The position numbers and the translations under genes were made by a program. Shown piece after piece: positions 1-64,000 of a DNA stretch of 64,000 bases. Numbering within the stretch: the first letter of the stretch is position 1; the number at the start of each line of letters is the position of its first letter. Under the pieces are notes generated by a model that worked only from the letters and a program-made list of their open reading frames with translations, was not told the origin of the DNA and did not search any database. This DNA is from a virus: the IMG/VR virus record IMGVR_UViG_3300009509_000008, positions 24,032-88,031 of that record; one strand, given 5' to 3'.

Positions 1-716
1 CTCCAGGTCTTAGGGCTGAACAGTATCGGGAAGGCCGCCATGTTGCTATTGTCCTTGTTGATGTAGAGGAGCACTGTGATGCCTACGTCTATGCACGTCA
101 TATAGGCGTGGACCTGCTTGACGTATGCGGCGTGAGGTCTGGTCAGCGAACGGAATCCCGAGCTCGCTATGGTCTTGAACTCGAAGATGATCCTCAGACG
201 AACCTTGCGTCCGTCGATGGTGAAGGTTCTAGTCATCAACCCATCGGCATGTCCAGCGCACCGCAGCGAGTCGATCACAGCGTTCTCGACCCAGACTTTC
301 CCCTCCTCACCAGTGATGTCTGGAATGTAGGTTGGCTTGAACCCAATCTCGGGAATGAAGTCGTAGCCCTTGTCAGCAGCGTGGGTCATGAACAGGTAGT
401 CGAGCTGGCCATGCACCGCCGTGCCAGTATCGAATACCATCTGCAGTGACTTCTTCTGCTTGGGTACGAAGTCGGCTCCCCAGAGATCTAGGAACAGCTT
501 GAAGTCGCAGTCTCCGCTGAGGCCGGACGGGTGGAAGACCTTCTTCAGTCTCACCCTATTCCAGTCCAACGGCGCACTGTAGAAGATCCTCCTCTTCGAT
601 GCCTCGAGTGACCAGTCCTCCATCTCACGACTGAAGTCATGGTTCTTCAGCCCGTCGATGATATCCTGAGCCCATCCAGACTCTAGGAGATCAGAGATCG
701 TCAAGATTTCTTTCAT
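1..716 (-). CDS. Cas4/RecB-like PD-(D/E)XK exonuclease (3' end beyond window)
   Basis: Not in ORF track; my translation from ATG 716 is open to the edge: MKEILTISD...FHPSGLSGDC...GTAVH...GHADG...FEFKT...QVHAY...LYINKDN, matching RecB/Cas4-family motifs. Confidence 0.8.
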   Translation of the reverse strand, partial: MKEILTISDLLESGWAQDIIDGLKNHDFSREMEDWSLEASKRRIFYSAPLDWNRVRLKKVFHPSGLSGDCDFKLFLDLWGADFVPKQKKSLQMVFDTGTAVHGQLDYLFMTHAADKGYDFIPEIGFKPTYIPDITGEEGKVWVENAVIDSLRCAGHADGLMTRTFTIDGRKVRLRIIFEFKTIASSGFRSLTRPHAAYVKQVHAYMTCIDVGITVLLYINKDNSNMAAFPILFSPKTW

Positions 717-1035
717 CGATCAACTCCGTAAAGTCGTCCCACAACACCACTGCAACCTCGTATTTGGGTAGTCCAATACGGATCACTGGATTGCGTCCAG
801 TCTTGTGAGCTTGGTGTAGTGCCTTGTCGATCATTTCCTGTGTAACGCTGAAGCGTTTGGCCCTGACCGTGAACTTGTCCTCGACCATCCACAGCTCATT
901 GCGAGCGTCGCCCTTTGCTATACCAGATCCAGATCCGGAAACACGACCCCCGCTTATGTCTCTACCGGCCTTCTCCTCCCGTCTGCGAGATGTCTTATTG
1001 ATCGACCGCTTCTTGCCCTTCTTGCCGAGTGTCAT
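691..1035 (-). CDS. Holliday junction resolvase-like PD-(D/E)XK nuclease
   Basis: RRREEK...SGSG...KGD...VEDK motif order typical of Hjc-like phage resolvases; ATG 1035 overlaps the recA stop (ATGA). Confidence 0.65.
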   Translation of the reverse strand: MTLGKKGKKRSINKTSRRREEKAGRDISGGRVSGSGSGIAKGDARNELWMVEDKFTVRAKRFSVTQEMIDKALHQAHKTGRNPVIRIGLPKYEVAVVLWDDFTELIDERNLDDL

Positions 1036-2252
1036 AGCGTGTGGATGCACTTCACATCAGCTTTGCGCATGATCGACCAGTAGATGGCATCGAAGAAGTC
1101 CTGGTCAAGAAGTGCCCTTTCTTGGAGATCGCTGAAGTCGCCAGTACCAGACTCTAGTTGATCTCCTGAGTCCGAATAGATGTAGTACGTGACGGTCTCG
1201 GTCTTCTTACTCTGCCGGATGTGTATGATGTCGTGGTTCATCGCTGTAGTGATCAGATCACCATAGATGTTGAATCCATGAGCGAAGTAGTACGGTATCT
1301 CCCCGTACGGACCCTCGTGACACCCAGCCTTTCCCTTCTCGATGATCCACCGAACATCCTTGCCGATGGGCTTGTAGCCGTCCTTTCGCTTCCGAGTCTC
1401 CTTGCCAGTGGGCGTGAGCCAGATCTTTGTTCCAGCCATGAGGGTGATGTCAACGAGCTTCCCGTGCCGAATCGCATAGGCCCCACCCACACGCCACTCT
1501 CGGTCGAACGAGCTGCGCTTGGCACGGTTCCCACGAACCTGATTGATTATGATCATGGTGGTCAGGTTGAGCTTGCCGTCGTAGGAGTTGCCGTAGGCGT
1601 GCCACAGTTTCTTCTGGAACTCTGTGACGAGTCGGGCCTCGGCGGACTGTTGCGGCTCGTCGTCCAGGTCAGTCTTCTCTCGCTCGTCGGAGACGATGGC
1701 GGCGACACTGTCCACAACGATGACCTGGCATTGGTTCTCACGAACAAGCTCTACGGCGGCCTGAAGCTTCTCGGCTGACGAGCCCTCCTCGGCGATGACG
1801 AATTCACCGAGCTCGATCTTGCGCTTGGCTATCTGCTCCTTTGTCAGCTTCTTCCGGCCGTGCTTCTCCAAGTAGACGTTCTCCATCATGAGCTCGTAGT
1901 CACTCGATGGGACCACGACCCCATTGATGCGAGCGTGCCGCTTGTCGTAGGCGATCTCCGTCCAGATCCAAGCGACTCGAGAGGCCTCCCCATAGATCTG
2001 TTGACAGGCGGCGATGACCCTGTTGCACAGCGCATTCTTCCCAATACCAGCGGGGGCGGCGACCTGAGATACCCCGCCAGCTGGGAAGCCTCCGCCAGTT
2101 GCTACGTCGATGCTAGCTGCCATGGTAGGCCGCCGGAGCAGGAACGGGTTCGAGGCGTCTCGAGCTCGTTTCAGGATAGGGCGCTTGTAGTGCTTCTCGA
2201 TGCGCTCGACACACGCACCGAGAGCGCTAGTGTCCTTCTTCTTCTTTGGCAT
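1032..2252 (-). CDS. recA: RecA/UvsX-like recombinase
   Basis: SIDVATGGGFPAG, P-loop APAGIGKN, VIVVDSVAA, AEARL, IIINQVR, GGAYA, IEKGK; RBS GAGGAG before ATG 2252. Confidence 0.9.
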   Translation of the reverse strand: MPKKKKDTSALGACVERIEKHYKRPILKRARDASNPFLLRRPTMAASIDVATGGGFPAGGVSQVAAPAGIGKNALCNRVIAACQQIYGEASRVAWIWTEIAYDKRHARINGVVVPSSDYELMMENVYLEKHGRKKLTKEQIAKRKIELGEFVIAEEGSSAEKLQAAVELVRENQCQVIVVDSVAAIVSDEREKTDLDDEPQQSAEARLVTEFQKKLWHAYGNSYDGKLNLTTMIIINQVRGNRAKRSSFDREWRVGGAYAIRHGKLVDITLMAGTKIWLTPTGKETRKRKDGYKPIGKDVRWIIEKGKAGCHEGPYGEIPYYFAHGFNIYGDLITTAMNHDIIHIRQSKKTETVTYYIYSDSGDQLESGTGDFSDLQERALLDQDFFDAIYWSIMRKADVKCIHTL

Positions 2253-2403
2253 CTGGTCTCTCCTCGAACGGCTCCGATCCGCAGTTTGGGCACACAGGAG
2301 GGTGTCCTCGGGTAGGAGCTCCACAAGCTGGACACTTCCCCTTCTCCGCTGCAGTCTTGACCGTTGGGTCGTCCTCGTTGGGCTTGTAGCCGTGCTTATC
2401 CAT
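2227..2403 (-). CDS. 58-aa zinc-ribbon protein
   Basis: Below track cutoff: MDKHGYKPNEDDPTVKTAAEKGKCPACGAPTRGHPPVCPNCGSEPFEERPDAKEEEGH; RBS AAAGGAG; fills the HU-recA gap. Confidence 0.7.
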   Translation of the reverse strand: MDKHGYKPNEDDPTVKTAAEKGKCPACGAPTRGHPPVCPNCGSEPFEERPDAKEEEGH

Positions 2404-2722
2404 CGATATCTCCTTTCTTCTCGTAGTGAATGAAGGCCCTGGCGGCTCGCTTGAACGTCTTACTCATCCGGAAATTGATCTTCATGTACGGTCTCGAGTT
2501 GACCATCTTCTTGCTCTGCTGACTCCAGCTCTGATGAGACGGGAAGTACTGCGGCTCTAACGTTCCAAACTCGTTCAGCTTGATCTTCTCTCCGTGAATC
2601 AGGCAGTCCTTCATGGCGAGGAACGTCAGCTTCACGACCTCGAGCACCAGGCGCTTAGGGATCTTCTTGTATCTATTCGGGAGGTTGTCGTAGACAACCA
2701 GTGCTAGTTCGACTCTTGTCAT
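2396..2722 (-). CDS. HU/IHF-family DNA-binding protein
   Basis: MTRVEL...GEKIKLNEFGTL...KINFRMSKTFK matches the HU/IHF pattern. Confidence 0.85.
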   Translation of the reverse strand: MTRVELALVVYDNLPNRYKKIPKRLVLEVVKLTFLAMKDCLIHGEKIKLNEFGTLEPQYFPSHQSWSQQSKKMVNSRPYMKINFRMSKTFKRAARAFIHYEKKGDIDG

Positions 2723-4755
2723 TTTGCCTCAACCCAGTTGTCGCCTACGCCGGGAGCGGCCTTCAACGGAACACGCAGGTTGATCCCAGGGTGCTCCATG
2801 TCTTCTTGAATGATTGGGCACGCTGCCTCGACGTTCTCCTCGGGGCACTCGAATACCAGCTCATCGTGGATCTGCAGAAGCATCTTCACTCCGAGCTCAC
2901 GAAGCCTCTCATCGAAGAAGCACTTGATCATAGCGCACATCACGATGTCTGCTGCAGTTCCCTGAATGATAGTGTTGACTGAACGTCTCTCACCATCTCT
3001 TGAGGACTTGCAGTCGTTACACCAACATAGGTCACGCCGACCATTGGAGCTGCTCAGCTCACGCTGAATGTGCTCCATCTTCTCGCTCCACTCCATGATT
3101 TGGCGGAGCCACCTACGGCGCCCAAGGAAGGTCTCGACGTACTTCGTGTCGGCCACCCTTCGATACGTTCCCTTGATGAACTTGGCGGCACCAGGAATCT
3201 TGGAGAAGTACGTGTCGATCAGCGCCTGGGCCTCGGCCTTTGCCGTGCGGCGGATATCCCAGTCGCTCCACTCGGGGTGCTCCTTCTCGATACGCTCGAA
3301 GAACCCAAGCTCCCGAGCCAAGCTGTTGGCAGCTTTGCCGTAGTTGAGGCCGAAGCCTACAACCTTGACCTTGTTCCGAAGGTCCCGGAGATACCAGGCC
3401 CGGTCGTCGTTCCAGTCCTTGTCCTTCTTTGCTCGAGCGACATCGGCGTAGGGCTCGCCCCAGACCAGCTCCACGTTGCCTGTGTGGATATCCTTGCCGG
3501 CCATGATGTTGCCGATGAGGCCCTTGTCCTTTGAGAAGTGGGCCAGGATGAACATCTCCAGCTGATCGTAGTCGCAGACTATGATCTTGTACCCCGGTCT
3601 GGCGATGAACGCTCGGCGGATATCGAAGTCCTTCCGTGGTCTCGGCTGGTTCTGGAGATTCGGATCTCTGGACGACAGGCGTCCAGTATCGGCTACATGT
3701 TGGTGGAACGTGGTATGTATTCGCCCGTTCTTGTCGACACGCTCCATCAAGCCAATGACGTAGGTGCCCAACAACTTTGCGAGCTCACGGTACTTGAGGA
3801 TCAGTTTGGCCTCCTCGACACCGTCTTCTGCGTGCTGTTTCAGCACTGTCTCGTTGAGCGATGGGCTCTTCTTGCCCGATGACCCGCCGGTGGTCCATGC
3901 GATGGGCTCGAGTCCCATGTCTTCGTAAAACAACTTCCCCAGTTGTTTGGTGGAACCTGGATTGATCGGCTTTCCGATCATCCTGTTGAGCGCCCAGTTG
4001 ATATCGGCGAGCTCCTTGGCCAACACAGGCTCGATTTCACCGAGGTACTTGAGATCGAGCTGGCAGCCGTTGCGCTCCATCTCGAAAAGCACCTTGGTCA
4101 TGGGAACTTCGTACATGAGGAACAGATCCCATAGGCTGTACCCACGGTCCGTCACCACCCCCATCAGCTGCTTGCGCAGCCGCTTGAAGAGGCGAAAGAC
4201 TCCCCAGGCGTCAAGGCTCGCATAGTCGATTACCCTGTCGGGGTCACGATCCCACGCCTCGAGCATGATCTCTTGAAGTGACCTCTTTGGTGGCTTGCGG
4301 AACTTGCCCCGCTTGTCCTTCGGGTAGAAGGTCTCTGGAAACGTCCGCATCCTCTCGTTGAACTCCCGCTCGTAGGCCTCCTTCAAGCCGTGGTCTTGAT
4401 CTGGATCGAGAAGTCGGTCCATCACGAGGGTGTCCATCATGCTACCGGCGATGTGAATCCCGCTATTGGCGCACATGTGGAAGTCGAATTTGATCTGCGA
4501 TCCGATCCACATCTTGTCCTTGTCCTCGAAGATCTCCTTGAACATGTGGAGCTTGTCGGCCTCGAGGAAGTATCGATCAGGCCCCGTGCTCAGGGACCAG
4601 AAGATGACGTAGTCGGTATCGATGCGGATTCCAGTCGTCTCAGTGTCGAGAGCCAGCACATCCTTGTCTCGGCACAGGTTGATCAGCTTCTGGACTTGTT
4701 TCTTGGTCTTGATCCATATTGGTTCTGGGCGCTTCAGTCCCCATGCTAGTTTCAC
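2719..4755 (-). CDS. polA: Family A DNA polymerase (3'-5' exo + polymerase, no 5' nuclease domain)
   Basis: ALDTETTG, YASLDA, TGRLSSRDPNLQN, motif A DYDQLE, motif B R...KVVGFGLNYG, NTIIQGTAAD, motif C QIHDEL. Confidence 0.97.
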   Translation of the reverse strand: MKLAWGLKRPEPIWIKTKKQVQKLINLCRDKDVLALDTETTGIRIDTDYVIFWSLSTGPDRYFLEADKLHMFKEIFEDKDKMWIGSQIKFDFHMCANSGIHIAGSMMDTLVMDRLLDPDQDHGLKEAYEREFNERMRTFPETFYPKDKRGKFRKPPKRSLQEIMLEAWDRDPDRVIDYASLDAWGVFRLFKRLRKQLMGVVTDRGYSLWDLFLMYEVPMTKVLFEMERNGCQLDLKYLGEIEPVLAKELADINWALNRMIGKPINPGSTKQLGKLFYEDMGLEPIAWTTGGSSGKKSPSLNETVLKQHAEDGVEEAKLILKYRELAKLLGTYVIGLMERVDKNGRIHTTFHQHVADTGRLSSRDPNLQNQPRPRKDFDIRRAFIARPGYKIIVCDYDQLEMFILAHFSKDKGLIGNIMAGKDIHTGNVELVWGEPYADVARAKKDKDWNDDRAWYLRDLRNKVKVVGFGLNYGKAANSLARELGFFERIEKEHPEWSDWDIRRTAKAEAQALIDTYFSKIPGAAKFIKGTYRRVADTKYVETFLGRRRWLRQIMEWSEKMEHIQRELSSSNGRRDLCWCNDCKSSRDGERRSVNTIIQGTAADIVMCAMIKCFFDERLRELGVKMLLQIHDELVFECPEENVEAACPIIQEDMEHPGINLRVPLKAAPGVGDNWVEAK

Positions 4756-5051
4756 TACAGCCTCCTGAATGTGAAGTGGCTGGGTCCACGCTCGATGAGT
4801 TCTCGAGCTATGACGCCCATGTCCTTGTGTGAGTAGCTGATGGAGATCCCGAGCTCGGCTTTGATGGTTCCATCACGATGACCGTAGGCCAGAGCCGAGC
4901 ACAGGTCCTCGTGCTCGAGCAGGAGACGCAGTGCTCTTCGATAAGCCTTGCGACTCTCCAGCTTTCCCACGAGCGGCCTGAGCTCAGCCCTAACCTCGGT
5001 CAACCGAGTCTTGTGGGCAAGGACCGCATCAGCATGCTTGGTCCATCCCAT
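4755..5051 (-). CDS. hypothetical protein
   Basis: Tightly packed 98-aa ORF in the operon. Confidence 0.6.
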   Translation of the reverse strand: MGWTKHADAVLAHKTRLTEVRAELRPLVGKLESRKAYRRALRLLLEHEDLCSALAYGHRDGTIKAELGISISYSHKDMGVIARELIERGPSHFTFRRL

Positions 5052-5055
5052 CGAT

Positions 5056-6177
5056 CTACTCGTTATCGTCGTCCCAGTCGTCTCCGCCCTTGGTATCCTT
5101 CCCGCCCTTCTTGAAGGGGTTAGTGATGTTGAGGCGTGCAGCCTGCTCGTCGGGATCGAGGACCTTGTACGACCAGAGCTTGTTCCAGTCGAACGGCTTC
5201 ATTTGGTCCTTGATCTTCGCTGCCAACTTCACAGAGATTGGCTCGCAGTCGGAGATCTGAAGCACGGACTGTTTCCCAGTACCAGACATGTAGATCTCCA
5301 TCACGGAGTTCCACAGTGTGAGCGGCCTCGGCTTGCTGCAGCTGTCGCACTGCGAGTACTCGACGAGCATTCCTTCGTGCCCACAGTGCGGACACTCATG
5401 CTCGTCCTCTCGCAGGCTCTTGAGCTCACCCTTCTCCTCGAGCGGATCGGACTCAAGGTCACGCACGGCCTCCTCGCACTCGGAGCACAAGAAGGCTCTC
5501 GGCTTGATCTTGCCTCCGCAGGCGCAGTTGCGACCAAGGACGTTCACCTCGAGGTTCACCAGCTGCTCGGTGTGCATGGGTCCGAGCTCCCAGTACATGC
5601 GTCGTCCGTAGACTCTGTCGATGCCCTTCTTGCAGTATCGACACCTCTTTCCACGGCACTTCTTCATCTCTTTGACGGTGATGGTGCCGTTCTTCGCCTT
5701 GCGGCTCTTGCTCTCCTTCTCGACCTCGACCTCGTGATACCAGCCGAGCAGGAGGATGTTGAAGAGGTGGACCTTCCGGAGGTTGATGTACTCTGCTCCC
5801 GAGTCGATTTCGTAGCAGGGGGCGCACGTTCCCGTACCCTCGACGATGATCCAGTCGCCGTCCTCGACGTCCTCACGTTTTAGTCCTGCTGTGCACCGGC
5901 AGCTCCGCTTCGCCGTGGCGTTGAAGTGGGTGTGAAGTATCCCATAGTCACGCTCGATGATCTGGTCCTTCTTCCCTTCACGCTCGAGCTTCATCTTGTA
6001 GGGCTCGTCAGGCCGGTACATGACGACTCGTGCGGGTTCCTCCTCGGCCGACGGCGGCTTGAACTGGTCGTCGAATCCTCCGCCTCCTCCCTTCTTCTTC
6101 TTCTGCTTCATGCTCTGTCGGAGCTGGCTGCTAGCACGTACTCCCTGGCTGAACTGCCCGAACTTGTCCTTAGCCAT
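5056..6177 (-). CDS. putative single-stranded DNA-binding protein with multiple Zn ribbons
   Basis: Between primase and polymerase; H..CxC..CxxC plus several CxxC pairs; acidic tail DDWDDDNE. Function is inferred. Confidence 0.55.
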   Translation of the reverse strand: MAKDKFGQFSQGVRASSQLRQSMKQKKKKGGGGGFDDQFKPPSAEEEPARVVMYRPDEPYKMKLEREGKKDQIIERDYGILHTHFNATAKRSCRCTAGLKREDVEDGDWIIVEGTGTCAPCYEIDSGAEYINLRKVHLFNILLLGWYHEVEVEKESKSRKAKNGTITVKEMKKCRGKRCRYCKKGIDRVYGRRMYWELGPMHTEQLVNLEVNVLGRNCACGGKIKPRAFLCSECEEAVRDLESDPLEEKGELKSLREDEHECPHCGHEGMLVEYSQCDSCSKPRPLTLWNSVMEIYMSGTGKQSVLQISDCEPISVKLAAKIKDQMKPFDWNKLWSYKVLDPDEQAARLNITNPFKKGGKDTKGGDDWDDDNE

Positions 6178-7184
6178 CGTTCATACCTCATCCGTGTTTG
6201 GAATACCTTCGTGAGCCCGTATCCGCTCAGGTAGTCCGGTTGTTTGAAAAACGGGTGCCACGGTTGACACACGTTCACATCCAGTGATTTGGACAGCCAC
6301 TGTCCGATACGATAGGTGGCCATCCGCCCAGGCTTATCATTGTCTAAGAAGAGAGTGACAGAACTGGTCATCCTCCGGACGATGTCTGCTTGGGTCTTCG
6401 TGATACTCGAGCCCATGAGAGCAACTACGTTGGTCCACCCGTGCTGGATCAACCAGATGCAGGCTTTGAATCCCTCTACTATGATGAGCTCGAACTCCTT
6501 AGCTGTGTTGGCGTGGAGCACCTCGGGGTAGACACGATGCGCATTCCACAGGAAGTTATGACTCTTGATCTCGTATCCTGGGAATTGATCATCAAAGAAC
6601 TCCCCGAAGTCTCCGACTAAGCCTCTCTTTCCTCCTCGATACACCTTATACCGAGGCTCGTCCCCGATCACCGTTCTCCCTGACACACCAACAAGATTGC
6701 CGTACAGGTCACGAATCGGGTACGTGATCCGATCTTTGCCCTTGTCGTATCCAATTTCGAGTTGACGTAGGACCTTCGGATCGAAGTCCTTGGAGACTAG
6801 ATCACGTGGCTTGAAGTCAAAGGTTCCGAGTACTGTCTCTGGAATGATGATATCGCTCCGAAATGGATTCCCGGTCTTGAACCTATATCGCTCTTCTCGC
6901 TTGGCTCGCTCTTTGTGTTCTTGGAGATCCTCCCTCAGTGGTCCGAGTAGGGCCTCTATTCGGCTGCGGCTCAGCCCCACAAAGCGGAGGAAGTCTGCCA
7001 GACCTCCTTTGAGCCCACACCCGTGACAGAACCACAGTCCGTTCTCCGTGTTGATGGCAAAGCTGGGCTTGCTATCATCATGGAACGGGCACCTAGCCAT
7101 GATGTTGTTGTGCCCGCTGGACTTTATGTTTCCGCTCAGGTGTGGGGACACGAGGTCAAATATTGGACCAGTGCCCCTTCCCAT
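6108..7184 (-). CDS. dnaG: DnaG-type primase
   Basis: CHC2 finger CPFHDDSKPSF...CHGC, RITYPI, GVSGR, TOPRIM IIVEGF...FLDNDKPG. Confidence 0.93.
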   Translation of the reverse strand: MGRGTGPIFDLVSPHLSGNIKSSGHNNIMARCPFHDDSKPSFAINTENGLWFCHGCGLKGGLADFLRFVGLSRSRIEALLGPLREDLQEHKERAKREERYRFKTGNPFRSDIIIPETVLGTFDFKPRDLVSKDFDPKVLRQLEIGYDKGKDRITYPIRDLYGNLVGVSGRTVIGDEPRYKVYRGGKRGLVGDFGEFFDDQFPGYEIKSHNFLWNAHRVYPEVLHANTAKEFELIIVEGFKACIWLIQHGWTNVVALMGSSITKTQADIVRRMTSSVTLFLDNDKPGRMATYRIGQWLSKSLDVNVCQPWHPFFKQPDYLSGYGLTKVFQTRMRYERWLRTSSGSSAREYVLAASSDRA

Positions 7185-8641
7185 TACACGTCGTACTCCT
7201 CATCGTCGTCGATGTCGTCTTCGAGCTCGATATCGTCAAAGTCACTTTCGTGCTCCTTCAATATCTTTTTCAGCTTGCCCTGCTTCTTCTTACGCTCTTC
7301 TCCAAGAGAGCCGGGCGTCTTACCGCTGACTCCCTGGGGTGGTCCCTTGCGTCGATCTGCTCGCTTGATCCATCCGCCCCACTTCCACGAGGTTGACGGG
7401 ATGACCAGCAGGTCAAATCCGTCGGTCTTGATCTCACGAGCACCAGCTATCCAGGCTGAGAGGCTGACACGTCCTTGGTCGTCAGTTCCGTTCTTGACTA
7501 TCTTCAGACCAAGGTCAGCCTCTTGACCGGCCGCATCAGTGTAGGAGATGTCCTCCATCCCCTCAATGGCATCGTCGCCTTTGTCTCGGTTCTTTTGCGT
7601 TATGCCTATGATTGGAACCTGTAGTCGCTGAGCAGCGTGCTTCAGGTCCTGTGTGATCGCCGCTTGGACTTCCCACTTCATCGAGCGCCTTCCAGTGCGG
7701 TCGTCCCTCATTCTGTAGAACGAGTCTGCGATGATGAGGTGCGGCTCGAACTGCTCGGCCTTTGCAATGAGATGCCCTACCCCGCCACCAGCTGGGTCCT
7801 CCTTGTCGGATGTGATCAGGAATGACCTCTTGTGGGTCTTGGTGGCATTCTTCTTCTCTTCCGCCTTGAGATACTTCAACCGCTTGAAGTACGCCTGCCT
7901 TTGCTCCTTTGGCAGCTTTGCCCGACGCAGCTGGTCATAGTCCAGGTTGCACAATGTAGCTGCGACCCGTCGACGCAGTTGCTCTGGCGACATCTCACAG
8001 GAGTAAAACATCACCCGGCGGTTTCCGACCTCGTAGGCGTGTGTGGCGATCTTGATGCCGACCCACGTCTTCATCGACTTGAGCCGGCCGTAGAGGACAA
8101 TGAACTCTTCGGGGAGCATGCCCTGGGTTTGGATGTTCAGCTCCTCCCAGGGCCAGGGCACCCCAAGGATACCCTTGGCCTTCGCTATGCGCTTGTACTC
8201 GCTGATGAGCTCCCCGGCTGACTCAGCCAGGATGACATCCCGGCTGTGCGGCACCATGATCTGTGCCTCTATCAGCTTCGCCCGCATCAGTGCTATGGCC
8301 TCATATGGACCGTCGCCCTCGAGCACCTGTGAGATCTCCTCGAGAGAGTTTCCGATCTTTCGAGTCATCGACTTCTTTCGGAGAATCTCACAGAGCTCGG
8401 CGACGGACTCTCGGCTCTTTGGATATTCAAACGACGGAAAGCGCTCCTTCATCCATCTTCGAGTTGGAGTCTTTCCAAAGTGGGCTCCGTCGTTGTAGTA
8501 CTCACGGATGGCCTTGAACATCTGTCGGGTATCGGCAGATTTGAACATAGAGATCGTGATCCGAGCCTTCTGCACAGATCTGAAGTTCCCAGTTCTTACG
8601 ATCTTTGCGATGAGCCTATGTTCAACATTCATCGGGCTCAC
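7184..8641 (-). CDS. dnaB: DnaB-like SF4 replicative helicase
   Basis: GVPWPWEELN..TQG, GRLKSMKT, SCEMS, IIADSFY, LKHAAQRLQVPIIGITQKNR; start may be 8632. Confidence 0.9.
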   Translation of the reverse strand: MSPMNVEHRLIAKIVRTGNFRSVQKARITISMFKSADTRQMFKAIREYYNDGAHFGKTPTRRWMKERFPSFEYPKSRESVAELCEILRKKSMTRKIGNSLEEISQVLEGDGPYEAIALMRAKLIEAQIMVPHSRDVILAESAGELISEYKRIAKAKGILGVPWPWEELNIQTQGMLPEEFIVLYGRLKSMKTWVGIKIATHAYEVGNRRVMFYSCEMSPEQLRRRVAATLCNLDYDQLRRAKLPKEQRQAYFKRLKYLKAEEKKNATKTHKRSFLITSDKEDPAGGGVGHLIAKAEQFEPHLIIADSFYRMRDDRTGRRSMKWEVQAAITQDLKHAAQRLQVPIIGITQKNRDKGDDAIEGMEDISYTDAAGQEADLGLKIVKNGTDDQGRVSLSAWIAGAREIKTDGFDLLVIPSTSWKWGGWIKRADRRKGPPQGVSGKTPGSLGEERKKKQGKLKKILKEHESDFDDIELEDDIDDDEEYDV

Positions 8642-8957
8642 CCACCGGGGTTACCCTGACGAGGTTGCCTTTGAACAACACAGACGGTCTTCCGTCGGGC
8701 AGTGTCACCGACAACGTCCACTTCCCAACCTTGTCTAGAACGCAACTCTGTATGCGCTCAGCGTTCACATCGATGACTGTGACTGCTCGGCCGACGTATG
8801 ACATCAGCTCTCGTGTATCGACTTTCGATCCTAGTAACTCGTGGAGCTGACGTAGCTCCTTGGCCTGCTCTGCTACTCGCTCTTCGAGGAACTGAATCCT
8901 CTTGTTCGTGCGAGACGAACCCTGTGGGCGTGGTGGCCCATCGTTCCGTTTACCCAT
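8622..8957 (-). CDS. coiled-coil + Sm/Hfq-like domain protein
   Basis: RBS GGAGGT before ATG 8957; C-half VTVIDVNAERIQSCVLDKVGKWTLSVTLPDGRPSVLFKGNLVRVTP aligns by eye with the Hfq core. Confidence 0.55.
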   Translation of the reverse strand: MGKRNDGPPRPQGSSRTNKRIQFLEERVAEQAKELRQLHELLGSKVDTRELMSYVGRAVTVIDVNAERIQSCVLDKVGKWTLSVTLPDGRPSVLFKGNLVRVTPVGEPDEC

Positions 8958-8976
8958 GACACCTCCGAGACCCTTC

Positions 8977-9005
8977 AGCCTACCACAGGGCCGAAAGGCG
9001 ATCAA
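8977..9005 (-). promoter_or_regulatory. sigma70-like promoter
   Basis: TTGATC-N17-TAGGCT with extended -10 TG, in the intergenic gap upstream of the Hfq-like/helicase genes. Confidence 0.5.
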
Positions 9006-9056
9006 TTCCCGCTATATAGGGGTATTCACTGAAGTCCACTACCACATCTTGTGGCT

Positions 9057-10316
9057 TCAGTTGGAGGTGCGCTTGATCACTCGCCGCATGTACTTCCCGG
9101 CGAGCGTCTCGATGTCGTGCTGCCGATCCATGTTGCGTCTGGACGCCATGGCAACCCTGGCGATTGCCTGCATGACCCCGTACGCAGTAGTGACTGGCTC
9201 CTCCTCGAACGCCTTGAGGGTAGCCTCTCGCAGAGCCTTGGACTGGTTGGACATAAAGCCCTCGATCTCGGCCTTTGCCGCATCCACGTCATCGAACTTG
9301 ACGTTGTGCATCTTCTGGCTGTTGGAGATGATCTCCTTCTGCCTCTCGGGAAGCACGTTGTACATGTTCTCGATGATCCGATCGAGCTCCCTGTCGCTGA
9401 CGCCACGGTGCTGACGGTAGAGGAGCTTCTCTTCCTTGACTCCAACGATCACACCGTTGACGCAGACGAATCGAACGAAGTACGGCTCGCCACTCAGAGC
9501 ATAGGATCCGACCTCGGAGTTCCTGATGCGAATCCCGAAGTAGGCGCCGTCGCCCGGCTCGTGCCCGGAGCCCGGAGCTCCAAACGTTCTGCGATCACCA
9601 ATCCTTCCTCCGGCAGGCTGCGCTGTGAGGAGGTCGACGGGCTCTCTGTTCACCAGCATGAAGTGCGAGCCGTTGTCTCGCAAAGACCAGATGGCGAATC
9701 CCTGGTCCTTCAGCTGCTCGGGGTCTGCGACCTGACGGATGCGATCGAACATCCGTGCGTCTCGTATCTCGGAGTAGGTGGGCGATACGAACCCACGGAG
9801 GACTCCGTCGGTAGCGATCTTCTCGATGCCGTTCTTCCCCCTCGGCAGGCCGGACAGGATGTCACTTGCTCCGTGTGAACGAGCAATCACCCTCTTGAGC
9901 GTCGGGGTTGGTAGGAACCGCAGGTGTGTGCGCACCGCCTTCTGTATCTCATCCGGAGGAGTGTGCCCGAAGAACTTCGTCCACCTCACGCCGATCTCAT
10001 TCCCGAGCTGCCTCTGAGCGTGCGGTGTCATCTTCAGATTCCCAAAGCCAGGAACATAGACGACGTCGCCGGCGATGAACCTCAGAGCCCTGAGGTCCAG
10101 GACGTCGTAGCCAAGGTCATCGTTGACGCCGACGGTGAGTCCTCTGTCACTAGCTTTCACCTTCCTTGGCTCGAGTCTCAGGTCCTCCAGTCGCTGGACC
10201 TTCTCCTGTACTTCGTCAAAGCTGTGGAGTTGAAGTTGAGGAACCTCCCAGTTGAGGTTCGATGATTCCGATTGGGCCATCGGAGCGTTTCGATCTACCC
10301 GTAGTTGTCCTGTCAT
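9057..10316 (-). CDS. DUF932-like protein
   Basis: LRGFVSPTY and GIRIRNSEVGSYAL...RFVCVNG resemble DUF932 signature motifs. Confidence 0.7.
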   Translation of the reverse strand: MTGQLRVDRNAPMAQSESSNLNWEVPQLQLHSFDEVQEKVQRLEDLRLEPRKVKASDRGLTVGVNDDLGYDVLDLRALRFIAGDVVYVPGFGNLKMTPHAQRQLGNEIGVRWTKFFGHTPPDEIQKAVRTHLRFLPTPTLKRVIARSHGASDILSGLPRGKNGIEKIATDGVLRGFVSPTYSEIRDARMFDRIRQVADPEQLKDQGFAIWSLRDNGSHFMLVNREPVDLLTAQPAGGRIGDRRTFGAPGSGHEPGDGAYFGIRIRNSEVGSYALSGEPYFVRFVCVNGVIVGVKEEKLLYRQHRGVSDRELDRIIENMYNVLPERQKEIISNSQKMHNVKFDDVDAAKAEIEGFMSNQSKALREATLKAFEEEPVTTAYGVMQAIARVAMASRRNMDRQHDIETLAGKYMRRVIKRTSN

Positions 10317-10566
10317 TTTCAGTCACCTCGAAGTATACCGTGAGAAGATGCTCCTCCACACGGTCACGAAGCTCAGTGACGAGCTTCAAAACATCCTGAG
10401 GCCATGGGCCCTTGTACAATGATCGTGCAAGTGACCCAGGCCCCGACCCGTGATCCAGCAACCCAACGGTTGCAGCGAGCGCCAGCTCTTCAGCGACGCC
10501 CGGTTCAATCTCTATCCTTACCGCATTCACGGCGTTTATCTTGCTCTGAGCCTCTGTCTTCTTCAT
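10216..10566 (-). CDS. hypothetical protein
   Basis: RBS GAGG; operon position. Confidence 0.6.
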   Translation of the reverse strand: MKKTEAQSKINAVNAVRIEIEPGVAEELALAATVGLLDHGSGPGSLARSLYKGPWPQDVLKLVTELRDRVEEHLLTVYFEVTENDRTTTGRSKRSDGPIGIIEPQLGGSSTSTPQL

Positions 10567-10567
10567 C

Positions 10568-10921
10568 TCAATCCCTCTCCTCTTCAGCGATGATCTCCGC
10601 CACCTCCTCGAGGATGGCAGCGCTCTCCGCCATATCTACCTTCATGAACTTGCGTACCAGCTGTCGGCACGCTTTGTTGGCCACTGCTGCCGTTCTCGGA
10701 TCCTGGTTGCAGCACAGCTCGACGTAGGTCGTGTCGCTCACCTTGAAGCGGCCAAATGGGAGAGCCTTGGCGACGGTTTTCGACTTGGCGATCTTCATGA
10801 GCACCTTGCCGTCATCTGCGATCTTGTCGATCTCAACCGTGTAGTCACGGTCTTTTCGCTTAGGCTTCCGATTCTTTCTTTCGGTCTCCTTCGTTGTGCG
10901 GACCTTTGCTTTTGCCATCAT
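10568..10921 (-). CDS. hypothetical protein
   Basis: Start overlaps upstream stop. Confidence 0.6.
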   Translation of the reverse strand: MMAKAKVRTTKETERKNRKPKRKDRDYTVEIDKIADDGKVLMKIAKSKTVAKALPFGRFKVSDTTYVELCCNQDPRTAAVANKACRQLVRKFMKVDMAESAAILEEVAEIIAEEERD

Positions 10922-11352
10922 CCCACCACGATGTCAGGCGGAGCGTGGAGAACCCGATTCGAGGTTTTGATCTCCAACACCGCCTTCGCTGCCTCGTCCG
11001 GCTGGATCTCACCAGCCTGGACAAGATGATCGAAGTTGTCGGTGTTCACCTTGAACTGAACCTCCACCAGGGCTTGTTGGATATCCCGCCGGTCTTTGAA
11101 GTGGTCGTACAAGAACCGGCCATCGAATACTCGACGACGTTGGATAGACACCTCAAGTGGGCCGGCGCCGAGACCTGTCTCACGACAGATCATCTTCAGC
11201 TTCTGCATGCGCACATTCACATCGTTGGCCAGCACGGAGTACTGCTCGATGATGTCCTCGTACTCTTCGATGAACTCGTCGAGTGCAGCTCGAGCTCTCT
11301 TCCACTCTCGCAGCACCCTGTCTACCCTCTTGTTCTCTGTCGACTTCGCCAT
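10918..11352 (-). CDS. hypothetical coiled-coil protein
   Basis: RBS GAGGTG before ATG 11352 (MAKSTE). Confidence 0.6.
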   Translation of the reverse strand: MAKSTENKRVDRVLREWKRARAALDEFIEEYEDIIEQYSVLANDVNVRMQKLKMICRETGLGAGPLEVSIQRRRVFDGRFLYDHFKDRRDIQQALVEVQFKVNTDNFDHLVQAGEIQPDEAAKAVLEIKTSNRVLHAPPDIVVG

Positions 11353-11356
11353 TTCT

Positions 11357-12040
11357 TCACCTCTCGTAGCACTTGCGTGCCATCTTGAGCAGCCTCGACG
11401 CAAACACAAAGTCCCGCACTAGATACCACTTGGGGCCGTATTTGGCGTCAGATGGGTTTCTCAGTATGAACGCCGGGTGCTGGCTCACAACTACCGGATA
11501 CTGCACCATCTTGTAGATGCCGGGTATCCGGATCATCAGGACCTCTCCACGGGTTTTCCCAATTGTCAGAGAGGAGTCACCAGTCAGTGTGTGAATGACA
11601 GACCTGCCCATGGCGACGATGAGATACGGATCAACATCCAATATCGTTTTGTACAGTCTGGGCAGGCACCTAGCGACTTCTGCTTTTGTGGGAGGACGAA
11701 TAGTCTTACGGCCGTCAACCATATGCAGCGGCCTGCATGGGACCAGGTTGTCGGCGAAGACATCCTCCCTCGTCATGTTGTTGACGATGAGTAGCTGGTT
11801 TAGTAGGCCTCCAGAATCTCCTATGAATGGGACACCCTCGAGGTCCTCCTCGTTCCCTGGGCCCTCTCCTATGATGATCATTCGTGCGTTTGGGTGCCCA
11901 CTCCCGTGCACGACTTGGCTTCGACTCTCCACCAGATCCTCGCAGAGCTCACAGTCGTCCCACATGTCAGCGAGGTCTAGCTCAAAGAGCTTCATGGTAC
12001 GGGAGAACTCGGGGAACTTTACGCTGATGGGTCTCATCAA
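11357..12040 (-). CDS. udg: uracil-DNA glycosylase, family 4-like
   Basis: CELC, IIGEGPGNEED..GVPFIGDSG..L, CRP, QHPAFILR. Confidence 0.92.
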   Translation of the reverse strand: MMRPISVKFPEFSRTMKLFELDLADMWDDCELCEDLVESRSQVVHGSGHPNARMIIIGEGPGNEEDLEGVPFIGDSGGLLNQLLIVNNMTREDVFADNLVPCRPLHMVDGRKTIRPPTKAEVARCLPRLYKTILDVDPYLIVAMGRSVIHTLTGDSSLTIGKTRGEVLMIRIPGIYKMVQYPVVVSQHPAFILRNPSDAKYGPKWYLVRDFVFASRLLKMARKCYER

Positions 12041-12591
12041 ACGATGATCTTGCGTCTGCCTGGGCCTGGAGATGCTGGTGGATTACCTTTTGCGATCCGT
12101 TCCAGCTCAGCCATAGCTCCTGGGCCGGCGGGCATGACACGACGAGGTTCGGAGTGGGCGGGCCTGATGTCGTCTGGGTTCTCCACCATCACCTTCAGCA
12201 TCGTGCACAGGTCAAGATACATCAGCGCTGTGGCTCTGGCGCTCGGCTCGTCCAAATCCCGAACCCGATATCCTCCTTGTGGGTACTTCAGCCCCCATAC
12301 GGGAATCGGAAGCTGGCAGTAGTCGATCGACGACATCGATGGAGCCTTCACGAACGTACCATTTGGGTTTCGTCCGAGAACATCGGTGTCGAGCCTCACA
12401 ACATTCAGAAGCTCATCGACCTCGAATAGGCTGGTGTCGAGAGCCATGTTGCGCACGAGTCCGATGATCCGCAAGTCACCCATTTGATAGACGTGCAGGC
12501 GTCGAATGGCGTCGGTGACCACCTCATCTGGGTATCGAGCTTCGATGGCCGACTCTTCTTTCTCTGCTGGCTGTTCTGTTTGATCCGTCAT
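12037..12591 (-). CDS. hypothetical protein
   Basis: ATGA overlaps on both sides. Confidence 0.65.
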   Translation of the reverse strand: MTDQTEQPAEKEESAIEARYPDEVVTDAIRRLHVYQMGDLRIIGLVRNMALDTSLFEVDELLNVVRLDTDVLGRNPNGTFVKAPSMSSIDYCQLPIPVWGLKYPQGGYRVRDLDEPSARATALMYLDLCTMLKVMVENPDDIRPAHSEPRRVMPAGPGAMAELERIAKGNPPASPGPGRRKIIV

Positions 12592-13994
12592 TTCACCTTC
12601 ACCTCAAACCCGCACCGCTTGAAGTACTGCATCAGCTTGAACCCCATGCGGCGCATTGGCGGAATGTTGACGTGGAAGAGAACGATGACCTTCGCCTTCT
12701 TCTCACGATCAAGTAACAAACGTTGGATGCGACCCGTCGACTGCTGAGCGTTCTTGGGTGATTTGAACTCTGTTAGAATGATCAGCGAGTCGAGAGTCTT
12801 CTTGTTTAGCGCCTCGGCGAGCATGTCCACCGTACCGAACGTTATGTTGTGGTCTGCGAGCATACTCAGCCTGTCGTCTTCCGCTACTCCAGCATGAAGA
12901 ACGCCAGAGTTTGGTATCCGTTCATGGAGCTCCTGCACGTGGTCTTTGGATAGGCTGATAGCGACCATGTCTCTGCCACGCTTCAGCCCATCATCGACCA
13001 GCTCCTTGGCGATTTCCAGTTCCCTCTCCCGCAGGCCTACGTACCGTGCAATCTTCCGGTGGTGAACTTGCCCATTCACGTCGACGACATCCTCGTGATT
13101 CAGATCAATGACGGTTCCAACTTTCTTGAACAGCACTGTTGGAATTATGTCCTGCTCGAGGTTTGTGTGGACCTCCCGACCCACGTGCCAGTAGTACACG
13201 AACTCCATGCCGTCTTCACGCTCGGTCGTCGCCGACGCTCCGTACCGGTTGCCAGGAAACAAGTGTGCTGTGAGGCTAAACAACCTGGCGCTGAGGTGGT
13301 GGACCTCATCCCAGATGATACGACCAAACCACAGGAGCATCTCCGGTGGAACTTGATCGTGATACATCGCTAAGGTCTTGAGGCTCGCTATGACCAGAGG
13401 CTTCTTCCAGTCCCATGTGGATGGGTTACCCTGGATCTTGCCTATTCGATCTGGGTCGATATTGAACAGCTCTGGATCTGTGGCGGCCTCTACCCACTGC
13501 TTCATCAAGCCCTTTGTGTTGCAGATGATGAGAGTGGGTTCACCCCACTTTGCTATGGCGTGGAGACAGATGACTGTCTTGCCCTTTCCGCACGCCATAT
13601 TCAGGATGCCGTTGTCGGCGCAGGAGAAATCCTCGAAGGCCTCCTGCTGCTCGGTACGATCCGGCATCTGCTTGTCCATCACGATGTTGTTGTGACTGAA
13701 GTCGACCTTCGGGAAGCTCTTCGGACGTAGGTCGACGACCTCATAGTCCAGCTTCTCCGGATCCAATCGAGCTCTAGGAATGCCGATGTGGTGCTTTGAG
13801 TCACGCCACAGTCTGAGATATTCAATGTCGTTGCCAACGACGATCGGAATAGACAACCCTCTCCGGATGATGTCCTGATTCACCCTCTCTTTTGGAAGCC
13901 ACAGCCAGGTGTCCAGGTACCCCTTGTCGGGGTCCCTCTTGATCAGCGAGTAAGACATCATGCTGAAAGTACCATCATAGATCGTCAAGATCAA
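12588..13994 (-). CDS. SF2 DEXH helicase (UvsW/XPB-like)
   Basis: MACGKGKT, WDEVHH, SAT, QSTGRIQR. Confidence 0.9.
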   Translation of the reverse strand: MILTIYDGTFSMMSYSLIKRDPDKGYLDTWLWLPKERVNQDIIRRGLSIPIVVGNDIEYLRLWRDSKHHIGIPRARLDPEKLDYEVVDLRPKSFPKVDFSHNNIVMDKQMPDRTEQQEAFEDFSCADNGILNMACGKGKTVICLHAIAKWGEPTLIICNTKGLMKQWVEAATDPELFNIDPDRIGKIQGNPSTWDWKKPLVIASLKTLAMYHDQVPPEMLLWFGRIIWDEVHHLSARLFSLTAHLFPGNRYGASATTEREDGMEFVYYWHVGREVHTNLEQDIIPTVLFKKVGTVIDLNHEDVVDVNGQVHHRKIARYVGLRERELEIAKELVDDGLKRGRDMVAISLSKDHVQELHERIPNSGVLHAGVAEDDRLSMLADHNITFGTVDMLAEALNKKTLDSLIILTEFKSPKNAQQSTGRIQRLLLDREKKAKVIVLFHVNIPPMRRMGFKLMQYFKRCGFEVKVK

Positions 13995-14475
13995 AGTCGA
14001 ATTCGTCGTCCTCGTCGAGATCTCGAACTCCGATCTTCTTGGCGACCCTCTGCTTCTTCGGCTTCGGAGGTGTGTTCACACTCTCCTTTGCTGGTTCAGC
14101 AAGGGGCTCAGGCTTCGGCTCTGGTAGAGCAACGGGCTCGGCCGGCTTGAACGGCCAACGCCACTCCTGGAAGAACGCATAGATCTCACCGCCAATCGCA
14201 GACAGCGCTCCAGCAATGATATTCTTCAGGATTCTGTGGAAGGCGCTCTCACCGTCGTCCGGCAGCAGGTACTTCATGTTGGTGTGGTAAGAATACACAC
14301 CTCTGTTGGCACTGGTTGGGGCGGACGAGCTCTTGGCCGACCTCCTCTTTTCGATCATCAGCTTCTTCCGCTTTAGCGTTCTGTCCCGACAAGAGAACTC
14401 GTCGGGGCATTCGTCACAGACTGGATCGCCCTTCTCCCACCCAGTCCCGTATTCATCGCAGCCTCGACTACCCAT
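13975..14475 (-). CDS. hypothetical protein with N-terminal Cys cluster
   Basis: RBS AAGGAGG; C..CxxC..C; first gene of the leftward operon. Confidence 0.7.
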   Translation of the reverse strand: MGSRGCDEYGTGWEKGDPVCDECPDEFSCRDRTLKRKKLMIEKRRSAKSSSAPTSANRGVYSYHTNMKYLLPDDGESAFHRILKNIIAGALSAIGGEIYAFFQEWRWPFKPAEPVALPEPKPEPLAEPAKESVNTPPKPKKQRVAKKIGVRDLDEDDEFDFDLDDL

Positions 14476-14510
14476 AGAAATTCGACCTCCTTAGGTAACA
14501 GATGATCTCT

Positions 14511-14525
14511 CAGAAGCCTTATAGC
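14511..14525 (-). promoter_or_regulatory. putative phage promoter (ATAAG class)
   Basis: GCTATAAGGCTTCTG on minus strand; motif shared with six other intergenic sites. Confidence 0.6.
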
Positions 14526-14541
14526 GATACCCCTAGGTGCT

Positions 14542-14569
14542 TTGCCGATAGGTCCCAGAATGGTAGACT
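14542..14569 (+). promoter_or_regulatory. sigma70-like extended -10 promoter
   Basis: TTGCCG-N16-TAGACT with TG at the extended position. Confidence 0.45.
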
Positions 14570-14614
14570 TGGAGCGTATAGGGTGGTACTACCTGAAAGA
14601 ACAGTGGAGGAACG

Positions 14615-15820
14615 ATGATCGGATCACCAGGAGTGGTCGTTGACCCCTACGATGATGACTTCAAGTCTCTCAAGGACATGTTCAGCGGCCAGGAGATGCC
14701 TGAGTTCATAAAAGAAGCTGCGATCATGGATACCACAGACCTGCAGCTCCTTCCAGATCATGCGTTTGCGGTTGTTGTGCTCGGGCAGGGGGAGCCGATG
14801 CGCAAGTATGCCTGTACGGATAAGGCGCACACGGCCGTGAACGTGATGTATCTGCTCAGAAACGAGGATCGAATTCCTCATTCTGTGAAGATCAAGGCAG
14901 CAGCGAACCTCCTCAGAGCCTGCCATCACTATGGCCTAGAACCCGTTCCACAACTCATCAAGATGGCGCAAGGCGGAAAGCTCTTGATCAAAGGAGACGG
15001 AGCTGAGATTATCGTTCCGGGCGGCGATGGGGAGAAGACCTCAGAGGTCGTTGGCACCAGAACGATGCCCGTCACGAAGCCGGGGAAGAGGGTGAAGATC
15101 GCCAGCCTCATGGAGTCTCCCTACGTAGAGGTGGATTACATGGAGGAGAAGACAAAGACGGCCTCATACGACCCGAGCACGTCTGTCCTGAATGGCCAGC
15201 TCTCCCTCCTCCCATACGACAATGTGATCAAGGCTCGTGACTACTTCGAGGAGAACGGCATGTATATGCACCCTCGAGAGCGTCACGAGTACTGCATCAA
15301 GCTCGCTGCTCGAGCAGACCAGCTCGGAATCCCAATCTCCGAGACGGTCAGGAAGTATGGATCCACAACCTTCGCTCCACGTGGGTCGATCAAGGTGGCC
15401 TTCGAGCGCCGGTCTCAGCTGTGGAGTACTCTGGACGACCGAGTTGGGGACAGCCTCGCTGGAGACCTTCTCGAGAAGAGAGCGTCGATGGACCCAGAAC
15501 TCTTCGCCGAGACACTCGCCGAGCTCGACGCCCAGACTGGCATCGACCAGTATTGGGGCAACGAGATTCCAGATCCCTGGCTATCGGTGTTTGGACGAGA
15601 GAAGACAGCGTCCTGGAAGTGGGAGCAGTCGGGAGAGTACCTCACAGAGGATGCACTCAGACGCTTCGCTGCCGAGGGCGAAGACGAGATGCGTGAGAAG
15701 TTCGGGGAGGAGATGGCCAAGGGCTTTGCCAAGAACCCAACGACCATCTTTGACTCACTACCATTGGAACAGAAGCGAGTCATTGCTAGAATGGCCCAAC
15801 AGCAAGATTCAGGTCTGTGA
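14615..15820 (+). CDS. putative head/internal protein with repeated KxA motifs
   Basis: RBS GGAGG; IKEAA, IKMAQ, EKTSE, VKIAS, TKTAS, EKRAS, EKTAS. Confidence 0.65.
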   Translation: MIGSPGVVVDPYDDDFKSLKDMFSGQEMPEFIKEAAIMDTTDLQLLPDHAFAVVVLGQGEPMRKYACTDKAHTAVNVMYLLRNEDRIPHSVKIKAAANLLRACHHYGLEPVPQLIKMAQGGKLLIKGDGAEIIVPGGDGEKTSEVVGTRTMPVTKPGKRVKIASLMESPYVEVDYMEEKTKTASYDPSTSVLNGQLSLLPYDNVIKARDYFEENGMYMHPRERHEYCIKLAARADQLGIPISETVRKYGSTTFAPRGSIKVAFERRSQLWSTLDDRVGDSLAGDLLEKRASMDPELFAETLAELDAQTGIDQYWGNEIPDPWLSVFGREKTASWKWEQSGEYLTEDALRRFAAEGEDEMREKFGEEMAKGFAKNPTTIFDSLPLEQKRVIARMAQQQDSGL

Positions 15821-15843
15821 TCTGACCTGGGAGGAGACAGACA

Positions 15844-16581
15844 ATGAGTAAGAGCATGGGAGACCAGGGTCCGAGGATCGCTCACCTGGTCCACGCAGGA
15901 AAGGGCGGTCTCGCTGGAGAGATCGCTGACCTTCGCAGCGACACCGACAGGGCGATGGCCCTCTTGGAGGCAAGGGACGCCAGTCTCGACTTCCCCGAAC
16001 TCGATTACATCGACGGTGCGGGGCCGGCAGCTGCCGGAGGTGACATGGTCGTAGTGGGAAGAAATCTCCTCGATGGCCAGACCTTCGCCAGCCTGACGCT
16101 GGGAGCATCTCTCGACATCATCATGCGTGTGCCGGGTGAGGCCGGGAACGATGTCATCGTCGAGGTTGTCGATACCGGAGGCGCCGGTCCGGCCACCTAC
16201 GTGTGGACTCCGGCCACCAAGACGCTCACCATCGACCTCGTAGGGACGACCCCGGACGAGGACACCATCGCCACGGCCATCAACGACGCCGGCGTGGGAG
16301 CCCCCGTGCGAGCCAATTCGGGCGGCGGGGCAGCCTTCGGAACGGTGGCGGCACAGAATCTGTCCGGCGGCACAGGCTTGGGTTGGAGCTGCACGGTTGG
16401 TGGGTTCGACGCTCCGATCAAGTTCGACACTGGTGCGGCAACTTCCAACGCCAACCTCACCGAGACTCAGGCCACGGTGACGGTGCCGGCGTTGGCCCCG
16501 ATTGTGGCAACGGACAAGGCCCACGTCTATGCAACGGTCAACGGTGTGAGGGCTGAGCTCGGAGCAGTCGCAGTCGAGTAG
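15844..16581 (+). CDS. putative virion structural protein
   Basis: RBS GGAGG; acidic, G/A/T/V-rich beta-type composition like the sheath protein. Confidence 0.55.
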   Translation: MSKSMGDQGPRIAHLVHAGKGGLAGEIADLRSDTDRAMALLEARDASLDFPELDYIDGAGPAAAGGDMVVVGRNLLDGQTFASLTLGASLDIIMRVPGEAGNDVIVEVVDTGGAGPATYVWTPATKTLTIDLVGTTPDEDTIATAINDAGVGAPVRANSGGGAAFGTVAAQNLSGGTGLGWSCTVGGFDAPIKFDTGAATSNANLTETQATVTVPALAPIVATDKAHVYATVNGVRAELGAVAVE

Positions 16582-16589
16582 GAGTCCTA

Positions 16590-17570
16590 GTGCCTGACCT
16601 TCCGTACTACGAGGAGGAGCTCCGGAAGCTCCTCGGTGGGGTGCGCTCGAGTGAGGACGTAGAGTCCAAGGGTACGGAACCGGCCAAGCCCTACGTCGAA
16701 CAGCACGACGTCTCACTCGAGCTAGACGGACGTCCAAACCGCACGCCGGATGAGGACGAGCCGGACCTGTCTACTACGGACGAGGACCTCGAGGACGAGG
16801 AAACCCAAGAGGATGGGACGGAGTCTGGTGGAACACCAGTCCGAAAGCGGAATGTGTTCACACACCATGACTCCCATCCTCTCCTCTTGGATATGATCCT
16901 GCTCCGCAAGTACGGCCCCATCTGGCTTACGTGGGAGTCTGAAACGATCTGGGACATGATCGCAAAGGACTTCAAGCAGAACGTCAGCGCAAGCAACTCG
17001 AGCAAGATCCAGGCAGTCAAGACCTGCCATCTTGTAGAAACCCCATGGAAGGCGTGGGAAGCATTCAACCCAGTTTGTCAGTCCCTGAACAACAACATCC
17101 CCGATTTCAGATCGCTCCAGAAGCCAACGCCTGCTCAGGCGGTTCTGACAGTGCATCTCATGAACGTGATCAAGAAGGAGGAGTTCTCTCTCGAGGTCTC
17201 GAAGTACATCGCTGCGTGCTTCCTCGACGAGTCGATCTACTTCCTCCCACCACCAGTCGACTTCGCACAGAAGGAGGCGATGAGACTGCGATATCGTTGC
17301 CGAAAGTGCAATCGGATAGACGTCGACGAAGACAATGCGCTGTGTGACAGCTGCGGAGCTCCGCAGAGCCAGCTGGTGAAAGAACCAACTTGGGATCCTG
17401 AACCGGTCAAGAAGCGCTATAATGAGATCATAAAGCAGGGCGTGGATCATGATATCCTTCAGGAGACCGTGGTCGATGTCCAGGTAGCGCATCTTTTGGT
17501 GGCCAGGAACTATGTTGAGTTCCGAGACGGACAGCTCAAAGAGCAGGCAAAGGCGGTGGACCGTGGATGA
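16590..17570 (+). CDS. hypothetical protein with Zn ribbon
   Basis: RBS AGGAG; acidic N-terminus; CRKC...CDSC. Confidence 0.7.
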   Translation: MPDLPYYEEELRKLLGGVRSSEDVESKGTEPAKPYVEQHDVSLELDGRPNRTPDEDEPDLSTTDEDLEDEETQEDGTESGGTPVRKRNVFTHHDSHPLLLDMILLRKYGPIWLTWESETIWDMIAKDFKQNVSASNSSKIQAVKTCHLVETPWKAWEAFNPVCQSLNNNIPDFRSLQKPTPAQAVLTVHLMNVIKKEEFSLEVSKYIAACFLDESIYFLPPPVDFAQKEAMRLRYRCRKCNRIDVDEDNALCDSCGAPQSQLVKEPTWDPEPVKKRYNEIIKQGVDHDILQETVVDVQVAHLLVARNYVEFRDGQLKEQAKAVDRG

Positions 17571-18549
17571 GCACTCACTTGATTACGCCTTCGTAGATTC
17601 CCAAGTAGGAGAGTTCGAGAAGCTGGCTCTCCTGAACCCGATGAAGTGGAGCCAGGCCGGGAAGGGCCGTGCTATTGGCGCCCTCGCTACTGGATTGCTT
17701 GGTGCAGGAGCCGGCGCCGCAACAGCTCCTGAGGGAGAGCGAAGTCGTGGAGCTCTTCGTGGGGCGTTGGCTGGCGCCGCTCTCGGTACGGGAGCTGGTC
17801 AGCTTGCTACTGGTCAGGGACGACGGCAGGTTGGACGCTTCCTTCAACGCCAGGCTCACGGGCTGACGGGGTACATGCCTGGGGCTTATCAGAAAGAGAA
17901 AGGAATCCTGAGCGCATTTGGAAAAGGACTTGATCCGAACAAGCGACTCGATATCCTACGTAAGATGCGCTTCTCTGAGGTTCCAGAAGCAAAGAAAGTT
18001 GACGTCATCCGGTCGGCAGCCGAGGCCCTCGAGAAGGGGGACGTCCTCCAATCTGGTTTGGGCCAGGCTGCTTTGACTAAGCAAAAGGGCGGACTCATAA
18101 GTGGTCTGCTGCCTGAGAGTGTCCAGAAGCAGCTCGCTGGTCTCAGTGCTCGCCGAGACATAGCGAAGCTCGAGCAGGCCGAGAAAGGCCTCACGGCCGC
18201 CCCACAGTTTCTCCGACAGATGGTTCTTGATCCAAGGCGCACGGCAACAACTGGAGTACTCGCCGCAGGAGGCCTAGGCACTGGGTTGACTGTTGGCATG
18301 GCTGCGCCTCAGATGTATCAGGCGGCGAAGAACAAAGACCCCGAGGAGCTTGGTGCTAGCTTGGCAGAGACCGGACTGTACGCCATGTCTGGTGGGCTTC
18401 CCATGCTGGGATCCATGGCCCTCGGATCAGCAGCCCGCCGTATGGGCGGAGCTCCAGGATCGTTCTACAAGAAGATGCTTGCGAAGCGAGGAAAGCCCTC
18501 AGCAGAGCATGAGTATGAGCGTGTTGGTGCTGGAAGGTTGGTGGGCTGA
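17563..18549 (+). CDS. glycine-zipper protein with EFEKLA leader
   Basis: GTG 17563 overlaps upstream stop; AFVDSQVGEFEKLA then GxxxG-rich hydrophobic segments. Confidence 0.65.
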   Translation: MDEHSLDYAFVDSQVGEFEKLALLNPMKWSQAGKGRAIGALATGLLGAGAGAATAPEGERSRGALRGALAGAALGTGAGQLATGQGRRQVGRFLQRQAHGLTGYMPGAYQKEKGILSAFGKGLDPNKRLDILRKMRFSEVPEAKKVDVIRSAAEALEKGDVLQSGLGQAALTKQKGGLISGLLPESVQKQLAGLSARRDIAKLEQAEKGLTAAPQFLRQMVLDPRRTATTGVLAAGGLGTGLTVGMAAPQMYQAAKNKDPEELGASLAETGLYAMSGGLPMLGSMALGSAARRMGGAPGSFYKKMLAKRGKPSAEHEYERVGAGRLVG

Positions 18550-20492
18550 TGTTTGACTACCACCGCATACCGGCCCGACGAGCTGATACTGGCGGGCGTG
18601 TCGTCAACGGAATGGCTCTTCAGGGTGTTCACTACCCGTCCCCATTCTTTGACGTAGCGCACACGTATCTTCCTGCGACGATCAAGCAGATGTTCAGGTG
18701 GTGCAGATACTACTACCTCACGAATCCACTGATCGCTGCGACAGTCAACAAGATGGCCGAGTACCCAATCACGGACATCATTGTTGACGAGGACAACCAA
18801 GGGCTGAAGGAGAAGTGGGAGCGCTTCTTCGAGGACACCGTCCAGCTCAGGCCATTCCTCATCGAAGCTGGCCTGTTCTTCATGTGCTACGGAAACGCAA
18901 TGATCTCAATCAGCCACCCATTCATCAAGTGGCTGATTTGTCCGCACTGCCGCAAGAAGGTGCAAGCAACCAAAGCCAAGTTCCAGTTCCGGGAGACTCG
19001 ATTCTACCTACACTGTCCTCACTGCGGGGAGACCGGGGACGCAACGGCGTATGATCAGTACCTTCGCAGCCCAGACAAGATGCGGCTCATCCTCTGGAAT
19101 CCGGAGGACATCGAGCTCACCTACAACGACCTGACAGGAGAGACGAGGTACTACTACAGCGTTCCTCCGAAGCTCAAGAACCAGATCACCATGGGGAAGC
19201 GGGACATCGTCTGCAATATCCCACAGATCTTCATCGACTCTGTGAAGATGGAGAAGGCAGTCGTCATATCCCCAGACAATATCTTCCACTTCAAGCGCCC
19301 TTCCATCCTCACCGGACATCGGGATCGTGGATGGGGCGTCCCGATGATTCTGTCGGTGTTGAAGGATGTCTTCTACCTGCAGCTGATGAAGAAGGCGCAG
19401 GAGGCCATACTGCTCGAGCGCATCATCCCGCTCACGGTGATGTTCCCACAGCCTGGATCTGGTACGTCGGACCCATTCACTACTGTCAACCTACAGCAGT
19501 GGAAGGATCAGGTGGCCAGAGAGATCCAGAGGTGGCGTATCGACCGGAATTACATACCGATCATGCCGCTGCCCATTGGACACCAGGTCATCGGGGGAGA
19601 TGGCCGGGCCCTACTCATGAGCCAGGAGATCAAGATCTGGAGCGATCAGATCGTTGCTGGGATGGGCGTTCCGAACGAGTTCGTCTACGGTGGCCTACAG
19701 TGGAGCGGATCGAACGTGTCGATGCGCATGCTCGAGAACCAGTTCCTCGGGTACATTGCAGACCTCAGTCGGTTTGTTCGCACGTTCCTGGTGCCCAAAG
19801 TCAGCGCATGGCTTGGGTGGTCAAAGATCACGGCAAGGTTCAAGCCGTTCAAGATGGCTGATGACCTTCAGCGAAAGGCGCTGTACCTCCAGCTCAACCA
19901 GGGCGGGAAGATCAGCGACACGACTCTACTGCAGGACAGCGACTTCAATCCTGACGATGAGAATGAGCTCATGGCCAGCGAGACGGAGCAGCGGCTGCAG
20001 GCTGTCAAGAAGCAGCAGCTCGCTGAGGCCGAGATCCAAGGTGAGATGATGTTGCTGCAGGCCAAGTATCAAGCCAAGGCTCAAGTTGCGCAGCAGCAGG
20101 AGATGATGCAGGCCCAGCAGGGAGCGTCGGAGGCTGCTCCTGGAGAACCTGCCGAGATGGTTGGGTCTGAGCCAGTTCCAGGTGGAGCAGCTCCTCCTGG
20201 TCAACAGGGGGCTGGGCCGCCACCTGGGCCGCCATCAGGCATGCCGGGGGGACAACCACCGCCGGGCGTTCCTCCGCAGGAGATCGTCATGCAGCTGGCT
20301 CAGCGGCTGATGGCCATGGATCCTGAGGCGCAGCGCATGGCTATCCAGTCGTTGGCTCAACGAAGTCCCGAGCTTGCACGTGCGGTCATCCAGGTACTCC
20401 GCCAGACCATGGGTGCTGGAGGAGGCTCTGCTGGACTTCCCCTCCCGGAGCAGAGACCTCCCCGGCGTGGCCCAGAATCGGCGATCATATAG
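18549..20492 (+). CDS. portal protein
   Basis: YYYLTNPLIAATVNK, NIFHFK..GWGVP, IVAGMGVP..F; portal-like size and motif order; Q/P/G-rich tail. Confidence 0.75.
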   Translation: MFDYHRIPARRADTGGRVVNGMALQGVHYPSPFFDVAHTYLPATIKQMFRWCRYYYLTNPLIAATVNKMAEYPITDIIVDEDNQGLKEKWERFFEDTVQLRPFLIEAGLFFMCYGNAMISISHPFIKWLICPHCRKKVQATKAKFQFRETRFYLHCPHCGETGDATAYDQYLRSPDKMRLILWNPEDIELTYNDLTGETRYYYSVPPKLKNQITMGKRDIVCNIPQIFIDSVKMEKAVVISPDNIFHFKRPSILTGHRDRGWGVPMILSVLKDVFYLQLMKKAQEAILLERIIPLTVMFPQPGSGTSDPFTTVNLQQWKDQVAREIQRWRIDRNYIPIMPLPIGHQVIGGDGRALLMSQEIKIWSDQIVAGMGVPNEFVYGGLQWSGSNVSMRMLENQFLGYIADLSRFVRTFLVPKVSAWLGWSKITARFKPFKMADDLQRKALYLQLNQGGKISDTTLLQDSDFNPDDENELMASETEQRLQAVKKQQLAEAEIQGEMMLLQAKYQAKAQVAQQQEMMQAQQGASEAAPGEPAEMVGSEPVPGGAAPPGQQGAGPPPGPPSGMPGGQPPPGVPPQEIVMQLAQRLMAMDPEAQRMAIQSLAQRSPELARAVIQVLRQTMGAGGGSAGLPLPEQRPPRRGPESAII

Positions 20493-20493
20493 A

Positions 20494-20537
20494 GCTAAAA
20501 ACAGATGCCGGCCGAGCACTAGCCAGACCGGCACCTG
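20494..20537 (-). terminator. hairpin + TTTTTAGC
   Basis: CAGGTGCCGG-N16-CCGGCATCTG then TTTTTAGC. Confidence 0.7.
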
Positions 20538-20543
20538 CGGCTC

Positions 20544-20669
20544 TCAGGGTTCCTTCTCTTGGTCCCCCTCCCGCTCTGCCCTCCTCCGTTCAGCCTCCCG
20601 CATGATCAGATACTTTGATACCTGAGTTAGAAATACAGAGATGAACGAGAGGAGGAATAGCTCTACCAC
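20544..20669 (-). CDS. 41-aa single-TM peptide
   Basis: Not in track: MVELFLLSFISVFLTQVSKYLIMREAERRRAEREGDQEKEP; GTG overlaps upstream stop, GAGG RBS, ends just before the terminator. Confidence 0.5.
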   Translation of the reverse strand: MVELFLLSFISVFLTQVSKYLIMREAERRRAEREGDQEKEP

Positions 20670-20842
20670 TTCCTCTCATCATCGTCATTCGATGACGACC
20701 CCAATGGGGCAGAGAGGTCTACCGCTCCTCCTCTACCTCCTCCTAGAACAAGATCGTTCTCCATGCTCGAAAAGAAATCGTTCGAGCTCCATCCACTCTC
20801 CTGCTCTGACTTGACAGTCTTGTCCTGATCCTCTCTCACCAT
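20663..20842 (-). CDS. small acidic protein
   Basis: AAGGAAGGTG before ATG 20842; lies inside an ATAAG...TTTTTAGC unit. Confidence 0.5.
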   Translation of the reverse strand: MVREDQDKTVKSEQESGWSSNDFFSSMENDLVLGGGRGGAVDLSAPLGSSSNDDDERKW

Positions 20843-20896
20843 TTCCAATCACCTTCCTTGAGCCGTTGAGAGCTGGGATCTAAGCACTTGACCGTC

Positions 20897-20911
20897 TAAA
20901 TCACTTATAGC
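20897..20911 (-). promoter_or_regulatory. putative phage promoter (ATAAG class)
   Basis: GCTATAAGTGATTTA. Confidence 0.6.
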
Positions 20912-20918
20912 GAATTCA

Positions 20919-20948
20919 TTGACCAACCTATCTGTAGGCTGCTACATT
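20919..20948 (+). promoter_or_regulatory. sigma70-like promoter of the RNAP operon
   Basis: TTGACC-N18-TACATT with extended TG, 29 nt before the ATG. Confidence 0.55.
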
Positions 20949-20977
20949 GAATTTCAGCAGACATATAGGAGAGATCG

Positions 20978-23900
20978 ATGGCAAGACTCGATCCCCGAGA
21001 GGGCTTTGACGTTCTCAAGGACAGGGTAACCGAGGCCATTTCGAGCAACTTCCCGCAAGAGGGAAGGTTCCATACGATAGAGCTCGAAGGCGTGCAGATC
21101 AAGGATGATCTGGACATAAATGATATCGAGAGCCAGAAGAAGGCTAAGCTTCGTGGAACTACCTTCGGCGTTCCGGTGACGGCCACCATGGTCTTGAAGG
21201 ACAAGGCCTCCGGAAAGGTGATCGAGAAGAAGACGCTGAAGGTTGCTACCCTTCCCAAGTACACCAGAAGACATTCGTTCATCGTCAAGGGCTCGGAATA
21301 CCAAGTCGACAGCCAATGGCGGCTGAAGCCTGGGATCTACACCAGGGTGGCTCAGAACGGTGAGCTTCAATCTCGATTCAACTTCCAAGGCAAGCAAGCT
21401 TTGGATATGACCTTTGATCCGAAGACCAAGGTGTTCAGGATGAAGCACGGAGGATCTAAGCCTCCGCTGTACCCAATCCTCAAGGCGGTCGGAGTAGATG
21501 ACGACACGATGCAGGCCGCTTGGGGTAAGGATATCCTGAACGCAAACAAGACAACCCCGAAGGGAAAGTCGCTCAACGTAGAGAAGCAGGCTGTGAACTT
21601 CGCTAAGCGCCTCGATCCACGAGCCGACATCAACTCGTTTGACGATGCGTCTGACGTTATTCGCAGCTACATGGAGGATGCCGAGCTCCGTGAAGACGTT
21701 ACCAAGCTGACTCTCGGCAAGGGCTTCAAGAAGATCACGCCGGAGGTGCTTACACGATCCTCCAAGAGGCTGCTCGGCGTAGCTCGTGGCGACGAGAAAC
21801 CGGATGTCCGTGACGCCTTGATGTTCAAGGACCTGCTCAGCGTCGAGGACTTTATAGCTGAGCGTATGGGCGAGGGTACTAAGACCATTCAGCGGAGAAT
21901 CGGAAACAATCTAGACCGGCGCAACACCCTCCGTGAGATCGTCGGTCCCGATGTTTTTGACAAACCCATAAGAGAGTTCTTCTCCAAGAGCTCGCTTGCC
22001 AACACCCCGCAGCAGACGAACCCGCTCGAGATGCTAAGTGGCCAGCAGAGAACGACCATAACAGGCGAGGGTGGGGTCAAGGATGCCCACAAGATCATGG
22101 AGGACGCCAAGCTGGTGGACCCATCACACTTTGGTATCCTCGACCCACTCCACACACCAGAGTCCGATAAGACTGGTGTGTCGCTCCACCTCAGCACCAG
22201 CGCTGTGAAGAAGGGCAAGACCGTAGCTCTACCGCTCGTCAACGTGAAGACTGGAAAGGTAGAGCTCCTCGATCCCAAGCAGATCAACGAGTCAGTCATT
22301 GCCATGCCGGACGAGGGTCGGTGGAAGGACAACAGGTGGGTTCCAGGAGGAAGGAAGGTCAAGGCTTCTGTTCCGGGAAACGAGATCAGAGAGGTCAATT
22401 CCAAGGACGTCAAGTACGTCATGGGCAACACCGGCCAGATGTTCTCGATTGCTACGAACATGGTTCCGTTTCTGAACTCCGACTCGCCGAACCGCTCCAC
22501 GATGGCAGGTAGGCACATGGAGCAGGCGATACCGCTCAAGAATCCAGAGGCCCCGCTGGTCCAGTCGGATCGAGGAGATGGAAGATCGTACGACGAGTTC
22601 GTCGGCCGCTACGCTTCGCATGAGGCCCCTGTTGCTGGGAAGGTGACTAAGGTCGAACCTGGCGCCATCCATATCAAGGGGGCAGATGGGAAGAGCCAGA
22701 AGGTTCAGATCTACGACAACTATCCGCTGAACGACAAGAAGGGCGTCCTACACAGCACCCCAAAGGTCAAGGTGGGGGACCAGGTAAAGTCTGGCCAGCT
22801 CATCGCTGACAGTAACTACACCAAGGACGGAGTCTACGCACCTGGCACCAACATGCGTGTTGGATACACTCCGTGGAAAGGCTACAACTTCGAGGACGGT
22901 GTTGTGATCTCGGAGACCGCCGCTCAGAAACTAACCTCCGAGCACCTGTACAAAAAGAGCCTCTCTACCAAAGAGGCTCAGGCTGTAGGTCTGAAGAAGT
23001 TCATGGCCAACAAGTCCACGTCTCTCACCAAGGAGCAGATGGAAAAGCTCGGAGACGACGGGATCATCAAGCCAGGCATGAAGGTTCACAAGGGGGACAC
23101 GCTGATAGCGGCACTGGCAGAGAGGGCACCAACAACTGAAGCGCAGATGTTGAAGAACCTCCATCGAAGCCTGGCCAACCCCTACGACAACAGATCGATC
23201 ACCTGGGACGAGGATCACGAAGGTGAGGTGGTCTCGATCAGCAAGAAGGGGAAGAACATACAAGTCCACGTTCGCACAGCCGAGTCCATGCAGGTTGGCG
23301 ACAAGCTCGTAGGTCGTCACGGAAACAAGGGAATCGTCACACGCATTCTCCCAGATCATGAGATGCCGCAGACGGAGGACGGCAAGTCCCTCGAGGTGGT
23401 CATGAATCCAATCGGCATCGCTGGTCGGATGAATGTTGGCCAGGTCCTCGAGACCGCAGCTGGTAAGCTGGCTGAGAAGGAGGGCAAGCCCTATAAGGTT
23501 CAGAACTTTGGCGAAGGCGATAACCGAACCAAGGTGGAGAAGGATCTGAAGAAAGCAAAGATCGCCGACAAAGAGACAATCATCGATCCGGTGAACAACA
23601 AGAAAATCCCCGGCGTTCTGGTGGGCAACCAGTACATTCTCAAGCTCCAGCACCAGGTCGACAAGAAGATGATGGCTCGATCAAGGGACGGGTACGACAG
23701 AAACCTCGTGCCCAAGGGTGGAGGACATCACGGAGCTCAGGCGCTCGGTTCCCTTGGAATCTATGCCATGCTGGCTCACGGAGCTAAGGCCAACGTCCGT
23801 GAGATGCAGACGATGAAGAGTGACAAAGCTCAGAACGACGAGGTCTGGGCTGCACTCCAAGCCGGGGAGCCGATCCCTCCCCCACAAACGACCTTCGCCT

Positions 23901-26900
23901 ACAAGAAGTTCGAGTCCTACCTAAAGGGTATGGGGATCAACGTAGAGAAGACAGGCAACTCCCTGAACCTCATGCCTATGACCGACAAGCAGGTTGTCGA
24001 AATGTCGAACGGAGAGCTCAAGGATGCTGGTCGAGCGATCCGTGGGTACAAGATCGGCTCCCAGCGCAAGGGGAACATAGAGCCGGAGAAGAGTGGGCTC
24101 TTTGATCCTAGGGTCACCGGCGGCCTCGACGGGATGAAGTGGAGCCACATATCCCTGAAGGAACCGATACCGAACCCGGTCTTCGAGCGTGCTGTCAAGA
24201 GCGTGGCGGGGGTGAGGGGCCCTCAGTTCAACAGGATTATCAGCGGCGAAGACGGTGTGAAGGACGGAAATATCGTGCCCCGTGGTACCAAGGGTGCGAC
24301 GTTCGGTCCTCAGGCTATTGGATTGCTGCTCGACCAGGTGGATGTCAAGGGCGATCTCACCAAGCTGGAGCAAAAGATCGGCACGATGAAGGAGGGCCAG
24401 CCGCTAAATGAGGCTCGCCGAAAGATCAAGTACCTTCGTGCGCTGGACAAGCTGAACATGTCACCACGAGATGCGTACATGATGAAGAACGTGCCGGTGA
24501 TGCCACCGGCCATGAGGCCGCTGTCTACCATGCAGGACGGAAGTCTGCAGTTCGACGACCTCAACCAGCTGTACAAAGACGTAGCTCTCCTAGATCAGCA
24601 GCTGCGTGAGCAGCCGAGTTACTCTCCGGAGAGCATCAAGGCAGAGCCTCGTTCCGACCTATACGATAGGATGAAAGCGCTCACTGGTATGGGCGGCACA
24701 CTCAAGGACAGGTACAAGGGAATCGCCAACATCATATCAGGGGATAGTCCAAAGTACGGGTTCGCTCAAGACAAGCTGATCAAGAGAAAGCAGGACCTCA
24801 CGATGAGGTCTACCATCGTGCCTGAGCCGTCGCTAAGCCTCGACGACATTGCTATCCCACGCAAGGCAGCTACCGAGCTGTACAAGCCGTTCGTCGTTCG
24901 TGAGATGCGAGTAGCAACTGGTATGGGCCCGCTAACCGCCAAGCAGCTCCTTGAGAAAGATCCGGACCACCCAATGGTAAGGACGGCGCTCGATCGTGTC
25001 GTCGACGAACGTCCTCTCCTCGTGAAGCGTGATCCAGCACTGCACAAGTACAACATCCAGGCGTTTCGTCCGAAGCTCGTTGAGGGTAAAGCGATCAAGA
25101 TCCATCCGCTTGTTTGCTCTGGGTACAACGCCGACTTCGATGGCGACACAATGAGCGCCTACGTCCCAATGACCAATGAGGCGGTAGACGAAGCTCGCAA
25201 GATGTTTCCATCAAGGATACTGTTCAACCCGGCGACAGCCCGAGTGATGTACAGCCCGTCGCACGAAGCTCAGGTGGGCCTGTACATGAAGAGCGAAGTC
25301 GGCAAGAACTCGAGGCTCAGCTTCAACAACAACGAGGAGCTGAAGAAGGCCGTGACGGCTGGAAAGTTGGCGTCCAATGACATCGCTACGGTGGGTAAGG
25401 TCAAAACTACTCTGGATCGTATTGAGCTCGATTCTGCACTGCCGGAGAAGCTCCAAGGAGGCAAGCTCCTCACAGATCTGAAGTACCGGTTCACGAAGAG
25501 CGAACAAAACGATCTCTTCGGAGAGATGGCTAGGGCTGATAAGAACGGGTACGCCCAGAACATCGATCGCATGAAGGACATGGGGAACATGCGTGCGACC
25601 CACGGCGGATTCAGCTTCGGCCTCGAGGACTTCAAGGTCCACAAGAATATACGTGATCCACTCCTACGAACCGCAGACGCCAAGGCTGCCAAGCTGAATC
25701 TTGACAAGCCACAGGACATGGAGAAGTTCGTCGAGATTTACGAAGGCGCCATGAAGAAGATGCAGAGCAAGCTCAAGGATCAAGCCAAGGCTGGTGTGAA
25801 TCCGATCGACAAGCTCGAGGTCTCGGCTGGCATCAAGGGCAAGGGCTACGCCCAGCTGACTGGGGCGCCTGTGCTGTTCGTGGACGCCAAGGGAGAAGTC
25901 GTTCCGAGCCCAGTGAAGAAGTCCTACTCAGAGGGTCTGAGCGCAGCAGACTACTGGGCATCCGCAAGTGGAGGTCGGAAGGGAGTGGTGCAGAAGGTCC
26001 AGTCCGTCTCCGAGCCTGGGTATCTCACCAAGCTCATGATGAACAGCACTATGGACACGCTGATATCCAAGGAGGACTGTGGTACCGACAAGGGCATCAG
26101 CTTAGGTCTCGATGAGCCGGACATCGTTGGGCGCTTCACAACCTCGGCAGTGAAGGCGGGGCGCACTACTATCCCAGAGAACACAATGCTCACCCCAGAG
26201 GTTGTCAACAAGATGCGGAACGCCAAGGTGTCCAGGGTCTTGGTCCGCTCACCAATGAGATGCCACCACGCCAAGGGTGTGTGCAAGAAGTGTATGGGGC
26301 TGAACGAGAACGGGCAGCTCCACGATCTTGGGACGAATGTCGGGGTGCTGTCAGCACAGGCTATCGGTGAGAGAGGAACCCAGTTGGCGATGAAGGCCTT
26401 CCACAGCGGTGGCGTATTCGAGGGACGTACAGCTCAAGAGAAGTCCATCGCTGGTGGTGGGCTCGACAGAGCCATGACGATCCTGCACATGCCGAAGCAG
26501 GTGAAGGGATCGGCCAAGCTTGCCACAACGAACGGAAAGATAACGGCCATCAAGAAGGACCCAGCAGGTGGGTACAACGTTGTGATCGGTGATCAGACAC
26601 ACTACGTTCCTGCAGATCGTAATATCCTGACTAAGGTGAGGAAGGGCGCTACGGTAAAGAAGGGTGACCCCATCACGTCTGGTCCGATCAATCCGCATGA
26701 ACTGCTACCGCTCACCAACATGAACAAGGTGCAGGGCTACCTAGCATCAGAGCTACACAGCATTTATGCTCCGGAGGGCATCCGAAGAAGGAACTCGGAG
26801 GTCGTAGTTCGAGCCTTGTCAGATGTCACAAAGATCGAAAACCCTGGGGACAACGAGGATTTCATCGTTGGGGATTTCGCTCCCACATCAGTCATCAACG

Positions 26901-27157
26901 AGTGGAACAAGAAGAATCGAAAGCAGGGACGGCTACCAGTTCGGCACACACCAGTGCTCAAAGGAGTGAAACAGATTCCATTGGATGTGCAGACCGACTG
27001 GCTAGCTCGATTGAATCACGAGAACTTGCGGGGTACTATCGTAGATGCGGCCCAGCAAGGCTGGGCAAGTCAGCTTCATGGCGATCACCCGATCCCTCCG
27101 CTGATCTACGGAGCCGAATTCGGGAAGGGAACGAAGGAGAAGCCGTGGGCCTACTAG
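20978..27157 (+). CDS. rpoBC: single-chain beta+beta' DNA-directed RNA polymerase
   Basis: beta motifs HTPES, GYNFEDG, GDKLVGRHGNKG, RMNVGQVLE, YILKLQH; beta' motifs VPVMPPAMRP, RDPALH, NADFDGD (25127-25147), bridge helix GGRKG...GYLTK, trigger loop GERGTQLAMKAFHSGG. Confidence 0.97.
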   Translation: MARLDPREGFDVLKDRVTEAISSNFPQEGRFHTIELEGVQIKDDLDINDIESQKKAKLRGTTFGVPVTATMVLKDKASGKVIEKKTLKVATLPKYTRRHSFIVKGSEYQVDSQWRLKPGIYTRVAQNGELQSRFNFQGKQALDMTFDPKTKVFRMKHGGSKPPLYPILKAVGVDDDTMQAAWGKDILNANKTTPKGKSLNVEKQAVNFAKRLDPRADINSFDDASDVIRSYMEDAELREDVTKLTLGKGFKKITPEVLTRSSKRLLGVARGDEKPDVRDALMFKDLLSVEDFIAERMGEGTKTIQRRIGNNLDRRNTLREIVGPDVFDKPIREFFSKSSLANTPQQTNPLEMLSGQQRTTITGEGGVKDAHKIMEDAKLVDPSHFGILDPLHTPESDKTGVSLHLSTSAVKKGKTVALPLVNVKTGKVELLDPKQINESVIAMPDEGRWKDNRWVPGGRKVKASVPGNEIREVNSKDVKYVMGNTGQMFSIATNMVPFLNSDSPNRSTMAGRHMEQAIPLKNPEAPLVQSDRGDGRSYDEFVGRYASHEAPVAGKVTKVEPGAIHIKGADGKSQKVQIYDNYPLNDKKGVLHSTPKVKVGDQVKSGQLIADSNYTKDGVYAPGTNMRVGYTPWKGYNFEDGVVISETAAQKLTSEHLYKKSLSTKEAQAVGLKKFMANKSTSLTKEQMEKLGDDGIIKPGMKVHKGDTLIAALAERAPTTEAQMLKNLHRSLANPYDNRSITWDEDHEGEVVSISKKGKNIQVHVRTAESMQVGDKLVGRHGNKGIVTRILPDHEMPQTEDGKSLEVVMNPIGIAGRMNVGQVLETAAGKLAEKEGKPYKVQNFGEGDNRTKVEKDLKKAKIADKETIIDPVNNKKIPGVLVGNQYILKLQHQVDKKMMARSRDGYDRNLVPKGGGHHGAQALGSLGIYAMLAHGAKANVREMQTMKSDKAQNDEVWAALQAGEPIPPPQTTFAYKKFESYLKGMGINVEKTGNSLNLMPMTDKQVVEMSNGELKDAGRAIRGYKIGSQRKGNIEPEKSGLFDPRVTGGLDGMKWSHISLKEPIPNPVFERAVKSVAGVRGPQFNRIISGEDGVKDGNIVPRGTKGATFGPQAIGLLLDQVDVKGDLTKLEQKIGTMKEGQPLNEARRKIKYLRALDKLNMSPRDAYMMKNVPVMPPAMRPLSTMQDGSLQFDDLNQLYKDVALLDQQLREQPSYSPESIKAEPRSDLYDRMKALTGMGGTLKDRYKGIANIISGDSPKYGFAQDKLIKRKQDLTMRSTIVPEPSLSLDDIAIPRKAATELYKPFVVREMRVATGMGPLTAKQLLEKDPDHPMVRTALDRVVDERPLLVKRDPALHKYNIQAFRPKLVEGKAIKIHPLVCSGYNADFDGDTMSAYVPMTNEAVDEARKMFPSRILFNPATARVMYSPSHEAQVGLYMKSEVGKNSRLSFNNNEELKKAVTAGKLASNDIATVGKVKTTLDRIELDSALPEKLQGGKLLTDLKYRFTKSEQNDLFGEMARADKNGYAQNIDRMKDMGNMRATHGGFSFGLEDFKVHKNIRDPLLRTADAKAAKLNLDKPQDMEKFVEIYEGAMKKMQSKLKDQAKAGVNPIDKLEVSAGIKGKGYAQLTGAPVLFVDAKGEVVPSPVKKSYSEGLSAADYWASASGGRKGVVQKVQSVSEPGYLTKLMMNSTMDTLISKEDCGTDKGISLGLDEPDIVGRFTTSAVKAGRTTIPENTMLTPEVVNKMRNAKVSRVLVRSPMRCHHAKGVCKKCMGLNENGQLHDLGTNVGVLSAQAIGERGTQLAMKAFHSGGVFEGRTAQEKSIAGGGLDRAMTILHMPKQVKGSAKLATTNGKITAIKKDPAGGYNVVIGDQTHYVPADRNILTKVRKGATVKKGDPITSGPINPHELLPLTNMNKVQGYLASELHSIYAPEGIRRRNSEVVVRALSDVTKIENPGDNEDFIVGDFAPTSVINEWNKKNRKQGRLPVRHTPVLKGVKQIPLDVQTDWLARLNHENLRGTIVDAAQQGWASQLHGDHPIPPLIYGAEFGKGTKEKPWAY

Positions 27158-27161
27158 GAGA

Positions 27162-27596
27162 GTGATCATGGACGACAGGGACTATCGGTTGGCGATGTAC
27201 CAATCCTTCTTCGATGAGCTCGCCTCGATCGAGAAGAACGCTATGCTCCAGAAAGAGGCCGTCGGTGGCTGGGGAGCAGTAACGGGCGCTCTCGGTAAGG
27301 CCAGAAAGTTCATCGGCGAGGGCGTGGGTCAGTGGAGAAAGACTGGCCTTGGCGGTGGACTCCAGACTCTGAGAGAGACTGGCCAACGAGCCGCAGGGGC
27401 AGCGCCCGAGGGAGCCGGCATGTTCCAGAGGGCTGGGCATGCGTTGTTCGGCTCCAAGGGAGGGGCGCCCGGCATCCTGCAGACCCAGATGGGACAGACT
27501 GCTGCAGCGGGACTTGGTGCGGCTGGCCTAGGCGCCGGAGCACTCGGCGGCGGAGCTCTCGCCCTGCGTGGTATGAGAGGACAGCAGCAGCAATGA
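27162..27596 (+). CDS. small glycine-zipper protein with FFDEL..KxA leader
   Basis: SFFDELASIEKNAMLQKEA; C-terminal Gly/Ala hydrophobic helix. Confidence 0.7.
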   Translation: MIMDDRDYRLAMYQSFFDELASIEKNAMLQKEAVGGWGAVTGALGKARKFIGEGVGQWRKTGLGGGLQTLRETGQRAAGAAPEGAGMFQRAGHALFGSKGGAPGILQTQMGQTAAAGLGAAGLGAGALGGGALALRGMRGQQQQ

Positions 27597-28120
27597 ACGC
27601 CTACCAGAGGGCCATGTACGAGGGGTTCTTCGAGGAGCTTCTTGATATGCAGAAGGTAGCTATGGACCACGGCCGCCTTCCGCCAACCATGATCCTCAAG
27701 CTGGCTGACTTTGCTCCTGGCGTCTCGGGGCCTGCTCTTGACTATGCCAGAGGTCTCGGAGCGAAGTCGGTGATGGATCTGGATGACAAGCAGCTGGTAG
27801 AGTTCAGCCGCAGAATGGGGCTCAACCAAGAAGCAATCGAGACGGCAATGCCCTCTGCCGCAAAGCTTCCTGGAGGGTCGCAGGCTCCGTCGTTGCCAAA
27901 GACTGTGGTAACGTCCGGTACCATGGTTGGTGGAGCTCCTGGCACCGCAGCGAAGGCTGGCTTCTTCAAGCGAATGGGCACTCGTATGAGAAGCATGAGC
28001 CCTAACCTTCGTCGGTTCGGAGGTGCGGCAGCCCTACTTGGCGGAGGCGGACTTGCGCTTGGAGGCGCAGCAGCGCTGGCAAAGAGCAGACGACAACCCC
28101 CACTTCCGCAGGCGGCCTGA
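27593..28120 (+). CDS. small glycine-zipper protein with FFEEL..KVA leader
   Basis: ATGA overlap at 27593; GFFEELLDMQKVA; C-terminal GGAAALLGGGGLALGGAAAL. Confidence 0.7.
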   Translation: MNAYQRAMYEGFFEELLDMQKVAMDHGRLPPTMILKLADFAPGVSGPALDYARGLGAKSVMDLDDKQLVEFSRRMGLNQEAIETAMPSAAKLPGGSQAPSLPKTVVTSGTMVGGAPGTAAKAGFFKRMGTRMRSMSPNLRRFGGAAALLGGGGLALGGAAALAKSRRQPPLPQAA

Positions 28121-28123
28121 TCA

Positions 28124-29308
28124 ATGCCAAGACCTCAGGGCAGCTCGAACATCAGGACCGGCCTTGGCACTGTTGTCATTGAAGAGGGCCGGATCATCAA
28201 CGTGGATATGGCCCACTGGACTGCCGATGTGCTGACCAAGAACTCACAACGTCAGCTCATAGACATGCAGTGGGCCAACCCATACTTCCACTTTGCTGGT
28301 GGGGAGGGCATCTACGTTATGCCTGAGGTCGGGGCTAGGGTTCAGGTGTGCATGCCGAGCGATAGCGCACCGTTCATAATGTGCTTCCTCACAGCGTTCG
28401 AGCGAGAATCCACAAATGCTCCCGACACGACTGGTGGTGCGCAGGCCAGCCTACAGCCAGACGATGCCGAGGGGGAGGGCGGGGTGCCCCGTGAGGTCAC
28501 GTATAGGTCGGGCCGTCCGAAGATGGAGCAGGGCGATATCATGCTGCGCACCAGGGATGGAAGCAGCGTGTGGCTTCATCGTGGTGGTGTTGTAGAGATT
28601 GGATCAACGCTCGTCTCTCGTAGATTCTACATCCCGCTGCTCAACTACATCAGAGATATCTGTGAGAACTACGAGCTCAAGAGCCTTGCTGGAGAGATGA
28701 GCTGGACTGTAGCTAGGTCTGATCAGAATGCCAGTGGCGACGCAGAGGCGGTATTCACGCTTGCCTCGAGGAACTTCGCTCAAGATGAATTCGCCTCGGT
28801 GTTCTTGCAGATTGGCCACGTAGATGATTCCAACCACCTCAAGCTCACGGTTGCCCCAAACAAGATCAATCCTGTGAGCGGAGAGGTGGACGGAGACCCA
28901 GTCTTCAGCCTCGAGCTCGACAAGGATGGAAACCTGACCACAACCATCGCAAAGGACGTCGAGACTACCGTCAGCGGTGAGCTGACTGAAACGGTGGAGG
29001 GGAGCGTTACCCAGGAGTTCAACAGTGATCACAAACTCACTGTTGGAGGAAGTCAGGAGGTCGAGGTGTCGTCTACGCACAAGCTGAAGGCGACATCAAG
29101 TACCGAGGAATTATCCGCTGGGAAGACGTTTGATTGTCAGAGCGTCAAGGCCGGCGCCGGCGCCATCTTTCCTGTGGTGATCATGTCACCAGCCATGATG
29201 GCCTACGTGATGTTCCACACACATCCGTCGCCCGCTGGACCGACTGGTCCTCCGAACGGTCCACCTCCGCAAGATGCGATAACTTCTAGCAAATTGAAGG
29301 CGGAGTGA
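28124..29308 (+). CDS. baseplate central spike (gpV/gp138-like)
   Basis: OB-fold motif GIYVMPEVGARV, beta-repeat region, C-terminal HTHP..GPTGPP HxH tip. Confidence 0.8.
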   Translation: MPRPQGSSNIRTGLGTVVIEEGRIINVDMAHWTADVLTKNSQRQLIDMQWANPYFHFAGGEGIYVMPEVGARVQVCMPSDSAPFIMCFLTAFERESTNAPDTTGGAQASLQPDDAEGEGGVPREVTYRSGRPKMEQGDIMLRTRDGSSVWLHRGGVVEIGSTLVSRRFYIPLLNYIRDICENYELKSLAGEMSWTVARSDQNASGDAEAVFTLASRNFAQDEFASVFLQIGHVDDSNHLKLTVAPNKINPVSGEVDGDPVFSLELDKDGNLTTTIAKDVETTVSGELTETVEGSVTQEFNSDHKLTVGGSQEVEVSSTHKLKATSSTEELSAGKTFDCQSVKAGAGAIFPVVIMSPAMMAYVMFHTHPSPAGPTGPPNGPPPQDAITSSKLKAE

Positions 29309-29595
29309 TGGCACTAGACGCAGCAACACTGGCTACGATCATTACCGTAAAGTACAAGGCGAAGATGAGAGCAGCCTTCCCTGATGAGCTAAAGGGAGGT
29401 ACTGTAACTCAGATCCCAAAAGAGGACGGTAGTGTAGAATATAACCTAGAGGAGCAGAGAGGCCCGATCGAGATCGACGAGGAGGGCTTCATGCCGTTGG
29501 CCGAGGCGATAGCTGAGGCAGTGGTAGAACACTTGAAGGCCAGTGGGACGATCGCAAACATCACCACTGGAACGAGTACAGGGAGGATCACATGA
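29305..29595 (+). CDS. small protein following the spike
   Basis: Overlap-coupled on both sides. Confidence 0.6.
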   Translation: MMALDAATLATIITVKYKAKMRAAFPDELKGGTVTQIPKEDGSVEYNLEEQRGPIEIDEEGFMPLAEAIAEAVVEHLKASGTIANITTGTSTGRIT

Positions 29596-31604
29596 CTCAG
29601 CCGCTTTTCATCAGCACTGATTTGAGGTACGAGAAGACGGCTGCGAGTGAGGCGAGGCTCTCAGAGAACGCCGACACGTGGCCAGAGGAGCTCATGCAAG
29701 AGCTCAACAAGCAGCATCCGTACATGGGAGACTACGACACGTCTCCTGTGATGGTCGAAGTAGACGGCGATCGAGGCTATGGGCTCGGCTACTTCGAGGT
29801 CCAGAACAAGACAGCCAGAAACGCCCTCGGCCCTGGGGGCGAAGCTCTGAAGTCCATGGAGGGAGTTCAGGGTATCCGGGTTCCGATCGTCATCAAGGAG
29901 AGCACCCTCAAACCACTCGATGTCTTCTTCGCTCCTGACAAGACGGCTCAGCCCCTGAGTGAGGAACGACTCCGTGCTGCGCTGTATCGACCTCAGATGT
30001 TCGACACCACCGCCCACAAGCCGCCCGGAGTGTCTCTCGTCGACCAGCTCTATCCTCCGAGCTCGGGCAGCAGGGTGATGGGAGTTGGCTCGGTCATCGA
30101 GCACCCCAACATCAAGACGAGCTCGAGGAAGCCCAAGCTCATCATGCCCTCGCTGGCGCACACTATCTCCAGGAGCGACATCGAGGCGGTGAAGGGGGAG
30201 ATGAACAAGGAAGCAAACCTTCTGCCAGCGCTCCTCAACAACGAGAACACACTTCCTTTCGTGGAGCTCCTGTCCAAGGTGGAGCCCACTACGGCGGAAG
30301 ATGTGGCCAAGGTCGCCTCGAGGTCAATCAAGGCTGACACCATTCAGGTGCGTCGAGCTGGTGAAGTCTACATCATCAAAAGAGCGAACTCCCAGATGTT
30401 TGCTCCGTCAGAGACAGAGGCAGATCGCTTCACCACAGAAGAGCAGGTTGGCCAGGACATGGTCACCGCCGCTGATCAGCTTGGGGCCGTTACCGTGTCC
30501 ACAAACCCTGCGGTTCGTGAGACGGCCGAGGACGAGCGCATCGAGTCGGTGAAGCGCTTCGGGTACTACAGGGTCAAGACCTCTGACGGAAAGGAGCTCG
30601 TTGGGTGGGTGTTCCCTACCGTCCTCGACTACGACGGGACCTCTCTCCCGATGATGATCTTTACGAATGGGGCCGTTGGATCGATTCAGCCGGAGATCGT
30701 TGGATCGTTCGCCGGCCAGCACACCAACATCATTCGTGGAAAGCCAGAAGGTCATGGATTCTTTTACCGTGTTACCGACAACGGCAGCGTGGTTGCCTTC
30801 ATCCCCTCTGAATGCAAAGGCGCTTTCCGTGATGAGAGCGGCATGGGATATGTGGTCGAGTCTCTTGGCGGAGACTTCGTCGGTCGTGTGCGTCCCGTGC
30901 CAGGATTCGAGGGTATCCAGGAGATCGGAGAAGGAGAAGTCGCTATCCCCGGCGATGTGAGGTGGGCTCCACTCGAAGAGGGGGTTGACCTCATGGACGA
31001 TCCGGAGGTCTTTGCGAAGACTGCCGAGTTGAAGCATCACCGTAATACCGTCCGAATCATCTCAGACGGGAGCGTGTGGAGCTTCCAAGGTCCCCCTCTA
31101 CGAAAGCTCGCAGCCGATCAAACGAGCAGCCTCAACGCTGCCGATGCGCACTTCCTAGCTGTCACCCTCGGCATGGAGTCGAGCTTCGCTGCGGGCGAAC
31201 TCATCAAGGCGGCCAGGAAGGGTGAGGCCTTTGTTCGTGGGTGCCGTGAGATCAACACTCCGAGAGAGAAGATGGCTGAGGCTATGACCGAGGCCCAGAA
31301 GCTCATGAAGTTGGTCCCAAAGAAGCACCTCCTTTGGAAGGAGGCAGCCTCTCTCCAGGACGTAACAACCGTGGACAAGGTTCTCTCGATTGGGTTCATC
31401 AATCCGGAGAACATCCAGATGTTCGTCGAGTTCATTCCGGACTTCGAGGAGACCATCCAGAATCTGGCACAGCTTCTGATGGCTACACGGATGGGCATGC
31501 CAGACCTTCCGGAGACGGCGATCAAGAACTCGATGGAACGTCTCGATGAGGTACTCGGCGGGCTAAAGAAGCTCGTGTACCGCACGGAAGTACCAGAAGC
31601 GTGA
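29592..31604 (+). CDS. large putative head protein with KxA motifs
   Basis: EKTAA, IKTSS, NKEAN, AKVAS, AKTAE, RKLAA, EKMAE, WKEAA. Confidence 0.7.
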   Translation: MTQPLFISTDLRYEKTAASEARLSENADTWPEELMQELNKQHPYMGDYDTSPVMVEVDGDRGYGLGYFEVQNKTARNALGPGGEALKSMEGVQGIRVPIVIKESTLKPLDVFFAPDKTAQPLSEERLRAALYRPQMFDTTAHKPPGVSLVDQLYPPSSGSRVMGVGSVIEHPNIKTSSRKPKLIMPSLAHTISRSDIEAVKGEMNKEANLLPALLNNENTLPFVELLSKVEPTTAEDVAKVASRSIKADTIQVRRAGEVYIIKRANSQMFAPSETEADRFTTEEQVGQDMVTAADQLGAVTVSTNPAVRETAEDERIESVKRFGYYRVKTSDGKELVGWVFPTVLDYDGTSLPMMIFTNGAVGSIQPEIVGSFAGQHTNIIRGKPEGHGFFYRVTDNGSVVAFIPSECKGAFRDESGMGYVVESLGGDFVGRVRPVPGFEGIQEIGEGEVAIPGDVRWAPLEEGVDLMDDPEVFAKTAELKHHRNTVRIISDGSVWSFQGPPLRKLAADQTSSLNAADAHFLAVTLGMESSFAAGELIKAARKGEAFVRGCREINTPREKMAEAMTEAQKLMKLVPKKHLLWKEAASLQDVTTVDKVLSIGFINPENIQMFVEFIPDFEETIQNLAQLLMATRMGMPDLPETAIKNSMERLDEVLGGLKKLVYRTEVPEA

Positions 31605-32521
31605 CGGAAGACCTTGCCATCGTAGCTGCTGGAACTGTTCCAACTCGGGTACGGGATGAGAGCCCCGCCAAGTACTGGATCAAATTTCTTCTATCCCGAG
31701 GCAACCACACGTGCGACGACATAGACGTGCTGCTCACAACCATACAGCTGGGCGGGGTAGACGCCGACTACATCAGAGCTGTCAAGGCTCGTATGGATCC
31801 TCCAACAGACTTCCAGCCGACAAACCTCCAGCATAGGGCTAGCCAACAGTTCCTTCGTGACGAGGAGATCTACGAGGCGTGGCACAGGACCGCCGCATTC
31901 AATGAAGCGTTCGACATACTCGGTATGGGGGAGGTCAGGGCGCTCGTCGAGACCTACATCCTCTCTCCCCTCCGTACGTACCAGGCTGTGAAGAAGATTC
32001 GTGCGAAGACCGGCGTGAGCATCAGCGACAAGGCATACGATATATTTGAGCACTACTGGTGGAACAGATCACTCATGAGTGGCGCCGAGTGGGGCGACTA
32101 CATCATGCGAAGAGATGTTGCCCACCAGGAGTGGTTGCAGCTGGCTGTGCACACGCAGGGTGCGTCAGGCGCCCAGATGATCATGTGGAAGACGGGCAAC
32201 CAGGCTCGTGTCCACGTTGACTCTGGTCGCATCTTCAAAGACATGCGAGACGTAGCTTACCTGTGTTTCATGCAGAGAGCCCAAGACTTTCCGTCGGTCG
32301 AGCACTCGAAGGCCCTGCTGAACTACGCCAGAACAGCTGCTCTGGCTCAGCAGCAACTCGACGCAAGCTCCAACGCAATGCTAGACATCGTTGAGCACTT
32401 CAACCAGTTCAAGATGAGACGGGTTGAGGTGAAGACCCCTTCTATCCAGCAGCTTACGAAGGGCAACTACTCCGAAGCTGAAGACCACGCTGGAGACAAA
32501 GAGAAGCTCGGAGATTACTGA
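31601..32521 (+). CDS. hypothetical protein
   Basis: 306 aa, GTGA overlap with upstream stop. Confidence 0.7.
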   Translation: MTEDLAIVAAGTVPTRVRDESPAKYWIKFLLSRGNHTCDDIDVLLTTIQLGGVDADYIRAVKARMDPPTDFQPTNLQHRASQQFLRDEEIYEAWHRTAAFNEAFDILGMGEVRALVETYILSPLRTYQAVKKIRAKTGVSISDKAYDIFEHYWWNRSLMSGAEWGDYIMRRDVAHQEWLQLAVHTQGASGAQMIMWKTGNQARVHVDSGRIFKDMRDVAYLCFMQRAQDFPSVEHSKALLNYARTAALAQQQLDASSNAMLDIVEHFNQFKMRRVEVKTPSIQQLTKGNYSEAEDHAGDKEKLGDY

Positions 32522-32529
32522 GGAGACTG

Positions 32530-32991
32530 GTGATGGAAAACAAGCCACACGTCAGCGAGGATCGGAAGAAAGAGCTCTTCCGAAAGATGGGCATAGACGA
32601 AGTCGGTGGAACGGCAGCGGTAGATCTCAAGGTGTTTGAGATCGGTCACCTTCACACGGAGTATATCTGTGATGAGGGTGACCTGCTCATGCACTTCTTC
32701 TGGAGAAAGCCGCCACCGAAGGGAGCACCACCGGTCCGTGACCCAGGAAACGGAATGCCGCTGCAGGACAACTATGCTCCGTGGCCTCACGGATTCCGAG
32801 AGAGGCTGTGGTCTAGCACACTCGAGACGTTCAAGCTCATGGATGAGAAGCATCGAGTCGAGCTCGAGTGGATCTCTGAGTTCCAGAGCTGGTGTGTCTT
32901 CGTCAGAGGCGTCGCCAAGATCATCACCCCTCCTCAGCCCATGCTCGTCAAGCTTGCTACAGAGTCTATTGGACCAGAGCTCGATAACTAG
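32530..32991 (+). CDS. hypothetical protein
   Basis: RBS GAGGAG. Confidence 0.65.
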   Translation: MMENKPHVSEDRKKELFRKMGIDEVGGTAAVDLKVFEIGHLHTEYICDEGDLLMHFFWRKPPPKGAPPVRDPGNGMPLQDNYAPWPHGFRERLWSSTLETFKLMDEKHRVELEWISEFQSWCVFVRGVAKIITPPQPMLVKLATESIGPELDN

Positions 32992-33028
32992 CTAAGAAGA
33001 ATGCCAGGTGGTGGGACTTAGTCCTGGC
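32991..33028 (-). terminator. hairpin + TTCTTCTTAGC
   Basis: GCCAGG-N14-CCTGGC then ATTCTTCTTAGC. Confidence 0.5.
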
Positions 33029-33236
33029 AGGGATGCTCGGCCGGCTGGCAGTTGAGCTCTCTCAACCGGCCTTGCAGGTGGTAGTCATCGATCATCCCAA
33101 CCACTCGGGACGATGACGTGCTGAGGTAGGCTCCGCACTCCGGGCAGCGGTACTCCTTCTTTCCGAGAGCCATGTGGAGCATCTGCCCGTCGTTCGGACA
33201 GTTCTCTGGCTCATATTGGTACGTTGAGTTCTCCAT
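33018..33236 (-). CDS. small Zn-ribbon protein
   Basis: RBS AAAGGAGG; CPND...CPEC. Confidence 0.65.
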   Translation of the reverse strand: MENSTYQYEPENCPNDGQMLHMALGKKEYRCPECGAYLSTSSSRVVGMIDDYHLQGRLRELNCQPAEHPCQD

Positions 33237-33549
33237 CGTCTGTGGGCTCCTCCTTTGTGGCCCGTAGAGCCAAGACGAACCCACTGGGATCGGCACGGAG
33301 ATGGATCAACTCGTGCGTACCAGCGGCCTTCACCTCGGCCTTGAGTGTTTTGTAGATCAGCTTGAATAGTTTCTCAGGTTGGTGGTGCGGCTGGAGCTCC
33401 ACCCGAATGGAGTAGAGCTCGAGCTCTTCCGGACTGAACTCAAGCTCGTGCTTCATACAGCACCAGCCTTTACTCCGAGAGGTCAACTCGGAGCGCACCA
33501 CCAAACTGAGCCGTCGAACGACGGCTTCAAGATCAAGCGACTTTGACAT
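33211..33549 (-). CDS. hypothetical protein
   Basis: GGAGAAGG before ATG 33549. Confidence 0.5.
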   Translation of the reverse strand: MSKSLDLEAVVRRLSLVVRSELTSRSKGWCCMKHELEFSPEELELYSIRVELQPHHQPEKLFKLIYKTLKAEVKAAGTHELIHLRADPSGFVLALRATKEEPTDDGELNVPI

Positions 33550-34402
33550 CCTTCTCCGCCACCAGATCCACACCCAGACCACTGCCGACTATTCGGTCTC
33601 GGATTGCCATTGGAATTGACATTCCGATTCGGAACTTGTCTTGGTAGTCGAGTGGAACCCATGGTTCCTCCTGCGTATAGAGGATCATATTCGACACCGT
33701 CCGTTCGAGGTCCTCGATGTGCACGGACAGCGCCGAGCACAGGTCTCGTATAGGTGTGTCCCTCCTGGGCTCACCCTCTTTCGGTGGCGGATCAGTGTCG
33801 CCCTCGAAGCGTACGTTTCGCTCCCACGATCCCCGCTTGTTCCACTTCGCAATGTCAAAGACCACCGGCCGTACTGGCCTGTTTGCCGTTCGGCCATCCC
33901 TGGTCTGAACCGTGATGAAGTTCGGAGGGACTAGCCATCCGGCGGCTGACGTGCCTTCGATGAGCAACAGCAGGTTCAGGTCTTCTCCCGCTCGCTTCTC
34001 ACTCTGCTCATCAAGCGAGATCCATCTGGCACCATGGAACGTCATGGCTGCGTTGAATCTTCTGTCCTGCATAAAATCACAGAGCTGCATCATATGATCT
34101 GCTCTGCGAATAGATCCCCTGGGCAGCTCGTTATCTTCCAGGTCGCCGAAGAGCCAGGTCGCCAGCTCGATTCTGGCCTTCTTCTCTGTCTCGTCATTGA
34201 TCTGTTTAGCCGATCTTGTTTCTTTCACTCCTTTCTCCTCCATCTCTTGTCGCTCCTCAGCGAGGATGGAGAGCTTGAGATAGGTCAAGTTGATCTTGAC
34301 CCATATCGGTGTCTCGTCGAATCGTTTTGCCAAACCATTCAACTTACTGATTGTTACGGACTTTGTTTTTACCCCCTCGATCGGGGTACCTTTTTCACCC
34401 AC
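33533..34402 (-). CDS. hypothetical protein
   Basis: RBS AGGAGGT before GTG; 289 aa. Confidence 0.7.
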   Translation of the reverse strand: MGEKGTPIEGVKTKSVTISKLNGLAKRFDETPIWVKINLTYLKLSILAEERQEMEEKGVKETRSAKQINDETEKKARIELATWLFGDLEDNELPRGSIRRADHMMQLCDFMQDRRFNAAMTFHGARWISLDEQSEKRAGEDLNLLLLIEGTSAAGWLVPPNFITVQTRDGRTANRPVRPVVFDIAKWNKRGSWERNVRFEGDTDPPPKEGEPRRDTPIRDLCSALSVHIEDLERTVSNMILYTQEEPWVPLDYQDKFRIGMSIPMAIRDRIVGSGLGVDLVAEKDVKVA

Positions 34403-34432
34403 AGTGACCTCCTGGCTAAGGGTGATCTCCTC

Positions 34433-34447
34433 TAGAGCACTTATAGC
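34433..34447 (-). promoter_or_regulatory. putative phage promoter (ATAAG class)
   Basis: GCTATAAGTGCTCTA. Confidence 0.6.
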
Positions 34448-34482
34448 CTTGCCTAGATCATAATTGTGGTAAGGTACTGTAG

Positions 34483-36318
34483 ATGTTCACCTCGACGACC
34501 ACAGCACACGAGTCGATATCATACAGCCTGTATCAGAGGGCGAGCGCAGCTGTTGCCAGAGAAGTCTACGATCAGCAGCTTGAAGAAGATATCGACCTAT
34601 TCATGGATGAGGACGAGGAGCTCGAGCTACAAGAGCTGGCTGAGATAGACGCCCTCATTGACGAAGACTACACAGACTTGCGGAAGAAGGCGCAGCACGA
34701 TGTGTTGCCCTCTGAGTTCACAGAGTTCTCGATCAAGATACCCATTGCAGGTCAGCTCCATCCGTTCTCGTTTGATGGACGTGAGTATCTAAAGCCCATC
34801 TACGACACATCCTCGAGGAGGATTCTCCTCAAGTGCGGAAGGCAGACCGAGAAGAGCACCACGCTGGGCAACAGGACCTTGGCTTACTCGGCCATCAATA
34901 TGGCGTTCAGGACCCTATTCGTCAGTGCCACTGCCCAGCAGGCCCAGGTATTCTCTGTCGACCGAATCAAGGACCCACTCGAGCTCTCCCCCGAGTTGCA
35001 GCAGCTCACCGACAGCAAGCTCAACCAGAACGTCTTCTTCAAGCAGTTCCGCAATCGCTCACAGATCAGGATCAGATACGCATTTCTCTCCGCTGACCGT
35101 ACCCGTGGTATCCCAGCTGACCTCATCAACATCGACGAGATCCAGGACATCATCACGGAGAATATCCCGGTCATCGAGCAGTGCGCATCCCACTCCTTCT
35201 GGAAGATCTTCTGCTACTCCGGAACTCCGAAGAGTCTGGACAACACGATTGAGATCTATTGGTCGGACTTCAGTACCCAGAACGAGTGGGTCGTCCCATG
35301 TCGTAGGCACGGCACGCCCAAGAGACCAGAGACCTGGCACTGGAACATCCTTGGTGCACGGAACATTGGAAAAGAAGGACTGATCTGCTCGAGGTGCGGC
35401 AGTTCGATCAGCGCACAGGATCCGGACGCTCAGTGGGCGTCAATGCAGCCAGTCAGCGTCGACAACCAGCATCGTGTCACGTTCGAGGGATATCGTATTC
35501 CCCAGATCATGGTGCCCTGGGCTGACTGGTCAGAGATACTCACAGCGAGAGAGCACTACCCGACTGTCCAGTTCAACAACGAGGTCCTGGGTCTCAGTTA
35601 CGACTCCGGAGCTCGACCACTCACTCGAGCCCAAGTGAAGGCAGTCTGTCGTCCAGACATACACTTTGCGGACGTAGAAGAGCTTGCCAGGAAGTGCCAC
35701 GGTCACGTCTTTGCTGGTATCGACTGGGGCACTGGGGAGGCAGCGTCGTGGACGGTCGTTGCGCTCGGTGGGTATATGGATCACGGGTTCCAGATATTCT
35801 TCATGCACCGATTCACTGGTGATGATCTCGAGCCAAGACTACAGCTGGACAAGCTGGTCCGTCTTCTGGTCAAAGTTCGATTCACGTTGATCGGGGCAGA
35901 CTACGGTGGCGGCTTTGACCGGAACGATTGGCTGATGCGTAACTTTGGACCGCAACGCCTCTTCAAGTTTGCATACTCAGCTCAGCCAAAGCAGAAGGTG
36001 AAGTGGCAACCTACCCTAGGTCGATTCATCCTACACCGCACAGAGATCATGAGCGACATCTTCAACGCAATCAAAGCGAAGAAGATATGGCTGCCCAACT
36101 GGGAGGAGATGTTCAACCCACACGGAGAGGACCTGCTGAACATCTTCTCCGAGTTCAATCGACAGCTAAGAATGATCCAGTACAAGAACAGCCCCGGCAA
36201 AGCCGACGACTCGTTCCACGCAATCTTGTACTGCATCCTCGCCTCTATGCTTATCAAGCCCAGACCGGACCTACTCATCCCAACGCACGCTGAAGACGTG
36301 AGCTTCGATACGAACTGA
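34483..36318 (+). CDS. terL: terminase large subunit (lambda GpA-like)
   Basis: KCGRQTEKST, RTRGI..D...IDEIQD, YSGTPK, EWVVPC...CSRCG, FNNEVLG, AGIDWG, DDSFHA. Confidence 0.92.
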   Translation: MFTSTTTAHESISYSLYQRASAAVAREVYDQQLEEDIDLFMDEDEELELQELAEIDALIDEDYTDLRKKAQHDVLPSEFTEFSIKIPIAGQLHPFSFDGREYLKPIYDTSSRRILLKCGRQTEKSTTLGNRTLAYSAINMAFRTLFVSATAQQAQVFSVDRIKDPLELSPELQQLTDSKLNQNVFFKQFRNRSQIRIRYAFLSADRTRGIPADLINIDEIQDIITENIPVIEQCASHSFWKIFCYSGTPKSLDNTIEIYWSDFSTQNEWVVPCRRHGTPKRPETWHWNILGARNIGKEGLICSRCGSSISAQDPDAQWASMQPVSVDNQHRVTFEGYRIPQIMVPWADWSEILTAREHYPTVQFNNEVLGLSYDSGARPLTRAQVKAVCRPDIHFADVEELARKCHGHVFAGIDWGTGEAASWTVVALGGYMDHGFQIFFMHRFTGDDLEPRLQLDKLVRLLVKVRFTLIGADYGGGFDRNDWLMRNFGPQRLFKFAYSAQPKQKVKWQPTLGRFILHRTEIMSDIFNAIKAKKIWLPNWEEMFNPHGEDLLNIFSEFNRQLRMIQYKNSPGKADDSFHAILYCILASMLIKPRPDLLIPTHAEDVSFDTN

Positions 36319-36324
36319 TGACCA

Positions 36325-36401
36325 GGTAAGAAGGAACCCCGAGGTCCCTGGCGGCGGGCTGACCTTTCGGTCAGGCGCACAGGGATAGTTCCTCGGGTTC
36401 C
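36325..36401 (-). terminator. long compound hairpin + TTCTTACC
   Basis: Nested stems GGAACCC.GAGG/CCTCGGGTTCC, TCCCTG/CAGGGA, CTGACC-TTTC-GGTCAG (plus-strand reading). Confidence 0.65.
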
Positions 36402-36441
36402 GTTACAGACGTTGGGTCGGACCAGATCGAATCGCCGATGG

Positions 36442-37074
36442 CTACTTGGATGCGGCCCTTCGACCTCTCTTCGTAGCCGGCTTGGCTTTTGGGGTCTTGA
36501 CCTTCTCGACAGCGACTCCATCGTTGATGCTCTCGATTCTCGTGACGAGAACCTCGAGCTTCTCGGTGGCACTGTCTACCACCTTGCGAGCGAACTGGGC
36601 ATCGGCTTTCGCTTCTGCCGCCTGCTCGGCTACGGCATCGAGGTCACCGATTGCTGCCTCGAATGCCTTGCGCTCCCTCTGCTGCTCAGTGCGAAAGACG
36701 CTGAGCGAGTCACGCAGTTTCATCTCGGCAGCCTTCTCGCCCCGAAGCTGGTACACCTCGGCGACCTCGGCAATCAAATCGATGAAGCGCCGGTTGTCCG
36801 CCTGGTTGGCGAACCACTGATAGGTCTCTTCCATACCGAGACCTAAAGCTGCAGCGCCGGCTCCCACCAACCACCTCCACCATCCGATGCCGAAAAGGGC
36901 ACCGGACCCGAAGAAGCCACCGACGGCGCAAGCGGCTGTGGTGAGAACGCCGATGATGATACGCCGGGGCCAATTGGGCCTCAGCGCCGCCATGATCTGG
37001 AGAACCTGCTCCTCGGAGACGGGTTCGGTGGGTTGGTTGGGGGTGGGTTGGTTGGTTTGAGTTTGATCAGTCAT
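36442..37074 (-). CDS. membrane protein (2 TM) with coiled coil
   Basis: RBS GGAGG; two hydrophobic segments, then a coiled coil and basic tail. Confidence 0.75.
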   Translation of the reverse strand: MTDQTQTNQPTPNQPTEPVSEEQVLQIMAALRPNWPRRIIIGVLTTAACAVGGFFGSGALFGIGWWRWLVGAGAAALGLGMEETYQWFANQADNRRFIDLIAEVAEVYQLRGEKAAEMKLRDSLSVFRTEQQRERKAFEAAIGDLDAVAEQAAEAKADAQFARKVVDSATEKLEVLVTRIESINDGVAVEKVKTPKAKPATKRGRRAASK

Positions 37075-37127
37075 TTTATCCTCCCTGGCCAGGGTTTATG
37101 GGGGGCGTAATTGCCCCGAATCACACT

Positions 37128-37142
37128 CAAAAATCTTATGCC
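37128..37142 (-). promoter_or_regulatory. putative phage promoter (ATAAG class)
   Basis: GGCATAAGATTTTTG. Confidence 0.6.
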
Positions 37143-37167
37143 AAGAGAATGCTCTAATTTTGACTAT

Positions 37168-37911
37168 TTAGATGGGTCGGAGGTGACCCTGTCTTCCGGA
37201 GGCTTTTAGCTGCTTTGCCATGTCGTCAAACATGTCAACGTCGTTCGAGGCGAGCTCAGTCAGGAGGTCACGACTTGTTCCAGAGTCACCGTGGGCATGT
37301 ATGAAGAACATGGCTATGCTGCGCATGTTCGATCTGCCGATGGCGAAGAGCTCGAGGACTCGTTGCAGATCAAGATCGGTGTCTCTGTCTGGGTGGTCTC
37401 GTACGTAGAGCGTGGTTTTGATCAGAAGCTGATAGAATGGTTCCCACCCTGTGGTGGTTTCGAGAGCCCTGTTGATGAGTTCGATCTCTGCTTCCGTGAT
37501 CAGCATGAAGATCTCGCAGAAGCTGAGTAATCGATCCGTGGGCCACTCGTCGTACTCGAGGTTCTTGACCATGGAGTTGTGAAGATGTGCGAGCTGTCCG
37601 GGGCTCATCTTCGAGAACCGTGAGGCCGACATGCGATTGATGTCGAACAGCATATTGATAGAGCTCTCGAGGCGCTCTACCTTTGCTTGAAGAAGTCGCA
37701 TCTCGTGAATGAGCTTGGCGGCCGGTAGCTCGTCTGCCATTCCGAGTCTTTTGATGGCCTCAACGTCAGCTCCGTCGACGAATAGCTCTCCCTCGACCTC
37801 TCGATACTTCATCAGGCCACGTCTTGCGATCCGCTCGACACGAGACTCTGAACAGCCCAAGATTTGAGAGGCTGCCGCAACGTCAATGAATCCTTGGGGG
37901 TTGCTTCCCAT
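37168..37911 (-). CDS. HTH (excisionase/MerR-like) DNA-binding protein
   Basis: FIDVAAASQILGCSESRVERIARRGLM followed by a coiled coil; TGCTACTAT upstream. Confidence 0.7.
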   Translation of the reverse strand: MGSNPQGFIDVAAASQILGCSESRVERIARRGLMKYREVEGELFVDGADVEAIKRLGMADELPAAKLIHEMRLLQAKVERLESSINMLFDINRMSASRFSKMSPGQLAHLHNSMVKNLEYDEWPTDRLLSFCEIFMLITEAEIELINRALETTTGWEPFYQLLIKTTLYVRDHPDRDTDLDLQRVLELFAIGRSNMRSIAMFFIHAHGDSGTSRDLLTELASNDVDMFDDMAKQLKASGRQGHLRPI

Positions 37912-37989
37912 TCGATCCTCTATATGCTAAGTTTGATAGTAGCACAGGCGAGGTTTATCTAAAGGACGAATGATCGCTCCCGAAAACGA

Positions 37990-38922
37990 ATGGCCTCGCA
38001 AGGGGCGCCAGCTATGAGGGACAGGCGCATGATGGCATTTGAGCAGGCACTAACCACTGGGAGTCACACCCATGGTGGTGTATCACCCGAGCGGCTCCGT
38101 CTTTTGGCAAAGCAGGCAAGCGCCAACTACGCCAGAGGCGGAACCTCGCTTACTGACGCCGTCGCCGATGTCCTGCGTGATCAGCAAGGCCTCGGCCCGG
38201 AACACGTGCGTAGAGTGACCGAGTTCGCAAACACCTACGCATTTGATGACGCCTTCTCGAAGGAGGCAGGGGATCACCGTGTTGTGAACTTCGACAGCGG
38301 TCCCGCCGACCCTTCGGGGGTAATGAAGGAACTCAGGCTAGACCCGACGCCGATGACTTCGGGACCCTCGTTCTCCCAGCCAACAGGATACGTGCCTGGT
38401 GAGGATGGGATCGAGGCTATGTTCGGAGGTCATCAGAAGACAGCGAGCCAGATGATGCGGTCCCAAGACTACCCATACGAGAACCCGCATGGGAAGGTCA
38501 TCAAGCTGTGGGAGGATCTCACTGCGACGAGGGACAAGATCGCCAGCGATCTGTCGACGCTGGAGAACGCCTACAACACGTCTGTGAGTCGCCTGTACAA
38601 GGAGGCCCGACAGGTGCTGTCAGATGGGCACTCGCCAGCAGATGTCTCGTCGGTGGTCGCATCGGCATCCCCGCATCCGAACTTCGTGAAGCTTGCGCTC
38701 AAGCTCATCTCGAAGAAGATGGAGGCGAACGGGGTTCCAGCTTGCGCCAACACCACGAAGGTTGCGGCAGCGAGACTCGCAAACACGCAGCACCCTCTGT
38801 TCAGGGCAACGCAGGAGTTCGTGAAGATCGCCGAGGACCGCTTCACGCACGTCGCTGCGCTCGAGCACGTGAACGAGCAGCTCGAGGTAGTGCGGAGGCG
38901 CCTGAAGGAGGTCATCCAATGA
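37990..38922 (+). CDS. putative head protein with KxA motifs
   Basis: SKEAG, QKTAS, DKIAS, YKEAR, VKLAL, TKVAA, VKIAE; true start may be 38029/38032. Confidence 0.7.
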   Translation: MASQGAPAMRDRRMMAFEQALTTGSHTHGGVSPERLRLLAKQASANYARGGTSLTDAVADVLRDQQGLGPEHVRRVTEFANTYAFDDAFSKEAGDHRVVNFDSGPADPSGVMKELRLDPTPMTSGPSFSQPTGYVPGEDGIEAMFGGHQKTASQMMRSQDYPYENPHGKVIKLWEDLTATRDKIASDLSTLENAYNTSVSRLYKEARQVLSDGHSPADVSSVVASASPHPNFVKLALKLISKKMEANGVPACANTTKVAAARLANTQHPLFRATQEFVKIAEDRFTHVAALEHVNEQLEVVRRRLKEVIQ

Positions 38923-39299
38923 ACGGACTACTCGCTGGTGAGCTGGTTGTACGAGCAGCTATGAAGCGAGAAGCCGATCAAGAGCTCGAGAAGGAAGCGG
39001 CCAGCATCAGCGGAGCAGTCCGGGGTGCTGGCCGTGTCATTCAGGGCACAGCTCGAGGCCTTGGCAGGGGGCTTGAGAGTGAGATCGGCGGCGCTACTGG
39101 AAAAGTTCTCCGCATGGGAGCTGAAGCGGCCCCCACCGTGGCGGGCCTCGGCCTTGGTGCCTACGGCCTAGAGTCAGCGTTGGGCCATCCCGGTGAGCGT
39201 TGGCTTCGCCAGAAAAAGGAACAGATCAAAGCTCGCCTATCTGGACAGATGGGCGCAACCAGGGCAGTCTATAATCCAGCAACGGGGCAGTGGTACTGA
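38919..39299 (+). CDS. small glycine-rich protein with ELEKEA leader
   Basis: RBS AAGGAGG, ATGA overlap at 38919. Confidence 0.7.
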   Translation: MNGLLAGELVVRAAMKREADQELEKEAASISGAVRGAGRVIQGTARGLGRGLESEIGGATGKVLRMGAEAAPTVAGLGLGAYGLESALGHPGERWLRQKKEQIKARLSGQMGATRAVYNPATGQWY

Positions 39300-39823
39300 T
39301 GAGCAACGCAATCAAAGACTTCCTCGAGTACGATGACGCCATAACCAAAGAGGGGGCGGCTCCTGCTGGTCTGAGGGCCATGGGGCAGAAGGCTCTAGGA
39401 GCGTTCACCAGCTCCCTTGGTACAGCTGCTGGACAACTTGGTGCCGGAGCGCTGATCAGTGCCGGAGCCTATGGTGCTTCAAGGGCGATTCAAGCTGCCT
39501 CAAGCGCCATCAACCGTAGTCGGGGCTACAAGAAGATGATGGAGATACATCCCGACCTCGCTGATCGAGATGATGCGCAGGTCAAGGGGATGTACAACCT
39601 CCTACACAAGTCGGCCCCTACTCTGGCCATGAACCCATACGTTGCTGGTGGATTCATAAGACGCACCGAGCACGCCTCTCAGTATGTTGACCCAAAGATG
39701 GTCTCCGACCTCGCACAAGCGGAGGCGACCATTCAGCGTTCATCCATGGGCGGTTTTGCTATGCCGATGGAGATGACCGCTAAGATGATCGGCTCAATGC
39801 CTGGGGCAAAGCTTGACGAATAA
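39299..39823 (+). CDS. small glycine-rich protein with ITKEG leader
   Basis: TGATG overlap; FLEYDDAITKEGAA then a Gly/Ala hydrophobic helix. Confidence 0.65.
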   Translation: MSNAIKDFLEYDDAITKEGAAPAGLRAMGQKALGAFTSSLGTAAGQLGAGALISAGAYGASRAIQAASSAINRSRGYKKMMEIHPDLADRDDAQVKGMYNLLHKSAPTLAMNPYVAGGFIRRTEHASQYVDPKMVSDLAQAEATIQRSSMGGFAMPMEMTAKMIGSMPGAKLDE

Positions 39824-41676
39824 TGATCACGAAGCTTTGCCAGTTTCCCGGAAGGGATGACCGAGGGACGTATGTCCACCTGATAGAACCTGGTGGGTAC
39901 AACGACCACTTGATCAAGACCGCTCAGATCGGCCCGCCACAACTAGAGCACGTCCGAGAGATCATCTACAAGGCTGAGAAGAGAAACGGGCACGTCTACA
40001 CGCTGCTGAGCGCCATGGGAGCTGGCGAGTACTGGGGATCGAACTCCAACGGAGACGACTTCCCCGAGGAGCCGCTGATCCACTCGCCTCCGGGATGGAA
40101 GGATATGAGCATCGAGCGGCAGCGCTCGATAGGGCCGAACTGGGAGTGGGGATACCCAACCTTCTACAATGCCCACGCCTTCCAGCACCACGTGAACAAG
40201 GACCCAAAGAGAGCGTTCGGTAGCGTCTACTACGCCATGTGGGACAACCACATGAAGCGTGTGCTCCTAATCGTCGATGTAGATCGTGCAGCGTCCCAAC
40301 GACTCGGTGCACAAGGCGTAGTGGATCGCATCGAGAATGGAGAGTTCCCTGATGTCAGTATGGGCTGCAAGGTTCCATTCGACATCTGTTCGATCTGTGC
40401 TGACTGGTCCAGAATTCTCCCGCTGCTTGGTAAGCCTAAGCTCCTCCTTCAGGAGCACAAGCGTCGTCCCATTCGTGGGATTAGCGTCACTCGTAATGAC
40501 TACTGTCAGCATCTCCGCTTCGAGCTCAACAAGATCTACCCGGACGGACGCAAAGTCCGGATGCTCAACATGCACCCGAGGTTCTTCGATATCAGCTTCG
40601 TCTTCATCGGAGCAGACAAGACCTCGAAGGTGATGGCCAAGCTTGCCGGATATCAGCTCTGCCCAATCCGCACCAACGCTCCCATGTGTAAGAAGGGGTG
40701 CTACACTTGTAGTATCCCATCGAGTCACGTGTATGAGGTGTGGAACAGAGAGCCGAAGATGGAGAAGACGGCCATGCCCCTGGAAGAAGCCAGGGAACTC
40801 AAGGGCAAGCTCCTGAAGAAGTCTGACATGTTCCGTGGCACGGAAGCCGAACCGGACGCACAGGACAAGCTTGCTCAGATGTTCGGCATCGACAAGAAGT
40901 CGGCACTAGAGCTCGCCAAGAAGGCTGAGATCATAAAGAAGATTCGATCCAACTTCTCCAAGTCGCTTCCCGGAATGGAATCCCAAGAGCCAGAGCTTCC
41001 TCCTGAGTTGATCAGAGCTTTTGCGGAAGACCTACCGGACGCACTTGCAAGTGCTGGATCAATGGGTATTGTCGCCAAGCCAAAAGAGTTTCAGCGGATG
41101 ATTCTCATCTCCAGAGGAAGGCCTCAGCTGGCCGATGATCTGGATGAGCAGGGGATCTGTTTCCGACCTGGGGCTCAGGCGTCTTCCGATCGTATGATCG
41201 GCAAAATTATTCCACGACTTCTGGAGGCTCTGGCTCCTCTGATGAATGATCGTAGTGCTCTGGCTCCGGCGATCCACAGAAGAGTAATTCGCATTTCTGT
41301 GATCAAGCCGATGAACAGGCCAGACACGCTCCCCCCAGACCTCGAGGAGAATCCTGTGCTGAACAAGATCAGCGCAGACTACAGCGCATACAGGCAGCAA
41401 CTCCTGTACAAAGCTGCAGCACTCACCAACCAGCTACTCCATGAGCATCCTTGGGTATTGTCCGAGCTCCATGCGGGCTCACCGGAAGGATCGTTCTCGG
41501 GGGGTCTTGTCAAAGCAGGGGGTGATGTGTTGGAATCAGTTATTGGAATGTTCCCCATCGATTACATAAACAGAGCTCACCTGGATCAACCTGTCTCAGA
41601 GTACGTTGATGCTCGAGGCAACCTGGAGAGCCTTGTTGCAGCGGGGGACTTGGCATCTTGCGGTAGGGTAGCGTAG
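39823..41676 (+). CDS. prohead maturation protease (HK97/assemblin fold) with Zn insert and C-terminal extension
   Basis: NSNGDDF, FQHH, DVSMGC...CSIC, FFDISFVFIGAD follow the His...Ser-x-Gly...E/D-x-S-x-V order of this family; upstream of capsid genes. Confidence 0.75.
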   Translation: MITKLCQFPGRDDRGTYVHLIEPGGYNDHLIKTAQIGPPQLEHVREIIYKAEKRNGHVYTLLSAMGAGEYWGSNSNGDDFPEEPLIHSPPGWKDMSIERQRSIGPNWEWGYPTFYNAHAFQHHVNKDPKRAFGSVYYAMWDNHMKRVLLIVDVDRAASQRLGAQGVVDRIENGEFPDVSMGCKVPFDICSICADWSRILPLLGKPKLLLQEHKRRPIRGISVTRNDYCQHLRFELNKIYPDGRKVRMLNMHPRFFDISFVFIGADKTSKVMAKLAGYQLCPIRTNAPMCKKGCYTCSIPSSHVYEVWNREPKMEKTAMPLEEARELKGKLLKKSDMFRGTEAEPDAQDKLAQMFGIDKKSALELAKKAEIIKKIRSNFSKSLPGMESQEPELPPELIRAFAEDLPDALASAGSMGIVAKPKEFQRMILISRGRPQLADDLDEQGICFRPGAQASSDRMIGKIIPRLLEALAPLMNDRSALAPAIHRRVIRISVIKPMNRPDTLPPDLEENPVLNKISADYSAYRQQLLYKAAALTNQLLHEHPWVLSELHAGSPEGSFSGGLVKAGGDVLESVIGMFPIDYINRAHLDQPVSEYVDARGNLESLVAAGDLASCGRVA

Positions 41677-41757
41677 GGACACCATGACGTCTCGGGGATC
41701 GCTTCTTCCGTCCGCTGTAAACCGTTGGTGAAGCAAAGGACTCAAGAGGAGAAGAAC

Positions 41758-42609
41758 ATGGATACGTTCCTTGCGAACTACTTCGGGACCAATCAAAGCG
41801 CTCCCGAGCAGACCACCGAAACTGACGAGCTGGAGAAGATGGCCCAGCTCGTGATGCTCGACAAGATCGCCGAGGACCAGGGAGTCGACCTCAGTGGCCT
41901 CAGTGACGCCGAGTATCTCCAACTTGCCAGCGAGGTCTTCGATGGCCAGGGCCATGAGAAGATCGCCTCGGGTCAGCAAGCGGAGCTCACCGAGCAGGAG
42001 AAGATCGCTGCAGCCAAGTTCGAGGAAGCGAACTACCTCGGCAAGGTCGTGGCCCACTCAATGTGGAACGAGCTCGAGGCCATCCAAAAGGAGGCCAAGA
42101 AGGTCGAGCTCACCGGACCTACCGGCACACTCGCCGGCGGCCTTCCGGGGAAGCGCTCCGAGGCCATCGGTCGTCTGAGTGACGCCGATCTCGGCAAGTA
42201 CATCAAGCAGACCTCTCGAGCCAAGAAGCTCGAAGCTCTCAAGGGCAAGGTCAAGGACGTGGCCGCCAAGGGTGGAGAGATGGCCAAGGGTGTCGGTCGA
42301 ACGATCGCCAAGCACCCCGGCAAGGCCGCTCTCATCGGAGGTGGTGCGGCCCTCGCAACAGGCGGTGCGCTCTACGGAGCCAAGAAGCTGAAGGAGAAGT
42401 CCAAAGAGGGCTCGGCGCTCGACACCCTCTCGGATGCCCGTGCCTACGAGATCCTCCAGGAGCACGGACTGGCCGACGCTCAGGGGAACGTCGTTTCGCC
42501 CGACCAGATCTCGTACGAGAAGACCGCAGCCGACAAGTTGGCTGAGGCCGTCGAGGAAGAGGCCTGGCAGAAGCTGGCCGAGCTCGGCTATCCGGTAGTG
42601 TCCCAATAG
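41758..42609 (+). CDS. scaffold/core-like protein, KxA-rich
   Basis: EKMAQ, DKIAE, EKIAS, EKIAA, QKEAK, SKEGS, EKTAA, DKLAE, QKLAE. Confidence 0.65.
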   Translation: MDTFLANYFGTNQSAPEQTTETDELEKMAQLVMLDKIAEDQGVDLSGLSDAEYLQLASEVFDGQGHEKIASGQQAELTEQEKIAAAKFEEANYLGKVVAHSMWNELEAIQKEAKKVELTGPTGTLAGGLPGKRSEAIGRLSDADLGKYIKQTSRAKKLEALKGKVKDVAAKGGEMAKGVGRTIAKHPGKAALIGGGAALATGGALYGAKKLKEKSKEGSALDTLSDARAYEILQEHGLADAQGNVVSPDQISYEKTAADKLAEAVEEEAWQKLAELGYPVVSQ

Positions 42610-42615
42610 CGGGCA

Positions 42616-42903
42616 ATGCCTGGGCTGGAGACAGAGATGGTGCGTGCCATGATGGAGGAACTACAGAAGATCGCTTCGGTCTCTGTCCCCTCCATCAAGG
42701 CACCGGCATCTCCTGCTGGGGATGGGACCACGCTGCAGCCGAAGCCAGCTTCGCCTGTGGCGCCGAAGGCGATCACCTCCAAGGCATTGGGGGCGACGAA
42801 CCTCACCAAGACCAACTACACGAGTGTTGGTACGAAGGTCCCGTCTCCTGATCTGTCTCAGGCGTGGTCCAAGAACATCCCGGCCCCAGTGGTTCGGTCA
42901 TAG
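42616..42903 (+). CDS. small protein with MMEELQKIA leader
   Basis: Leader motif then a Pro/Ser-rich tail. Confidence 0.6.
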   Translation: MPGLETEMVRAMMEELQKIASVSVPSIKAPASPAGDGTTLQPKPASPVAPKAITSKALGATNLTKTNYTSVGTKVPSPDLSQAWSKNIPAPVVRS

Positions 42904-42913
42904 GAGGAATGTG

Positions 42914-44107
42914 ATGCACGGAGATACACCGAGCTTCACTCTGCAGCAGATGGTCCAGACCGCACTTGGCGGATCCCATGCACTCGGCATGGACAAGCTC
43001 GCTCAGGAGGCCGGGGAGACTGTCGACTGCGAGGAGTGTGGCAAGTCAGCTCCGCCTGGGAGCAAGCTCTGCCGTGAGTGCGCAGCCAAGGAGAATCGCT
43101 CCGAGATGGCTCAGCAGAACGGCGGGTCATCGGAAGAGGGGGAGACCGAGAAGACCTCGTCTGCCTATCTCCAGAAGATGGCTGGAGCTGTCACCCAGAT
43201 CGTCGAGAACTTCGATGATCTGGACTGGAGCGAGATCAAGACGGCCTTCCCGTCCCCCAACATCGTGGGCAAGCAACCGCCCGGATCGCCGCAGAGTGGA
43301 CCCGGTACTGGCTCCAACGCCTTCCAGACCACAGACAAGTCGCCTCCGGGCACTGGTCTCCAGTCTGAGGAGACGGGTGAGGCCAAGACCGGCAAACCCC
43401 CGATCAACCCGCCCATGGATACGGGAGCCAATCCCAAGTCGGCCCCGAACGCCATGGACGACAACATGGATGTCACCCAAACTCCATACCCCGAAGAGGG
43501 GGTCATGAAGCAGGGGAGTGGCATCGAGCAGCTTTACCAGCGTGTCATGATGCGCAAAGCTGCTGCCGACGCAGAAGCTCCGGCGTCGATCTCGGCGCCG
43601 AAAAATCAGACCCTCACGCTTCCTGAGGACCAGCCGTCTCAGATGAAGCGACCACCGGAGGTAACGTCCCAGGAAAGCTTGATCGCCTCGAACCAGGCGG
43701 TCATTGACGCCACACGGCGTGAAGCCAAGGACGTACCGAAGAAGCGGATGGGGGAGGTGCTGTCTGAACCGGCCCAGAGTCGTTCGACCGACAAGGTCCT
43801 CGACGCAAACCTGGGTCGGGACATCGTGGACAAGGGCGGAGCGAAAGTCGCTGCGGCCAAAGTCCTCTTGCAGAAGATCGCTTCCCAGGGCTGCCGATGT
43901 ACTCAAAGCAGCCTAGAGAAGGGATCCTGCGACTTCTGCAAACTCGCATCTCGAATGGAACAGCGGAAGGATCAGATGAGGAAGGGCGGCCAGGTTCCAT
44001 CGGCCATGCCGATGATGCCTCCTCCTCAGGCTGGTGGTTCTGACTCTGCTCCGCAACCGCAACCGGTAACGGGTGGCGCTACGCCAATGCCCGGAGCTGG
44101 GATGTAG
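42914..44107 (+). CDS. disordered scaffold-like protein with Cys motifs and KxA sites
   Basis: RBS AGGAGG; CEEC..CREC; DKLAQ, EKTSS, QKMAG, IKTAF, AKVAA, QKIAS. Confidence 0.65.
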   Translation: MHGDTPSFTLQQMVQTALGGSHALGMDKLAQEAGETVDCEECGKSAPPGSKLCRECAAKENRSEMAQQNGGSSEEGETEKTSSAYLQKMAGAVTQIVENFDDLDWSEIKTAFPSPNIVGKQPPGSPQSGPGTGSNAFQTTDKSPPGTGLQSEETGEAKTGKPPINPPMDTGANPKSAPNAMDDNMDVTQTPYPEEGVMKQGSGIEQLYQRVMMRKAAADAEAPASISAPKNQTLTLPEDQPSQMKRPPEVTSQESLIASNQAVIDATRREAKDVPKKRMGEVLSEPAQSRSTDKVLDANLGRDIVDKGGAKVAAAKVLLQKIASQGCRCTQSSLEKGSCDFCKLASRMEQRKDQMRKGGQVPSAMPMMPPPQAGGSDSAPQPQPVTGGATPMPGAGM

Positions 44108-44116
44108 GAGGACACC

Positions 44117-44494
44117 ATGAGCACAAGATTGACGAAGATCAGTGCAGCCGATGCGGCCACCGTGCTCTCCAAGGTGCCCGAGGTACTGCTCGCTTGTGAT
44201 CAGAAGATCCAGAAACAGGCTTCTGAGATCAGGCAACTGAAGGAGAAGGTCGCCAGCTATGAGACTCGTGACCGTGTCGACGGCGTGCTTGCCCTTATGG
44301 ACGAGCGCAACATCGACGCTGGCATGGATCTCAACGAGAAGAGGGCGATGCTCCTGCAGAAAGCGAAGGAAGGGAAACTGGACGTCGTGGAGCAGGCCGT
44401 GAAGTTGGCAGCTGAGGGCAATCCCCTCGGCAATGTCGGTGACATCCCCGCTGCGGCGGATAACCTTCTGGGTTATCTGGCAAGCGAGCTGTAG
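44117..44494 (+). CDS. coiled-coil scaffold-like protein
   Basis: RBS AGGAGG; TKISA, QKQAS, EKVAS, VKLAA. Confidence 0.65.
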   Translation: MSTRLTKISAADAATVLSKVPEVLLACDQKIQKQASEIRQLKEKVASYETRDRVDGVLALMDERNIDAGMDLNEKRAMLLQKAKEGKLDVVEQAVKLAAEGNPLGNVGDIPAAADNLLGYLASEL

Positions 44495-44520
44495 GGTCGC
44501 CAAAGAGGAGAATCTGAGAA

Positions 44521-44967
44521 ATGGCAACGGTTGAGACATTCAGGCTGAAGACCGAGGTCCTTGCTCAGACCCGTCGGGATTTCGAGGTCAACTCTCGCAA
44601 CTATGTTGACCCCGAGCACGCAGACGTGATCCTGATGGGCGAGTACGTGGAGCTCAACGCAGCCTACAAACTCATCAGAGGTTCTGGTGGGGATTACCCC
44701 CAGTACCCCGTGTTCGTCGAGAAGGGGCGCTCCGACATCCAAGCGATCGGTCAACTGACCGTTCTCTTCATCGGAGGGTTCGAGGCCGAGACCCTCATCT
44801 TCGATGGGGATCCCGCACTCGGAGCCAAGCTCGAGATCGACGCCGCCGTTGACTACAACGGCAAAACTGTTTCGGGTCTCAAGACCTGGAGCGCCGGCTA
44901 CGTTGCGGGGTACGTGACCCGCACGAAGTCCAACAACAACGACTACCTGCGGTTCATCCGGCCATAA
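44521..44967 (+). CDS. capsid decoration/cement protein candidate
   Basis: 148 aa, beta-rich, immediately before the MCP. Confidence 0.55.
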   Translation: MATVETFRLKTEVLAQTRRDFEVNSRNYVDPEHADVILMGEYVELNAAYKLIRGSGGDYPQYPVFVEKGRSDIQAIGQLTVLFIGGFEAETLIFDGDPALGAKLEIDAAVDYNGKTVSGLKTWSAGYVAGYVTRTKSNNNDYLRFIRP

Positions 44968-44991
44968 GGTGGGAGAGGAAGGAGAGAGAAA

Positions 44992-46119
44992 ATGAGTCAA
45001 GCGAGAGCTCTCAATCAGGTCTTCTCCCAGAGGCTCAGCACGGCCGATGGCAAGGAGAAGATCGCAGAGTACGCTGGTGCCTACATCCGGGATCGTCTTC
45101 GGGAGGTGAGCTACGCTCGCCAGATCGTACCCCCGCAGAACGTGACCAGGTCGGACTGCCAGCGGTCCATCCATCACGACACCCTCACGAAGATCATCGA
45201 CATCGAGCCCGAGAGCAGGGCCATGCCGCTGACCTTCCGTGGACAGCCCACTGCACGTCTCATTCGTGGCCCGAGAGCCGAGGCGGCCTTCTTCACGATC
45301 TCTTCGGAGAAGTTCGAGAAGACCGAGCAGGAACTCCTGGCCTACGAGATGCCCATCACCAAGGTCATCGAGGACAACTCGGTGAAGGACATCCAAGAGA
45401 TCGAGGACCGAGAGTTCACGATCCACATCGAGGCTGCGGTTCAGGCTCTCCAGGCGGAGGCCAATGGTGTCTCCGTGGCGCCGGCGCTCAACAACGCCGC
45501 TCTCCACGGTGCCACTCCCCCGGTGGAGTTCTCGGTTCGCAAGGGCGAGATCGCCCGAGCTCTGGGAACCACCGACGACGCCACTGTGCACCCCCTTCAG
45601 AAGACGGACCTCGTCGAGCTCTTCAAGCTCCTCGACGGCAACCGCCTCCGTGCGGAGCGGGTGCTCATGACCGAGACCGAGTTCGATGACATCAACCAGT
45701 GGACCGTGGAGGACTTCGGCGACAAGCTTCAGTCCGAGACCACCGTCGACGGGTACAAGTACTCGACTCTGCTCGGTCGTGCGTTCGTGCGGACGATCAA
45801 GACGGACATCCTCCGTCGAGGCAACGTCTACGTGTTCACTCGCCCGGAGTTCTTCGGGGTGTTCTACATCCTGAACCAGGTGAAGTTCTACGTGGACAAG
45901 GTGGCGAACATGATCACCTGGCAGTCCTGGGAGGACATCGCCATGTCGGTCGTGAACATCGCCTCCGTCCGCAAGCTCGAGCTCTACGCAGCCGATGCGA
46001 CGGTCAACGATACGGACAACCTGTTGTCCAACTTCGTGCCGAAGGCGGCTGAGGATCTCGGACTGTCGAATAACCGTGTGGACAAGGGCTGGGTCTTCCC
46101 GCAGGTGAGGAGCTACTAG
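44992..46119 (+). CDS. major capsid protein
   Basis: 375 aa after the protease/scaffold/decoration genes; strongly C/G-biased codons; downstream hairpin. Confidence 0.8.
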   Translation: MSQARALNQVFSQRLSTADGKEKIAEYAGAYIRDRLREVSYARQIVPPQNVTRSDCQRSIHHDTLTKIIDIEPESRAMPLTFRGQPTARLIRGPRAEAAFFTISSEKFEKTEQELLAYEMPITKVIEDNSVKDIQEIEDREFTIHIEAAVQALQAEANGVSVAPALNNAALHGATPPVEFSVRKGEIARALGTTDDATVHPLQKTDLVELFKLLDGNRLRAERVLMTETEFDDINQWTVEDFGDKLQSETTVDGYKYSTLLGRAFVRTIKTDILRRGNVYVFTRPEFFGVFYILNQVKFYVDKVANMITWQSWEDIAMSVVNIASVRKLELYAADATVNDTDNLLSNFVPKAAEDLGLSNNRVDKGWVFPQVRSY

Positions 46120-46158
46120 CTCCGATCCTATGGGCGTTAGCCCTGGTGCGTAGTTCAC

Positions 46159-46196
46159 GAAGGGGCGGCGGCGCTGAGCGGCGTCGTCGCCCTTTC
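46159..46196 (+). terminator. stem-loop after MCP
   Basis: GAAGGGGCGGCGGCGC-N6-GCGTCGTCGCCCTTTC; weak U tract. Confidence 0.5.
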
Positions 46197-46213
46197 AAAT
46201 TTGGAGGTCACAA

Positions 46214-46831
46214 ATGGCACAATCCGAAGAGCTGGTTGCGGAAGACCACGTCGAAGAGGAGCAGCTCAGGAAGCCTCAGCTCTACATCGTCAGCACTGCC
46301 AGAAGGCAAGCGACCAGAGCTCTGCGGAGGCGCCCCCTCGGGGGTAAGAGGCACCGCTTCAACCTGAGGATCTGTGGTGGGAAAGTCATCCTCCGCAGGG
46401 GCAAGGCACTCCCTCTTCCGGAGGAGTTGTTCGAGAAGCACGAGGAGGAACTTGCCGATCTCATGAGGTCCGGTCAGATCGATATCCGTGTTGGTGGGCC
46501 GAACGGCCGAAGTATCGGCATGCCCCCAGCTGAGCCGAAGGAGAGGAAAGATGAATCCAAGAAAGCTCCAGAGGACCATGCGGATGATCAAGGAGAAGCT
46601 GAGTCTTCGCCGGAAGCTCCGGAAGGAGAAGGAGGAGAGGATGAAGGCGAGGAGGTCGAGGTAGAGCTCGAGGAAGGGGAGCTTCCGGAGCCTGACAAGC
46701 CGCTCGAGCGGATGAACAAGGCAGAGCTCATCGACTACTGCGTTCAGGTCACTGGCATGGACGCTGCCGACCTCGAGGGGATGGTCAAGAGGGAGATCCT
46801 TGAAGCCATCCAAGGAGCGCTAGGGTCATGA
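46214..46831 (+). CDS. hypothetical protein with acidic linker and short C-terminal helical domain
   Basis: RBS GGAGGT; LERMNKAELIDY..GMVKREILEAI. Confidence 0.65.
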   Translation: MAQSEELVAEDHVEEEQLRKPQLYIVSTARRQATRALRRRPLGGKRHRFNLRICGGKVILRRGKALPLPEELFEKHEEELADLMRSGQIDIRVGGPNGRSIGMPPAEPKERKDESKKAPEDHADDQGEAESSPEAPEGEGGEDEGEEVEVELEEGELPEPDKPLERMNKAELIDYCVQVTGMDAADLEGMVKREILEAIQGALGS

Positions 46832-47202
46832 TCGTCTACAACTTGACCGATATGACCCCGCCTTACCGTAAGGCCAGGAAGCCCGTGGACCTGAAGGTCG
46901 CCGGCGTAGAGATTCCTCCTGGCAGGAGCGGGGAAGTCCCCGACCACCGACTTCAGGTGGCCGACATCTCTGGGTGGATCACGTCCATGATGGTGAGCAT
47001 CGACTCTCTCCCTGAGTGGTATCAGGCTGAGAGGCGGAAGAAGCAGGACAGAGCTGTCCCGAAGGCCGTGGCCCCGAAATTGGAGCCGAAGAAGGACGTG
47101 GAGGTCGAGGCATCGGTCAAGTCGGAGTCCGATAAGGACTCAGCGGATGACACGACTGAGATCAAGCCGAAGGCCAAGGTGAAGGGCAAAAAGGCTAAGT
47201 AG
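46828..47202 (+). CDS. hypothetical protein
   Basis: ATGA overlap. Confidence 0.6.
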   Translation: MIVYNLTDMTPPYRKARKPVDLKVAGVEIPPGRSGEVPDHRLQVADISGWITSMMVSIDSLPEWYQAERRKKQDRAVPKAVAPKLEPKKDVEVEASVKSESDKDSADDTTEIKPKAKVKGKKAK

Positions 47203-47723
47203 TGACACTCCAAGGTGCAGCAGACACAGCACACATCTCCGGGGCGAGCCCGGCGTTCAACCAGTTCGTCACAGACACACGGTACTTCATACGTGATCTA
47301 CCGGAACTGAATCGGCTGGTTGCGGGGCAGGAGTCCAGCGATCGGATGATTGCCCTGTGTGCTGTGAATGCTATCTCGGAGTTCAACGCTCAACCTCCGC
47401 TGATCGGTCCATACAACTTCACCGATTTCGTGTCGAACAACTGGATCGACCCACTCATGACCGGGACGATCATCAAGCTCCTCACGTCGGTAGGTATCCT
47501 GCAGACACGCAACCACCTTCCGTTCAGTGATGGAGGACTCAACGTGGCGGTCTCGGACAAGACCCCACTTCTGCAGAGCTGGATCCAGCTACTCAAGGGC
47601 GATTGGATTCAGTGGAAGCAGCATGTGAAGGTGGCCAAGAACATCGCACAGCTGCTCGATGGTCAGGGTGGCGTAGCCAGTGAGCTCTTTGACATTCACG
47701 GCTACTACGCTCAGATCTATTAG
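47202..47723 (+). CDS. head-tail adaptor candidate
   Basis: Position after MCP; RYFIRD...FSDGGLNV resembles adaptor proteins (inference). Confidence 0.5.
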   Translation: MTLQGAADTAHISGASPAFNQFVTDTRYFIRDLPELNRLVAGQESSDRMIALCAVNAISEFNAQPPLIGPYNFTDFVSNNWIDPLMTGTIIKLLTSVGILQTRNHLPFSDGGLNVAVSDKTPLLQSWIQLLKGDWIQWKQHVKVAKNIAQLLDGQGGVASELFDIHGYYAQIY

Positions 47724-47731
47724 GAGGAGCC

Positions 47732-48178
47732 ATGGCCTCTTGGAATGTAGCGAGATTCGGATCGTCTAAGAAGATGACCGACTTCCTGAACGGAAGGGTG
47801 ATTGGCAACGTCAACCTCCTGAATGGTGCTGACGTTGACGGGCTCACCTTCATCTTCGATAAGGGTGGCGGAGATGTGACGGTCACGTTCACGGCCAAGG
47901 GAAGGGTCTGGACTATCAATGAGATCGTTGATCAGATCAACGTCACCGAGGCTGGCCTTGCCCACATCGACAACGTGGGCAGCACACCACCAGACCGGCG
48001 GCTGGCCATAGAGAAGGACTTGGCCTCTCTGACTGTCAAGAGCTCTGGTACTGCGAACTCCTTGCTTGGATTCAGCACAACGACTGACCAGGTGTCGGAT
48101 CGTGTGGTCGACACCGAGGTCTTCTCTGCTGGTCCTGAACCTGGCGAGCAGTCCTGGGTTGTAGTGAGGTATGCGTGA
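47732..48178 (+). CDS. putative virion structural protein
   Basis: RBS AGGAGG; EIVDQIN...RLAI..GTANSLLGF resembles the insertion domains of the sheath. Confidence 0.55.
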   Translation: MASWNVARFGSSKKMTDFLNGRVIGNVNLLNGADVDGLTFIFDKGGGDVTVTFTAKGRVWTINEIVDQINVTEAGLAHIDNVGSTPPDRRLAIEKDLASLTVKSSGTANSLLGFSTTTDQVSDRVVDTEVFSAGPEPGEQSWVVVRYA

Positions 48179-49800
48179 TGTTTGATGAGCTGATGAAAGA
48201 GGCCTTCGAGATTCCGCTCACCTCAAGGATGAGGTTCCTTGCGGAGATCCAGGGTCCGTTTGGAATGCCGCCGCAACCTGTGCTCAACGTGCACACAGCT
48301 CATGGTCTCCTGAAGATCGCCCATATCATCAAGTCTGCTCAGGGCGATGAGCAAGCAGCAGCGCTCGAGCTCGAGCGGCAGGCCATGGTCGATCCCCAAG
48401 TTCAGATGGCCCTGGACTACCAACAGATGCAGAACGAGCGAGACGAGGCTATGGAGCAGGTTCGTGCCATGAACCAGCAGCTCTTCGATGCTCAGTCCGC
48501 TCAGGCCATGGCCGACCAGCAGGCCCAACAGATGGGCCAGCAGGTGAGTGAGCTACAGGGTCAGATCGAGCAGGAGGCGGCGGGGCGCCAGGAAGCTCAG
48601 CAGGCCATGGTCGCTGCGAAAGATCAGAGCCTTCAAGAACAGATGGCCGTCCAGGACCAGAAGCAGCAGATGAACACTGCGGCCCAGACGTTCCAGGAGC
48701 AGGCCAACATGCTGACGCAGCAGCTCAAAGCGGTAGCTGCGCAGCCAACAGCTCCTCCCCCGGCGCCCGCTGGACCTCCAGGAGCTGGCGGAGAGATGCC
48801 CCCACCTGCTACGGCAGGAGCTGCTCAGGAGCAACAAGAAGCGGCTAACGCAGAGCAGGAAGCGGCCATCCAGGGTGAGCAAGCTCAGCAGGCCTCCATG
48901 GAGGATCAGGCCAAGATGGAGCAAGCTGCGGCCGCACAGGGCGGCGCTCCGCCCGAGGGAGCTCCAATGGAAGGAGCACCTCCGCCGGAGATGATGCCTC
49001 CGCCCGGCATGGAGATGCCGAAGCAGGGATCGGACAAGCTCGCCTCGATCAAGCAGCGCCTGAAGATGATGAACGTTGCACGAAAGGCAGGACAAGTACA
49101 GCGTGGGATCGAGCAGGCCGCAAAGAAGCTCAAGTTTGATCTCGGCTCTCAGAAGGGCGACGTCGCAAAGGCCGTGAAAGAGCTGAGTCTTCCTGAGCGT
49201 GCCGCCTTCACAGCCGGAAAGTACCAGGGAGAGATCCTTGGTGGTGCCGCTGCTCTAGGAGCAACTGGGGTGGGAGCTGCGGCGCTGAAGGCAAAGAAGA
49301 AGAGGGACGAGAAGCTCGACAAGATGAAGAAGGCCTACTTCGTCGCAGCAGTTCCGATCCAACACAGGCCGGTCCACTTGGACCCTGAGCTAGCCCAGCG
49401 TGAAGGAGCAATCCGAGGAGGACTCGGCGGCGCAGCGGTGGGCGGACTAGGCGCCGGACTTGCAGCAGCACGACACGGAGTCCCTGGAAGGCTGGCGGCG
49501 CTAGCCGGTCTTGGTGGAGCAGCCTTGGGTGCTGTTGGTGGAGGAGCCATAGGTGGACTTGCCGCACGTGGTGAATCGGGTCGAGCTCGAGAGCGCTACA
49601 AGGCGAACCTCATGGCTCGTCAGCAGCTACGGGACGAGGCAAAAGCGCAGATGGCAAAGACTGGGGCTGCCGAGAGCGCCATGGACCGAATCCTAAAGCT
49701 CGCTGCCGAGAAGGAAAACATGATGAAGTGCTCCAAGTGCGGAAAGATGACCAAGTACTCGGAGCTCGGTAAGTGTTCAGCGTGCGGGGAGACGCACTGA
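48175..49800 (+). CDS. Gln-rich coiled-coil, glycine-zipper, KxA protein
   Basis: MKEAF, LKIAH, IKSAQ, DKLAS, AKTGA, LKLAA; C-terminal CSKC..CSAC. Confidence 0.7.
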   Translation: MMFDELMKEAFEIPLTSRMRFLAEIQGPFGMPPQPVLNVHTAHGLLKIAHIIKSAQGDEQAAALELERQAMVDPQVQMALDYQQMQNERDEAMEQVRAMNQQLFDAQSAQAMADQQAQQMGQQVSELQGQIEQEAAGRQEAQQAMVAAKDQSLQEQMAVQDQKQQMNTAAQTFQEQANMLTQQLKAVAAQPTAPPPAPAGPPGAGGEMPPPATAGAAQEQQEAANAEQEAAIQGEQAQQASMEDQAKMEQAAAAQGGAPPEGAPMEGAPPPEMMPPPGMEMPKQGSDKLASIKQRLKMMNVARKAGQVQRGIEQAAKKLKFDLGSQKGDVAKAVKELSLPERAAFTAGKYQGEILGGAAALGATGVGAAALKAKKKRDEKLDKMKKAYFVAAVPIQHRPVHLDPELAQREGAIRGGLGGAAVGGLGAGLAAARHGVPGRLAALAGLGGAALGAVGGGAIGGLAARGESGRARERYKANLMARQQLRDEAKAQMAKTGAAESAMDRILKLAAEKENMMKCSKCGKMTKYSELGKCSACGETH

Positions 49801-49829
49801 GGGAGGCCCTCTGAGGCCGAGATAGGAGA

Positions 49830-51086
49830 TTGATCATGCTGCAAGAGTGGCTTGAAGAACTCGCCGAAGACGAGATGAAGAAGACGGCCTCTTCCCAGTT
49901 CGAGGAGGTCCTCCGTGACATGGACATCCCTGAGCTCAAAGCCTTCTACGAGCTCAGCAAGGAGGGCCAGTTCACACACGAGGTACCCGCTGGTGTTGAG
50001 CTCGATCCTGTACGAGCAAGAAGACAAGGGGCCATTATGGGAGGTGTCGGACTTGGTACTCTTGGGGCCATGATGGGAGGCGCAGCAGGAGGTCCTGGCG
50101 GCGCTATTCTCGGCGGCCTTGGTGGTGGGGCCGTTGGCGCACTAGGTGGCGCAGGACTTGGAGGATACATGTCCTCGCAGGAGAGGAATCGTATTCTGGC
50201 CAACAGAGCAAGTCTGGAACAGGCCGGCGCCATGCAGTCTCCACAGCAAAAGGAGGCCGCTAAGGTGGCCTTGCCTGAAGGTGTGGACCCCGCTTCTGAG
50301 GAGGCGATACGATACCAAGGGCGACAATCTGGCGCCAACCTCGGTGGGATCGCTGGGATGCTCGGCGGCGCAGGGTTGGGCGCAGGTATCGGCAGCAGGC
50401 TTCCTGGTGTCGCTGCGCCCATTGGCATGATGCTCGGCGGCGGAGGGGCTGGCTACGCCCTGGGCCGCATGGCCGGTGGTCCTCTCGGTGAGAGAGCGGC
50501 GATGGCTGGTGGTGTTCCGCCTAAAGCTCCAGCGCCTTCTCCACAGCAGGATGTTCGACTCGCTATGGTCGATAAGGGACCAGAAGACTTCCAAGCAGCC
50601 TATGCAAGCCCCGAGGTCCAGGCAGTCAAGGAGAGACTCCTCGCCGAGAACCCTGACATGGACGAGTTCACCCTCAACACTCATCCTGAGATGGACAAGG
50701 CTGTCATGCAGGCGGCCGGAGTTCAGAAGAGAGCAGCGCTCGAGGAAAAGTTCAAGATGGCAGCTGCTACTGGCGCAGCGCTCGCTCGAGCAGGCTTTGT
50801 GCCTTCAGTGATCGAAGGCCACTTCAAGTTCGCCGAAATGTCCGAAGAGGACAAGGACAAGGTCGAGACTGTCTCCGAGGCCATGAAGGAGACGAAGGAC
50901 ATGTCTCCTGAGGAGCGCAAGAAGTTCATGAAGGGCGTGGGAAAGGCAGTTCCAGGAGGGGAGGAGAACGGCGAGGAGGAAGAGGAGAACGGCAAGGAGA
51001 ACGAGGAGAAGACGGCGTCGTTCAGGAGCGCAGTGCTCAGCGCTGCGGCGAAGGGGGCCATCCACTCCTACGAGTGGGAGCTGTAG
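49830..51086 (+). CDS. glycine-zipper KxA protein
   Basis: KKTAS, SKEGQ, QKEAA, QKRAA, EKTAS; two Gly-zipper blocks. Confidence 0.7.
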   Translation: MIMLQEWLEELAEDEMKKTASSQFEEVLRDMDIPELKAFYELSKEGQFTHEVPAGVELDPVRARRQGAIMGGVGLGTLGAMMGGAAGGPGGAILGGLGGGAVGALGGAGLGGYMSSQERNRILANRASLEQAGAMQSPQQKEAAKVALPEGVDPASEEAIRYQGRQSGANLGGIAGMLGGAGLGAGIGSRLPGVAAPIGMMLGGGGAGYALGRMAGGPLGERAAMAGGVPPKAPAPSPQQDVRLAMVDKGPEDFQAAYASPEVQAVKERLLAENPDMDEFTLNTHPEMDKAVMQAAGVQKRAALEEKFKMAAATGAALARAGFVPSVIEGHFKFAEMSEEDKDKVETVSEAMKETKDMSPEERKKFMKGVGKAVPGGEENGEEEEENGKENEEKTASFRSAVLSAAAKGAIHSYEWEL

Positions 51087-51093
51087 ATCGTAG

Positions 51094-51978
51094 ATGCTCG
51101 AAGTCCAGAACATAAAGGCTTTTTCTCTCAGCAAAGATCACATCGATCTTTCGTGGGAGATCAAAAACACCGATCTGGATCCTCACGACTTCACGTTCGT
51201 CGTGGAGCGAAGTGAGTCTCAATACGGTGAGTTCGACCAGATCAGTGAGCCTTTCTCGGATCGGTACCACTTCCGTGACGTGGTGGTGAACCTCCTGCAC
51301 AAGTGGAGGCAATACTGGTATCGAATCAAGATCACCAGAAAGTCAGACAGCGAAGTCTCGTACTCCGCCGCCGCACAGATGGGAGCCAAGCCTGATCTAG
51401 TTGCCCAAGAAGTTCGCCGTGTCGAACTCATTCTGTTCCGAGAGCACATAGGCAGGAAGTGCTGGGTGTTTCCGGCTAGGACGTTCGGGCAGCGATGCCC
51501 AGCCTGCTACGATCCCGTGAGTCGACAAAGGATGCAGTCGCAGTGCTTGACGTGCTACGACACGAGCTTCGTTGGCGGCTACCTAAACCCGGTAGAAGCC
51601 TACGTTCAGTTCGATCCGAGTCCAAAACACACGGAGGTACAGCAGCTCGTAGAGACTCAGCAGCAGAACACCTCAGCACGCATGCCCTACTTCCCCAGCG
51701 TAAAACCACGGGATATAATCGTTGAGAGTGAGAACAGAAGGTGGCGTATCGAAAGGGTGAGTTCGACAAGGCGGCTTCGAGTAGTTCTGCACCAGGAGCT
51801 CGTGCTCCACGAGATACCTGGGTCAGACATCGAGTACTTGATACCGGTGAATATCGATGATCTTGGCGACTTCGAGGCAAGCCCAGAGCGTGAATTCACC
51901 AACCCTCATGATCTCGAGGGACATGACGACGCCAGCTGGTTCACGAATATGCTGAAAGGACACGGGTACGCTGGATGA
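51094..51978 (+). CDS. neck/head-closure protein candidate with FN3-like N-terminus
   Basis: IDLSWE...YWYRIK FN3 pattern; CPAC..CLTC; PRDIIVE..RRWRI. Confidence 0.55.
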   Translation: MLEVQNIKAFSLSKDHIDLSWEIKNTDLDPHDFTFVVERSESQYGEFDQISEPFSDRYHFRDVVVNLLHKWRQYWYRIKITRKSDSEVSYSAAAQMGAKPDLVAQEVRRVELILFREHIGRKCWVFPARTFGQRCPACYDPVSRQRMQSQCLTCYDTSFVGGYLNPVEAYVQFDPSPKHTEVQQLVETQQQNTSARMPYFPSVKPRDIIVESENRRWRIERVSSTRRLRVVLHQELVLHEIPGSDIEYLIPVNIDDLGDFEASPEREFTNPHDLEGHDDASWFTNMLKGHGYAG

Positions 51979-52373
51979 ACGAGGTCATGGTCAGCAGCTT
52001 CTTCGAGGAGCTGATCAAGATCGCTCAGGAATCCACACCCGACCCACGTGCTGAGGAGATGGCCGAGCTCCGAGAGAATCCGAAGGAGAGGAGCAAGGAC
52101 ATCAATCGGGAGGTCATGAAGCAGCAGCTCAAAAACATGGCCGTCATCGGCGCAGGCGCTGGTCTTGGGCTTGGTGCAGGAACTGCTGCGAACATCGGAT
52201 TGGGCCGGCTCGCCCAACGATACGGCAAGGAGATGCCGAAGTGGGCTCCCTACGCCGTCCAGGGTCTCGTGGTCCCTGCCATGGCGGCGGGATCGGGACT
52301 GGCGTACCAGAGGATGAGAGAGAAGAACCGAGAGCTTCTTGAAGAGGCTCGGCAGAGGGGCGAGGCTCAGTGA
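51975..52373 (+). CDS. small glycine-zipper protein with FFEELIKIA leader
   Basis: SSFFEELIKIAQ; two hydrophobic Gly/Ala segments. Confidence 0.7.
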   Translation: MNEVMVSSFFEELIKIAQESTPDPRAEEMAELRENPKERSKDINREVMKQQLKNMAVIGAGAGLGLGAGTAANIGLGRLAQRYGKEMPKWAPYAVQGLVVPAMAAGSGLAYQRMREKNRELLEEARQRGEAQ

Positions 52374-53203
52374 CGACAGTGCAGACACATCTGCCGCAGC
52401 CGGCAGGAGAAGTCAGCAGCTGGGGAGAGAATCCTCTCTTCCACCTGGTGCGTCTCTGTCTGCTATTCGTCCAAGAGCTCTTCGTTGATCCTCCCGAGGG
52501 GGCCAACTTCCGGTGGACTCCAGATGACGAGACGTCTCGTCTTTACATCACCGACGACACCCCAGTGAACACCGACGTGATCCAGAAGCGACCGGCTATA
52601 GCTACCGTCCGTTCGGGCTTTGCGTGGGCTGGACTGGGGCTCGACCAGAAGCGCAACCATCAGATACGTACCGGAGAGGAGATCTTCACCGATATGCTCT
52701 CCGGGAACATCACGTTCAACTGCATGAGTAGGGTGCCAGTAGAGGCGGAGTACCTCGCTTGGTTGGTGAGTAGACACCTCTGGATCTTCCGTCACCTCCT
52801 CATGCAGCTGGGCTTCCACAAGATCGCTGAGGGTCAGCAGATACTAGCTCGATCACCAGCCGGGGCTCTGGTCTCAGGTGACACGGAGGGCGAGATCATC
52901 AACGTCCCCGTCATCGTCCCGGCTCACTTCCAGTGGACAGAGAAGGTGCAGGAGAAAGACCTCCCGCTTCTTCAGAAGATTGAGACCAACATAGTGGCAA
53001 AGATGGCAAGCGTCATCGAACGCTCTCACACGAGGCCGCCCCTCTGGGGAACCTCTGTGAAGCCTAAGATATTTGATCAGAGTAGGCAGGTGGTGAACCA
53101 TCCGTCCATGCGGGGTCGTAGGTTGGTACCTGCCGAGACGGAGCCGTTGCCTGGCAGTCAGCCCGACGAAGAGGGCATTTCTGTCAAGGTGATTGTTGAG
53201 TAG
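52370..53203 (+). CDS. tail terminator/completion protein candidate
   Basis: Directly upstream of the sheath; KRPAIAT..ITFNCMSR. Confidence 0.5.
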   Translation: MTTVQTHLPQPAGEVSSWGENPLFHLVRLCLLFVQELFVDPPEGANFRWTPDDETSRLYITDDTPVNTDVIQKRPAIATVRSGFAWAGLGLDQKRNHQIRTGEEIFTDMLSGNITFNCMSRVPVEAEYLAWLVSRHLWIFRHLLMQLGFHKIAEGQQILARSPAGALVSGDTEGEIINVPVIVPAHFQWTEKVQEKDLPLLQKIETNIVAKMASVIERSHTRPPLWGTSVKPKIFDQSRQVVNHPSMRGRRLVPAETEPLPGSQPDEEGISVKVIVE

Positions 53204-53212
53204 GAGAAGACT

Positions 53213-56200
53213 ATGGCGAGCATCCCAGAGCTTCCAGAGCCCGGCGTACAGGTCTACCAGGAGTTCAGGACTGTCAGTCCGAGCATCGCCGTGCCCACGC
53301 TGGTGCCGTGCGTTGTCGGTGTGTGCAAGGAGATCAGGGAGCTCTACAACTCCGATCTGACCTTGAACTCGGACATCATCGTCCGGGGCCCGGCAATTGC
53401 GACCGCTACCATCGATGATGACCCAGCGTACAACTTGGCCAACAAGACGCTGAGCCTCAGGGTCAACGGAGGTGTGGAGCAGAGCTTCACGTTCCCAGGA
53501 ACAGCGACGGCCATGAGTGCACAGGACGTGGCGTCGTTCATCAACACGTACACTCCGCTGCCACAGGGCTTCGCAGCGTACGTCTATGAGGATGAGAGCG
53601 ACAATCTGTACCTCCAGCTCAGAACCTCCGGTTCGGGCGGAGAGACAGACGCCATCCAGCTCCTCTATGACGACGCTGCTCCGGTCTTCGGCTGGGGCTA
53701 CGGTCAGTTCTTCTACGGGATCGGGAACTACATCCAAGACAGGGTGTACCTCAAGCAGGAGAGCTTCCCAGATCCTCGTGGGAACCTCGAGGAGCTCAAC
53801 ATCGATGAGGACAGCATTCGTGTCTTCTTCGATCTGAGCACCGAGGTTCGTGAGGTGCTGCAGACCGAGTCCTACCTGCGCAGGGGCACGACCATTGCGG
53901 CGGTGGATGACAACGACGGTGATCAGCTCACCCCGTACGTGGCGATGTCCGGCGAAGACTTCAAGGCCTTGCCGACCTCGGCGCTCGTTGACGGATCCGT
54001 CGACTTGAATGGCAACAGGCAGCAGATCAACCAGCAGATTCTGGCAGTACAGCTCGACGGCGGCGGAAAGCAGTTCGTCAAGTTCTACGGCATCGGAATC
54101 ATCTCGCTGGACATCTCGGCGGCCTTCGCCTCCATCACAGGCAACGACCTCGTTCTGAAGGTGAACGGCGTCACGGTCACGATCAGCAGCATCACAGCAG
54201 CCAACATCGCCGACCTCGTCATCGAGATCAACACGGCGACGCAGGCCGCTGTTGGAGCTGATGTCGTGTACCAGAGCGACATCGACGGAGCTGCCAACGG
54301 TTCCGGGAACTACATCACGTTCCTGTACGGAGCCGTTCCGACTGCCATCGACCGTGACTCTGCTGTCAGCGTCGAGACCGGAACCACTCCGGCGCTCGAG
54401 ACGGCGATGTTCGGCATCGGGTCCTTCCCCATAGAGCAGCCGCTCTGGGGTGACCACACGACAGTCGCAGGTGGCAATCTCGCAGGAGGTCCCTTCGAGA
54501 ACCATGACATCGAGACTCAGATCGATGCGGTCTTCGGGGCGACGGTTGCTTCCATCGAGGCGTCGCCGGCGCCGACCAACCACCTCAGGCTCACAAGCCC
54601 GAGGTCCGGAGAGTCGGACTCGAAGGTCGAGATCCTCGCATCTCCAGACAGCACGACGACCTGCCTCACCGCACTAGGTCTCACCGCCGGTGTGACCTAC
54701 GGTAACCCGTTCAAGGTCCGAGTCGGTGACTACCTCTACGCTGACGGCACGTACGTCGGCATGATCATCGAGGTTCACCCCGGCGCAACGGCCGGACAGC
54801 TGAAGCTGGACCAGGAGGTCAGCACGCAGACCAGCGTGTGGAACCCATCGAGCTGGTACATCATCGCCAAGAACCTGAATGCGGTTGCGAGCGCTCAGTG
54901 GGGCGTCACGGTTCCTCGTCCGGATCTCATGATCGACAACAACGGAGACGTCATCATCAAGCATGACTTCCTCCGTGACACGACCGGAGCTCCGATCTCA
55001 GTGACGGCGGTGCCTGTCTACTGCATGTACGAGGCCCTGCGTCTCGATGTCACCGGGGAGGCCCAGAACCCATCTCTCCTGTCGTTCAACTCGACGACGG
55101 ACCTCGAGGCGGCACTCGACCCCGTCTCTCCGGACAACCCGCTCTCTTACGGGTTCTTCTGCGCCATCGGGAACGCTAACGGTGTCAGCGTCACCGGCAT
55201 CGGCGTCGACGAAGCGACGGCTGACAAGCCCTACGGGACCTTGGCCGGCTTCACCGCTGCCTTCGAGTTCCTCAAGCCCAAAGAGGTCTACGCTGTCGCT
55301 CCGCTGTCATCGGATCTCGACGTTGCACTGGCTGCTCAGCAGCATGCCAACACAATGAGCGATCCGGAGCAGAAGGGTGAGAGGATAGCCATCGTCCACC
55401 TCGGAACGCCGACTCGGAAGGTCGACACCTTGGTGGCCTCCGGCAATGACGGCGACTCGGTCTCCGGTGGACCGCCCTACTACTTCGATACCAAGATCAG
55501 CACCTTGTCTCAGGCTCTCCTGGCACAGGGAATCGATCCAACATCGGCGTTCACGGCGGCCGAGGGAGTGTTCCTCGACCTGGGGACGGATGACAAGAAC
55601 TACAACATCATCGGACCTGTGCTCGACGGCACCAAGGTCAAGCTGAACTTCGGCTTCTCGCCTGGCCAGAACGATGATGCCTTCTACACGGAGTCCACCG
55701 CTGACTGGACTGCCCAGCTCCCGATCGTCAGTGCCAGCTACTCTGTGAAGATCAGGGGCACCGTCGTCGCCAGCAAAGACGAGGAGATCGAGGCCATCTA
55801 CTACAAGGGACAGGGCTTCAAGGATCGCCGAGTGTGGATGCAGCAGCTCGGTCAGCTCGTCGCCACCGTCAACAGCGTGGATCAGCTCATCGAAGGCTTC
55901 TACATGAACGCCGCCAAGGCTGGCATGGTTGGAGGTCTTCCGCCGAGCCAGCCGCTGACTCGGTACCCCATCGCCGTCTTCACCGGGGTCACGGATACCA
56001 AGGAGCGGTACACCACCAGCCAGCTCAACCAGGGAGCGGCCGGCGGAGCCGACTGGGTCATCCAGCCGAGTGAGGGAGCTCCGCTCACCTCGAGGCACCA
56101 GGTCACGACAGACTTGACCAGCATCGAGAAGCGTGAGCAGTCGATCGTCAAAGCCGTCGACTTCTGCGCCAAGTTCTTCCGAATGGGACTTGATCAGTAC

Positions 56201-56416
56201 ATAGGTCGGTACAACATCACGCCGGCCTATCTCGATACACTCTCGACTGTTGTCCAGGGCTTCGCCAGGTGGCTGGTCGAGGAGGGGAAGGTGGTTATGG
56301 CTGCCAACCTCAACAACCTGGTGCAGAGCGAGGATAGCCCGGACACGGTCCTCATCGACGTCAGCCTCGAGGTATTCTACCCAGGCAACTACCTGCGACT
56401 CACGCTGGTGGTATGA
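53213..56416 (+). CDS. contractile tail sheath protein with insertion domains
   Basis: N-terminal PGVQVYQE; C-terminal RHQVTT...REQSIVKAVD...YPGNYLRLTLVV. Confidence 0.88.
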   Translation: MASIPELPEPGVQVYQEFRTVSPSIAVPTLVPCVVGVCKEIRELYNSDLTLNSDIIVRGPAIATATIDDDPAYNLANKTLSLRVNGGVEQSFTFPGTATAMSAQDVASFINTYTPLPQGFAAYVYEDESDNLYLQLRTSGSGGETDAIQLLYDDAAPVFGWGYGQFFYGIGNYIQDRVYLKQESFPDPRGNLEELNIDEDSIRVFFDLSTEVREVLQTESYLRRGTTIAAVDDNDGDQLTPYVAMSGEDFKALPTSALVDGSVDLNGNRQQINQQILAVQLDGGGKQFVKFYGIGIISLDISAAFASITGNDLVLKVNGVTVTISSITAANIADLVIEINTATQAAVGADVVYQSDIDGAANGSGNYITFLYGAVPTAIDRDSAVSVETGTTPALETAMFGIGSFPIEQPLWGDHTTVAGGNLAGGPFENHDIETQIDAVFGATVASIEASPAPTNHLRLTSPRSGESDSKVEILASPDSTTTCLTALGLTAGVTYGNPFKVRVGDYLYADGTYVGMIIEVHPGATAGQLKLDQEVSTQTSVWNPSSWYIIAKNLNAVASAQWGVTVPRPDLMIDNNGDVIIKHDFLRDTTGAPISVTAVPVYCMYEALRLDVTGEAQNPSLLSFNSTTDLEAALDPVSPDNPLSYGFFCAIGNANGVSVTGIGVDEATADKPYGTLAGFTAAFEFLKPKEVYAVAPLSSDLDVALAAQQHANTMSDPEQKGERIAIVHLGTPTRKVDTLVASGNDGDSVSGGPPYYFDTKISTLSQALLAQGIDPTSAFTAAEGVFLDLGTDDKNYNIIGPVLDGTKVKLNFGFSPGQNDDAFYTESTADWTAQLPIVSASYSVKIRGTVVASKDEEIEAIYYKGQGFKDRRVWMQQLGQLVATVNSVDQLIEGFYMNAAKAGMVGGLPPSQPLTRYPIAVFTGVTDTKERYTTSQLNQGAAGGADWVIQPSEGAPLTSRHQVTTDLTSIEKREQSIVKAVDFCAKFFRMGLDQYIGRYNITPAYLDTLSTVVQGFARWLVEEGKVVMAANLNNLVQSEDSPDTVLIDVSLEVFYPGNYLRLTLVV

Positions 56417-56457
56417 TGAAGATGTGGGCTGAGACCAATAAGTTGAGGAGGCTCTAG

Positions 56458-57171
56458 ATGGGCACTTTCACAGACTGGGAACCCATGAACAGCTACGTTC
56501 AGGGTGGAATGACCGATGGCCGATTCGTCGTCGGTTCACTCACCTTGCTCGCTGCCGGGCCTCCACGGCTGTCGCAACTCGGTGGCAGCGTTGGAGCGGC
56601 AACTGCTGCGATCACGGGAGCAAACGCTGACATCGTCTACCCCATCGGTGTCACACAGAACATCAATCACTCTCAGAACAAGACCTTCATGAGGGTCTGG
56701 GAGCTTGGGAGTGAGCGATCGTACTTCATCGGTGGAAGGACGGTGGGCCAGCTGGCCCTCAGCAGGATCTTCTACCACGGCCCGAGCATCTTGCGGGTCA
56801 TGTACGCCTACTACGAGGATCCGGCAGTGCCGCTCAACATCCCATGGCTGTTCCCCAACGTGGGAGCCAAGGCGATGCCGAACGAGCACGAGGTCATCGT
56901 TCCTCCGGGATACGAGAACCTGTTCCTCAACCTGGCGTCGGATCTATTCAATCAACCGATCGGCCTTCTGGTGTACATGAGGGACTCGAACCTCTACACC
57001 ATGGGAGCGATCTACCTCGAGGCCTGCTACATCCCGAACCACACGTGGGCGACGGATGCGCAGGGCACGATCGTCCAAGAGACCGTGGCCATGCAGTACG
57101 AGCGGGTCGTACCGGTCAACGTGACGGCCGTGAACCTCGTTACGGGTGCGTTGGGACAGACATACCCGTAA
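56458..57171 (+). CDS. tail tube protein
   Basis: Follows the sheath; RVWELGSERSYFIGG...YLEACYI...QETVAMQYE. Confidence 0.75.
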   Translation: MGTFTDWEPMNSYVQGGMTDGRFVVGSLTLLAAGPPRLSQLGGSVGAATAAITGANADIVYPIGVTQNINHSQNKTFMRVWELGSERSYFIGGRTVGQLALSRIFYHGPSILRVMYAYYEDPAVPLNIPWLFPNVGAKAMPNEHEVIVPPGYENLFLNLASDLFNQPIGLLVYMRDSNLYTMGAIYLEACYIPNHTWATDAQGTIVQETVAMQYERVVPVNVTAVNLVTGALGQTYP

Positions 57172-57181
57172 GGAGGGCTCG

Positions 57182-58114
57182 ATGCTCCAGGATGACAAGA
57201 CACTGGCCGATGGGGTTTACCTCATGGGTCGAGACCACTTTCACAAGCTCGCCTCCTTGGCGATCCGTATGCAGGGAGCTCGAGAGCTTGGTGTCCTGGC
57301 GGCGCACAGCACCTTTGGCGAAGACAGACTCCCGGAACCCTACATCGTCGAGAAGATGGCCGCCGATTGGGCCAAGCGCTCCGGCATCATGAAGATCAAG
57401 CTACCAAAGAGCGAGGAGGACATTGATCCAGCTGGGGACCTCGAAGTTCTCAGTGCAGTCAAGACTGCCGCCGACCTCGAGAAGCTTGGAGCTGCTGCCT
57501 ACGCCGAGCTCGGAGAAGAGCACATGACGAAGCTCGCTTCCCAGATATTGGAAGGTGAGGTCTCATGGGATGAGCTCTCCGAGCTCGAGAAGGTGGCCAT
57601 CGGCTGGATGGGTAAGGCCCTCGGTGGACTCAAGAAGGGCGTCCAGTTCTTCACCAAGGGCAAGAGCGTCAGTCTTCCAGGCCCCAAGACCCCAGGTCAG
57701 GGCTTCGGCGCCAAGATGCGTGAGGGTTGGAACGTCATGACGGGGAAGGGGCGCACGCCTCAGATGCCGTCCCCAGGTGCCTCAAAGGTGCAGCAGTACG
57801 CTCAGGAGGCCAAGGCCCTAAAGGCTCAGCCGGGTGGAGCCAAGACCATGGTTGGAGGATCAGGAGGCGGAGGTCCTTACCGAACCCCGTCCACCCCAGG
57901 TCAGCCTGCTCCTGCGAGACCTGGACGCAAGTGGTACCAACCAAGTCTGAAGACCCAGCTGGGTGTGGGCGCCGCTCTCGCCGGCGGAACATACCTTGGA
58001 GGCAAGGCCCTTGACGTGGGGCACGCCTTCCTCACCCCGCAGCCTCCTGGCACTGCATACCAGTACGGCGGTGGAGCTCCCAGCCACTTCATGAATCCAC
58101 AAGGCGGAATGTGA
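57182..58114 (+). CDS. KxA-rich protein with Gly-rich basic C-half
   Basis: RBS AAGGAGG; HKLAS, EKMAA, VKTAA, EKLGA, TKLAS, ELEKVA. Confidence 0.7.
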   Translation: MLQDDKTLADGVYLMGRDHFHKLASLAIRMQGARELGVLAAHSTFGEDRLPEPYIVEKMAADWAKRSGIMKIKLPKSEEDIDPAGDLEVLSAVKTAADLEKLGAAAYAELGEEHMTKLASQILEGEVSWDELSELEKVAIGWMGKALGGLKKGVQFFTKGKSVSLPGPKTPGQGFGAKMREGWNVMTGKGRTPQMPSPGASKVQQYAQEAKALKAQPGGAKTMVGGSGGGGPYRTPSTPGQPAPARPGRKWYQPSLKTQLGVGAALAGGTYLGGKALDVGHAFLTPQPPGTAYQYGGGAPSHFMNPQGGM

Positions 58115-58263
58115 GCTCTTACCAGCGCTGAGAAGCCAACGCTTGAGGTTCCGGCCAGTTCACAGAAACCCGTGTCACGGTACGGAGTATATAGAGTGTG
58201 GGGTGCGCTCAAATACCTACGGACCCCAAAGTGGGTAGTTGTGGTCCGTGACATTGATGACGA

Positions 58264-58289
58264 GGTAAAAAGCCCGTCACTGCGGCTCC
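58264..58289 (-). ncRNA. candidate ~26-nt RNA
   Basis: GGGATAAGATCTAC^G promoter motif (58289-58303) followed directly by an AGCC..GGCT hairpin and TTTTACC. Confidence 0.4.
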
Positions 58290-58313
58290 GTAGATCTTAT
58301 CCCCAAAGAATTA

Positions 58314-58832
58314 TTACTTTTTCTTCCACCAGTCGTCTGACTGGTCACCGACAATTGGGAGTGTCTCGACCGACCCTAACGGGGTGAGCGCCGGATTCGG
58401 AGCTACTAGCTGGGTGAGGATGTCCTCACGCCGTCGAACTGGGTCAAGGCCCTCTTCGTCGAGCTCGTCGTCCTCGTCGACCTGCTCGAGCAGCTGCGGA
58501 GGGGGAGCTGCAGCCTCGGTGAAGAAGTCCTCGGCGAGCTGGAAGATGAGATCCGTGTGTGGGTAGCCGTTGGCAATGGCCTCAAGGTACTCAGTCTGCT
58601 CTCTGTCCCACAGCTCGGGCCGGTTGTGGGCCATCTGGGCGAACTCTTGGGGTGTGATACCCAGTTCGCCGAGGATTCCTGCAAACTGGGTATCCTCTTC
58701 CCTGGGCCTGGCCTGAAGGCTCCTATGGAGCTCGGCCGTGATGGCCCCTTTGGACTTCGGTCTGAGGTATGCCATGAGCTCGAGCAGCCCAGCTCTCTCG
58801 TCTGGTGGTCCTGTGATGAAGCTGCTACTCAT
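58314..58832 (-). CDS. hypothetical acidic protein
   Basis: ATGA overlap; 172 aa. Confidence 0.65.
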   Translation of the reverse strand: MSSSFITGPPDERAGLLELMAYLRPKSKGAITAELHRSLQARPREEDTQFAGILGELGITPQEFAQMAHNRPELWDREQTEYLEAIANGYPHTDLIFQLAEDFFTEAAAPPPQLLEQVDEDDELDEEGLDPVRRREDILTQLVAPNPALTPLGSVETLPIVGDQSDDWWKKK

Positions 58833-59071
58833 CCGGTCCTCTCAGCCAGCCTTCGGTACATCCAGGCGATTCCCTCTGGGTCTGCCTCGGCCTTGAGCTC
58901 CATGCGTGTGCGGTGTTGCTCGACGAGCACCTGGATGAGCTCTGTGATGGTGAAGCGCTTCCCGGTCTTCTCACGAAGTCGGGTAAGCTCCTGGTCAAGG
59001 AAGCGTGCCTGTCTCGCTGGTAGGTGCAGCACGATCTTCCGGGTCTGCTTGAAGTCATTGGTATATGCCAT
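58829..59071 (-). CDS. ribbon-helix-helix-like small protein
   Basis: RKIVLHLPARQARFL...TITELIQVLVE. Confidence 0.5.
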   Translation of the reverse strand: MAYTNDFKQTRKIVLHLPARQARFLDQELTRLREKTGKRFTITELIQVLVEQHRTRMELKAEADPEGIAWMYRRLAERTG

Positions 59072-59621
59072 GATCCCACTCTATGTAGCAGTCGGCCACT
59101 CTTCTGGCCTCCGGCTGTGGTCTGCTCTCCAGCACCTCTGTACGCCGCTCCTTCAGATCCTCACGAATCATGTCGGCTGGGATGCCATAGAAGACAAAGC
59201 TCTCAACCTTGCGATCGAGGTACTCATCTGTTGCTCTACCTGGCCACACGATCATCCACGCCTGATCTGCAGTGGACTCGAAGTAGGATCGCCACTTGTC
59301 GCTGATCAGATACTGCAGCTCCATCCATGTGCGGAGAAACTGGAGGACGTGGGTGAGCTCGTGTAGGACTACTGGGGTGACCTCCATGTCCATTGACCAG
59401 CCACGATCCTTTCCGACGTAGATGGTGCTGCCGATCGTGGTGATGTAGTCATTCATGAACCTCTCCTTCGAGAAGTCTACGACCTTCATCTTGGTCAGAA
59501 CTGATAGTGCCCAGGCTATGATCTGCATAAGCAGAGAGGATTCCTTGTCCCGCACTTTGATGGGGGTGACCGTCTCGGAGAAGTGCACCAAGAACGGCTT
59601 GCGGACCTCACGGTAAGGCAT
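59055..59621 (-). CDS. HEXXH zincin-like protein
   Basis: TTIGSTIY...VLHELTHVLQ...FE; RBS AGGAGGT; TGCTACAAT upstream. Confidence 0.7.
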   Translation of the reverse strand: MPYREVRKPFLVHFSETVTPIKVRDKESSLLMQIIAWALSVLTKMKVVDFSKERFMNDYITTIGSTIYVGKDRGWSMDMEVTPVVLHELTHVLQFLRTWMELQYLISDKWRSYFESTADQAWMIVWPGRATDEYLDRKVESFVFYGIPADMIREDLKERRTEVLESRPQPEARRVADCYIEWDHGIYQ

Positions 59622-59648
59622 GGATCACCTCCTACCTCATTGTAGCAG

Positions 59649-59731
59649 GCTAAGAAGAAAAAAGAGCGTCGGACTCACTCTCCCCTGCTGGGGCCCCCAA
59701 CCTCGAGCATTTCCTGACTTCGGACTTCCGC
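59649..59731 (-). ncRNA. candidate ~83-nt small RNA
   Basis: GTCATAAGATCTTT^G promoter motif (59731-59745); ends AGAGTG-N7-CGCTCT + TTTTTCTTCTTAGC; no credible ORF. Confidence 0.5.
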
Positions 59732-59762
59732 AAAGATCTTATGACGAATTCCCCCCGTTTTT

Positions 59763-59960
59763 TCATTCGGAGTTCACGATGTCGTTGAAGCGCTTCTTCC
59801 TCTCCTTATTTCTCAGCAGCTCCTCATACGCATCGATTGCCGCTTTGCAGAATTCCTCCATGTTGGAGGCTCCGTGGATTACCAGGCCGGCATTGGTCTT
59901 TCCCTGGCTTAGTAATGAAACGAAGCACGTATCCTCTTTCACAATGAATATGCGCTTCAT
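59763..59960 (-). CDS. small hypothetical protein
   Basis: RBS GAGGTG. Confidence 0.55.
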   Translation of the reverse strand: MKRIFIVKEDTCFVSLLSQGKTNAGLVIHGASNMEEFCKAAIDAYEELLRNKERKKRFNDIVNSE

Positions 59961-59972
59961 CTGACCACCTCA

Positions 59973-60338
59973 TCATTGGATCTCCTCATTGTCATCGAAC
60001 CCCTCGTCCTCTACCCCCTTTGTTCCCTTGAAGAGACAGCCAGTGTGTACCTCCCTGATGAGCGCCTGAGCTATGTCGATCTTGAACTGCTCAACCTGCC
60101 TTCTGGTTCTCACGTCTTCTCTCAGTTTGTTGATCGTTCTTCTCAGTCGTCTCTTCACTTCGTTCCCAGACATGTACCACTCCAGCCGATCCTCCTCTGT
60201 GTGGAGGAACACCTCGAGGTTTCCGTTGCTGAGTCCGATGTGAAAGGCAGGACAGAGGTCGCAATGTACGGTAGGATCTACCTGTGCTATCAATTTCGCC
60301 AGTGACTGCTTACTCACTGCCACCTCCCCAAGGAACAT
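59973..60338 (-). CDS. hypothetical protein (CxxC)
   Basis: HCDLCP; the start may be internal, after GGGAGG. Confidence 0.55.
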   Translation of the reverse strand: MFLGEVAVSKQSLAKLIAQVDPTVHCDLCPAFHIGLSNGNLEVFLHTEEDRLEWYMSGNEVKRRLRRTINKLREDVRTRRQVEQFKIDIAQALIREVHTGCLFKGTKGVEDEGFDDNEEIQ

Positions 60339-60388
60339 CGTGGTCTTTGAGAGCTACAATCGATCGATCACAATACCAACACCCTGTT

Positions 60389-60403
60389 GGTATAAGGACT
60401 GTG
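60389..60403 (+). promoter_or_regulatory. putative phage promoter (ATAAG class) inside an inverted repeat
   Basis: GGTATAAGGACTGTG. Confidence 0.55.
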
Positions 60404-60474
60404 ATAGTGGATAGCCCCATCCGGTGTTACCCGTCGATCATTCTAGCTCTGAATTAGATCATAGGAGGATCGAA

Positions 60475-60732
60475 ATGACAAATCTAGTAGTTTGTCAAGC
60501 CTGCGGCGCAAGTATTTATTATTGTTCGCTCGTTGGCCGTGCCTACACTGGGGCGCCTGCGAACGCAGCCGACATGACGCCTGCACACGAGGACATCCCT
60601 CAGCCTCTCGATGAGGATCCGATGGCGTGCCCAAGGTGTGGTGAGCTCTACGGCATCCCAGTAGGAGACAAGGAGATCGTTCTCAAGCTCGAAGACGGGT
60701 CCTACTGGCCCTATCCACCAATGAATATCTGA
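60475..60732 (+). CDS. small Zn-ribbon protein
   Basis: RBS AGGAGG; CQAC...CPRC. Confidence 0.7.
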   Translation: MTNLVVCQACGASIYYCSLVGRAYTGAPANAADMTPAHEDIPQPLDEDPMACPRCGELYGIPVGDKEIVLKLEDGSYWPYPPMNI

Positions 60733-60748
60733 TCTAAAATTTTAGGGG

Positions 60749-60777
60749 TTGACTTCGGAACAAAGCTCGTTCATGAT
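60749..60777 (+). promoter_or_regulatory. sigma70-like promoter
   Basis: TTGACT-N17-CATGAT; preceded by the palindrome CTAAAATTTTAG (60734-60745). Confidence 0.5.
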
Positions 60778-60866
60778 CTGAAGTGATCTAAGAACGATCC
60801 GAATTGCAAAATGATCGATCAACGGAGTCACTCCCCGGACCACATAACCAACCCAAGGAGAGGACT

Positions 60867-61652
60867 ATGACACATCCGGCCGATGCGCTGCGAGAACAGT
60901 TGGCGAAGAGATCAGCAGCATCGAAACAAGAGCAGGCGGGTGAGAAAGCTCCGGCTGAATCCGCCTCAACCGCAACCACGAGCACCAAGGAGGAGACAGT
61001 GCCCACCACAAAGTCCGAGGTCAAGAAGGCCAAGGACCCGAAGAAGGCCAAGGCCGCAAAGGCCCCGGCGAAGAAGAAGAAGGCCCCCGCCAAGAAGGCT
61101 GCCGCAAAGGCAGGGAAGGCGCCGGCCAAGAAGAAGGGCGCCAAGTCGAAGAGCAACGGGAAGCCTGCGCCGGCGAAGAAAGCGAAAGCTCCGGCGAAGA
61201 AGGCTACCAAGGCCAAGGTCGCCAAGCCCAAGGCCAAGGTTGCCAAGAAGTCGACCAAGGCGGCCAGCAAGTCGAACGGGAAGAGCAACGGTGCGTCCAA
61301 AAAGTCGGTGGATGCGAGCAGCTTCGATCGAGATGGAGACGGCCTTCGTCCGATCGAGAAAGATGTCATCGGCGCCATCGCCAAGAACGACGAACCGACG
61401 AGCATAGTGGGCCTGGCCCGCAGGATGTTCGGAGAGAACTGCGGTTCCGAGGGAGCCAACTCGGTGAGGACAATCAGGAATGCCATTCGTGTTCCCGTGC
61501 GCTGTGGCATCCTCGAGTCCGGCGGCCGAGGCAAGATCAAGGTCACCACGGCCTACAAGAGGGCCAAAGGCGATCTGAGCAAGCTCATGATGAACTACAG
61601 GTCTCGCCAGAAGAAGGCGAGGGCCAAAGCCCAAGCAGAGGCCTCTGCCTGA
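60867..61652 (+). CDS. histone H1-like (PAKK-repeat) protein with C-terminal winged-helix-like domain
   Basis: RBS AAGGAG; long K/A/P repeat (KAPAKKK...) then a globular domain. Confidence 0.75.
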   Translation: MTHPADALREQLAKRSAASKQEQAGEKAPAESASTATTSTKEETVPTTKSEVKKAKDPKKAKAAKAPAKKKKAPAKKAAAKAGKAPAKKKGAKSKSNGKPAPAKKAKAPAKKATKAKVAKPKAKVAKKSTKAASKSNGKSNGASKKSVDASSFDRDGDGLRPIEKDVIGAIAKNDEPTSIVGLARRMFGENCGSEGANSVRTIRNAIRVPVRCGILESGGRGKIKVTTAYKRAKGDLSKLMMNYRSRQKKARAKAQAEASA

Positions 61653-61682
61653 CATCGTAATACCCATTCACCTCGAACACTC

Positions 61683-61728
61683 GGCCGGAGGCGGGCCTCA
61701 TCCACTTGCCTCCGGCCCTTTCTTTTTT
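61683..61728 (+). terminator. intrinsic terminator
   Basis: GGCCGGAGGCGGG-N9-CTTGCCTCCGGCC then CTTTCTTTTTT. Confidence 0.8.
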
Positions 61729-61744
61729 GGGAAGGAAAACCACC

Positions 61745-62545
61745 ATGGAATGCGAATTCGTGAAAGCCCGTGACCTACCAGACGCATGGTTTCAGCTTGT
61801 GGAGCTGTGCTACCAGAACGGACGAGACTACCGAGTAGTTGAGGGCTCCTACGCAAACGCCCAGTTCAGGAGGGAGCTAGACTACGTCACAGTCCACATC
61901 ACCCACCCCTACACCAGACCGCTCCTTCCACAAATACCTCCCGGTCTTGGAATTCCGGATCCCGTTCCGGAAGGCATGGACTACGTAGAGAGGTATTTGA
62001 CCTATCTCATGACGGACAAGATCGAGCCGAACGAGCAGTACACGTACGGTTCTCGTCTCGTTGGTGTGACGACAAAGATACTGCGCCACCATCCACCAAC
62101 TGACATGATCGTACAGGATTTCCCGTCACAGGTTGATGAGGTCATTGCCAAGTTCAAGAGAGGATTCGGCAACAATCAGGCGTGCATGACAATCGCACAG
62201 CCTAGTGATATCCACCTCACCGATCCTCCGTGTCTACGTCAGATCGACTGTCGAATCTACGACAGTGAGACCTCAGCGGGGAAGAGGGACCTCGAACATG
62301 TTCATCAGGACGATACAAACCGGCTTCACTTTGTTGTCTATTTCAGGTCCTGGGACCTCTGGGGCGGATTCCCACCAAACCTTGCCGCTGTTGTTCATCT
62401 CCAGGAGTACATGGCTGGCGAGATCGGTGTGGAGCCTGGAGAGCTCATCTGCTCGAGCAAAGGACTCCACCTCTATGACATGTACTGGGAGTTGGCCAGA
62501 ATCAGGCTCGGGGAGAGAGATGGCAGAGAAGAAAGAGGAGACTGA
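61745..62545 (+). CDS. thyA: thymidylate synthase family protein
   Basis: YTYGSRL, DPPCL, YFRSWDLWGGFPPNL, GLHLYD. Confidence 0.85.
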   Translation: MECEFVKARDLPDAWFQLVELCYQNGRDYRVVEGSYANAQFRRELDYVTVHITHPYTRPLLPQIPPGLGIPDPVPEGMDYVERYLTYLMTDKIEPNEQYTYGSRLVGVTTKILRHHPPTDMIVQDFPSQVDEVIAKFKRGFGNNQACMTIAQPSDIHLTDPPCLRQIDCRIYDSETSAGKRDLEHVHQDDTNRLHFVVYFRSWDLWGGFPPNLAAVVHLQEYMAGEIGVEPGELICSSKGLHLYDMYWELARIRLGERDGREERGD

Positions 62546-62936
62546 GCTCGCCCTGGTACCGAACGAGGACGGATCCTACGACCTTGCGGAAGTGAAGAGT
62601 GACGCAGTCGCAGAGCCGAAGGAGAAGCTCAAACCGTGGAAGGTTGGGGTCACCGACAAGGGAGAAGACGTCTGGGCTCCCGTCGCTGGACCGAACGCAC
62701 GCAAGGTCCTTCATCTGAAGATGGATGTCGGCGTCTGCAAGGGCTGTCGCTGCACAGTTCATAAGCGAGCTGCTGCGGTAGATCCGTGGGGTAACGTGTG
62801 GTGTTTTGGGTGTTGGCCCTATGGGTCCTTCACCGATCCCAGGTTCACCGAGCCTCTCCCCGAAGGGATACCTCCGAATGCTGAGCTCCCGCCTCCCAAG
62901 TTTCCAGCGCTTCCGGAGGGTGAGAAAGATGACTGA
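62520..62936 (+). CDS. hypothetical Cys-rich protein
   Basis: ATG 62520 after GGGGAG; CKGC...CFGC. Confidence 0.6.
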   Translation: MAEKKEETELALVPNEDGSYDLAEVKSDAVAEPKEKLKPWKVGVTDKGEDVWAPVAGPNARKVLHLKMDVGVCKGCRCTVHKRAAAVDPWGNVWCFGCWPYGSFTDPRFTEPLPEGIPPNAELPPPKFPALPEGEKDD

Positions 62937-63792
62937 CATGTTGAACGATGACGAAGACATCTTCGGAGAGGTGAGAAAAGACAAGGTTGATCGCCTGATA
63001 GCTCGTGACGATCCCGTCCCAGTGGAGTATTCTGAAAGTCTCCAACTGGCGAAGGAGACGGGGGACATGGCCGGGAAAGAAGATGGGTGGCATCTGGTCG
63101 CTCAAAGACCTATGCGCTGCGAGAATGCTCCACGGGATTGGATCTGCAACGTGGGCACAGAGCACGGTCGAGTGAGCCCGATGAACGGGCTGTGCTACTG
63201 CTCGAACTGCTACATCAAGAAGTTCCCTCAGCTGCACGTAGGGGATCCCGTCGCTACGGCGGAGTACTCAGTGGAGGAGCTCAAGGAGCGAGGAACAATG
63301 GGGCTCTATCAACCGCCTCCGCCCCACATAGCGCCCTGTCCGCTGTGTGGGGTGATCATCGAGTCCTACGAAGAGATAGACAGTAATTCAGAGATGGTTC
63401 ACACAAGATGTCTAAGTCCGAAGGAGCGTGAAGTTCTAACAGACGTAGGCTACAACTCAAGTTTTTTGATAAGAAAGAAGAGGGAAGACCATGCACCCGA
63501 TCGTACAGTGGCTGGCGGATCATCAGATCACGAGTGTCCGGACTGCCGGTGCTCCGAGCAAGACGGCGGAGAGCCCATACAAAGTGCTGGTGAGGAAGAA
63601 GGTCCCCTGGTCGGACAAGGAAGAGGACGTTCCGGTGAACGATCCGGCGAGCGAGGGGTGGACGTTCACTCTGACGAAGCCGGCCAAGGAGCCGAAGCCG
63701 GATCCGAAGAAGCTGATGCCGGAGGTCAAGAAGAAGATGCCGAAGACGACATCAGTGAGGATACAGTTCTTCACACCACCGGGATCAAATAA
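62929..63792 (+). CDS. hypothetical Cys-rich protein; 3' end doubtful
   Basis: RBS GGAGG; CYCSNC, CPLC..HTRC; last ~100 codons overlap the next gene. Confidence 0.5.
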   Translation: MTDMLNDDEDIFGEVRKDKVDRLIARDDPVPVEYSESLQLAKETGDMAGKEDGWHLVAQRPMRCENAPRDWICNVGTEHGRVSPMNGLCYCSNCYIKKFPQLHVGDPVATAEYSVEELKERGTMGLYQPPPPHIAPCPLCGVIIESYEEIDSNSEMVHTRCLSPKEREVLTDVGYNSSFLIRKKREDHAPDRTVAGGSSDHECPDCRCSEQDGGEPIQSAGEEEGPLVGQGRGRSGERSGERGVDVHSDEAGQGAEAGSEEADAGGQEEDAEDDISEDTVLHTTGIK

Positions 63793-63970
63793 GGTTCCAG
63801 GGGTGGAAGACGTAGTCTCTGAGCTCCAAGACGAGTTCGACAAGGCACTCCAGCGTCACGAGGCTGGTCAGGCCGATGCTGCTATGCCCCAACCCTACCT
63901 CGGCAGCATGCTCATTCTTCAGACATGGCTCACAGAACCCATGTTCCGTGAGCTCATGGACATCAGATAG
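63491..63970 (+). CDS. hypothetical protein
   Basis: GAGGG RBS, 159 aa. Confidence 0.6.
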   Translation: MHPIVQWLADHQITSVRTAGAPSKTAESPYKVLVRKKVPWSDKEEDVPVNDPASEGWTFTLTKPAKEPKPDPKKLMPEVKKKMPKTTSVRIQFFTPPGSNKVPGVEDVVSELQDEFDKALQRHEAGQADAAMPQPYLGSMLILQTWLTEPMFRELMDIR

Positions 63971-64000
63971 CCCTGAGGGCGATCAATCTTCAGCCGCAGG

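Follow-up and report, generated by a model that had tools for sequence, protein, structure and literature searches.

We have found that putative promoters with the core word ATAAG are common to a whole lineage of phages with genomes of ∼186 kb; these phages encode a β/β′ RNA polymerase (RNAP) of bacterial type as well as a diverged member of the sigma70 family. The DNA analysed here, called the window, is a stretch of 64,000 nt from an 88,031-bp record of one such phage. That the ATAAG sites behave as promoters is supported by their location between genes, their orientation along the next gene or RNA, and their conservation at syntenic places in related genomes. In our view the sites are probably the promoters of the non-structural genes, and would be read by a sigma factor of the phage working on the phage RNAP.

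The promoter word GNNATAAGNNNTNYR has seven exact matches in the window, compared with 0.64 expected from dinucleotide shuffles (sd 0.77, maximum 2), and none of 100 shuffles reached seven, the pattern having been derived from the same sites as were counted in this test. The preliminary description had listed these seven sites; all of its positions and strands are exact, the window contains no others, and all seven lie between genes. The whole record has eight sites, one forward and seven reverse, compared with one on each strand for the pattern read backwards. With the less specific pattern GNNATAAGNNNNNYR, all eight matches in the whole record are intergenic, compared with neither of the two backwards matches, in a record that is 5.4% intergenic by the gene caller used here. 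As an observation, the repeated word is confirmed. The eighth site falls beyond the window and precedes a tRNA-like RNA (an Rfam tRNA match, 113 nt away), and at six of the eight sites a co-directional gene starts within 200 nt downstream. One-mismatch neighbours of the word occur at chance level (17 in total, 10 of them new, vs 20.9 expected). A near match reported inside the primase gene does exist (6638–6652, minus strand); it fails at the last position and sits in coding sequence conserved in the closest relative, G002. The T four bases past ATAAG, reported as fixed, is so within the record (8/8), but it is found at four of six sites in G002 and is rare in another relative, G001.

Table 1. 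Predicted promoters, terminator-like sites and the RNAP gene, by position in the window.
Position	Strand	Feature	Context
14511..14547	-	ATAAG-class promoter (-36 to +1)	Heads long replication operon, 14475 to beyond window start
14561..14569	+	TGGTAGACT, extended -10-like word	Upstream of plus-strand operon starting 14615; site conserved at G002 position 16726
20494..20540	-	Terminator-like hairpin (-29.6 kcal/mol), then TTTTTAGC	End of small acidic-ORF unit
20897..20933	-	ATAAG-class promoter	Divergent from RNAP gene; heads small acidic ORF 20663-20848
20919..20948	+	Putative host-type RNAP-gene promoter: TTGACC, 18 nt, TACATT preceded by TG	Sigma70-like match
20978..27157	+	Single-chain β-β′ RNAP, 2059 aa, candidate core enzyme	Structural strand
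32991..33029	-	Hairpin, then TTCTTCTTAGC	End of unit starting at 34433
34433..34469	-	ATAAG-class promoter	Heads unit 34402 to 33018 (289- and 92-aa proteins, function unassigned); G002 ortholog 35543
34467..34475	+	TGGTAAGGT, extended -10-like word	Upstream of terminase large subunit gene; G002 ortholog TGGTAAGAT at 35567
36325..36402	-	Long hairpin, then TTCTTACC	End of unit starting at 37128
37128..37164	-	ATAAG-class promoter	Heads gene 37074-36442 (210 aa); between two minus-strand genes; G002 ortholog 38159
58264..58288	-	Weak hairpin, then TTTTTACC	Past last minus gene (58314), directly after promoter 58289
58289..58325	-	ATAAG-class promoter	Gene-less here; weak hairpin and TTTTTACC directly after
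59649..59690	-	Hairpin, then TTCTTCTTAGCC	Inside leader of gene 59621, not unit end
59731..59767	-	ATAAG-class promoter	∼110-nt leader before gene 59621-59055
60367..60403	+	ATAAG-class promoter, sole plus-strand copy	Heads 60424 onward, incl. thymidylate-synthase-like gene 61706-62545

The minus-strand units carry replication genes, and the plus strand carries the major head, tail sheath, portal-like and terminase genes (Table 1). The promoter at 14511 combines a GGCAAAG box at about −34 to −28 with GCTATAAG and a predicted +1 G at 14511; it is followed by genes for a helicase, a primase, a DnaB-like helicase, a DNA polymerase and a UvsX-like recombinase, and its ortholog in G002 lies at 16676. 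The G002 ortholog of the promoter at 58289 (at 62073) has the same hairpin and T run and precedes a 138-aa gene, and the leader blocks after the promoter at 59731 are also conserved in G002 (63488).

Syntenic sites are conserved among relatives with RNAPs 34–70% identical, and in every relative examined, Vibrio phage D181 excepted, the motif recurs with a preference for the strand that does not encode the RNAP. In each of the five complete 186-kb relatives (G006–G010), the majority strand of the matches is opposite to the RNAP gene, and an ATAAG site lies 62–86 nt upstream of that gene; 19 of 20 related loci likewise carry the word ahead of the RNAP gene, in the place and orientation of the promoter at 20897. 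Matches and controls in the five genomes number 19 vs 16, 38 vs 20, 29 vs 11, 28 vs 9 and 26 vs 8 (G006 to G010 in order). The intergenic share of matches is 6/12 in G002 (3.6% of the genome intergenic), 8/10 in G001 (7%), 3/4 in G003 and 19/45 in G004, compared with 0/1, 0/3, 0/0 and 2/24, respectively, for the backwards control. Arash, a cultured Salmonella phage, has 18 copies of TGGTATAAG, all on the reverse strand; every one of the 16 compared with the GenBank annotation is intergenic, flanked by minus-strand genes or tRNAs. In Vibrio phage D181, GGTATAAG was not enriched (8 matches vs 9 for the control), although seven of the eight matches are on one strand. The code was first described as private; its recurrence across the lineage, Arash included, shows that it is not limited to one genome.

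Upstream of ATAAG we found a further element that the preliminary description lacks, a CAA(A) box between −33 and −30. A match to [CA]AA[AG] starting at −34 to −32 is present at 14 of 25 intergenic sites, where the background probability is 0.025; the promoter at 20897 is without the box. In full, the promoter consists of CAA(A) (−33 to −30), a G (−14) and ATAAG (−11 to −7), with a predicted start, the purine of a pyrimidine-purine step, 6–7 nt further on. The first A of ATAAG had been placed at −11 by taking the final purine as +1, and this arithmetic is correct. The upstream box stands ∼19 nt before ATAAG, which is the spacing of the sigma70 family. The two-box layout is that of sigma70-family promoters, but with G at −7, where host sigma70 needs T.

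A sigma-factor family of the lineage fits this layout. Its profile, built from 21 members, spans sigma regions 2–4 and matches solved SigA, RpoD, RpoS, SigB and FliA with E-values down to 5e-19, SigA/RpoD being matched better (E = 5e-19) than solved FliA (E = 3.5e-8); there are also sub-threshold matches to SigB/F/G and FliA/WhiG models. Members were found in G001, G003, G004, G006–G010 and Arash (gp10), and in 9/9 genomes the genes for the sigma and the RNAP point the same way. The two-box sigma70-family layout and these proteins together make a sigma the likelier reader of the sequence than the RNAP itself, so that we depart from the preliminary description, in which ATAAG was the recognition signal of the fused RNAP. 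In the portion of the Arash virion mass spectrometry (PMC10585845) used here, β (gp206) has 3516 spectra, the most of any protein, β′ (gp216) has 1210, and the sigma Gp10 has 467 with 24 unique peptides; the RpoS-like sigma gp196 is absent from the virion table in that portion. The virion list comprises 116 proteins, including ribonucleotide reductases, and carry-over of abundant non-virion proteins is possible, as is raised in the same part of that paper. Since the complete relatives have further sigma70_r2-bearing ORFs, and gp196 is a second sigma of Arash, there is more than one candidate sigma for ATAAG.

It is conceivable, though we think it unlikely, that the phage sigma redirects the host core RNAP at ATAAG, as T4 gp55 and the SPO1 sigmas do, and that the phage RNAP serves another promoter class or stage. 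The sigma-type geometry and the sigma family of the lineage would fit this as well as they fit a phage sigma on the phage RNAP, and capture of the host core is the textbook case for phage sigmas. Jumbo phages with sigma factors but no RNAP are also described in the part of Iyer et al. 2021 (PMC7824862) used here. On the other side, the Arash sigma and RNAP were detected together in virion preparations (the same portion of PMC10585845). Moreover, the lineage sigma is always paired with its own β/β′ enzyme, in 5/5 complete genomes as well as in G001, G003, G004 and Arash. The phage β′ also keeps a clamp-helix-like stretch at what we take, by comparison with E. coli, to be the docking place of sigma region 2.

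That the fused RNAP recognises ATAAG alone, in the way of the sigma-less, non-canonical RNAPs of the phiKZ and AR9 type with their short start-site motifs, is in our opinion improbable. Sigma-less phage multisubunit RNAPs do exist, according to the parts of PMC7598289 and PMC9209446 consulted, and no sigma gene was found in the 88-kb record (48% complete) or in G002 (43% complete); the sigma of the phage under study is postulated from relatives whose RNAPs are at most 45% identical to its own. However, the second conserved box at sigma70-family spacing is against this reading, and every relative at least 71% complete encodes a sigma70-family protein. The RNAP itself, with NADFDGD at residue 1384, matches Pfam Rpb2_6 at 1.3e-60 and solved bacterial β′ chains at 1e-104, and by such matches is much closer to bacterial enzymes than jumbo-phage enzymes are.

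We regard it as highly improbable that the ATAAG sites are extended −10 promoters of the host sigma70 holoenzyme with the final G tolerated. TGGTATAAG matches TGnTATAAT except at the last position, and TGnTATAAG keeps five of the six host −10 consensus positions plus the TG, so that some host use is possible; extended −10 promoters also tolerate weak elements. Yet G at −7 is kept in 8/8 sites of the record, and in 109.5 kb of the genome of Arash, whose host is Salmonella, the last base of TGGTATAAN is G 16 times, A three times, and T and C once each (of the 16 sites ending in G, all 15 viewed in context have a pyrimidine-purine step after N5). The same spelling across phage genomes of 39–68% G+C, together with G rather than T at −7 in a Salmonella phage, argues that the sites belong to the phage lineage and not to the host. 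These genomes also have a second promoter class, with T at −7, ahead of their RNAP and virion genes. The segment 20000–38500 contains a single sigma70-like match, the putative TTGACC promoter of the RNAP gene, compared with 7.1 matches expected, and TGnTAnnnT is also found upstream of the RNAP gene in relatives; the TGGTAGACT word would represent this second, host-type class. It is barely credible that ATAAG is instead the binding site of a regulator or of a replication or packaging protein, as the word follows the orientation of the downstream gene or RNA, lies 21–110 nt from the start codon, has a conserved pyrimidine-purine step at a fixed distance, and in many of its G004 copies stands directly after a terminator and before a ribosome-binding site.

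TTYTTASC matches eight times in the window, compared with 2.22 expected (0/100 shuffles reach eight), and 11 times in the whole record, including 10 minus-strand matches. Six of the 11 are intergenic, and all six are preceded by a predicted hairpin (−7.9 to −29.6 kcal/mol). The terminator hairpins are real, but two copies close no gene-bearing unit: that at 58264 comes 18 nt after the predicted start of the promoter at 58289, and that at 59649, which falls after the promoter at 59731 and before the start codon at 59621, may serve as an attenuator or leader structure. The further claim of a sequence-specific tail was not upheld, as a hairpin with a T/C-rich tail is the ordinary intrinsic layout, the statistics are modest, and the TTAGC/TTACC extension overlaps or abuts the stop codons of convergent genes at 20494 and 32991. 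At the former, the complement of the tail, TAG AGC TAA, is the tandem in-frame stop of the portal-like gene; at the latter, the last C is the pairing partner of the final G in the TAG stop codon that ends gene 32530–32991. The extension recurs in G002 and Arash, and the specific TTAGC tail as a signal is no more than suggestive.

In this genome, the ATAAG sites head the replication operon, the thymidylate-synthase-like block, small ORFs of unassigned function and the tRNA-like RNA; on the opposite strand, the genes for the RNAP and the virion proteins have putative promoters of the ordinary host type (TTGACC-N18-TGnTAnnnT). In the most likely mechanism, the lineage's own sigma would read both boxes, host sigma70 would be kept out by the G at −7, and the phage RNAP would be the core enzyme. 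We propose that sigma and RNAP are synthesised late and packaged, and that the virion then delivers them along with its DNA; arriving in this way, they could transcribe the ATAAG units first. Units would end at a hairpin and a short T/C-rich run as intrinsic-type terminators, and TTAGC/TTACC after the run may add to the termination signal.

Bacterial sigma70 promoters have the two-box, extended −10 consensus TTGACA-N17-TGnTATAAT. The phage sites resemble them in having an upstream box ∼18–19 nt ahead of the −10 word, G as the base at −14 (in relatives often TG at −15/−14), TATAA at −12 to −8, and a predicted purine start 6–7 nt past the −10 word. They differ in that the last −10 base is G and not the near-invariant T, that the upstream box is (G)CAA(A) and not TTGACA, and that the word is constant among phages of very different G+C. 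Compared with the sigma-28 (FliA/WhiG, group 3) consensus TAAA-N15-GCCGATAA, the phage arrangement of CAAA, 15 nt and G-N-N-ATAAG has near-equal spacing and a common ATAA core, but its ATAA is shifted by one base and GCC is absent. As in intrinsic (Rho-independent) terminators, a G+C-rich hairpin is directly followed by a T-rich run at unit ends; in contrast, the phage sites have short, interrupted T runs (TTCTT) that continue into A-G/C-C, and two copies lie in leaders directly after a promoter.

Multisubunit-RNAP-encoding Caudovirales (mReC; Weinheimer and Aylward 2020, PMC7481178) are likewise tailed phages whose β and β′ homologs, NADFDGD included, can be detected by models of cellular RNAPs; none of the words promoter, sigma and terminator occurs in the main text of that paper. 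Finally, as with virion-delivered RNAPs (N4 vRNAP, phiKZ/AR9 vRNAP, crAss-like gp66 and the P23-45 TMP-RNAP), the RNAP gene stands among late or virion genes, a distinct promoter class heads the other genes, and, in the Arash data drawn on here, the RNAP is the most-detected protein in virion preparations. Unlike those enzymes, that of the present lineage is close to bacterial β/β′, and its sigma would travel with it.

The ATAAG motif is real and, by every computational criterion available to us, is a promoter. The preliminary description claimed seven GNNATAAGNNNTNYR sites, and all seven were found to be exact; shuffled sequence gave a mean of 0.64, and none of 100 shuffles reached seven. An eighth GNNATAAGNNNTNYR site lies elsewhere in the record, beyond the window. 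The intergenic placement foreseen for the word was borne out as well: searched without the T that follows ATAAG, the pattern had all eight of its matches in intergenic DNA (5.4% of the record), compared with 0/2 for the pattern read backwards. In six of the eight sites, a co-directional start codon lies 21-110 nt downstream, while one-mismatch variants of the pattern occur at chance level. ATAAG is also among the top 5-mers enriched in intergenic DNA of this record and of one related genome (G001), a test that is weak by itself because generic AT-rich or stop-containing words rank equally high. Comparison of four DNA-contig runs showed an A>G change at 20899 in the contigs of two other runs; this base is -2 of the 20897 promoter, where the motif is degenerate.

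The record is linear, 88,031 bp long and 48% complete as estimated by CheckV. Genes were called with a codon-usage caller written for the purpose and with family scans, and fall into two kinds of block. Besides the replication operon, the minus strand has several short islands. The single-chain RNA polymerase (RNAP) matches solved bacterial beta' chains down to 1e-104, and its beta' part keeps a clamp-helix-like stretch, which we take to be such by comparison with E. coli. As judged from its sequence, this tailed-phage genome would belong with the mReC phages, with its homologs of both beta and beta' and the NADFDGD motif in them. Tandem in-frame stops were observed at two gene ends: TGA TGA closes the terminase gene (36316-36321), and the portal-like gene ends on TAG AGC TAA (20490-20498), where the closest relative (G002) has TAG GAC TAA. 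The runs containing this DNA, from seven studies, are labelled marine sediment, soil and sediment, and a search for such runs listed none of RNA. GAATTC is over-represented in intergenic DNA of this record (10/34).

Genes, unit ends and host-type promoter words located in the record (window numbering; a negative coordinate lies to the left of the window)
Feature	Position	Strand	Remark
Replication operon	from 14475 leftward	minus	helicase, primase, DnaB-like helicase, DNA polymerase, UvsX-like recombinase
Portal-like gene	18549-20492	plus	
Single-chain beta-beta' RNAP	20978-27157	plus	2059 aa; amid virion genes; Pfam Rpb2_6 (1.3e-60), Rpb1_2 and Rpb1_5
Terminase large subunit	34483-36318	plus	
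Major head protein	44992-46119	plus	
Tail-sheath-like gene	53213-56416	plus	
Unit end marked by TTYTTASC	-2732	minus	outside the window
Unit end marked by TTYTTASC	20494	minus	
Unit end marked by TTYTTASC	32991	minus	
Unit end marked by TTYTTASC	36325	minus	
Unit end marked by TTYTTASC	58264	minus	
TGnTAnnnT word	upstream of 14615		kept in G002
TGnTAnnnT word	upstream of 34483		kept in G002
TGnTAnnnT word	upstream of 37911	minus	
TGnTAnnnT word	upstream of 60338	minus	

Since the pattern was derived from the same sites that were counted, the fair test lies in other genomes. Searching with the RNAP protein as query yielded 39 related viral loci, of which 20 were inspected. Their RNAPs are 34-70% identical to that of this phage, and AT-rich genomes are among them. 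In 19 of these 20 loci, a set that contains two near-duplicate pairs (L012/L033 and L013/L014), an ATAAG word in divergent orientation stands upstream of the RNAP gene. Intergenic matches, with the backwards control in brackets, numbered 6/12 (0/1) in G002, 8/10 (0/3) in G001, 3/4 (0/0) in G003 and 19/45 (2/24) in the AT-rich genome G004. These intergenic counts are lower bounds, as our home-made caller labels some promoter-like sites as coding (e.g. G002 64163, G001 22961, G003 76863), and several of the 'coding' matches in related genomes are obvious arrangements of promoter, ribosome-binding site and ATG. Five complete genomes of ∼186 kb (G006-G010), whose fused RNAPs are 44-45% identical, gave 19, 38, 29, 28 and 26 matches against 16, 20, 11, 9 and 8 in the control; in every one of them the majority strand of the matches is opposite to the RNAP gene, and one ATAAG site lies 62-86 nt upstream of that gene. 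In Arash, a cultured Salmonella phage of the same lineage, all 18 TGGTATAAG words are on the same strand (control, 0 and 1 on the two strands). The 16 of these sites that were checked against the GenBank annotation, which leaves aside 139121 and 171072, all occupy short gaps that separate minus-strand genes or tRNAs. The motif is thus lineage-wide, recurring in related viral loci, complete relatives and Arash, and the earlier view of it as a private code has to be given up. In Vibrio phage D181, a cultured relative, GGTATAAG was not enriched (8 matches, 9 in the control). The RNAP frame of D181 (OZ196140.1, 144071-152053) is split over several ORFs with a homing endonuclease gene between them, and all the pieces are annotated as hypothetical proteins.

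The anatomy of the sites is that of a two-box promoter. TATAA or NATAA occupies -12 to -8 and is followed, after five more bases, by a YR step. This geometry is constant in all eight sites here and in 15 Arash sites seen in context, and would put the first A at -11, provided that transcription starts at the final purine, the predicted +1. ATAAG sites have a G at -14, and G004 and Arash have TG at -15/-14. An upstream box overlooked in the preliminary description, [CA]AA[AG] starting at -34 to -32, was found in 14 of the 25 intergenic sites that come from G+C-rich genomes (background 0.025), so that a -35 element is present at a spacing of 17 ± 1. In this record, most sites have A at -32 and -31, in the form of GCAAAG, TCAAAA, GAAAAA or CACAAT; in the sites of G004, the box could not be made out. 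The T four bases after ATAAG, held earlier to be an invariant part of the motif, is indeed kept at the sites of this genome, but it is specific to this genome. Promoters of housekeeping sigma70 have T as the last base of the -10 box, at -7. The CAA box, G at -14, TATAA/NATAA and YR step together make up a sigma70-family layout with the exception of that last base, which is G in all eight sites here. The examined 109.5 kb of Arash sequence has 16 copies of TGGTATAAN with a final G and one with a final T.

Which factor could read such a promoter is suggested by the relatives. No recognisable sigma gene was found in this 48%-complete, 88-kb record with Pfam Sigma70_r2 and r4, the G004 sigma or profile A1, the lone exception being a weak r4/HTH match at the N-terminus of the product of 37168-37911, a generic helix-turn-helix (HTH) according to Pfam. 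A tblastx comparison of 38 sigma loci with this record and G002 gave no overlap by which the contig could be lengthened. Judging from G001 and Arash, a sigma gene of this phage would be expected to the right of its RNAP gene, at a distance of 58-71 kb. A diverged sigma family is present in G001, G003, G004, Arash, where its member is gp10, and 38 viral loci, several of which come from contigs that are complete and measure 185-196 kb. Taken singly, its members as a rule fall short of the Pfam and NCBIfam cut-offs. A 21-member profile matches solved SigA, RpoD, RpoS, SigB and FliA across regions 2-4 (for SigA, E = 5.1e-19 over profile positions 26-233 of 236). In 9/9 genomes in which the two genes could be placed, sigma and RNAP are encoded in the same orientation. 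Between the RNAPs of Arash and this phage, identity is 34% over residues 6-1473. As far as the available text and tables of the Arash study go, mass spectrometry of virions detected beta (gp206) most, with 3516 spectra, followed up by 1210 for beta' (gp216) and 467 spectra with 24 unique peptides for Gp10, and the second, RpoS-like sigma (gp196) is absent from the virion table (PMC10585845). The same text counts 116 'virion' proteins, metabolic enzymes included, and notes carry-over as possible (PMC10585845).

The most coherent account is that a phage sigma reads ATAAG together with a virion-delivered RNAP that is likewise the phage's own, an account that draws on the relatives and on one proteomic table. 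Other sigmas are also encoded in the lineage, namely further sigma70_r2 ORFs in complete relatives, an RpoD-like sigma in G004 and the RpoS-like gp196 in Arash; given these, that the gp10-type sigma is the one assigned to ATAAG is what we infer.

Proposed earlier as terminators, the elements made of a hairpin and TTYTTASC fared unevenly. In favour of the proposal, TTYTTASC has 8 matches in the window against 2.22 expected (in the whole record 11, with 10 on the minus strand), and a hairpin precedes all six intergenic copies; the specificity of the tail, however, is suggestive only. A stable G+C-rich hairpin with an immediate T run was found at the 3' end of the units at 20494, 32991 and 36325. 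The hairpin at 58264 is weak, and at -2732 the stem and TTCTT are 5 nt apart. Convergent genes also bear on the tails: that at 20494 is explained by the stops of the convergent gene, its complement being an in-frame back-up TAG AGC TAA, and that at 32991 reaches the TAG with which the convergent gene ends, but such stops do not explain the tails at 36325, 58264, 59649 and -2732. The copy at 59649 had been taken for the end of a unit, a role it cannot keep: it sits within a leader, between the promoter at 59731 and the start codon at 59621, and blocks of this leader are kept in G002. As the leader there runs straight into the ribosome-binding site, the copy would be a leader or attenuator element. 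In G002, four minus-strand units have YTTAG(C/T) after their terminal hairpins. Arash has a T run and AGC after several hairpins, with other endings equally common; TTTTAGC has 9 minus-strand and 3 plus-strand copies there, and TTTTAGG is equally frequent. We read the hairpin elements as putative intrinsic-type terminators with short, interrupted T runs, for which a sequence-specific tail is possible. We also considered CTTAG(C) in leaders as an inverted -10 word and dropped it, with 11/55 CTTAG intergenic and no fixed distance to the start. CTTAGC itself is unevenly distributed between the strands, with 20 on the minus and 4 on the plus strand in this record, 17 vs 8 in G002, and 1 vs 7 in G001, which is in reversed orientation.

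Beside the ATAAG class, there is modest support for a putative second, host-type promoter class. Matches resembling sigma70 promoters are depleted in 20000-38500, with 1 against 7.1 ± 3.0 in shuffles, and the sole match, TTGACC-N18-TACATT with TG, lies directly upstream of the RNAP gene. TGnTAnnnT words are also found upstream of the RNAP gene in relatives. For TGNTANNNT, 10/49 matches are intergenic (p = 2.6e-4), a modest enrichment. Upstream of the 37168-37911 gene (minus) is a host-type TGCTACTAT word (37936-37944) rather than an ATAAG site. Its 247-aa product has a helix-turn-helix at the N-terminus (HTH_17, 0.0015; weak Sigma70_r4) and may be a regulator.

Several units behind ATAAG promoters deserve a description of their own. 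The promoter at 58289-58303 is an orphan, with only a 14-codon ORF lacking a ribosome-binding site downstream. Its G002 ortholog (62073) has the same small hairpin and T run and precedes a 138-aa gene, so it seems that the gene was lost here and the promoter and leader hairpin were kept. The first gene behind the promoter divergent from the RNAP gene (20663-20848, minus) encodes a small acidic protein with about 14 D/E vs 6 K/R in 61 aa, which could be a host-takeover protein; relatives also have a D/E-rich coding sequence in this place. In the sole plus-strand ATAAG unit is a thymidylate-synthase-like gene (61706-62545, plus; Pfam 3.5e-11 over the C-terminal half only), which could encode a nucleotide-modifying enzyme. 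The eighth promoter is followed, 113 nt downstream, by a tRNA-like sequence at 21097-21163 of the record (1322-1388, minus, of L001, the part outside the window), within a stretch of ∼1 kb free of called genes. Rfam scores it as tRNA with 42.1 bits (gathering score 29), and ARAGORN did not call it, nor any tRNA elsewhere in L001 or in the window. In the complete genome G004, many ATAAG promoters come directly after a hairpin and T-run terminator and before small ORFs (e.g. 379, 737, 1770 and 11029, minus), an arrangement that has the look of an early-gene array; another ATAAG promoter, at 111543, precedes a tRNA.

We tentatively propose, with somewhat more doubt than belief, that these phages have a self-contained, virion-delivered holoenzyme of the bacterial type, in which a single-chain beta-beta' core is combined with a dedicated sigma. 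The -10 pocket of this sigma would be retuned from T to G at -7, so that one base parts phage-read from host-read units, and transcription would stop at hairpins with a conserved YTTAGC/YTTACC tail as a sequence-aided termination signal. If this is true, these phages carry a complete orthogonal transcription system of bacterial-type parts (core, sigma, promoter and perhaps terminator) that a single -10 base separates from that of the host, which would offer a natural test case for selection of the -7 base by sigma region 2. It would also allow early or non-structural units to be annotated directly in widespread, mostly uncultured phages of marine sediment, soil and sewage, and would represent a second route to independence from host transcription, besides the sigma-less enzymes of jumbo phages. 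With Arash as a cultured member, the idea is testable now.

Our literature searches, with the motif word and with phage RNAP, sigma and promoter, found no description of these promoters, supplementary tables aside. The words promoter, sigma and terminator are absent from the main text of the mReC paper (PMC7481178), as is the word promoter from the available text of the Arash paper (PMC10585845). In the portion of Iyer et al. 2021 at hand, RNAP-encoding jumbo phages are without sigma and sigma-encoding ones without RNAP (PMC7824862). As for the phages with a virion RNAP, what speaks for an RNAP in the particle in the present lineage is the Arash mass spectrometry, in the part of that study available (PMC10585845). 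With sigma70-family promoters, the ATAAG sites share the box spacing, and would share the place of the -10 box if the final purine is the start; they differ by G for T at -7. A sigma-28 type promoter reads TAAA-N15-GCCGATAA. The CAAA-N15-GNNATAAG of the ATAAG sites resembles it, but the register is shifted and GCC is absent.

Follow-up and report, generated by a model that had tools for sequence, protein, structure and literature searches.

A conserved non-coding unit between promoter-like and terminator-like motifs, a possible leader of the operon downstream, in an uncultured large phage

Several described systems resemble in part the locus analysed here. Lambda 6S RNA is the short transcript that runs from PR' to tR'. 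Attenuators and riboswitch-type leaders (PyrR, trp, T-box) switch between terminator and antiterminator structures. CsrB/RsmZ-type decoys display many GGA motifs in loops, and sRNA genes of the DapZ/MicL type lie at the 3' end of operons, where they have their own promoter and share the terminator. To our knowledge, hardly any non-coding regulators have been described from large uncultured phages. In Stx phages PR' fires constantly and transcription stops at the nearby tR'; according to the accessible part of the report, the resulting short RNA is processed to a 74-nt sRNA, StxS, such that the by-product of a checkpoint can act as an sRNA (PMC7547250).

The unit studied here lies in the window, i.e. 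the whole 64-kb stretch of DNA analysed, which belongs to an 88-kb record that represents ~48% of the phage genome. Coordinates of the gene-less unit and its parts refer to the minus strand throughout. A first-pass annotation made from the letters alone had described a complete promoter and terminator enclosing ~83 nt. The motifs were indeed present and enclose about 80 nt: GTCATAAGATCT is found at 59745-59734, and 59681-59649 comprises a hairpin, a U-run and TTCTTAGC. A generic rule-based sigma-70/terminator scanner called neither a promoter nor a terminator at the unit or in its relative. Conservation was assessed by comparing the window with this one relative, a locus in a metagenome contig (L004). 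The parts of the unit and the adjacent genes are as follows.

59763..59960, minus strand: 65-aa gene, the last of an upstream leftward pair (121 aa and 65 aa).
59734..59745, minus strand: P1, promoter-like element GTCATAAGATCT, with the -10-like hexamer CATAAG at 59743-59738 and without a -35 element.
59719..59732, minus strand: presumed 5' segment of the RNA, UGCGGAAGUCCGAA, containing the first copy of AGTCCGA (59726-59720).
59705..59718, minus strand: 5' strands of an alternative long-range helix in the RNAalifold consensus, GUC-A-GGA (59718-59712) and UGCUC (59709-59705), with the partners UCC-GAC (59673-59668) and GAGUG (59680-59676).
59687..59701, minus strand: central hairpin GUUGGG-GGC-CCCAGC, present in all predicted folds of both sequences and invariant in the relative.
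59663..59681, minus strand: T1 hairpin, AGAGTG (59681-59676), loop AGTCCGA (59675-59669) and CGCTCT (59668-59663).
59649..59662, minus strand: U-rich tail ending in TTCTTAGC (59656-59649).
59639..59647, minus strand: P2, candidate promoter TGCTACAAT, an element of the extended -10 type that precedes the start codon of the 188-aa gene by 18 nt.
59628..59649, minus strand: hairpin CCU-G-CUAC / GUAG-G-AGG, which overlaps P2 and would mask the Shine-Dalgarno sequence in front of the 188-aa gene.
59055..59621, minus strand: 188-aa gene with an HExxH motif and the RBS GGAGGTGA, first gene of a leftward 188/80/172-aa operon.

Eleven of the 12 bases of P1 are kept in the relative, in which conservation begins ~5 nt upstream of the hexamer. 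The 5' segment can be folded either as a small CGG/CCG hairpin or as a 5' hairpin of GCG/UGC and UCC/GGA, and its sole difference from the relative is the loss of G59725, a loop position. The heptamer AGTCCGA had been reported to occur twice; both copies were found (59726-59720 and 59675-59669), but the first loses this G in the relative. T1, as drawn by hand, has six pairs (three G-C and one G-U) and a 7-nt loop followed by UUUUUCUU. Its U-G pair is kept in the relative, where G59678-C59666 is replaced by A-U. The terminator segment is weak (-9.4 kcal/mol here and -5.1 in the relative). T1 is the first terminator-like element after the 65-aa gene, and the end of its U-run lies 35 nt from the ATG of the 188-aa gene on the common strand. 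The U-rich tail of T1 matches a tail at 32991-33001. No tRNA or tmRNA was detected within the 64-kb window.

The unit resembles PR'-tR', as that arrangement is described in the accessible part of the Stx phage report, in that a putative promoter is followed almost directly by a putative intrinsic terminator ahead of same-strand genes (PMC7547250). It differs in that this promoter belongs to the phage's own ATAAG set, that three small genes of unknown function rather than late or lysis genes lie downstream, that a second promoter-like element stands between the terminator of the unit and the gene, and that the unit lies in an uncultured large phage. Like attenuators, it has mutually exclusive predicted helices sharing the 5' arm of the terminator hairpin, a small 5' hairpin that could serve as an anti-antiterminator, and a position directly upstream of the putatively regulated gene; unlike them, it matches no Rfam aptamer or leader family and has no leader peptide, and its alternative helix may reach the U-run. 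The 3' hairpin with its U-rich tail and three conserved GGA motifs recall Hfq-dependent sRNAs and decoys, but all three GGA motifs lie in or beside stems, unlike those of CsrB/RsmZ decoys, and no seed-target pair of the kind used by Hfq-dependent sRNAs was found in the 88-kb record. As in the DapZ/MicL type, P1 comes shortly behind the stop codon that closes an operon and T1 would be shared with the upstream mRNA, although P1 follows the stop codon and is not within coding sequence.

Searches of viral contigs with the 188-aa protein alone returned no related locus. When a protein alignment was used, viral contigs yielded two distant loci (L002 and L003, 33-38% identity) whose upstream regions are unrelated to the unit, metagenome contigs yielded at least one close locus (L004), and genome contigs yielded none. 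DNA patterns derived from the element had no matches in viral or genome contigs, and three 17-mer matches (L005-L007) were ruled out as relatives, being one unrelated coding sequence. No match was found among GenBank phages by blastn or tblastn. A comparison with Rfam had been proposed in the first-pass annotation; no family matched the unit, or any other part of the window, at the gathering scores of Rfam 15. Allowing E values up to 10 for 59500-59900 gave only three chance-level matches on the plus strand (E 3.9-8.6, 5-12 bits against thresholds of 50-80).

The spacer is identical to that of the relative at 117 of 135 positions (86.7%), compared with 65-74% for the five flanking genes. Four-fold degenerate sites in these genes are saturated, with 37 of 133 identical (27.8%; Fisher p=1.6e-23 against the spacer). 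When the 4.7-kb alignment was scanned in 60-nt windows, the five most conserved (0.87-0.90, compared to 0.64 overall) all fell within 59632-59741, and the conserved block begins at the -10-like motif and extends through the transcribed part. This alignment shows that the spacer is under very strong purifying selection. Because identity is 87% over ~120 nt, against fully randomised silent sites, the unit can be regarded as a firm candidate for a control element or an RNA with a function, and it is small enough for direct testing. The three GGA motifs listed in the first-pass annotation (59728-26, 59714-12 and 59683-81) are all there and all kept in the relative; three in ~84 nt is close to the expectation from base composition (~1.4 by our own arithmetic). 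As for strain variation, contigs from four DNA runs (four studies) were 99+% identical, with patchy cover. The one strain difference within the unit, C to A at 59684 (plus strand), occurred in two runs; the relative carries the same change, and the position is unpaired in both folds. Among RNA runs, none was listed as containing the stretch, which is evidence neither for nor against expression, and the single RNA run from the same study shared almost none of its words.

All six substitutions in the RNA body between the window and the relative are compatible with both the terminator hairpin and the long-range helix. In the terminator, G59678>A is compensated by C59666>U. In the alternative helix, C59707>U compensates for the same change and U59709>C converts a U-G into a C-G pair, with the pairs kept. 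The other substitutions and both indels are at unpaired positions. Six random substitutions spared both folds in only 3.5% of 100,000 trials (p=0.035), a two-sequence comparison in which the alternative fold had been partly derived from the same two sequences. The alternative helix was predicted in both sequences, which were the only two compared, with all pairs retained and one compensatory change. As a single relative was compared, covariation carried no statistical power; a shuffle control equalled the observed value in 248-250 of 500 trials with the two sequences. The hairpin predicted over the Shine-Dalgarno sequence comprises seven RNAalifold pairs, all of which are retained in the relative, one by a change from U-A to U-G. 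Since the substitutions preserve pairs and G-U pairs are conserved, the comparison points to a transcribed minus-strand RNA.

The calculated energies of the two forms are about equal in the window, -22.1 to -23.4 kcal/mol for the terminator form and -21.2 to -21.8 for the alternative, whereas the alternative is favoured in the relative (-22.5 versus -16.9 kcal/mol for the terminator form). A transcript that reaches only as far as the terminator loop is predicted to adopt the alternative form, in the window and the relative alike. Further pairs (GAA/UUC in the relative) can carry the long alternative helix to the U-run, and this extended helix might itself terminate transcription rather than prevent termination. 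Fold stability was not above that of shuffled sequence (z of +1.0 and +1.08 for the window and -0.82 for the relative).

Both motif types that bracket the unit are enriched in the window. The pattern GNNATAAGNNNT has eight matches compared with 2.67 expected, a number reached by one of 100 shuffles; seven of the eight are intergenic, and 59745-59734 is among them. Ten of the 54 genome occurrences of ATAAG fall in the non-coding 3.9% of the record as defined by the gene map made in this analysis (odds ratio 5.7, p=3.7e-5), and the motif is present in four of the five divergent intergenic regions of the window. From this distribution we infer that the ATAAG motifs are promoters of the phage. The pattern TTYTTASC also has eight matches in the window, including 59656-59649, compared with 2.22 expected (reached by none of 100 shuffles), and five of these come after hairpins that end leftward units. 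Elsewhere, a P1-type and a T1-type motif bracket whole leftward cassettes, from 20911 to 20494, 34447 to 32991 and 37142 to 36325. The pattern TGNTANNNT is not enriched overall (39 matches compared with 43.4 expected); by our own reading, eight of the 39 lie in non-coding DNA upstream of genes. The accessible part of the paper on phage Arash contained no promoter or terminator data, and the titles found on promoters of single-chain phage polymerases offered nothing specific. The same design was seen a second time.

58264..58303, minus strand: unit 2, located where the 188/80/172-aa operon ends and made up of GGGATAAGATCT and, 8 nt on, a hairpin, U-run and TTTTTACC.

Unit 2 is kept in the relative, by our own reading with one hairpin pair changed from C-G to U-A, and is among the top conserved 60-nt windows of the alignment. 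No same-strand gene follows it for ~20 kb. Together with the recurrent motifs, the two units offer a concrete entry point for studying how the boundaries of transcription units are marked in such phages.

We favour, at a probability of roughly 40%, the interpretation that the locus is a conserved non-coding promoter-to-terminator unit whose main role is in cis, where it would be the leader of the 188/80/172-aa operon and a checkpoint for termination, like lambdoid PR'-tR'/StxS. Most likely the locus gives rise to a folded RNA of ~80 bases, terminated shortly before the next gene, and takes part in the control of that gene. Transcription would start a few bases downstream of CATAAG, at ~59732-59730, and the nascent RNA would form the central hairpin. 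One form would then contain the long-range helix (GUCAGGA/UCCGAC and UGCUC/GAGUG), and the other both the small 5' hairpin and the terminator hairpin (AGAGUG/CGCUCU), the latter with its U-run; some factor may set the balance between them. Stopping at the U-run would release a discrete RNA of ~70-82 nt, and read-through would proceed into the 188-aa gene, whose RBS could additionally be covered by the conserved hairpin. The T1 hairpin and U-run would also end the upstream 121/65-aa transcript. The terminated by-product could act in trans too, as the PR'-tR' RNA of Stx phages does, which would provide a non-lambdoid case of a checkpoint by-product turned regulator. A cis role was absent from the readings offered in the first-pass annotation.

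A leader or checkpoint is at least as likely as a trans-acting sRNA because T1 lies 35 nt upstream of a same-strand ATG and a competing helix is predicted. There are also observations against it. The conserved P2 between T1 and the gene could drive the operon alone, making a leader unnecessary, and unit 2 has the promoter-then-terminator design with no gene following, such that the design does not need a gene to control.

It is possible, if doubtful, that the unit instead encodes an autonomous trans-acting sRNA. This P1-T1 RNA of ~80 nt would have a structured body between a free 5' end and a U-tail, and its targets would be mRNAs of the host or phage, or a protein; the operon would then be driven only by P2, and T1 would be shared with the upstream mRNA. 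Motif pairs of this type bracket complete leftward cassettes elsewhere, suggesting that a P1 transcript should end at T1. P2 is identical in the relative, and unit 2 would be such a unit lacking a downstream gene. Conservation of nearly every base despite saturated neutral sites suggests sequence-specific contacts and not fold alone, and in the relative the long hairpin runs directly into the U-run, a typical sRNA 3' end. Other results are less favourable to a trans role. The terminator hairpin is weak, and Rfam holds no matching family. For the antisense regulator proposed in the first-pass annotation, a search of the 88-kb record, about 48% of the genome, yielded no target: words shared with the RNA or complementary to it were at most 11 nt long, close to chance, with no complementary stretch of at least 12 nt, and the best duplex with the 91 start regions, none of which stood out, was equalled by 32% of shuffled RNAs. 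The alternative proposal of that annotation, a CsrA-type decoy, fared no better, as the RNA has only three GGA motifs, which in both predicted folds lie in stems or internal loops and never in a hairpin loop.

An unlikely explanation is that the spacer is a dense control region acting at the DNA level, with no function of its RNA, and comprises a terminator for the upstream pair, two operon promoters (ATAAG and extended -10), which the polymerases of phage and host would perhaps use at separate times, and sites bound by proteins. Contacts between protein and DNA would be in keeping with a strongly conserved sequence that shows few compensatory changes. The 11-bp palindrome TGGGG-G-CCCCA at 59699-59689 could be a binding site, and a conserved inverted repeat overlapping divergent promoters at 60373-60393 suggests that operator-like sites occur in this phage. 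On the other hand, G-U pairs are conserved in three helices; they correspond to A-C mismatches on the other strand and would be senseless for DNA palindromes. The substitutions that do occur preserve pairs, and the conserved block runs from the -10-like motif through the transcribed part, neither of which this explanation accommodates well.

Less probable again, ATAAG promoters and hairpin-TTYTTASC ends may form a private code used by a single-chain RNA polymerase of the phage itself, with the RNA of the unit regulating that enzyme or the hand-over between host and phage polymerases. The RNA might bind a polymerase, like put or 6S RNA, or might decide whether a polymerase started at P1 ignores T1. 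Such a role would explain both the near-total fixation of bases and the second gene-less copy, unit 2, that closes the same operon.

We strongly disfavour an empty or decayed cassette, in which a promoter and terminator were left after loss of an ORF and have no present function. The leftward units do look cassette-like, and a 38-codon ORF is still open in the phage, but a decaying remnant would diverge like four-fold sites, at which identity is 27.8% compared with 86.7% in the spacer. The first-pass annotation had set a remnant of a deleted ORF against its own small RNA; the spacer proved to be the best-conserved stretch of the alignment while neutral sites are saturated. That annotation had counted an 11-codon ORF as the only one and had overlooked the longer one.

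59650..59766, minus strand: 38-codon ORF spanning the whole unit, not a gene, with an ATG that overlaps the TGA of the 65-aa gene.
59675..59710, minus strand: 11-codon ORF from the ATG at 59710 to the TGA at 59675, not a gene.

An RBS precedes neither ORF; for the shorter one, the first-pass annotation had noted the lack of a properly spaced RBS. In the relative the 38-codon frame has the same ATG but stops after three codons, two 1-nt indels shift the frame, and the ATG of the 11-codon ORF is GCG. As both ORFs are destroyed there, the unit is, on this comparison, non-coding, and a leader peptide is excluded because the ORFs are not conserved. Thus, although translation of a 38-aa product could be coupled to that of the 65-aa gene through the ATGA in which start and stop overlap, a conserved small-protein gene, whether of 38 or 11 aa, was refuted by these losses and by the lack of an RBS, and we consider any small-protein reading extremely improbable.

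Pfam and PHROGs assigned no function to the neighbouring proteins, and no RNA-binding protein was recognised among six nearby or suggested proteins. One of the latter, encoded at 8622-8957 and named in the first-pass annotation as a candidate for binding assays alongside CsrA, has no Pfam or PHROGs family. An Atlas search with the 65-aa protein returned nothing usable. The 188-aa protein belongs to PHROG 13834 (E 1.2e-7), a family of unknown function. Its predicted structure is confident (pLDDT 88.8), but no entry of the PDB matched it at E<=0.001; the top matches, including a VgrG2b metallopeptidase domain, had E values of 1-2. Seven homologues of this protein were found at 60-75% identity.

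The element lies among genes read leftward (minus strand) in an 88-kb virus record with an estimated completeness of about 48%, of which the window comprises bases 24032-88031. All of the parts described for this unit in the first-pass annotation, i.e. a promoter-like motif, a hairpin, a U-run and a tail motif, were found on the minus strand.

Features of the locus
59973-60338, minus: 121-aa gene
59763-59960, minus: 65-aa gene
59622-59762, read on minus: 141-nt spacer, location of the element
59745-59734, minus: promoter-like motif P1, GTCATAAGATCT
59681-59663, minus: terminator-like hairpin T1, AGAGUG / loop AGUCCGA / CGCUCU, about 50 nt past P1
59656-59649, minus: TTCTTAGC, preceded by the U-run
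59055-59621, minus: 188-aa gene, HExxH motif
extending down to 58314, minus: 80-aa and 172-aa genes, after the 188-aa gene
58303-58264, minus: unit 2, a second element of this design, GGGATAAGATCT, 8 nt, hairpin, U-run, TTTTTACC

Seven homologues of the 188-aa protein (60-75% identity) were present in the protein collection. Scans with an alignment of these homologues identified one close locus among the matches listed, metagenome contig L004, in which the gene order is identical to that of the window, as well as two distant loci unsuitable for comparison. Other collections and DNA-pattern searches yielded no additional relatives, and every comparative statement made here refers to one sequence pair, the window and L004, together with near-identical strains. 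DNA identity between the two was 86.7% in the spacer (117/135) and 65-74% in five flanking genes. Only 37 of 133 four-fold degenerate sites in four flanking genes were identical (27.8%), indicating that neutral sites are saturated; the contrast with the spacer was highly significant (p=1.6e-23). When a 60-column window was moved along the 4.7-kb alignment (overall 0.64), the five highest identity values (0.87-0.90) all fell within 59632-59741. The conserved stretch starts some 5 nt before the CATAAG hexamer and extends to the ribosome-binding site, and the 17 nt separating the stop-codon A-run from this onset have diverged. From this comparison we conclude that very strong purifying selection acts on about 120 nt of non-coding sequence; the conservation result itself is strong. 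Contigs of four sequencing runs contained a single polymorphism inside the unit (C>A on the plus strand at 59684, two runs). The variant allele is the L004 base, and the position is unpaired in both predicted folds.

The element carries the recurrent start-like and end-like motifs of this phage. GNNATAAGNNNT occurs eight times in the window compared to 2.67 expected (1 of 100 shuffles reached 8), and seven of these matches are intergenic. TTYTTASC also occurs eight times (2.22 expected, 0 of 100 shuffles), five times after hairpins that close leftward units. In the 88-kb record, 10 of 54 ATAAG matches fall in the 3.9% that is non-coding according to a rough gene map (odds ratio 5.7, p=3.7e-5), and ATAAG is present in four of the window's five divergent intergenic regions, each of which must contain a promoter. 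We infer that the motifs at the ends of the unit are a promoter and a terminator. Rule-based scanning for promoters of the sigma-70 type and for intrinsic terminators gave no calls in the spacer or in its L004 counterpart, and the T1 hairpin is weak (terminator segment, -9.4 kcal/mol). An A-run, TGAAAAAAC, follows the stop codon of the 65-aa gene (59757-59766, minus) and is kept in L004 as TGAAAAAAT. Situated about 25-30 nt upstream of the presumed unit start, it might be an A-tract element of P1; its heptamer A-AAA-AAC is not a frameshift site because it is positioned after the stop codon. An identical 11-mer, TTCTTCTTAGC, follows the hairpins of two unit ends (32991-33001 and 59649-59659, minus).

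Between 59731 and 59663, six substitutions and two indels of one base each separate the window from L004. One substitution, G59678>A, is in the 5' arm of the terminator, and its partner C59666 is changed to U, restoring the pair. RNAalifold predicted a second fold that is mutually exclusive with the terminator hairpin.

Parts of the second fold
59718-59712 with 59673-59668, minus: helix of GUC-A-GGA with UCC-GAC (terminator loop and first 3'-arm base)
59709-59705 with 59680-59676, minus: helix of UGCUC with GAGUG (terminator 5' arm)
59701-59687, minus: invariant central hairpin, enclosed by the second fold

In this fold C59707>U compensates G59678>A, and U59709>C converts a U-G pair to C-G. 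A small 5' hairpin (GCG/UGC plus UCC/GGA), likewise preserved by both changes, would sequester the 5' strands needed for the alternative helix. The remaining changes (59710, 59684 and deletions at 59725 and 59702) are unpaired in both folds. We conclude that the few changes in the element respect the predicted minus-strand RNA pairing. In 100,000 simulated trials of six random substitutions both folds stayed fully paired in 3.5%, and the single folds in 12.6% and 10.6%; this support is no more than suggestive, and for the second fold it is partly circular. A covariation shuffle control was powerless with two sequences (248-250 of 500 shuffles reached the observed value), and fold stability did not exceed that of shuffled sequence. 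For the window, predicted energies were about equal, at -22.1 to -23.4 kcal/mol for the terminator form and -21.2 to -21.8 kcal/mol for the alternative; in L004 the alternative was favoured (-22.5 vs -16.9 kcal/mol). For a transcript that stops immediately short of the terminator's 3' arm, the alternative form was predicted in both sequences. As the alternative helix can be extended toward the U-run (GAA/UUC in L004), it could either prevent termination or itself be the terminating hairpin.

Past the U-run, L004 retains TTAGCC-TGCTACAAT-G(A/G)GGTAG. This segment has two possible readings. In one, it is a promoter of the extended -10 type (P2) situated 18 nt ahead of the ATG. Overall, TGNTANNNT shows no enrichment (39 matches vs 43.4 expected), and by our reading non-coding DNA ahead of genes accounts for 8 of the 39. 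In the other, it supplies the 5' arm of a hairpin, CCU-G-CUAC / GUAG-G-AGG, over the Shine-Dalgarno sequence, with 7 of 7 pairs kept in L004. Another ATAAG-headed 5' leader, GGCATAAGATTT (37075-37135, minus), contains a GGGGC/GCCCC hairpin and a CCCUGG/CCAGGG hairpin over the Shine-Dalgarno sequence of a 210-aa gene; leftward units may commonly have structured leaders that mask the ribosome-binding site.

Phage-encoded sRNAs, attenuators and checkpoints in which a terminator follows closely on a promoter are all established types. The present element, located in an uncultured phage, matched no described family; Rfam yielded no family match at gathering scores in the whole window, or around the element at E up to 10. 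The best reading, to which we assign a probability of about 0.4, is a terminated leader (checkpoint) for the 188/80/172-aa operon. Transcripts from P1 would either end at T1 as an RNA of about 70-82 nt or read on into the operon, and the balance would be set by competing helices or by another factor. T1 would double as the end of the upstream 121/65-aa transcript. No RNA-binding or antiterminator domain was recognisable in the neighbouring proteins examined. The closest precedent for a terminated leader is the PR'-tR' module of lambdoid phages. In Stx phages the short terminated PR'-tR' RNA has been shown to become a 74-nt Hfq-binding sRNA (PMC7547250), and cis and trans roles thus coexist in this precedent.

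Nearly as likely, although tentative, is an autonomous sRNA that acts in trans, in which case P2 would drive the operon. Unit 2 favours this alternative. It comes immediately behind the 172-aa stop codon (L004 counterpart, 5300-5345). Its sequence is conserved in L004, where we read a C-G to U-A change at one hairpin pair, and it is among the top conserved windows of the alignment; the 9-mer ATAAGATCT is found at both ends of the operon. As there is no same-strand gene downstream of unit 2 for about 20 kb, the promoter-then-terminator design exists without a gene to control, which counts against a pure leader reading of the first unit. The same motif pair also closes complete cassettes elsewhere, again in favour of an sRNA. 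The specific roles proposed in the first-pass annotation, antisense regulator or protein decoy, gained no support from these data. The best duplex with 91 start regions was equalled by 32% of shuffled RNAs, and no shared or complementary word of at least 12 nt was found between the element and the rest of the 88-kb record. The AGTCCGA repeat and three GGA motifs are indeed present; three GGA per 84 nt or so is near expectation by our base-composition arithmetic, and all three lie in stems or internal loops, none in hairpin loops, which leaves a CsrA-type decoy unsupported.

Other explanations are less likely than either a leader or a trans-acting sRNA. A control region operating purely at the DNA level is doubtful; several conserved pairs are G-U, a pattern that suits a minus-strand RNA and not a DNA palindrome. 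An empty cassette, the remnant of a deleted ORF against which the earlier proposal was to be judged, is very improbable, since the spacer is conserved while neutral sites are saturated and a decaying remnant is thereby ruled out. As for coding capacity, the 11-codon ORF reported earlier exists, although it is not the only one: a 38-codon ORF had been missed at 59650-59766, its ATG overlapping the 65-aa gene's stop codon. In L004 the longer ORF has a stop three codons after its ATG and two single-base indels that shift the frame, and the ATG of the shorter one is GCG. With both ORFs destroyed, a small protein can be virtually discounted, and the comparison indicates that the element is non-coding.

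The HExxH motif (LHELTHVLQ) of the 188-aa protein is invariant across nine aligned homologues. The protein has a sub-threshold match to an eCIS core/DUF4157-type domain (E 0.02) and also matches PHROG 13834. Its AlphaFold model is confident (pLDDT 88.8) and matched no solved structure at E<=0.001. Possibly it is a small protein resembling metallopeptidases. The gene at 60804-61652 (plus; 282 aa from a TTG start) encodes a histone-H1-like protein of low complexity, rich in lysine and alanine, with no Pfam or PHROG match. This protein has a conserved C-terminal domain and a counterpart in L004 (1975-2874, minus). A perfect 8-bp inverted repeat, ATACCAAC-N5-GTTGGTAT, is present at 60373-60393 in a divergent intergenic region, where it overlaps rightward (GGTATAAG) and leftward (TGGTATTGT) promoter-like sites. 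Both arms are conserved in L004 with a different spacer, and the repeat looks like an operator common to two divergent promoters.
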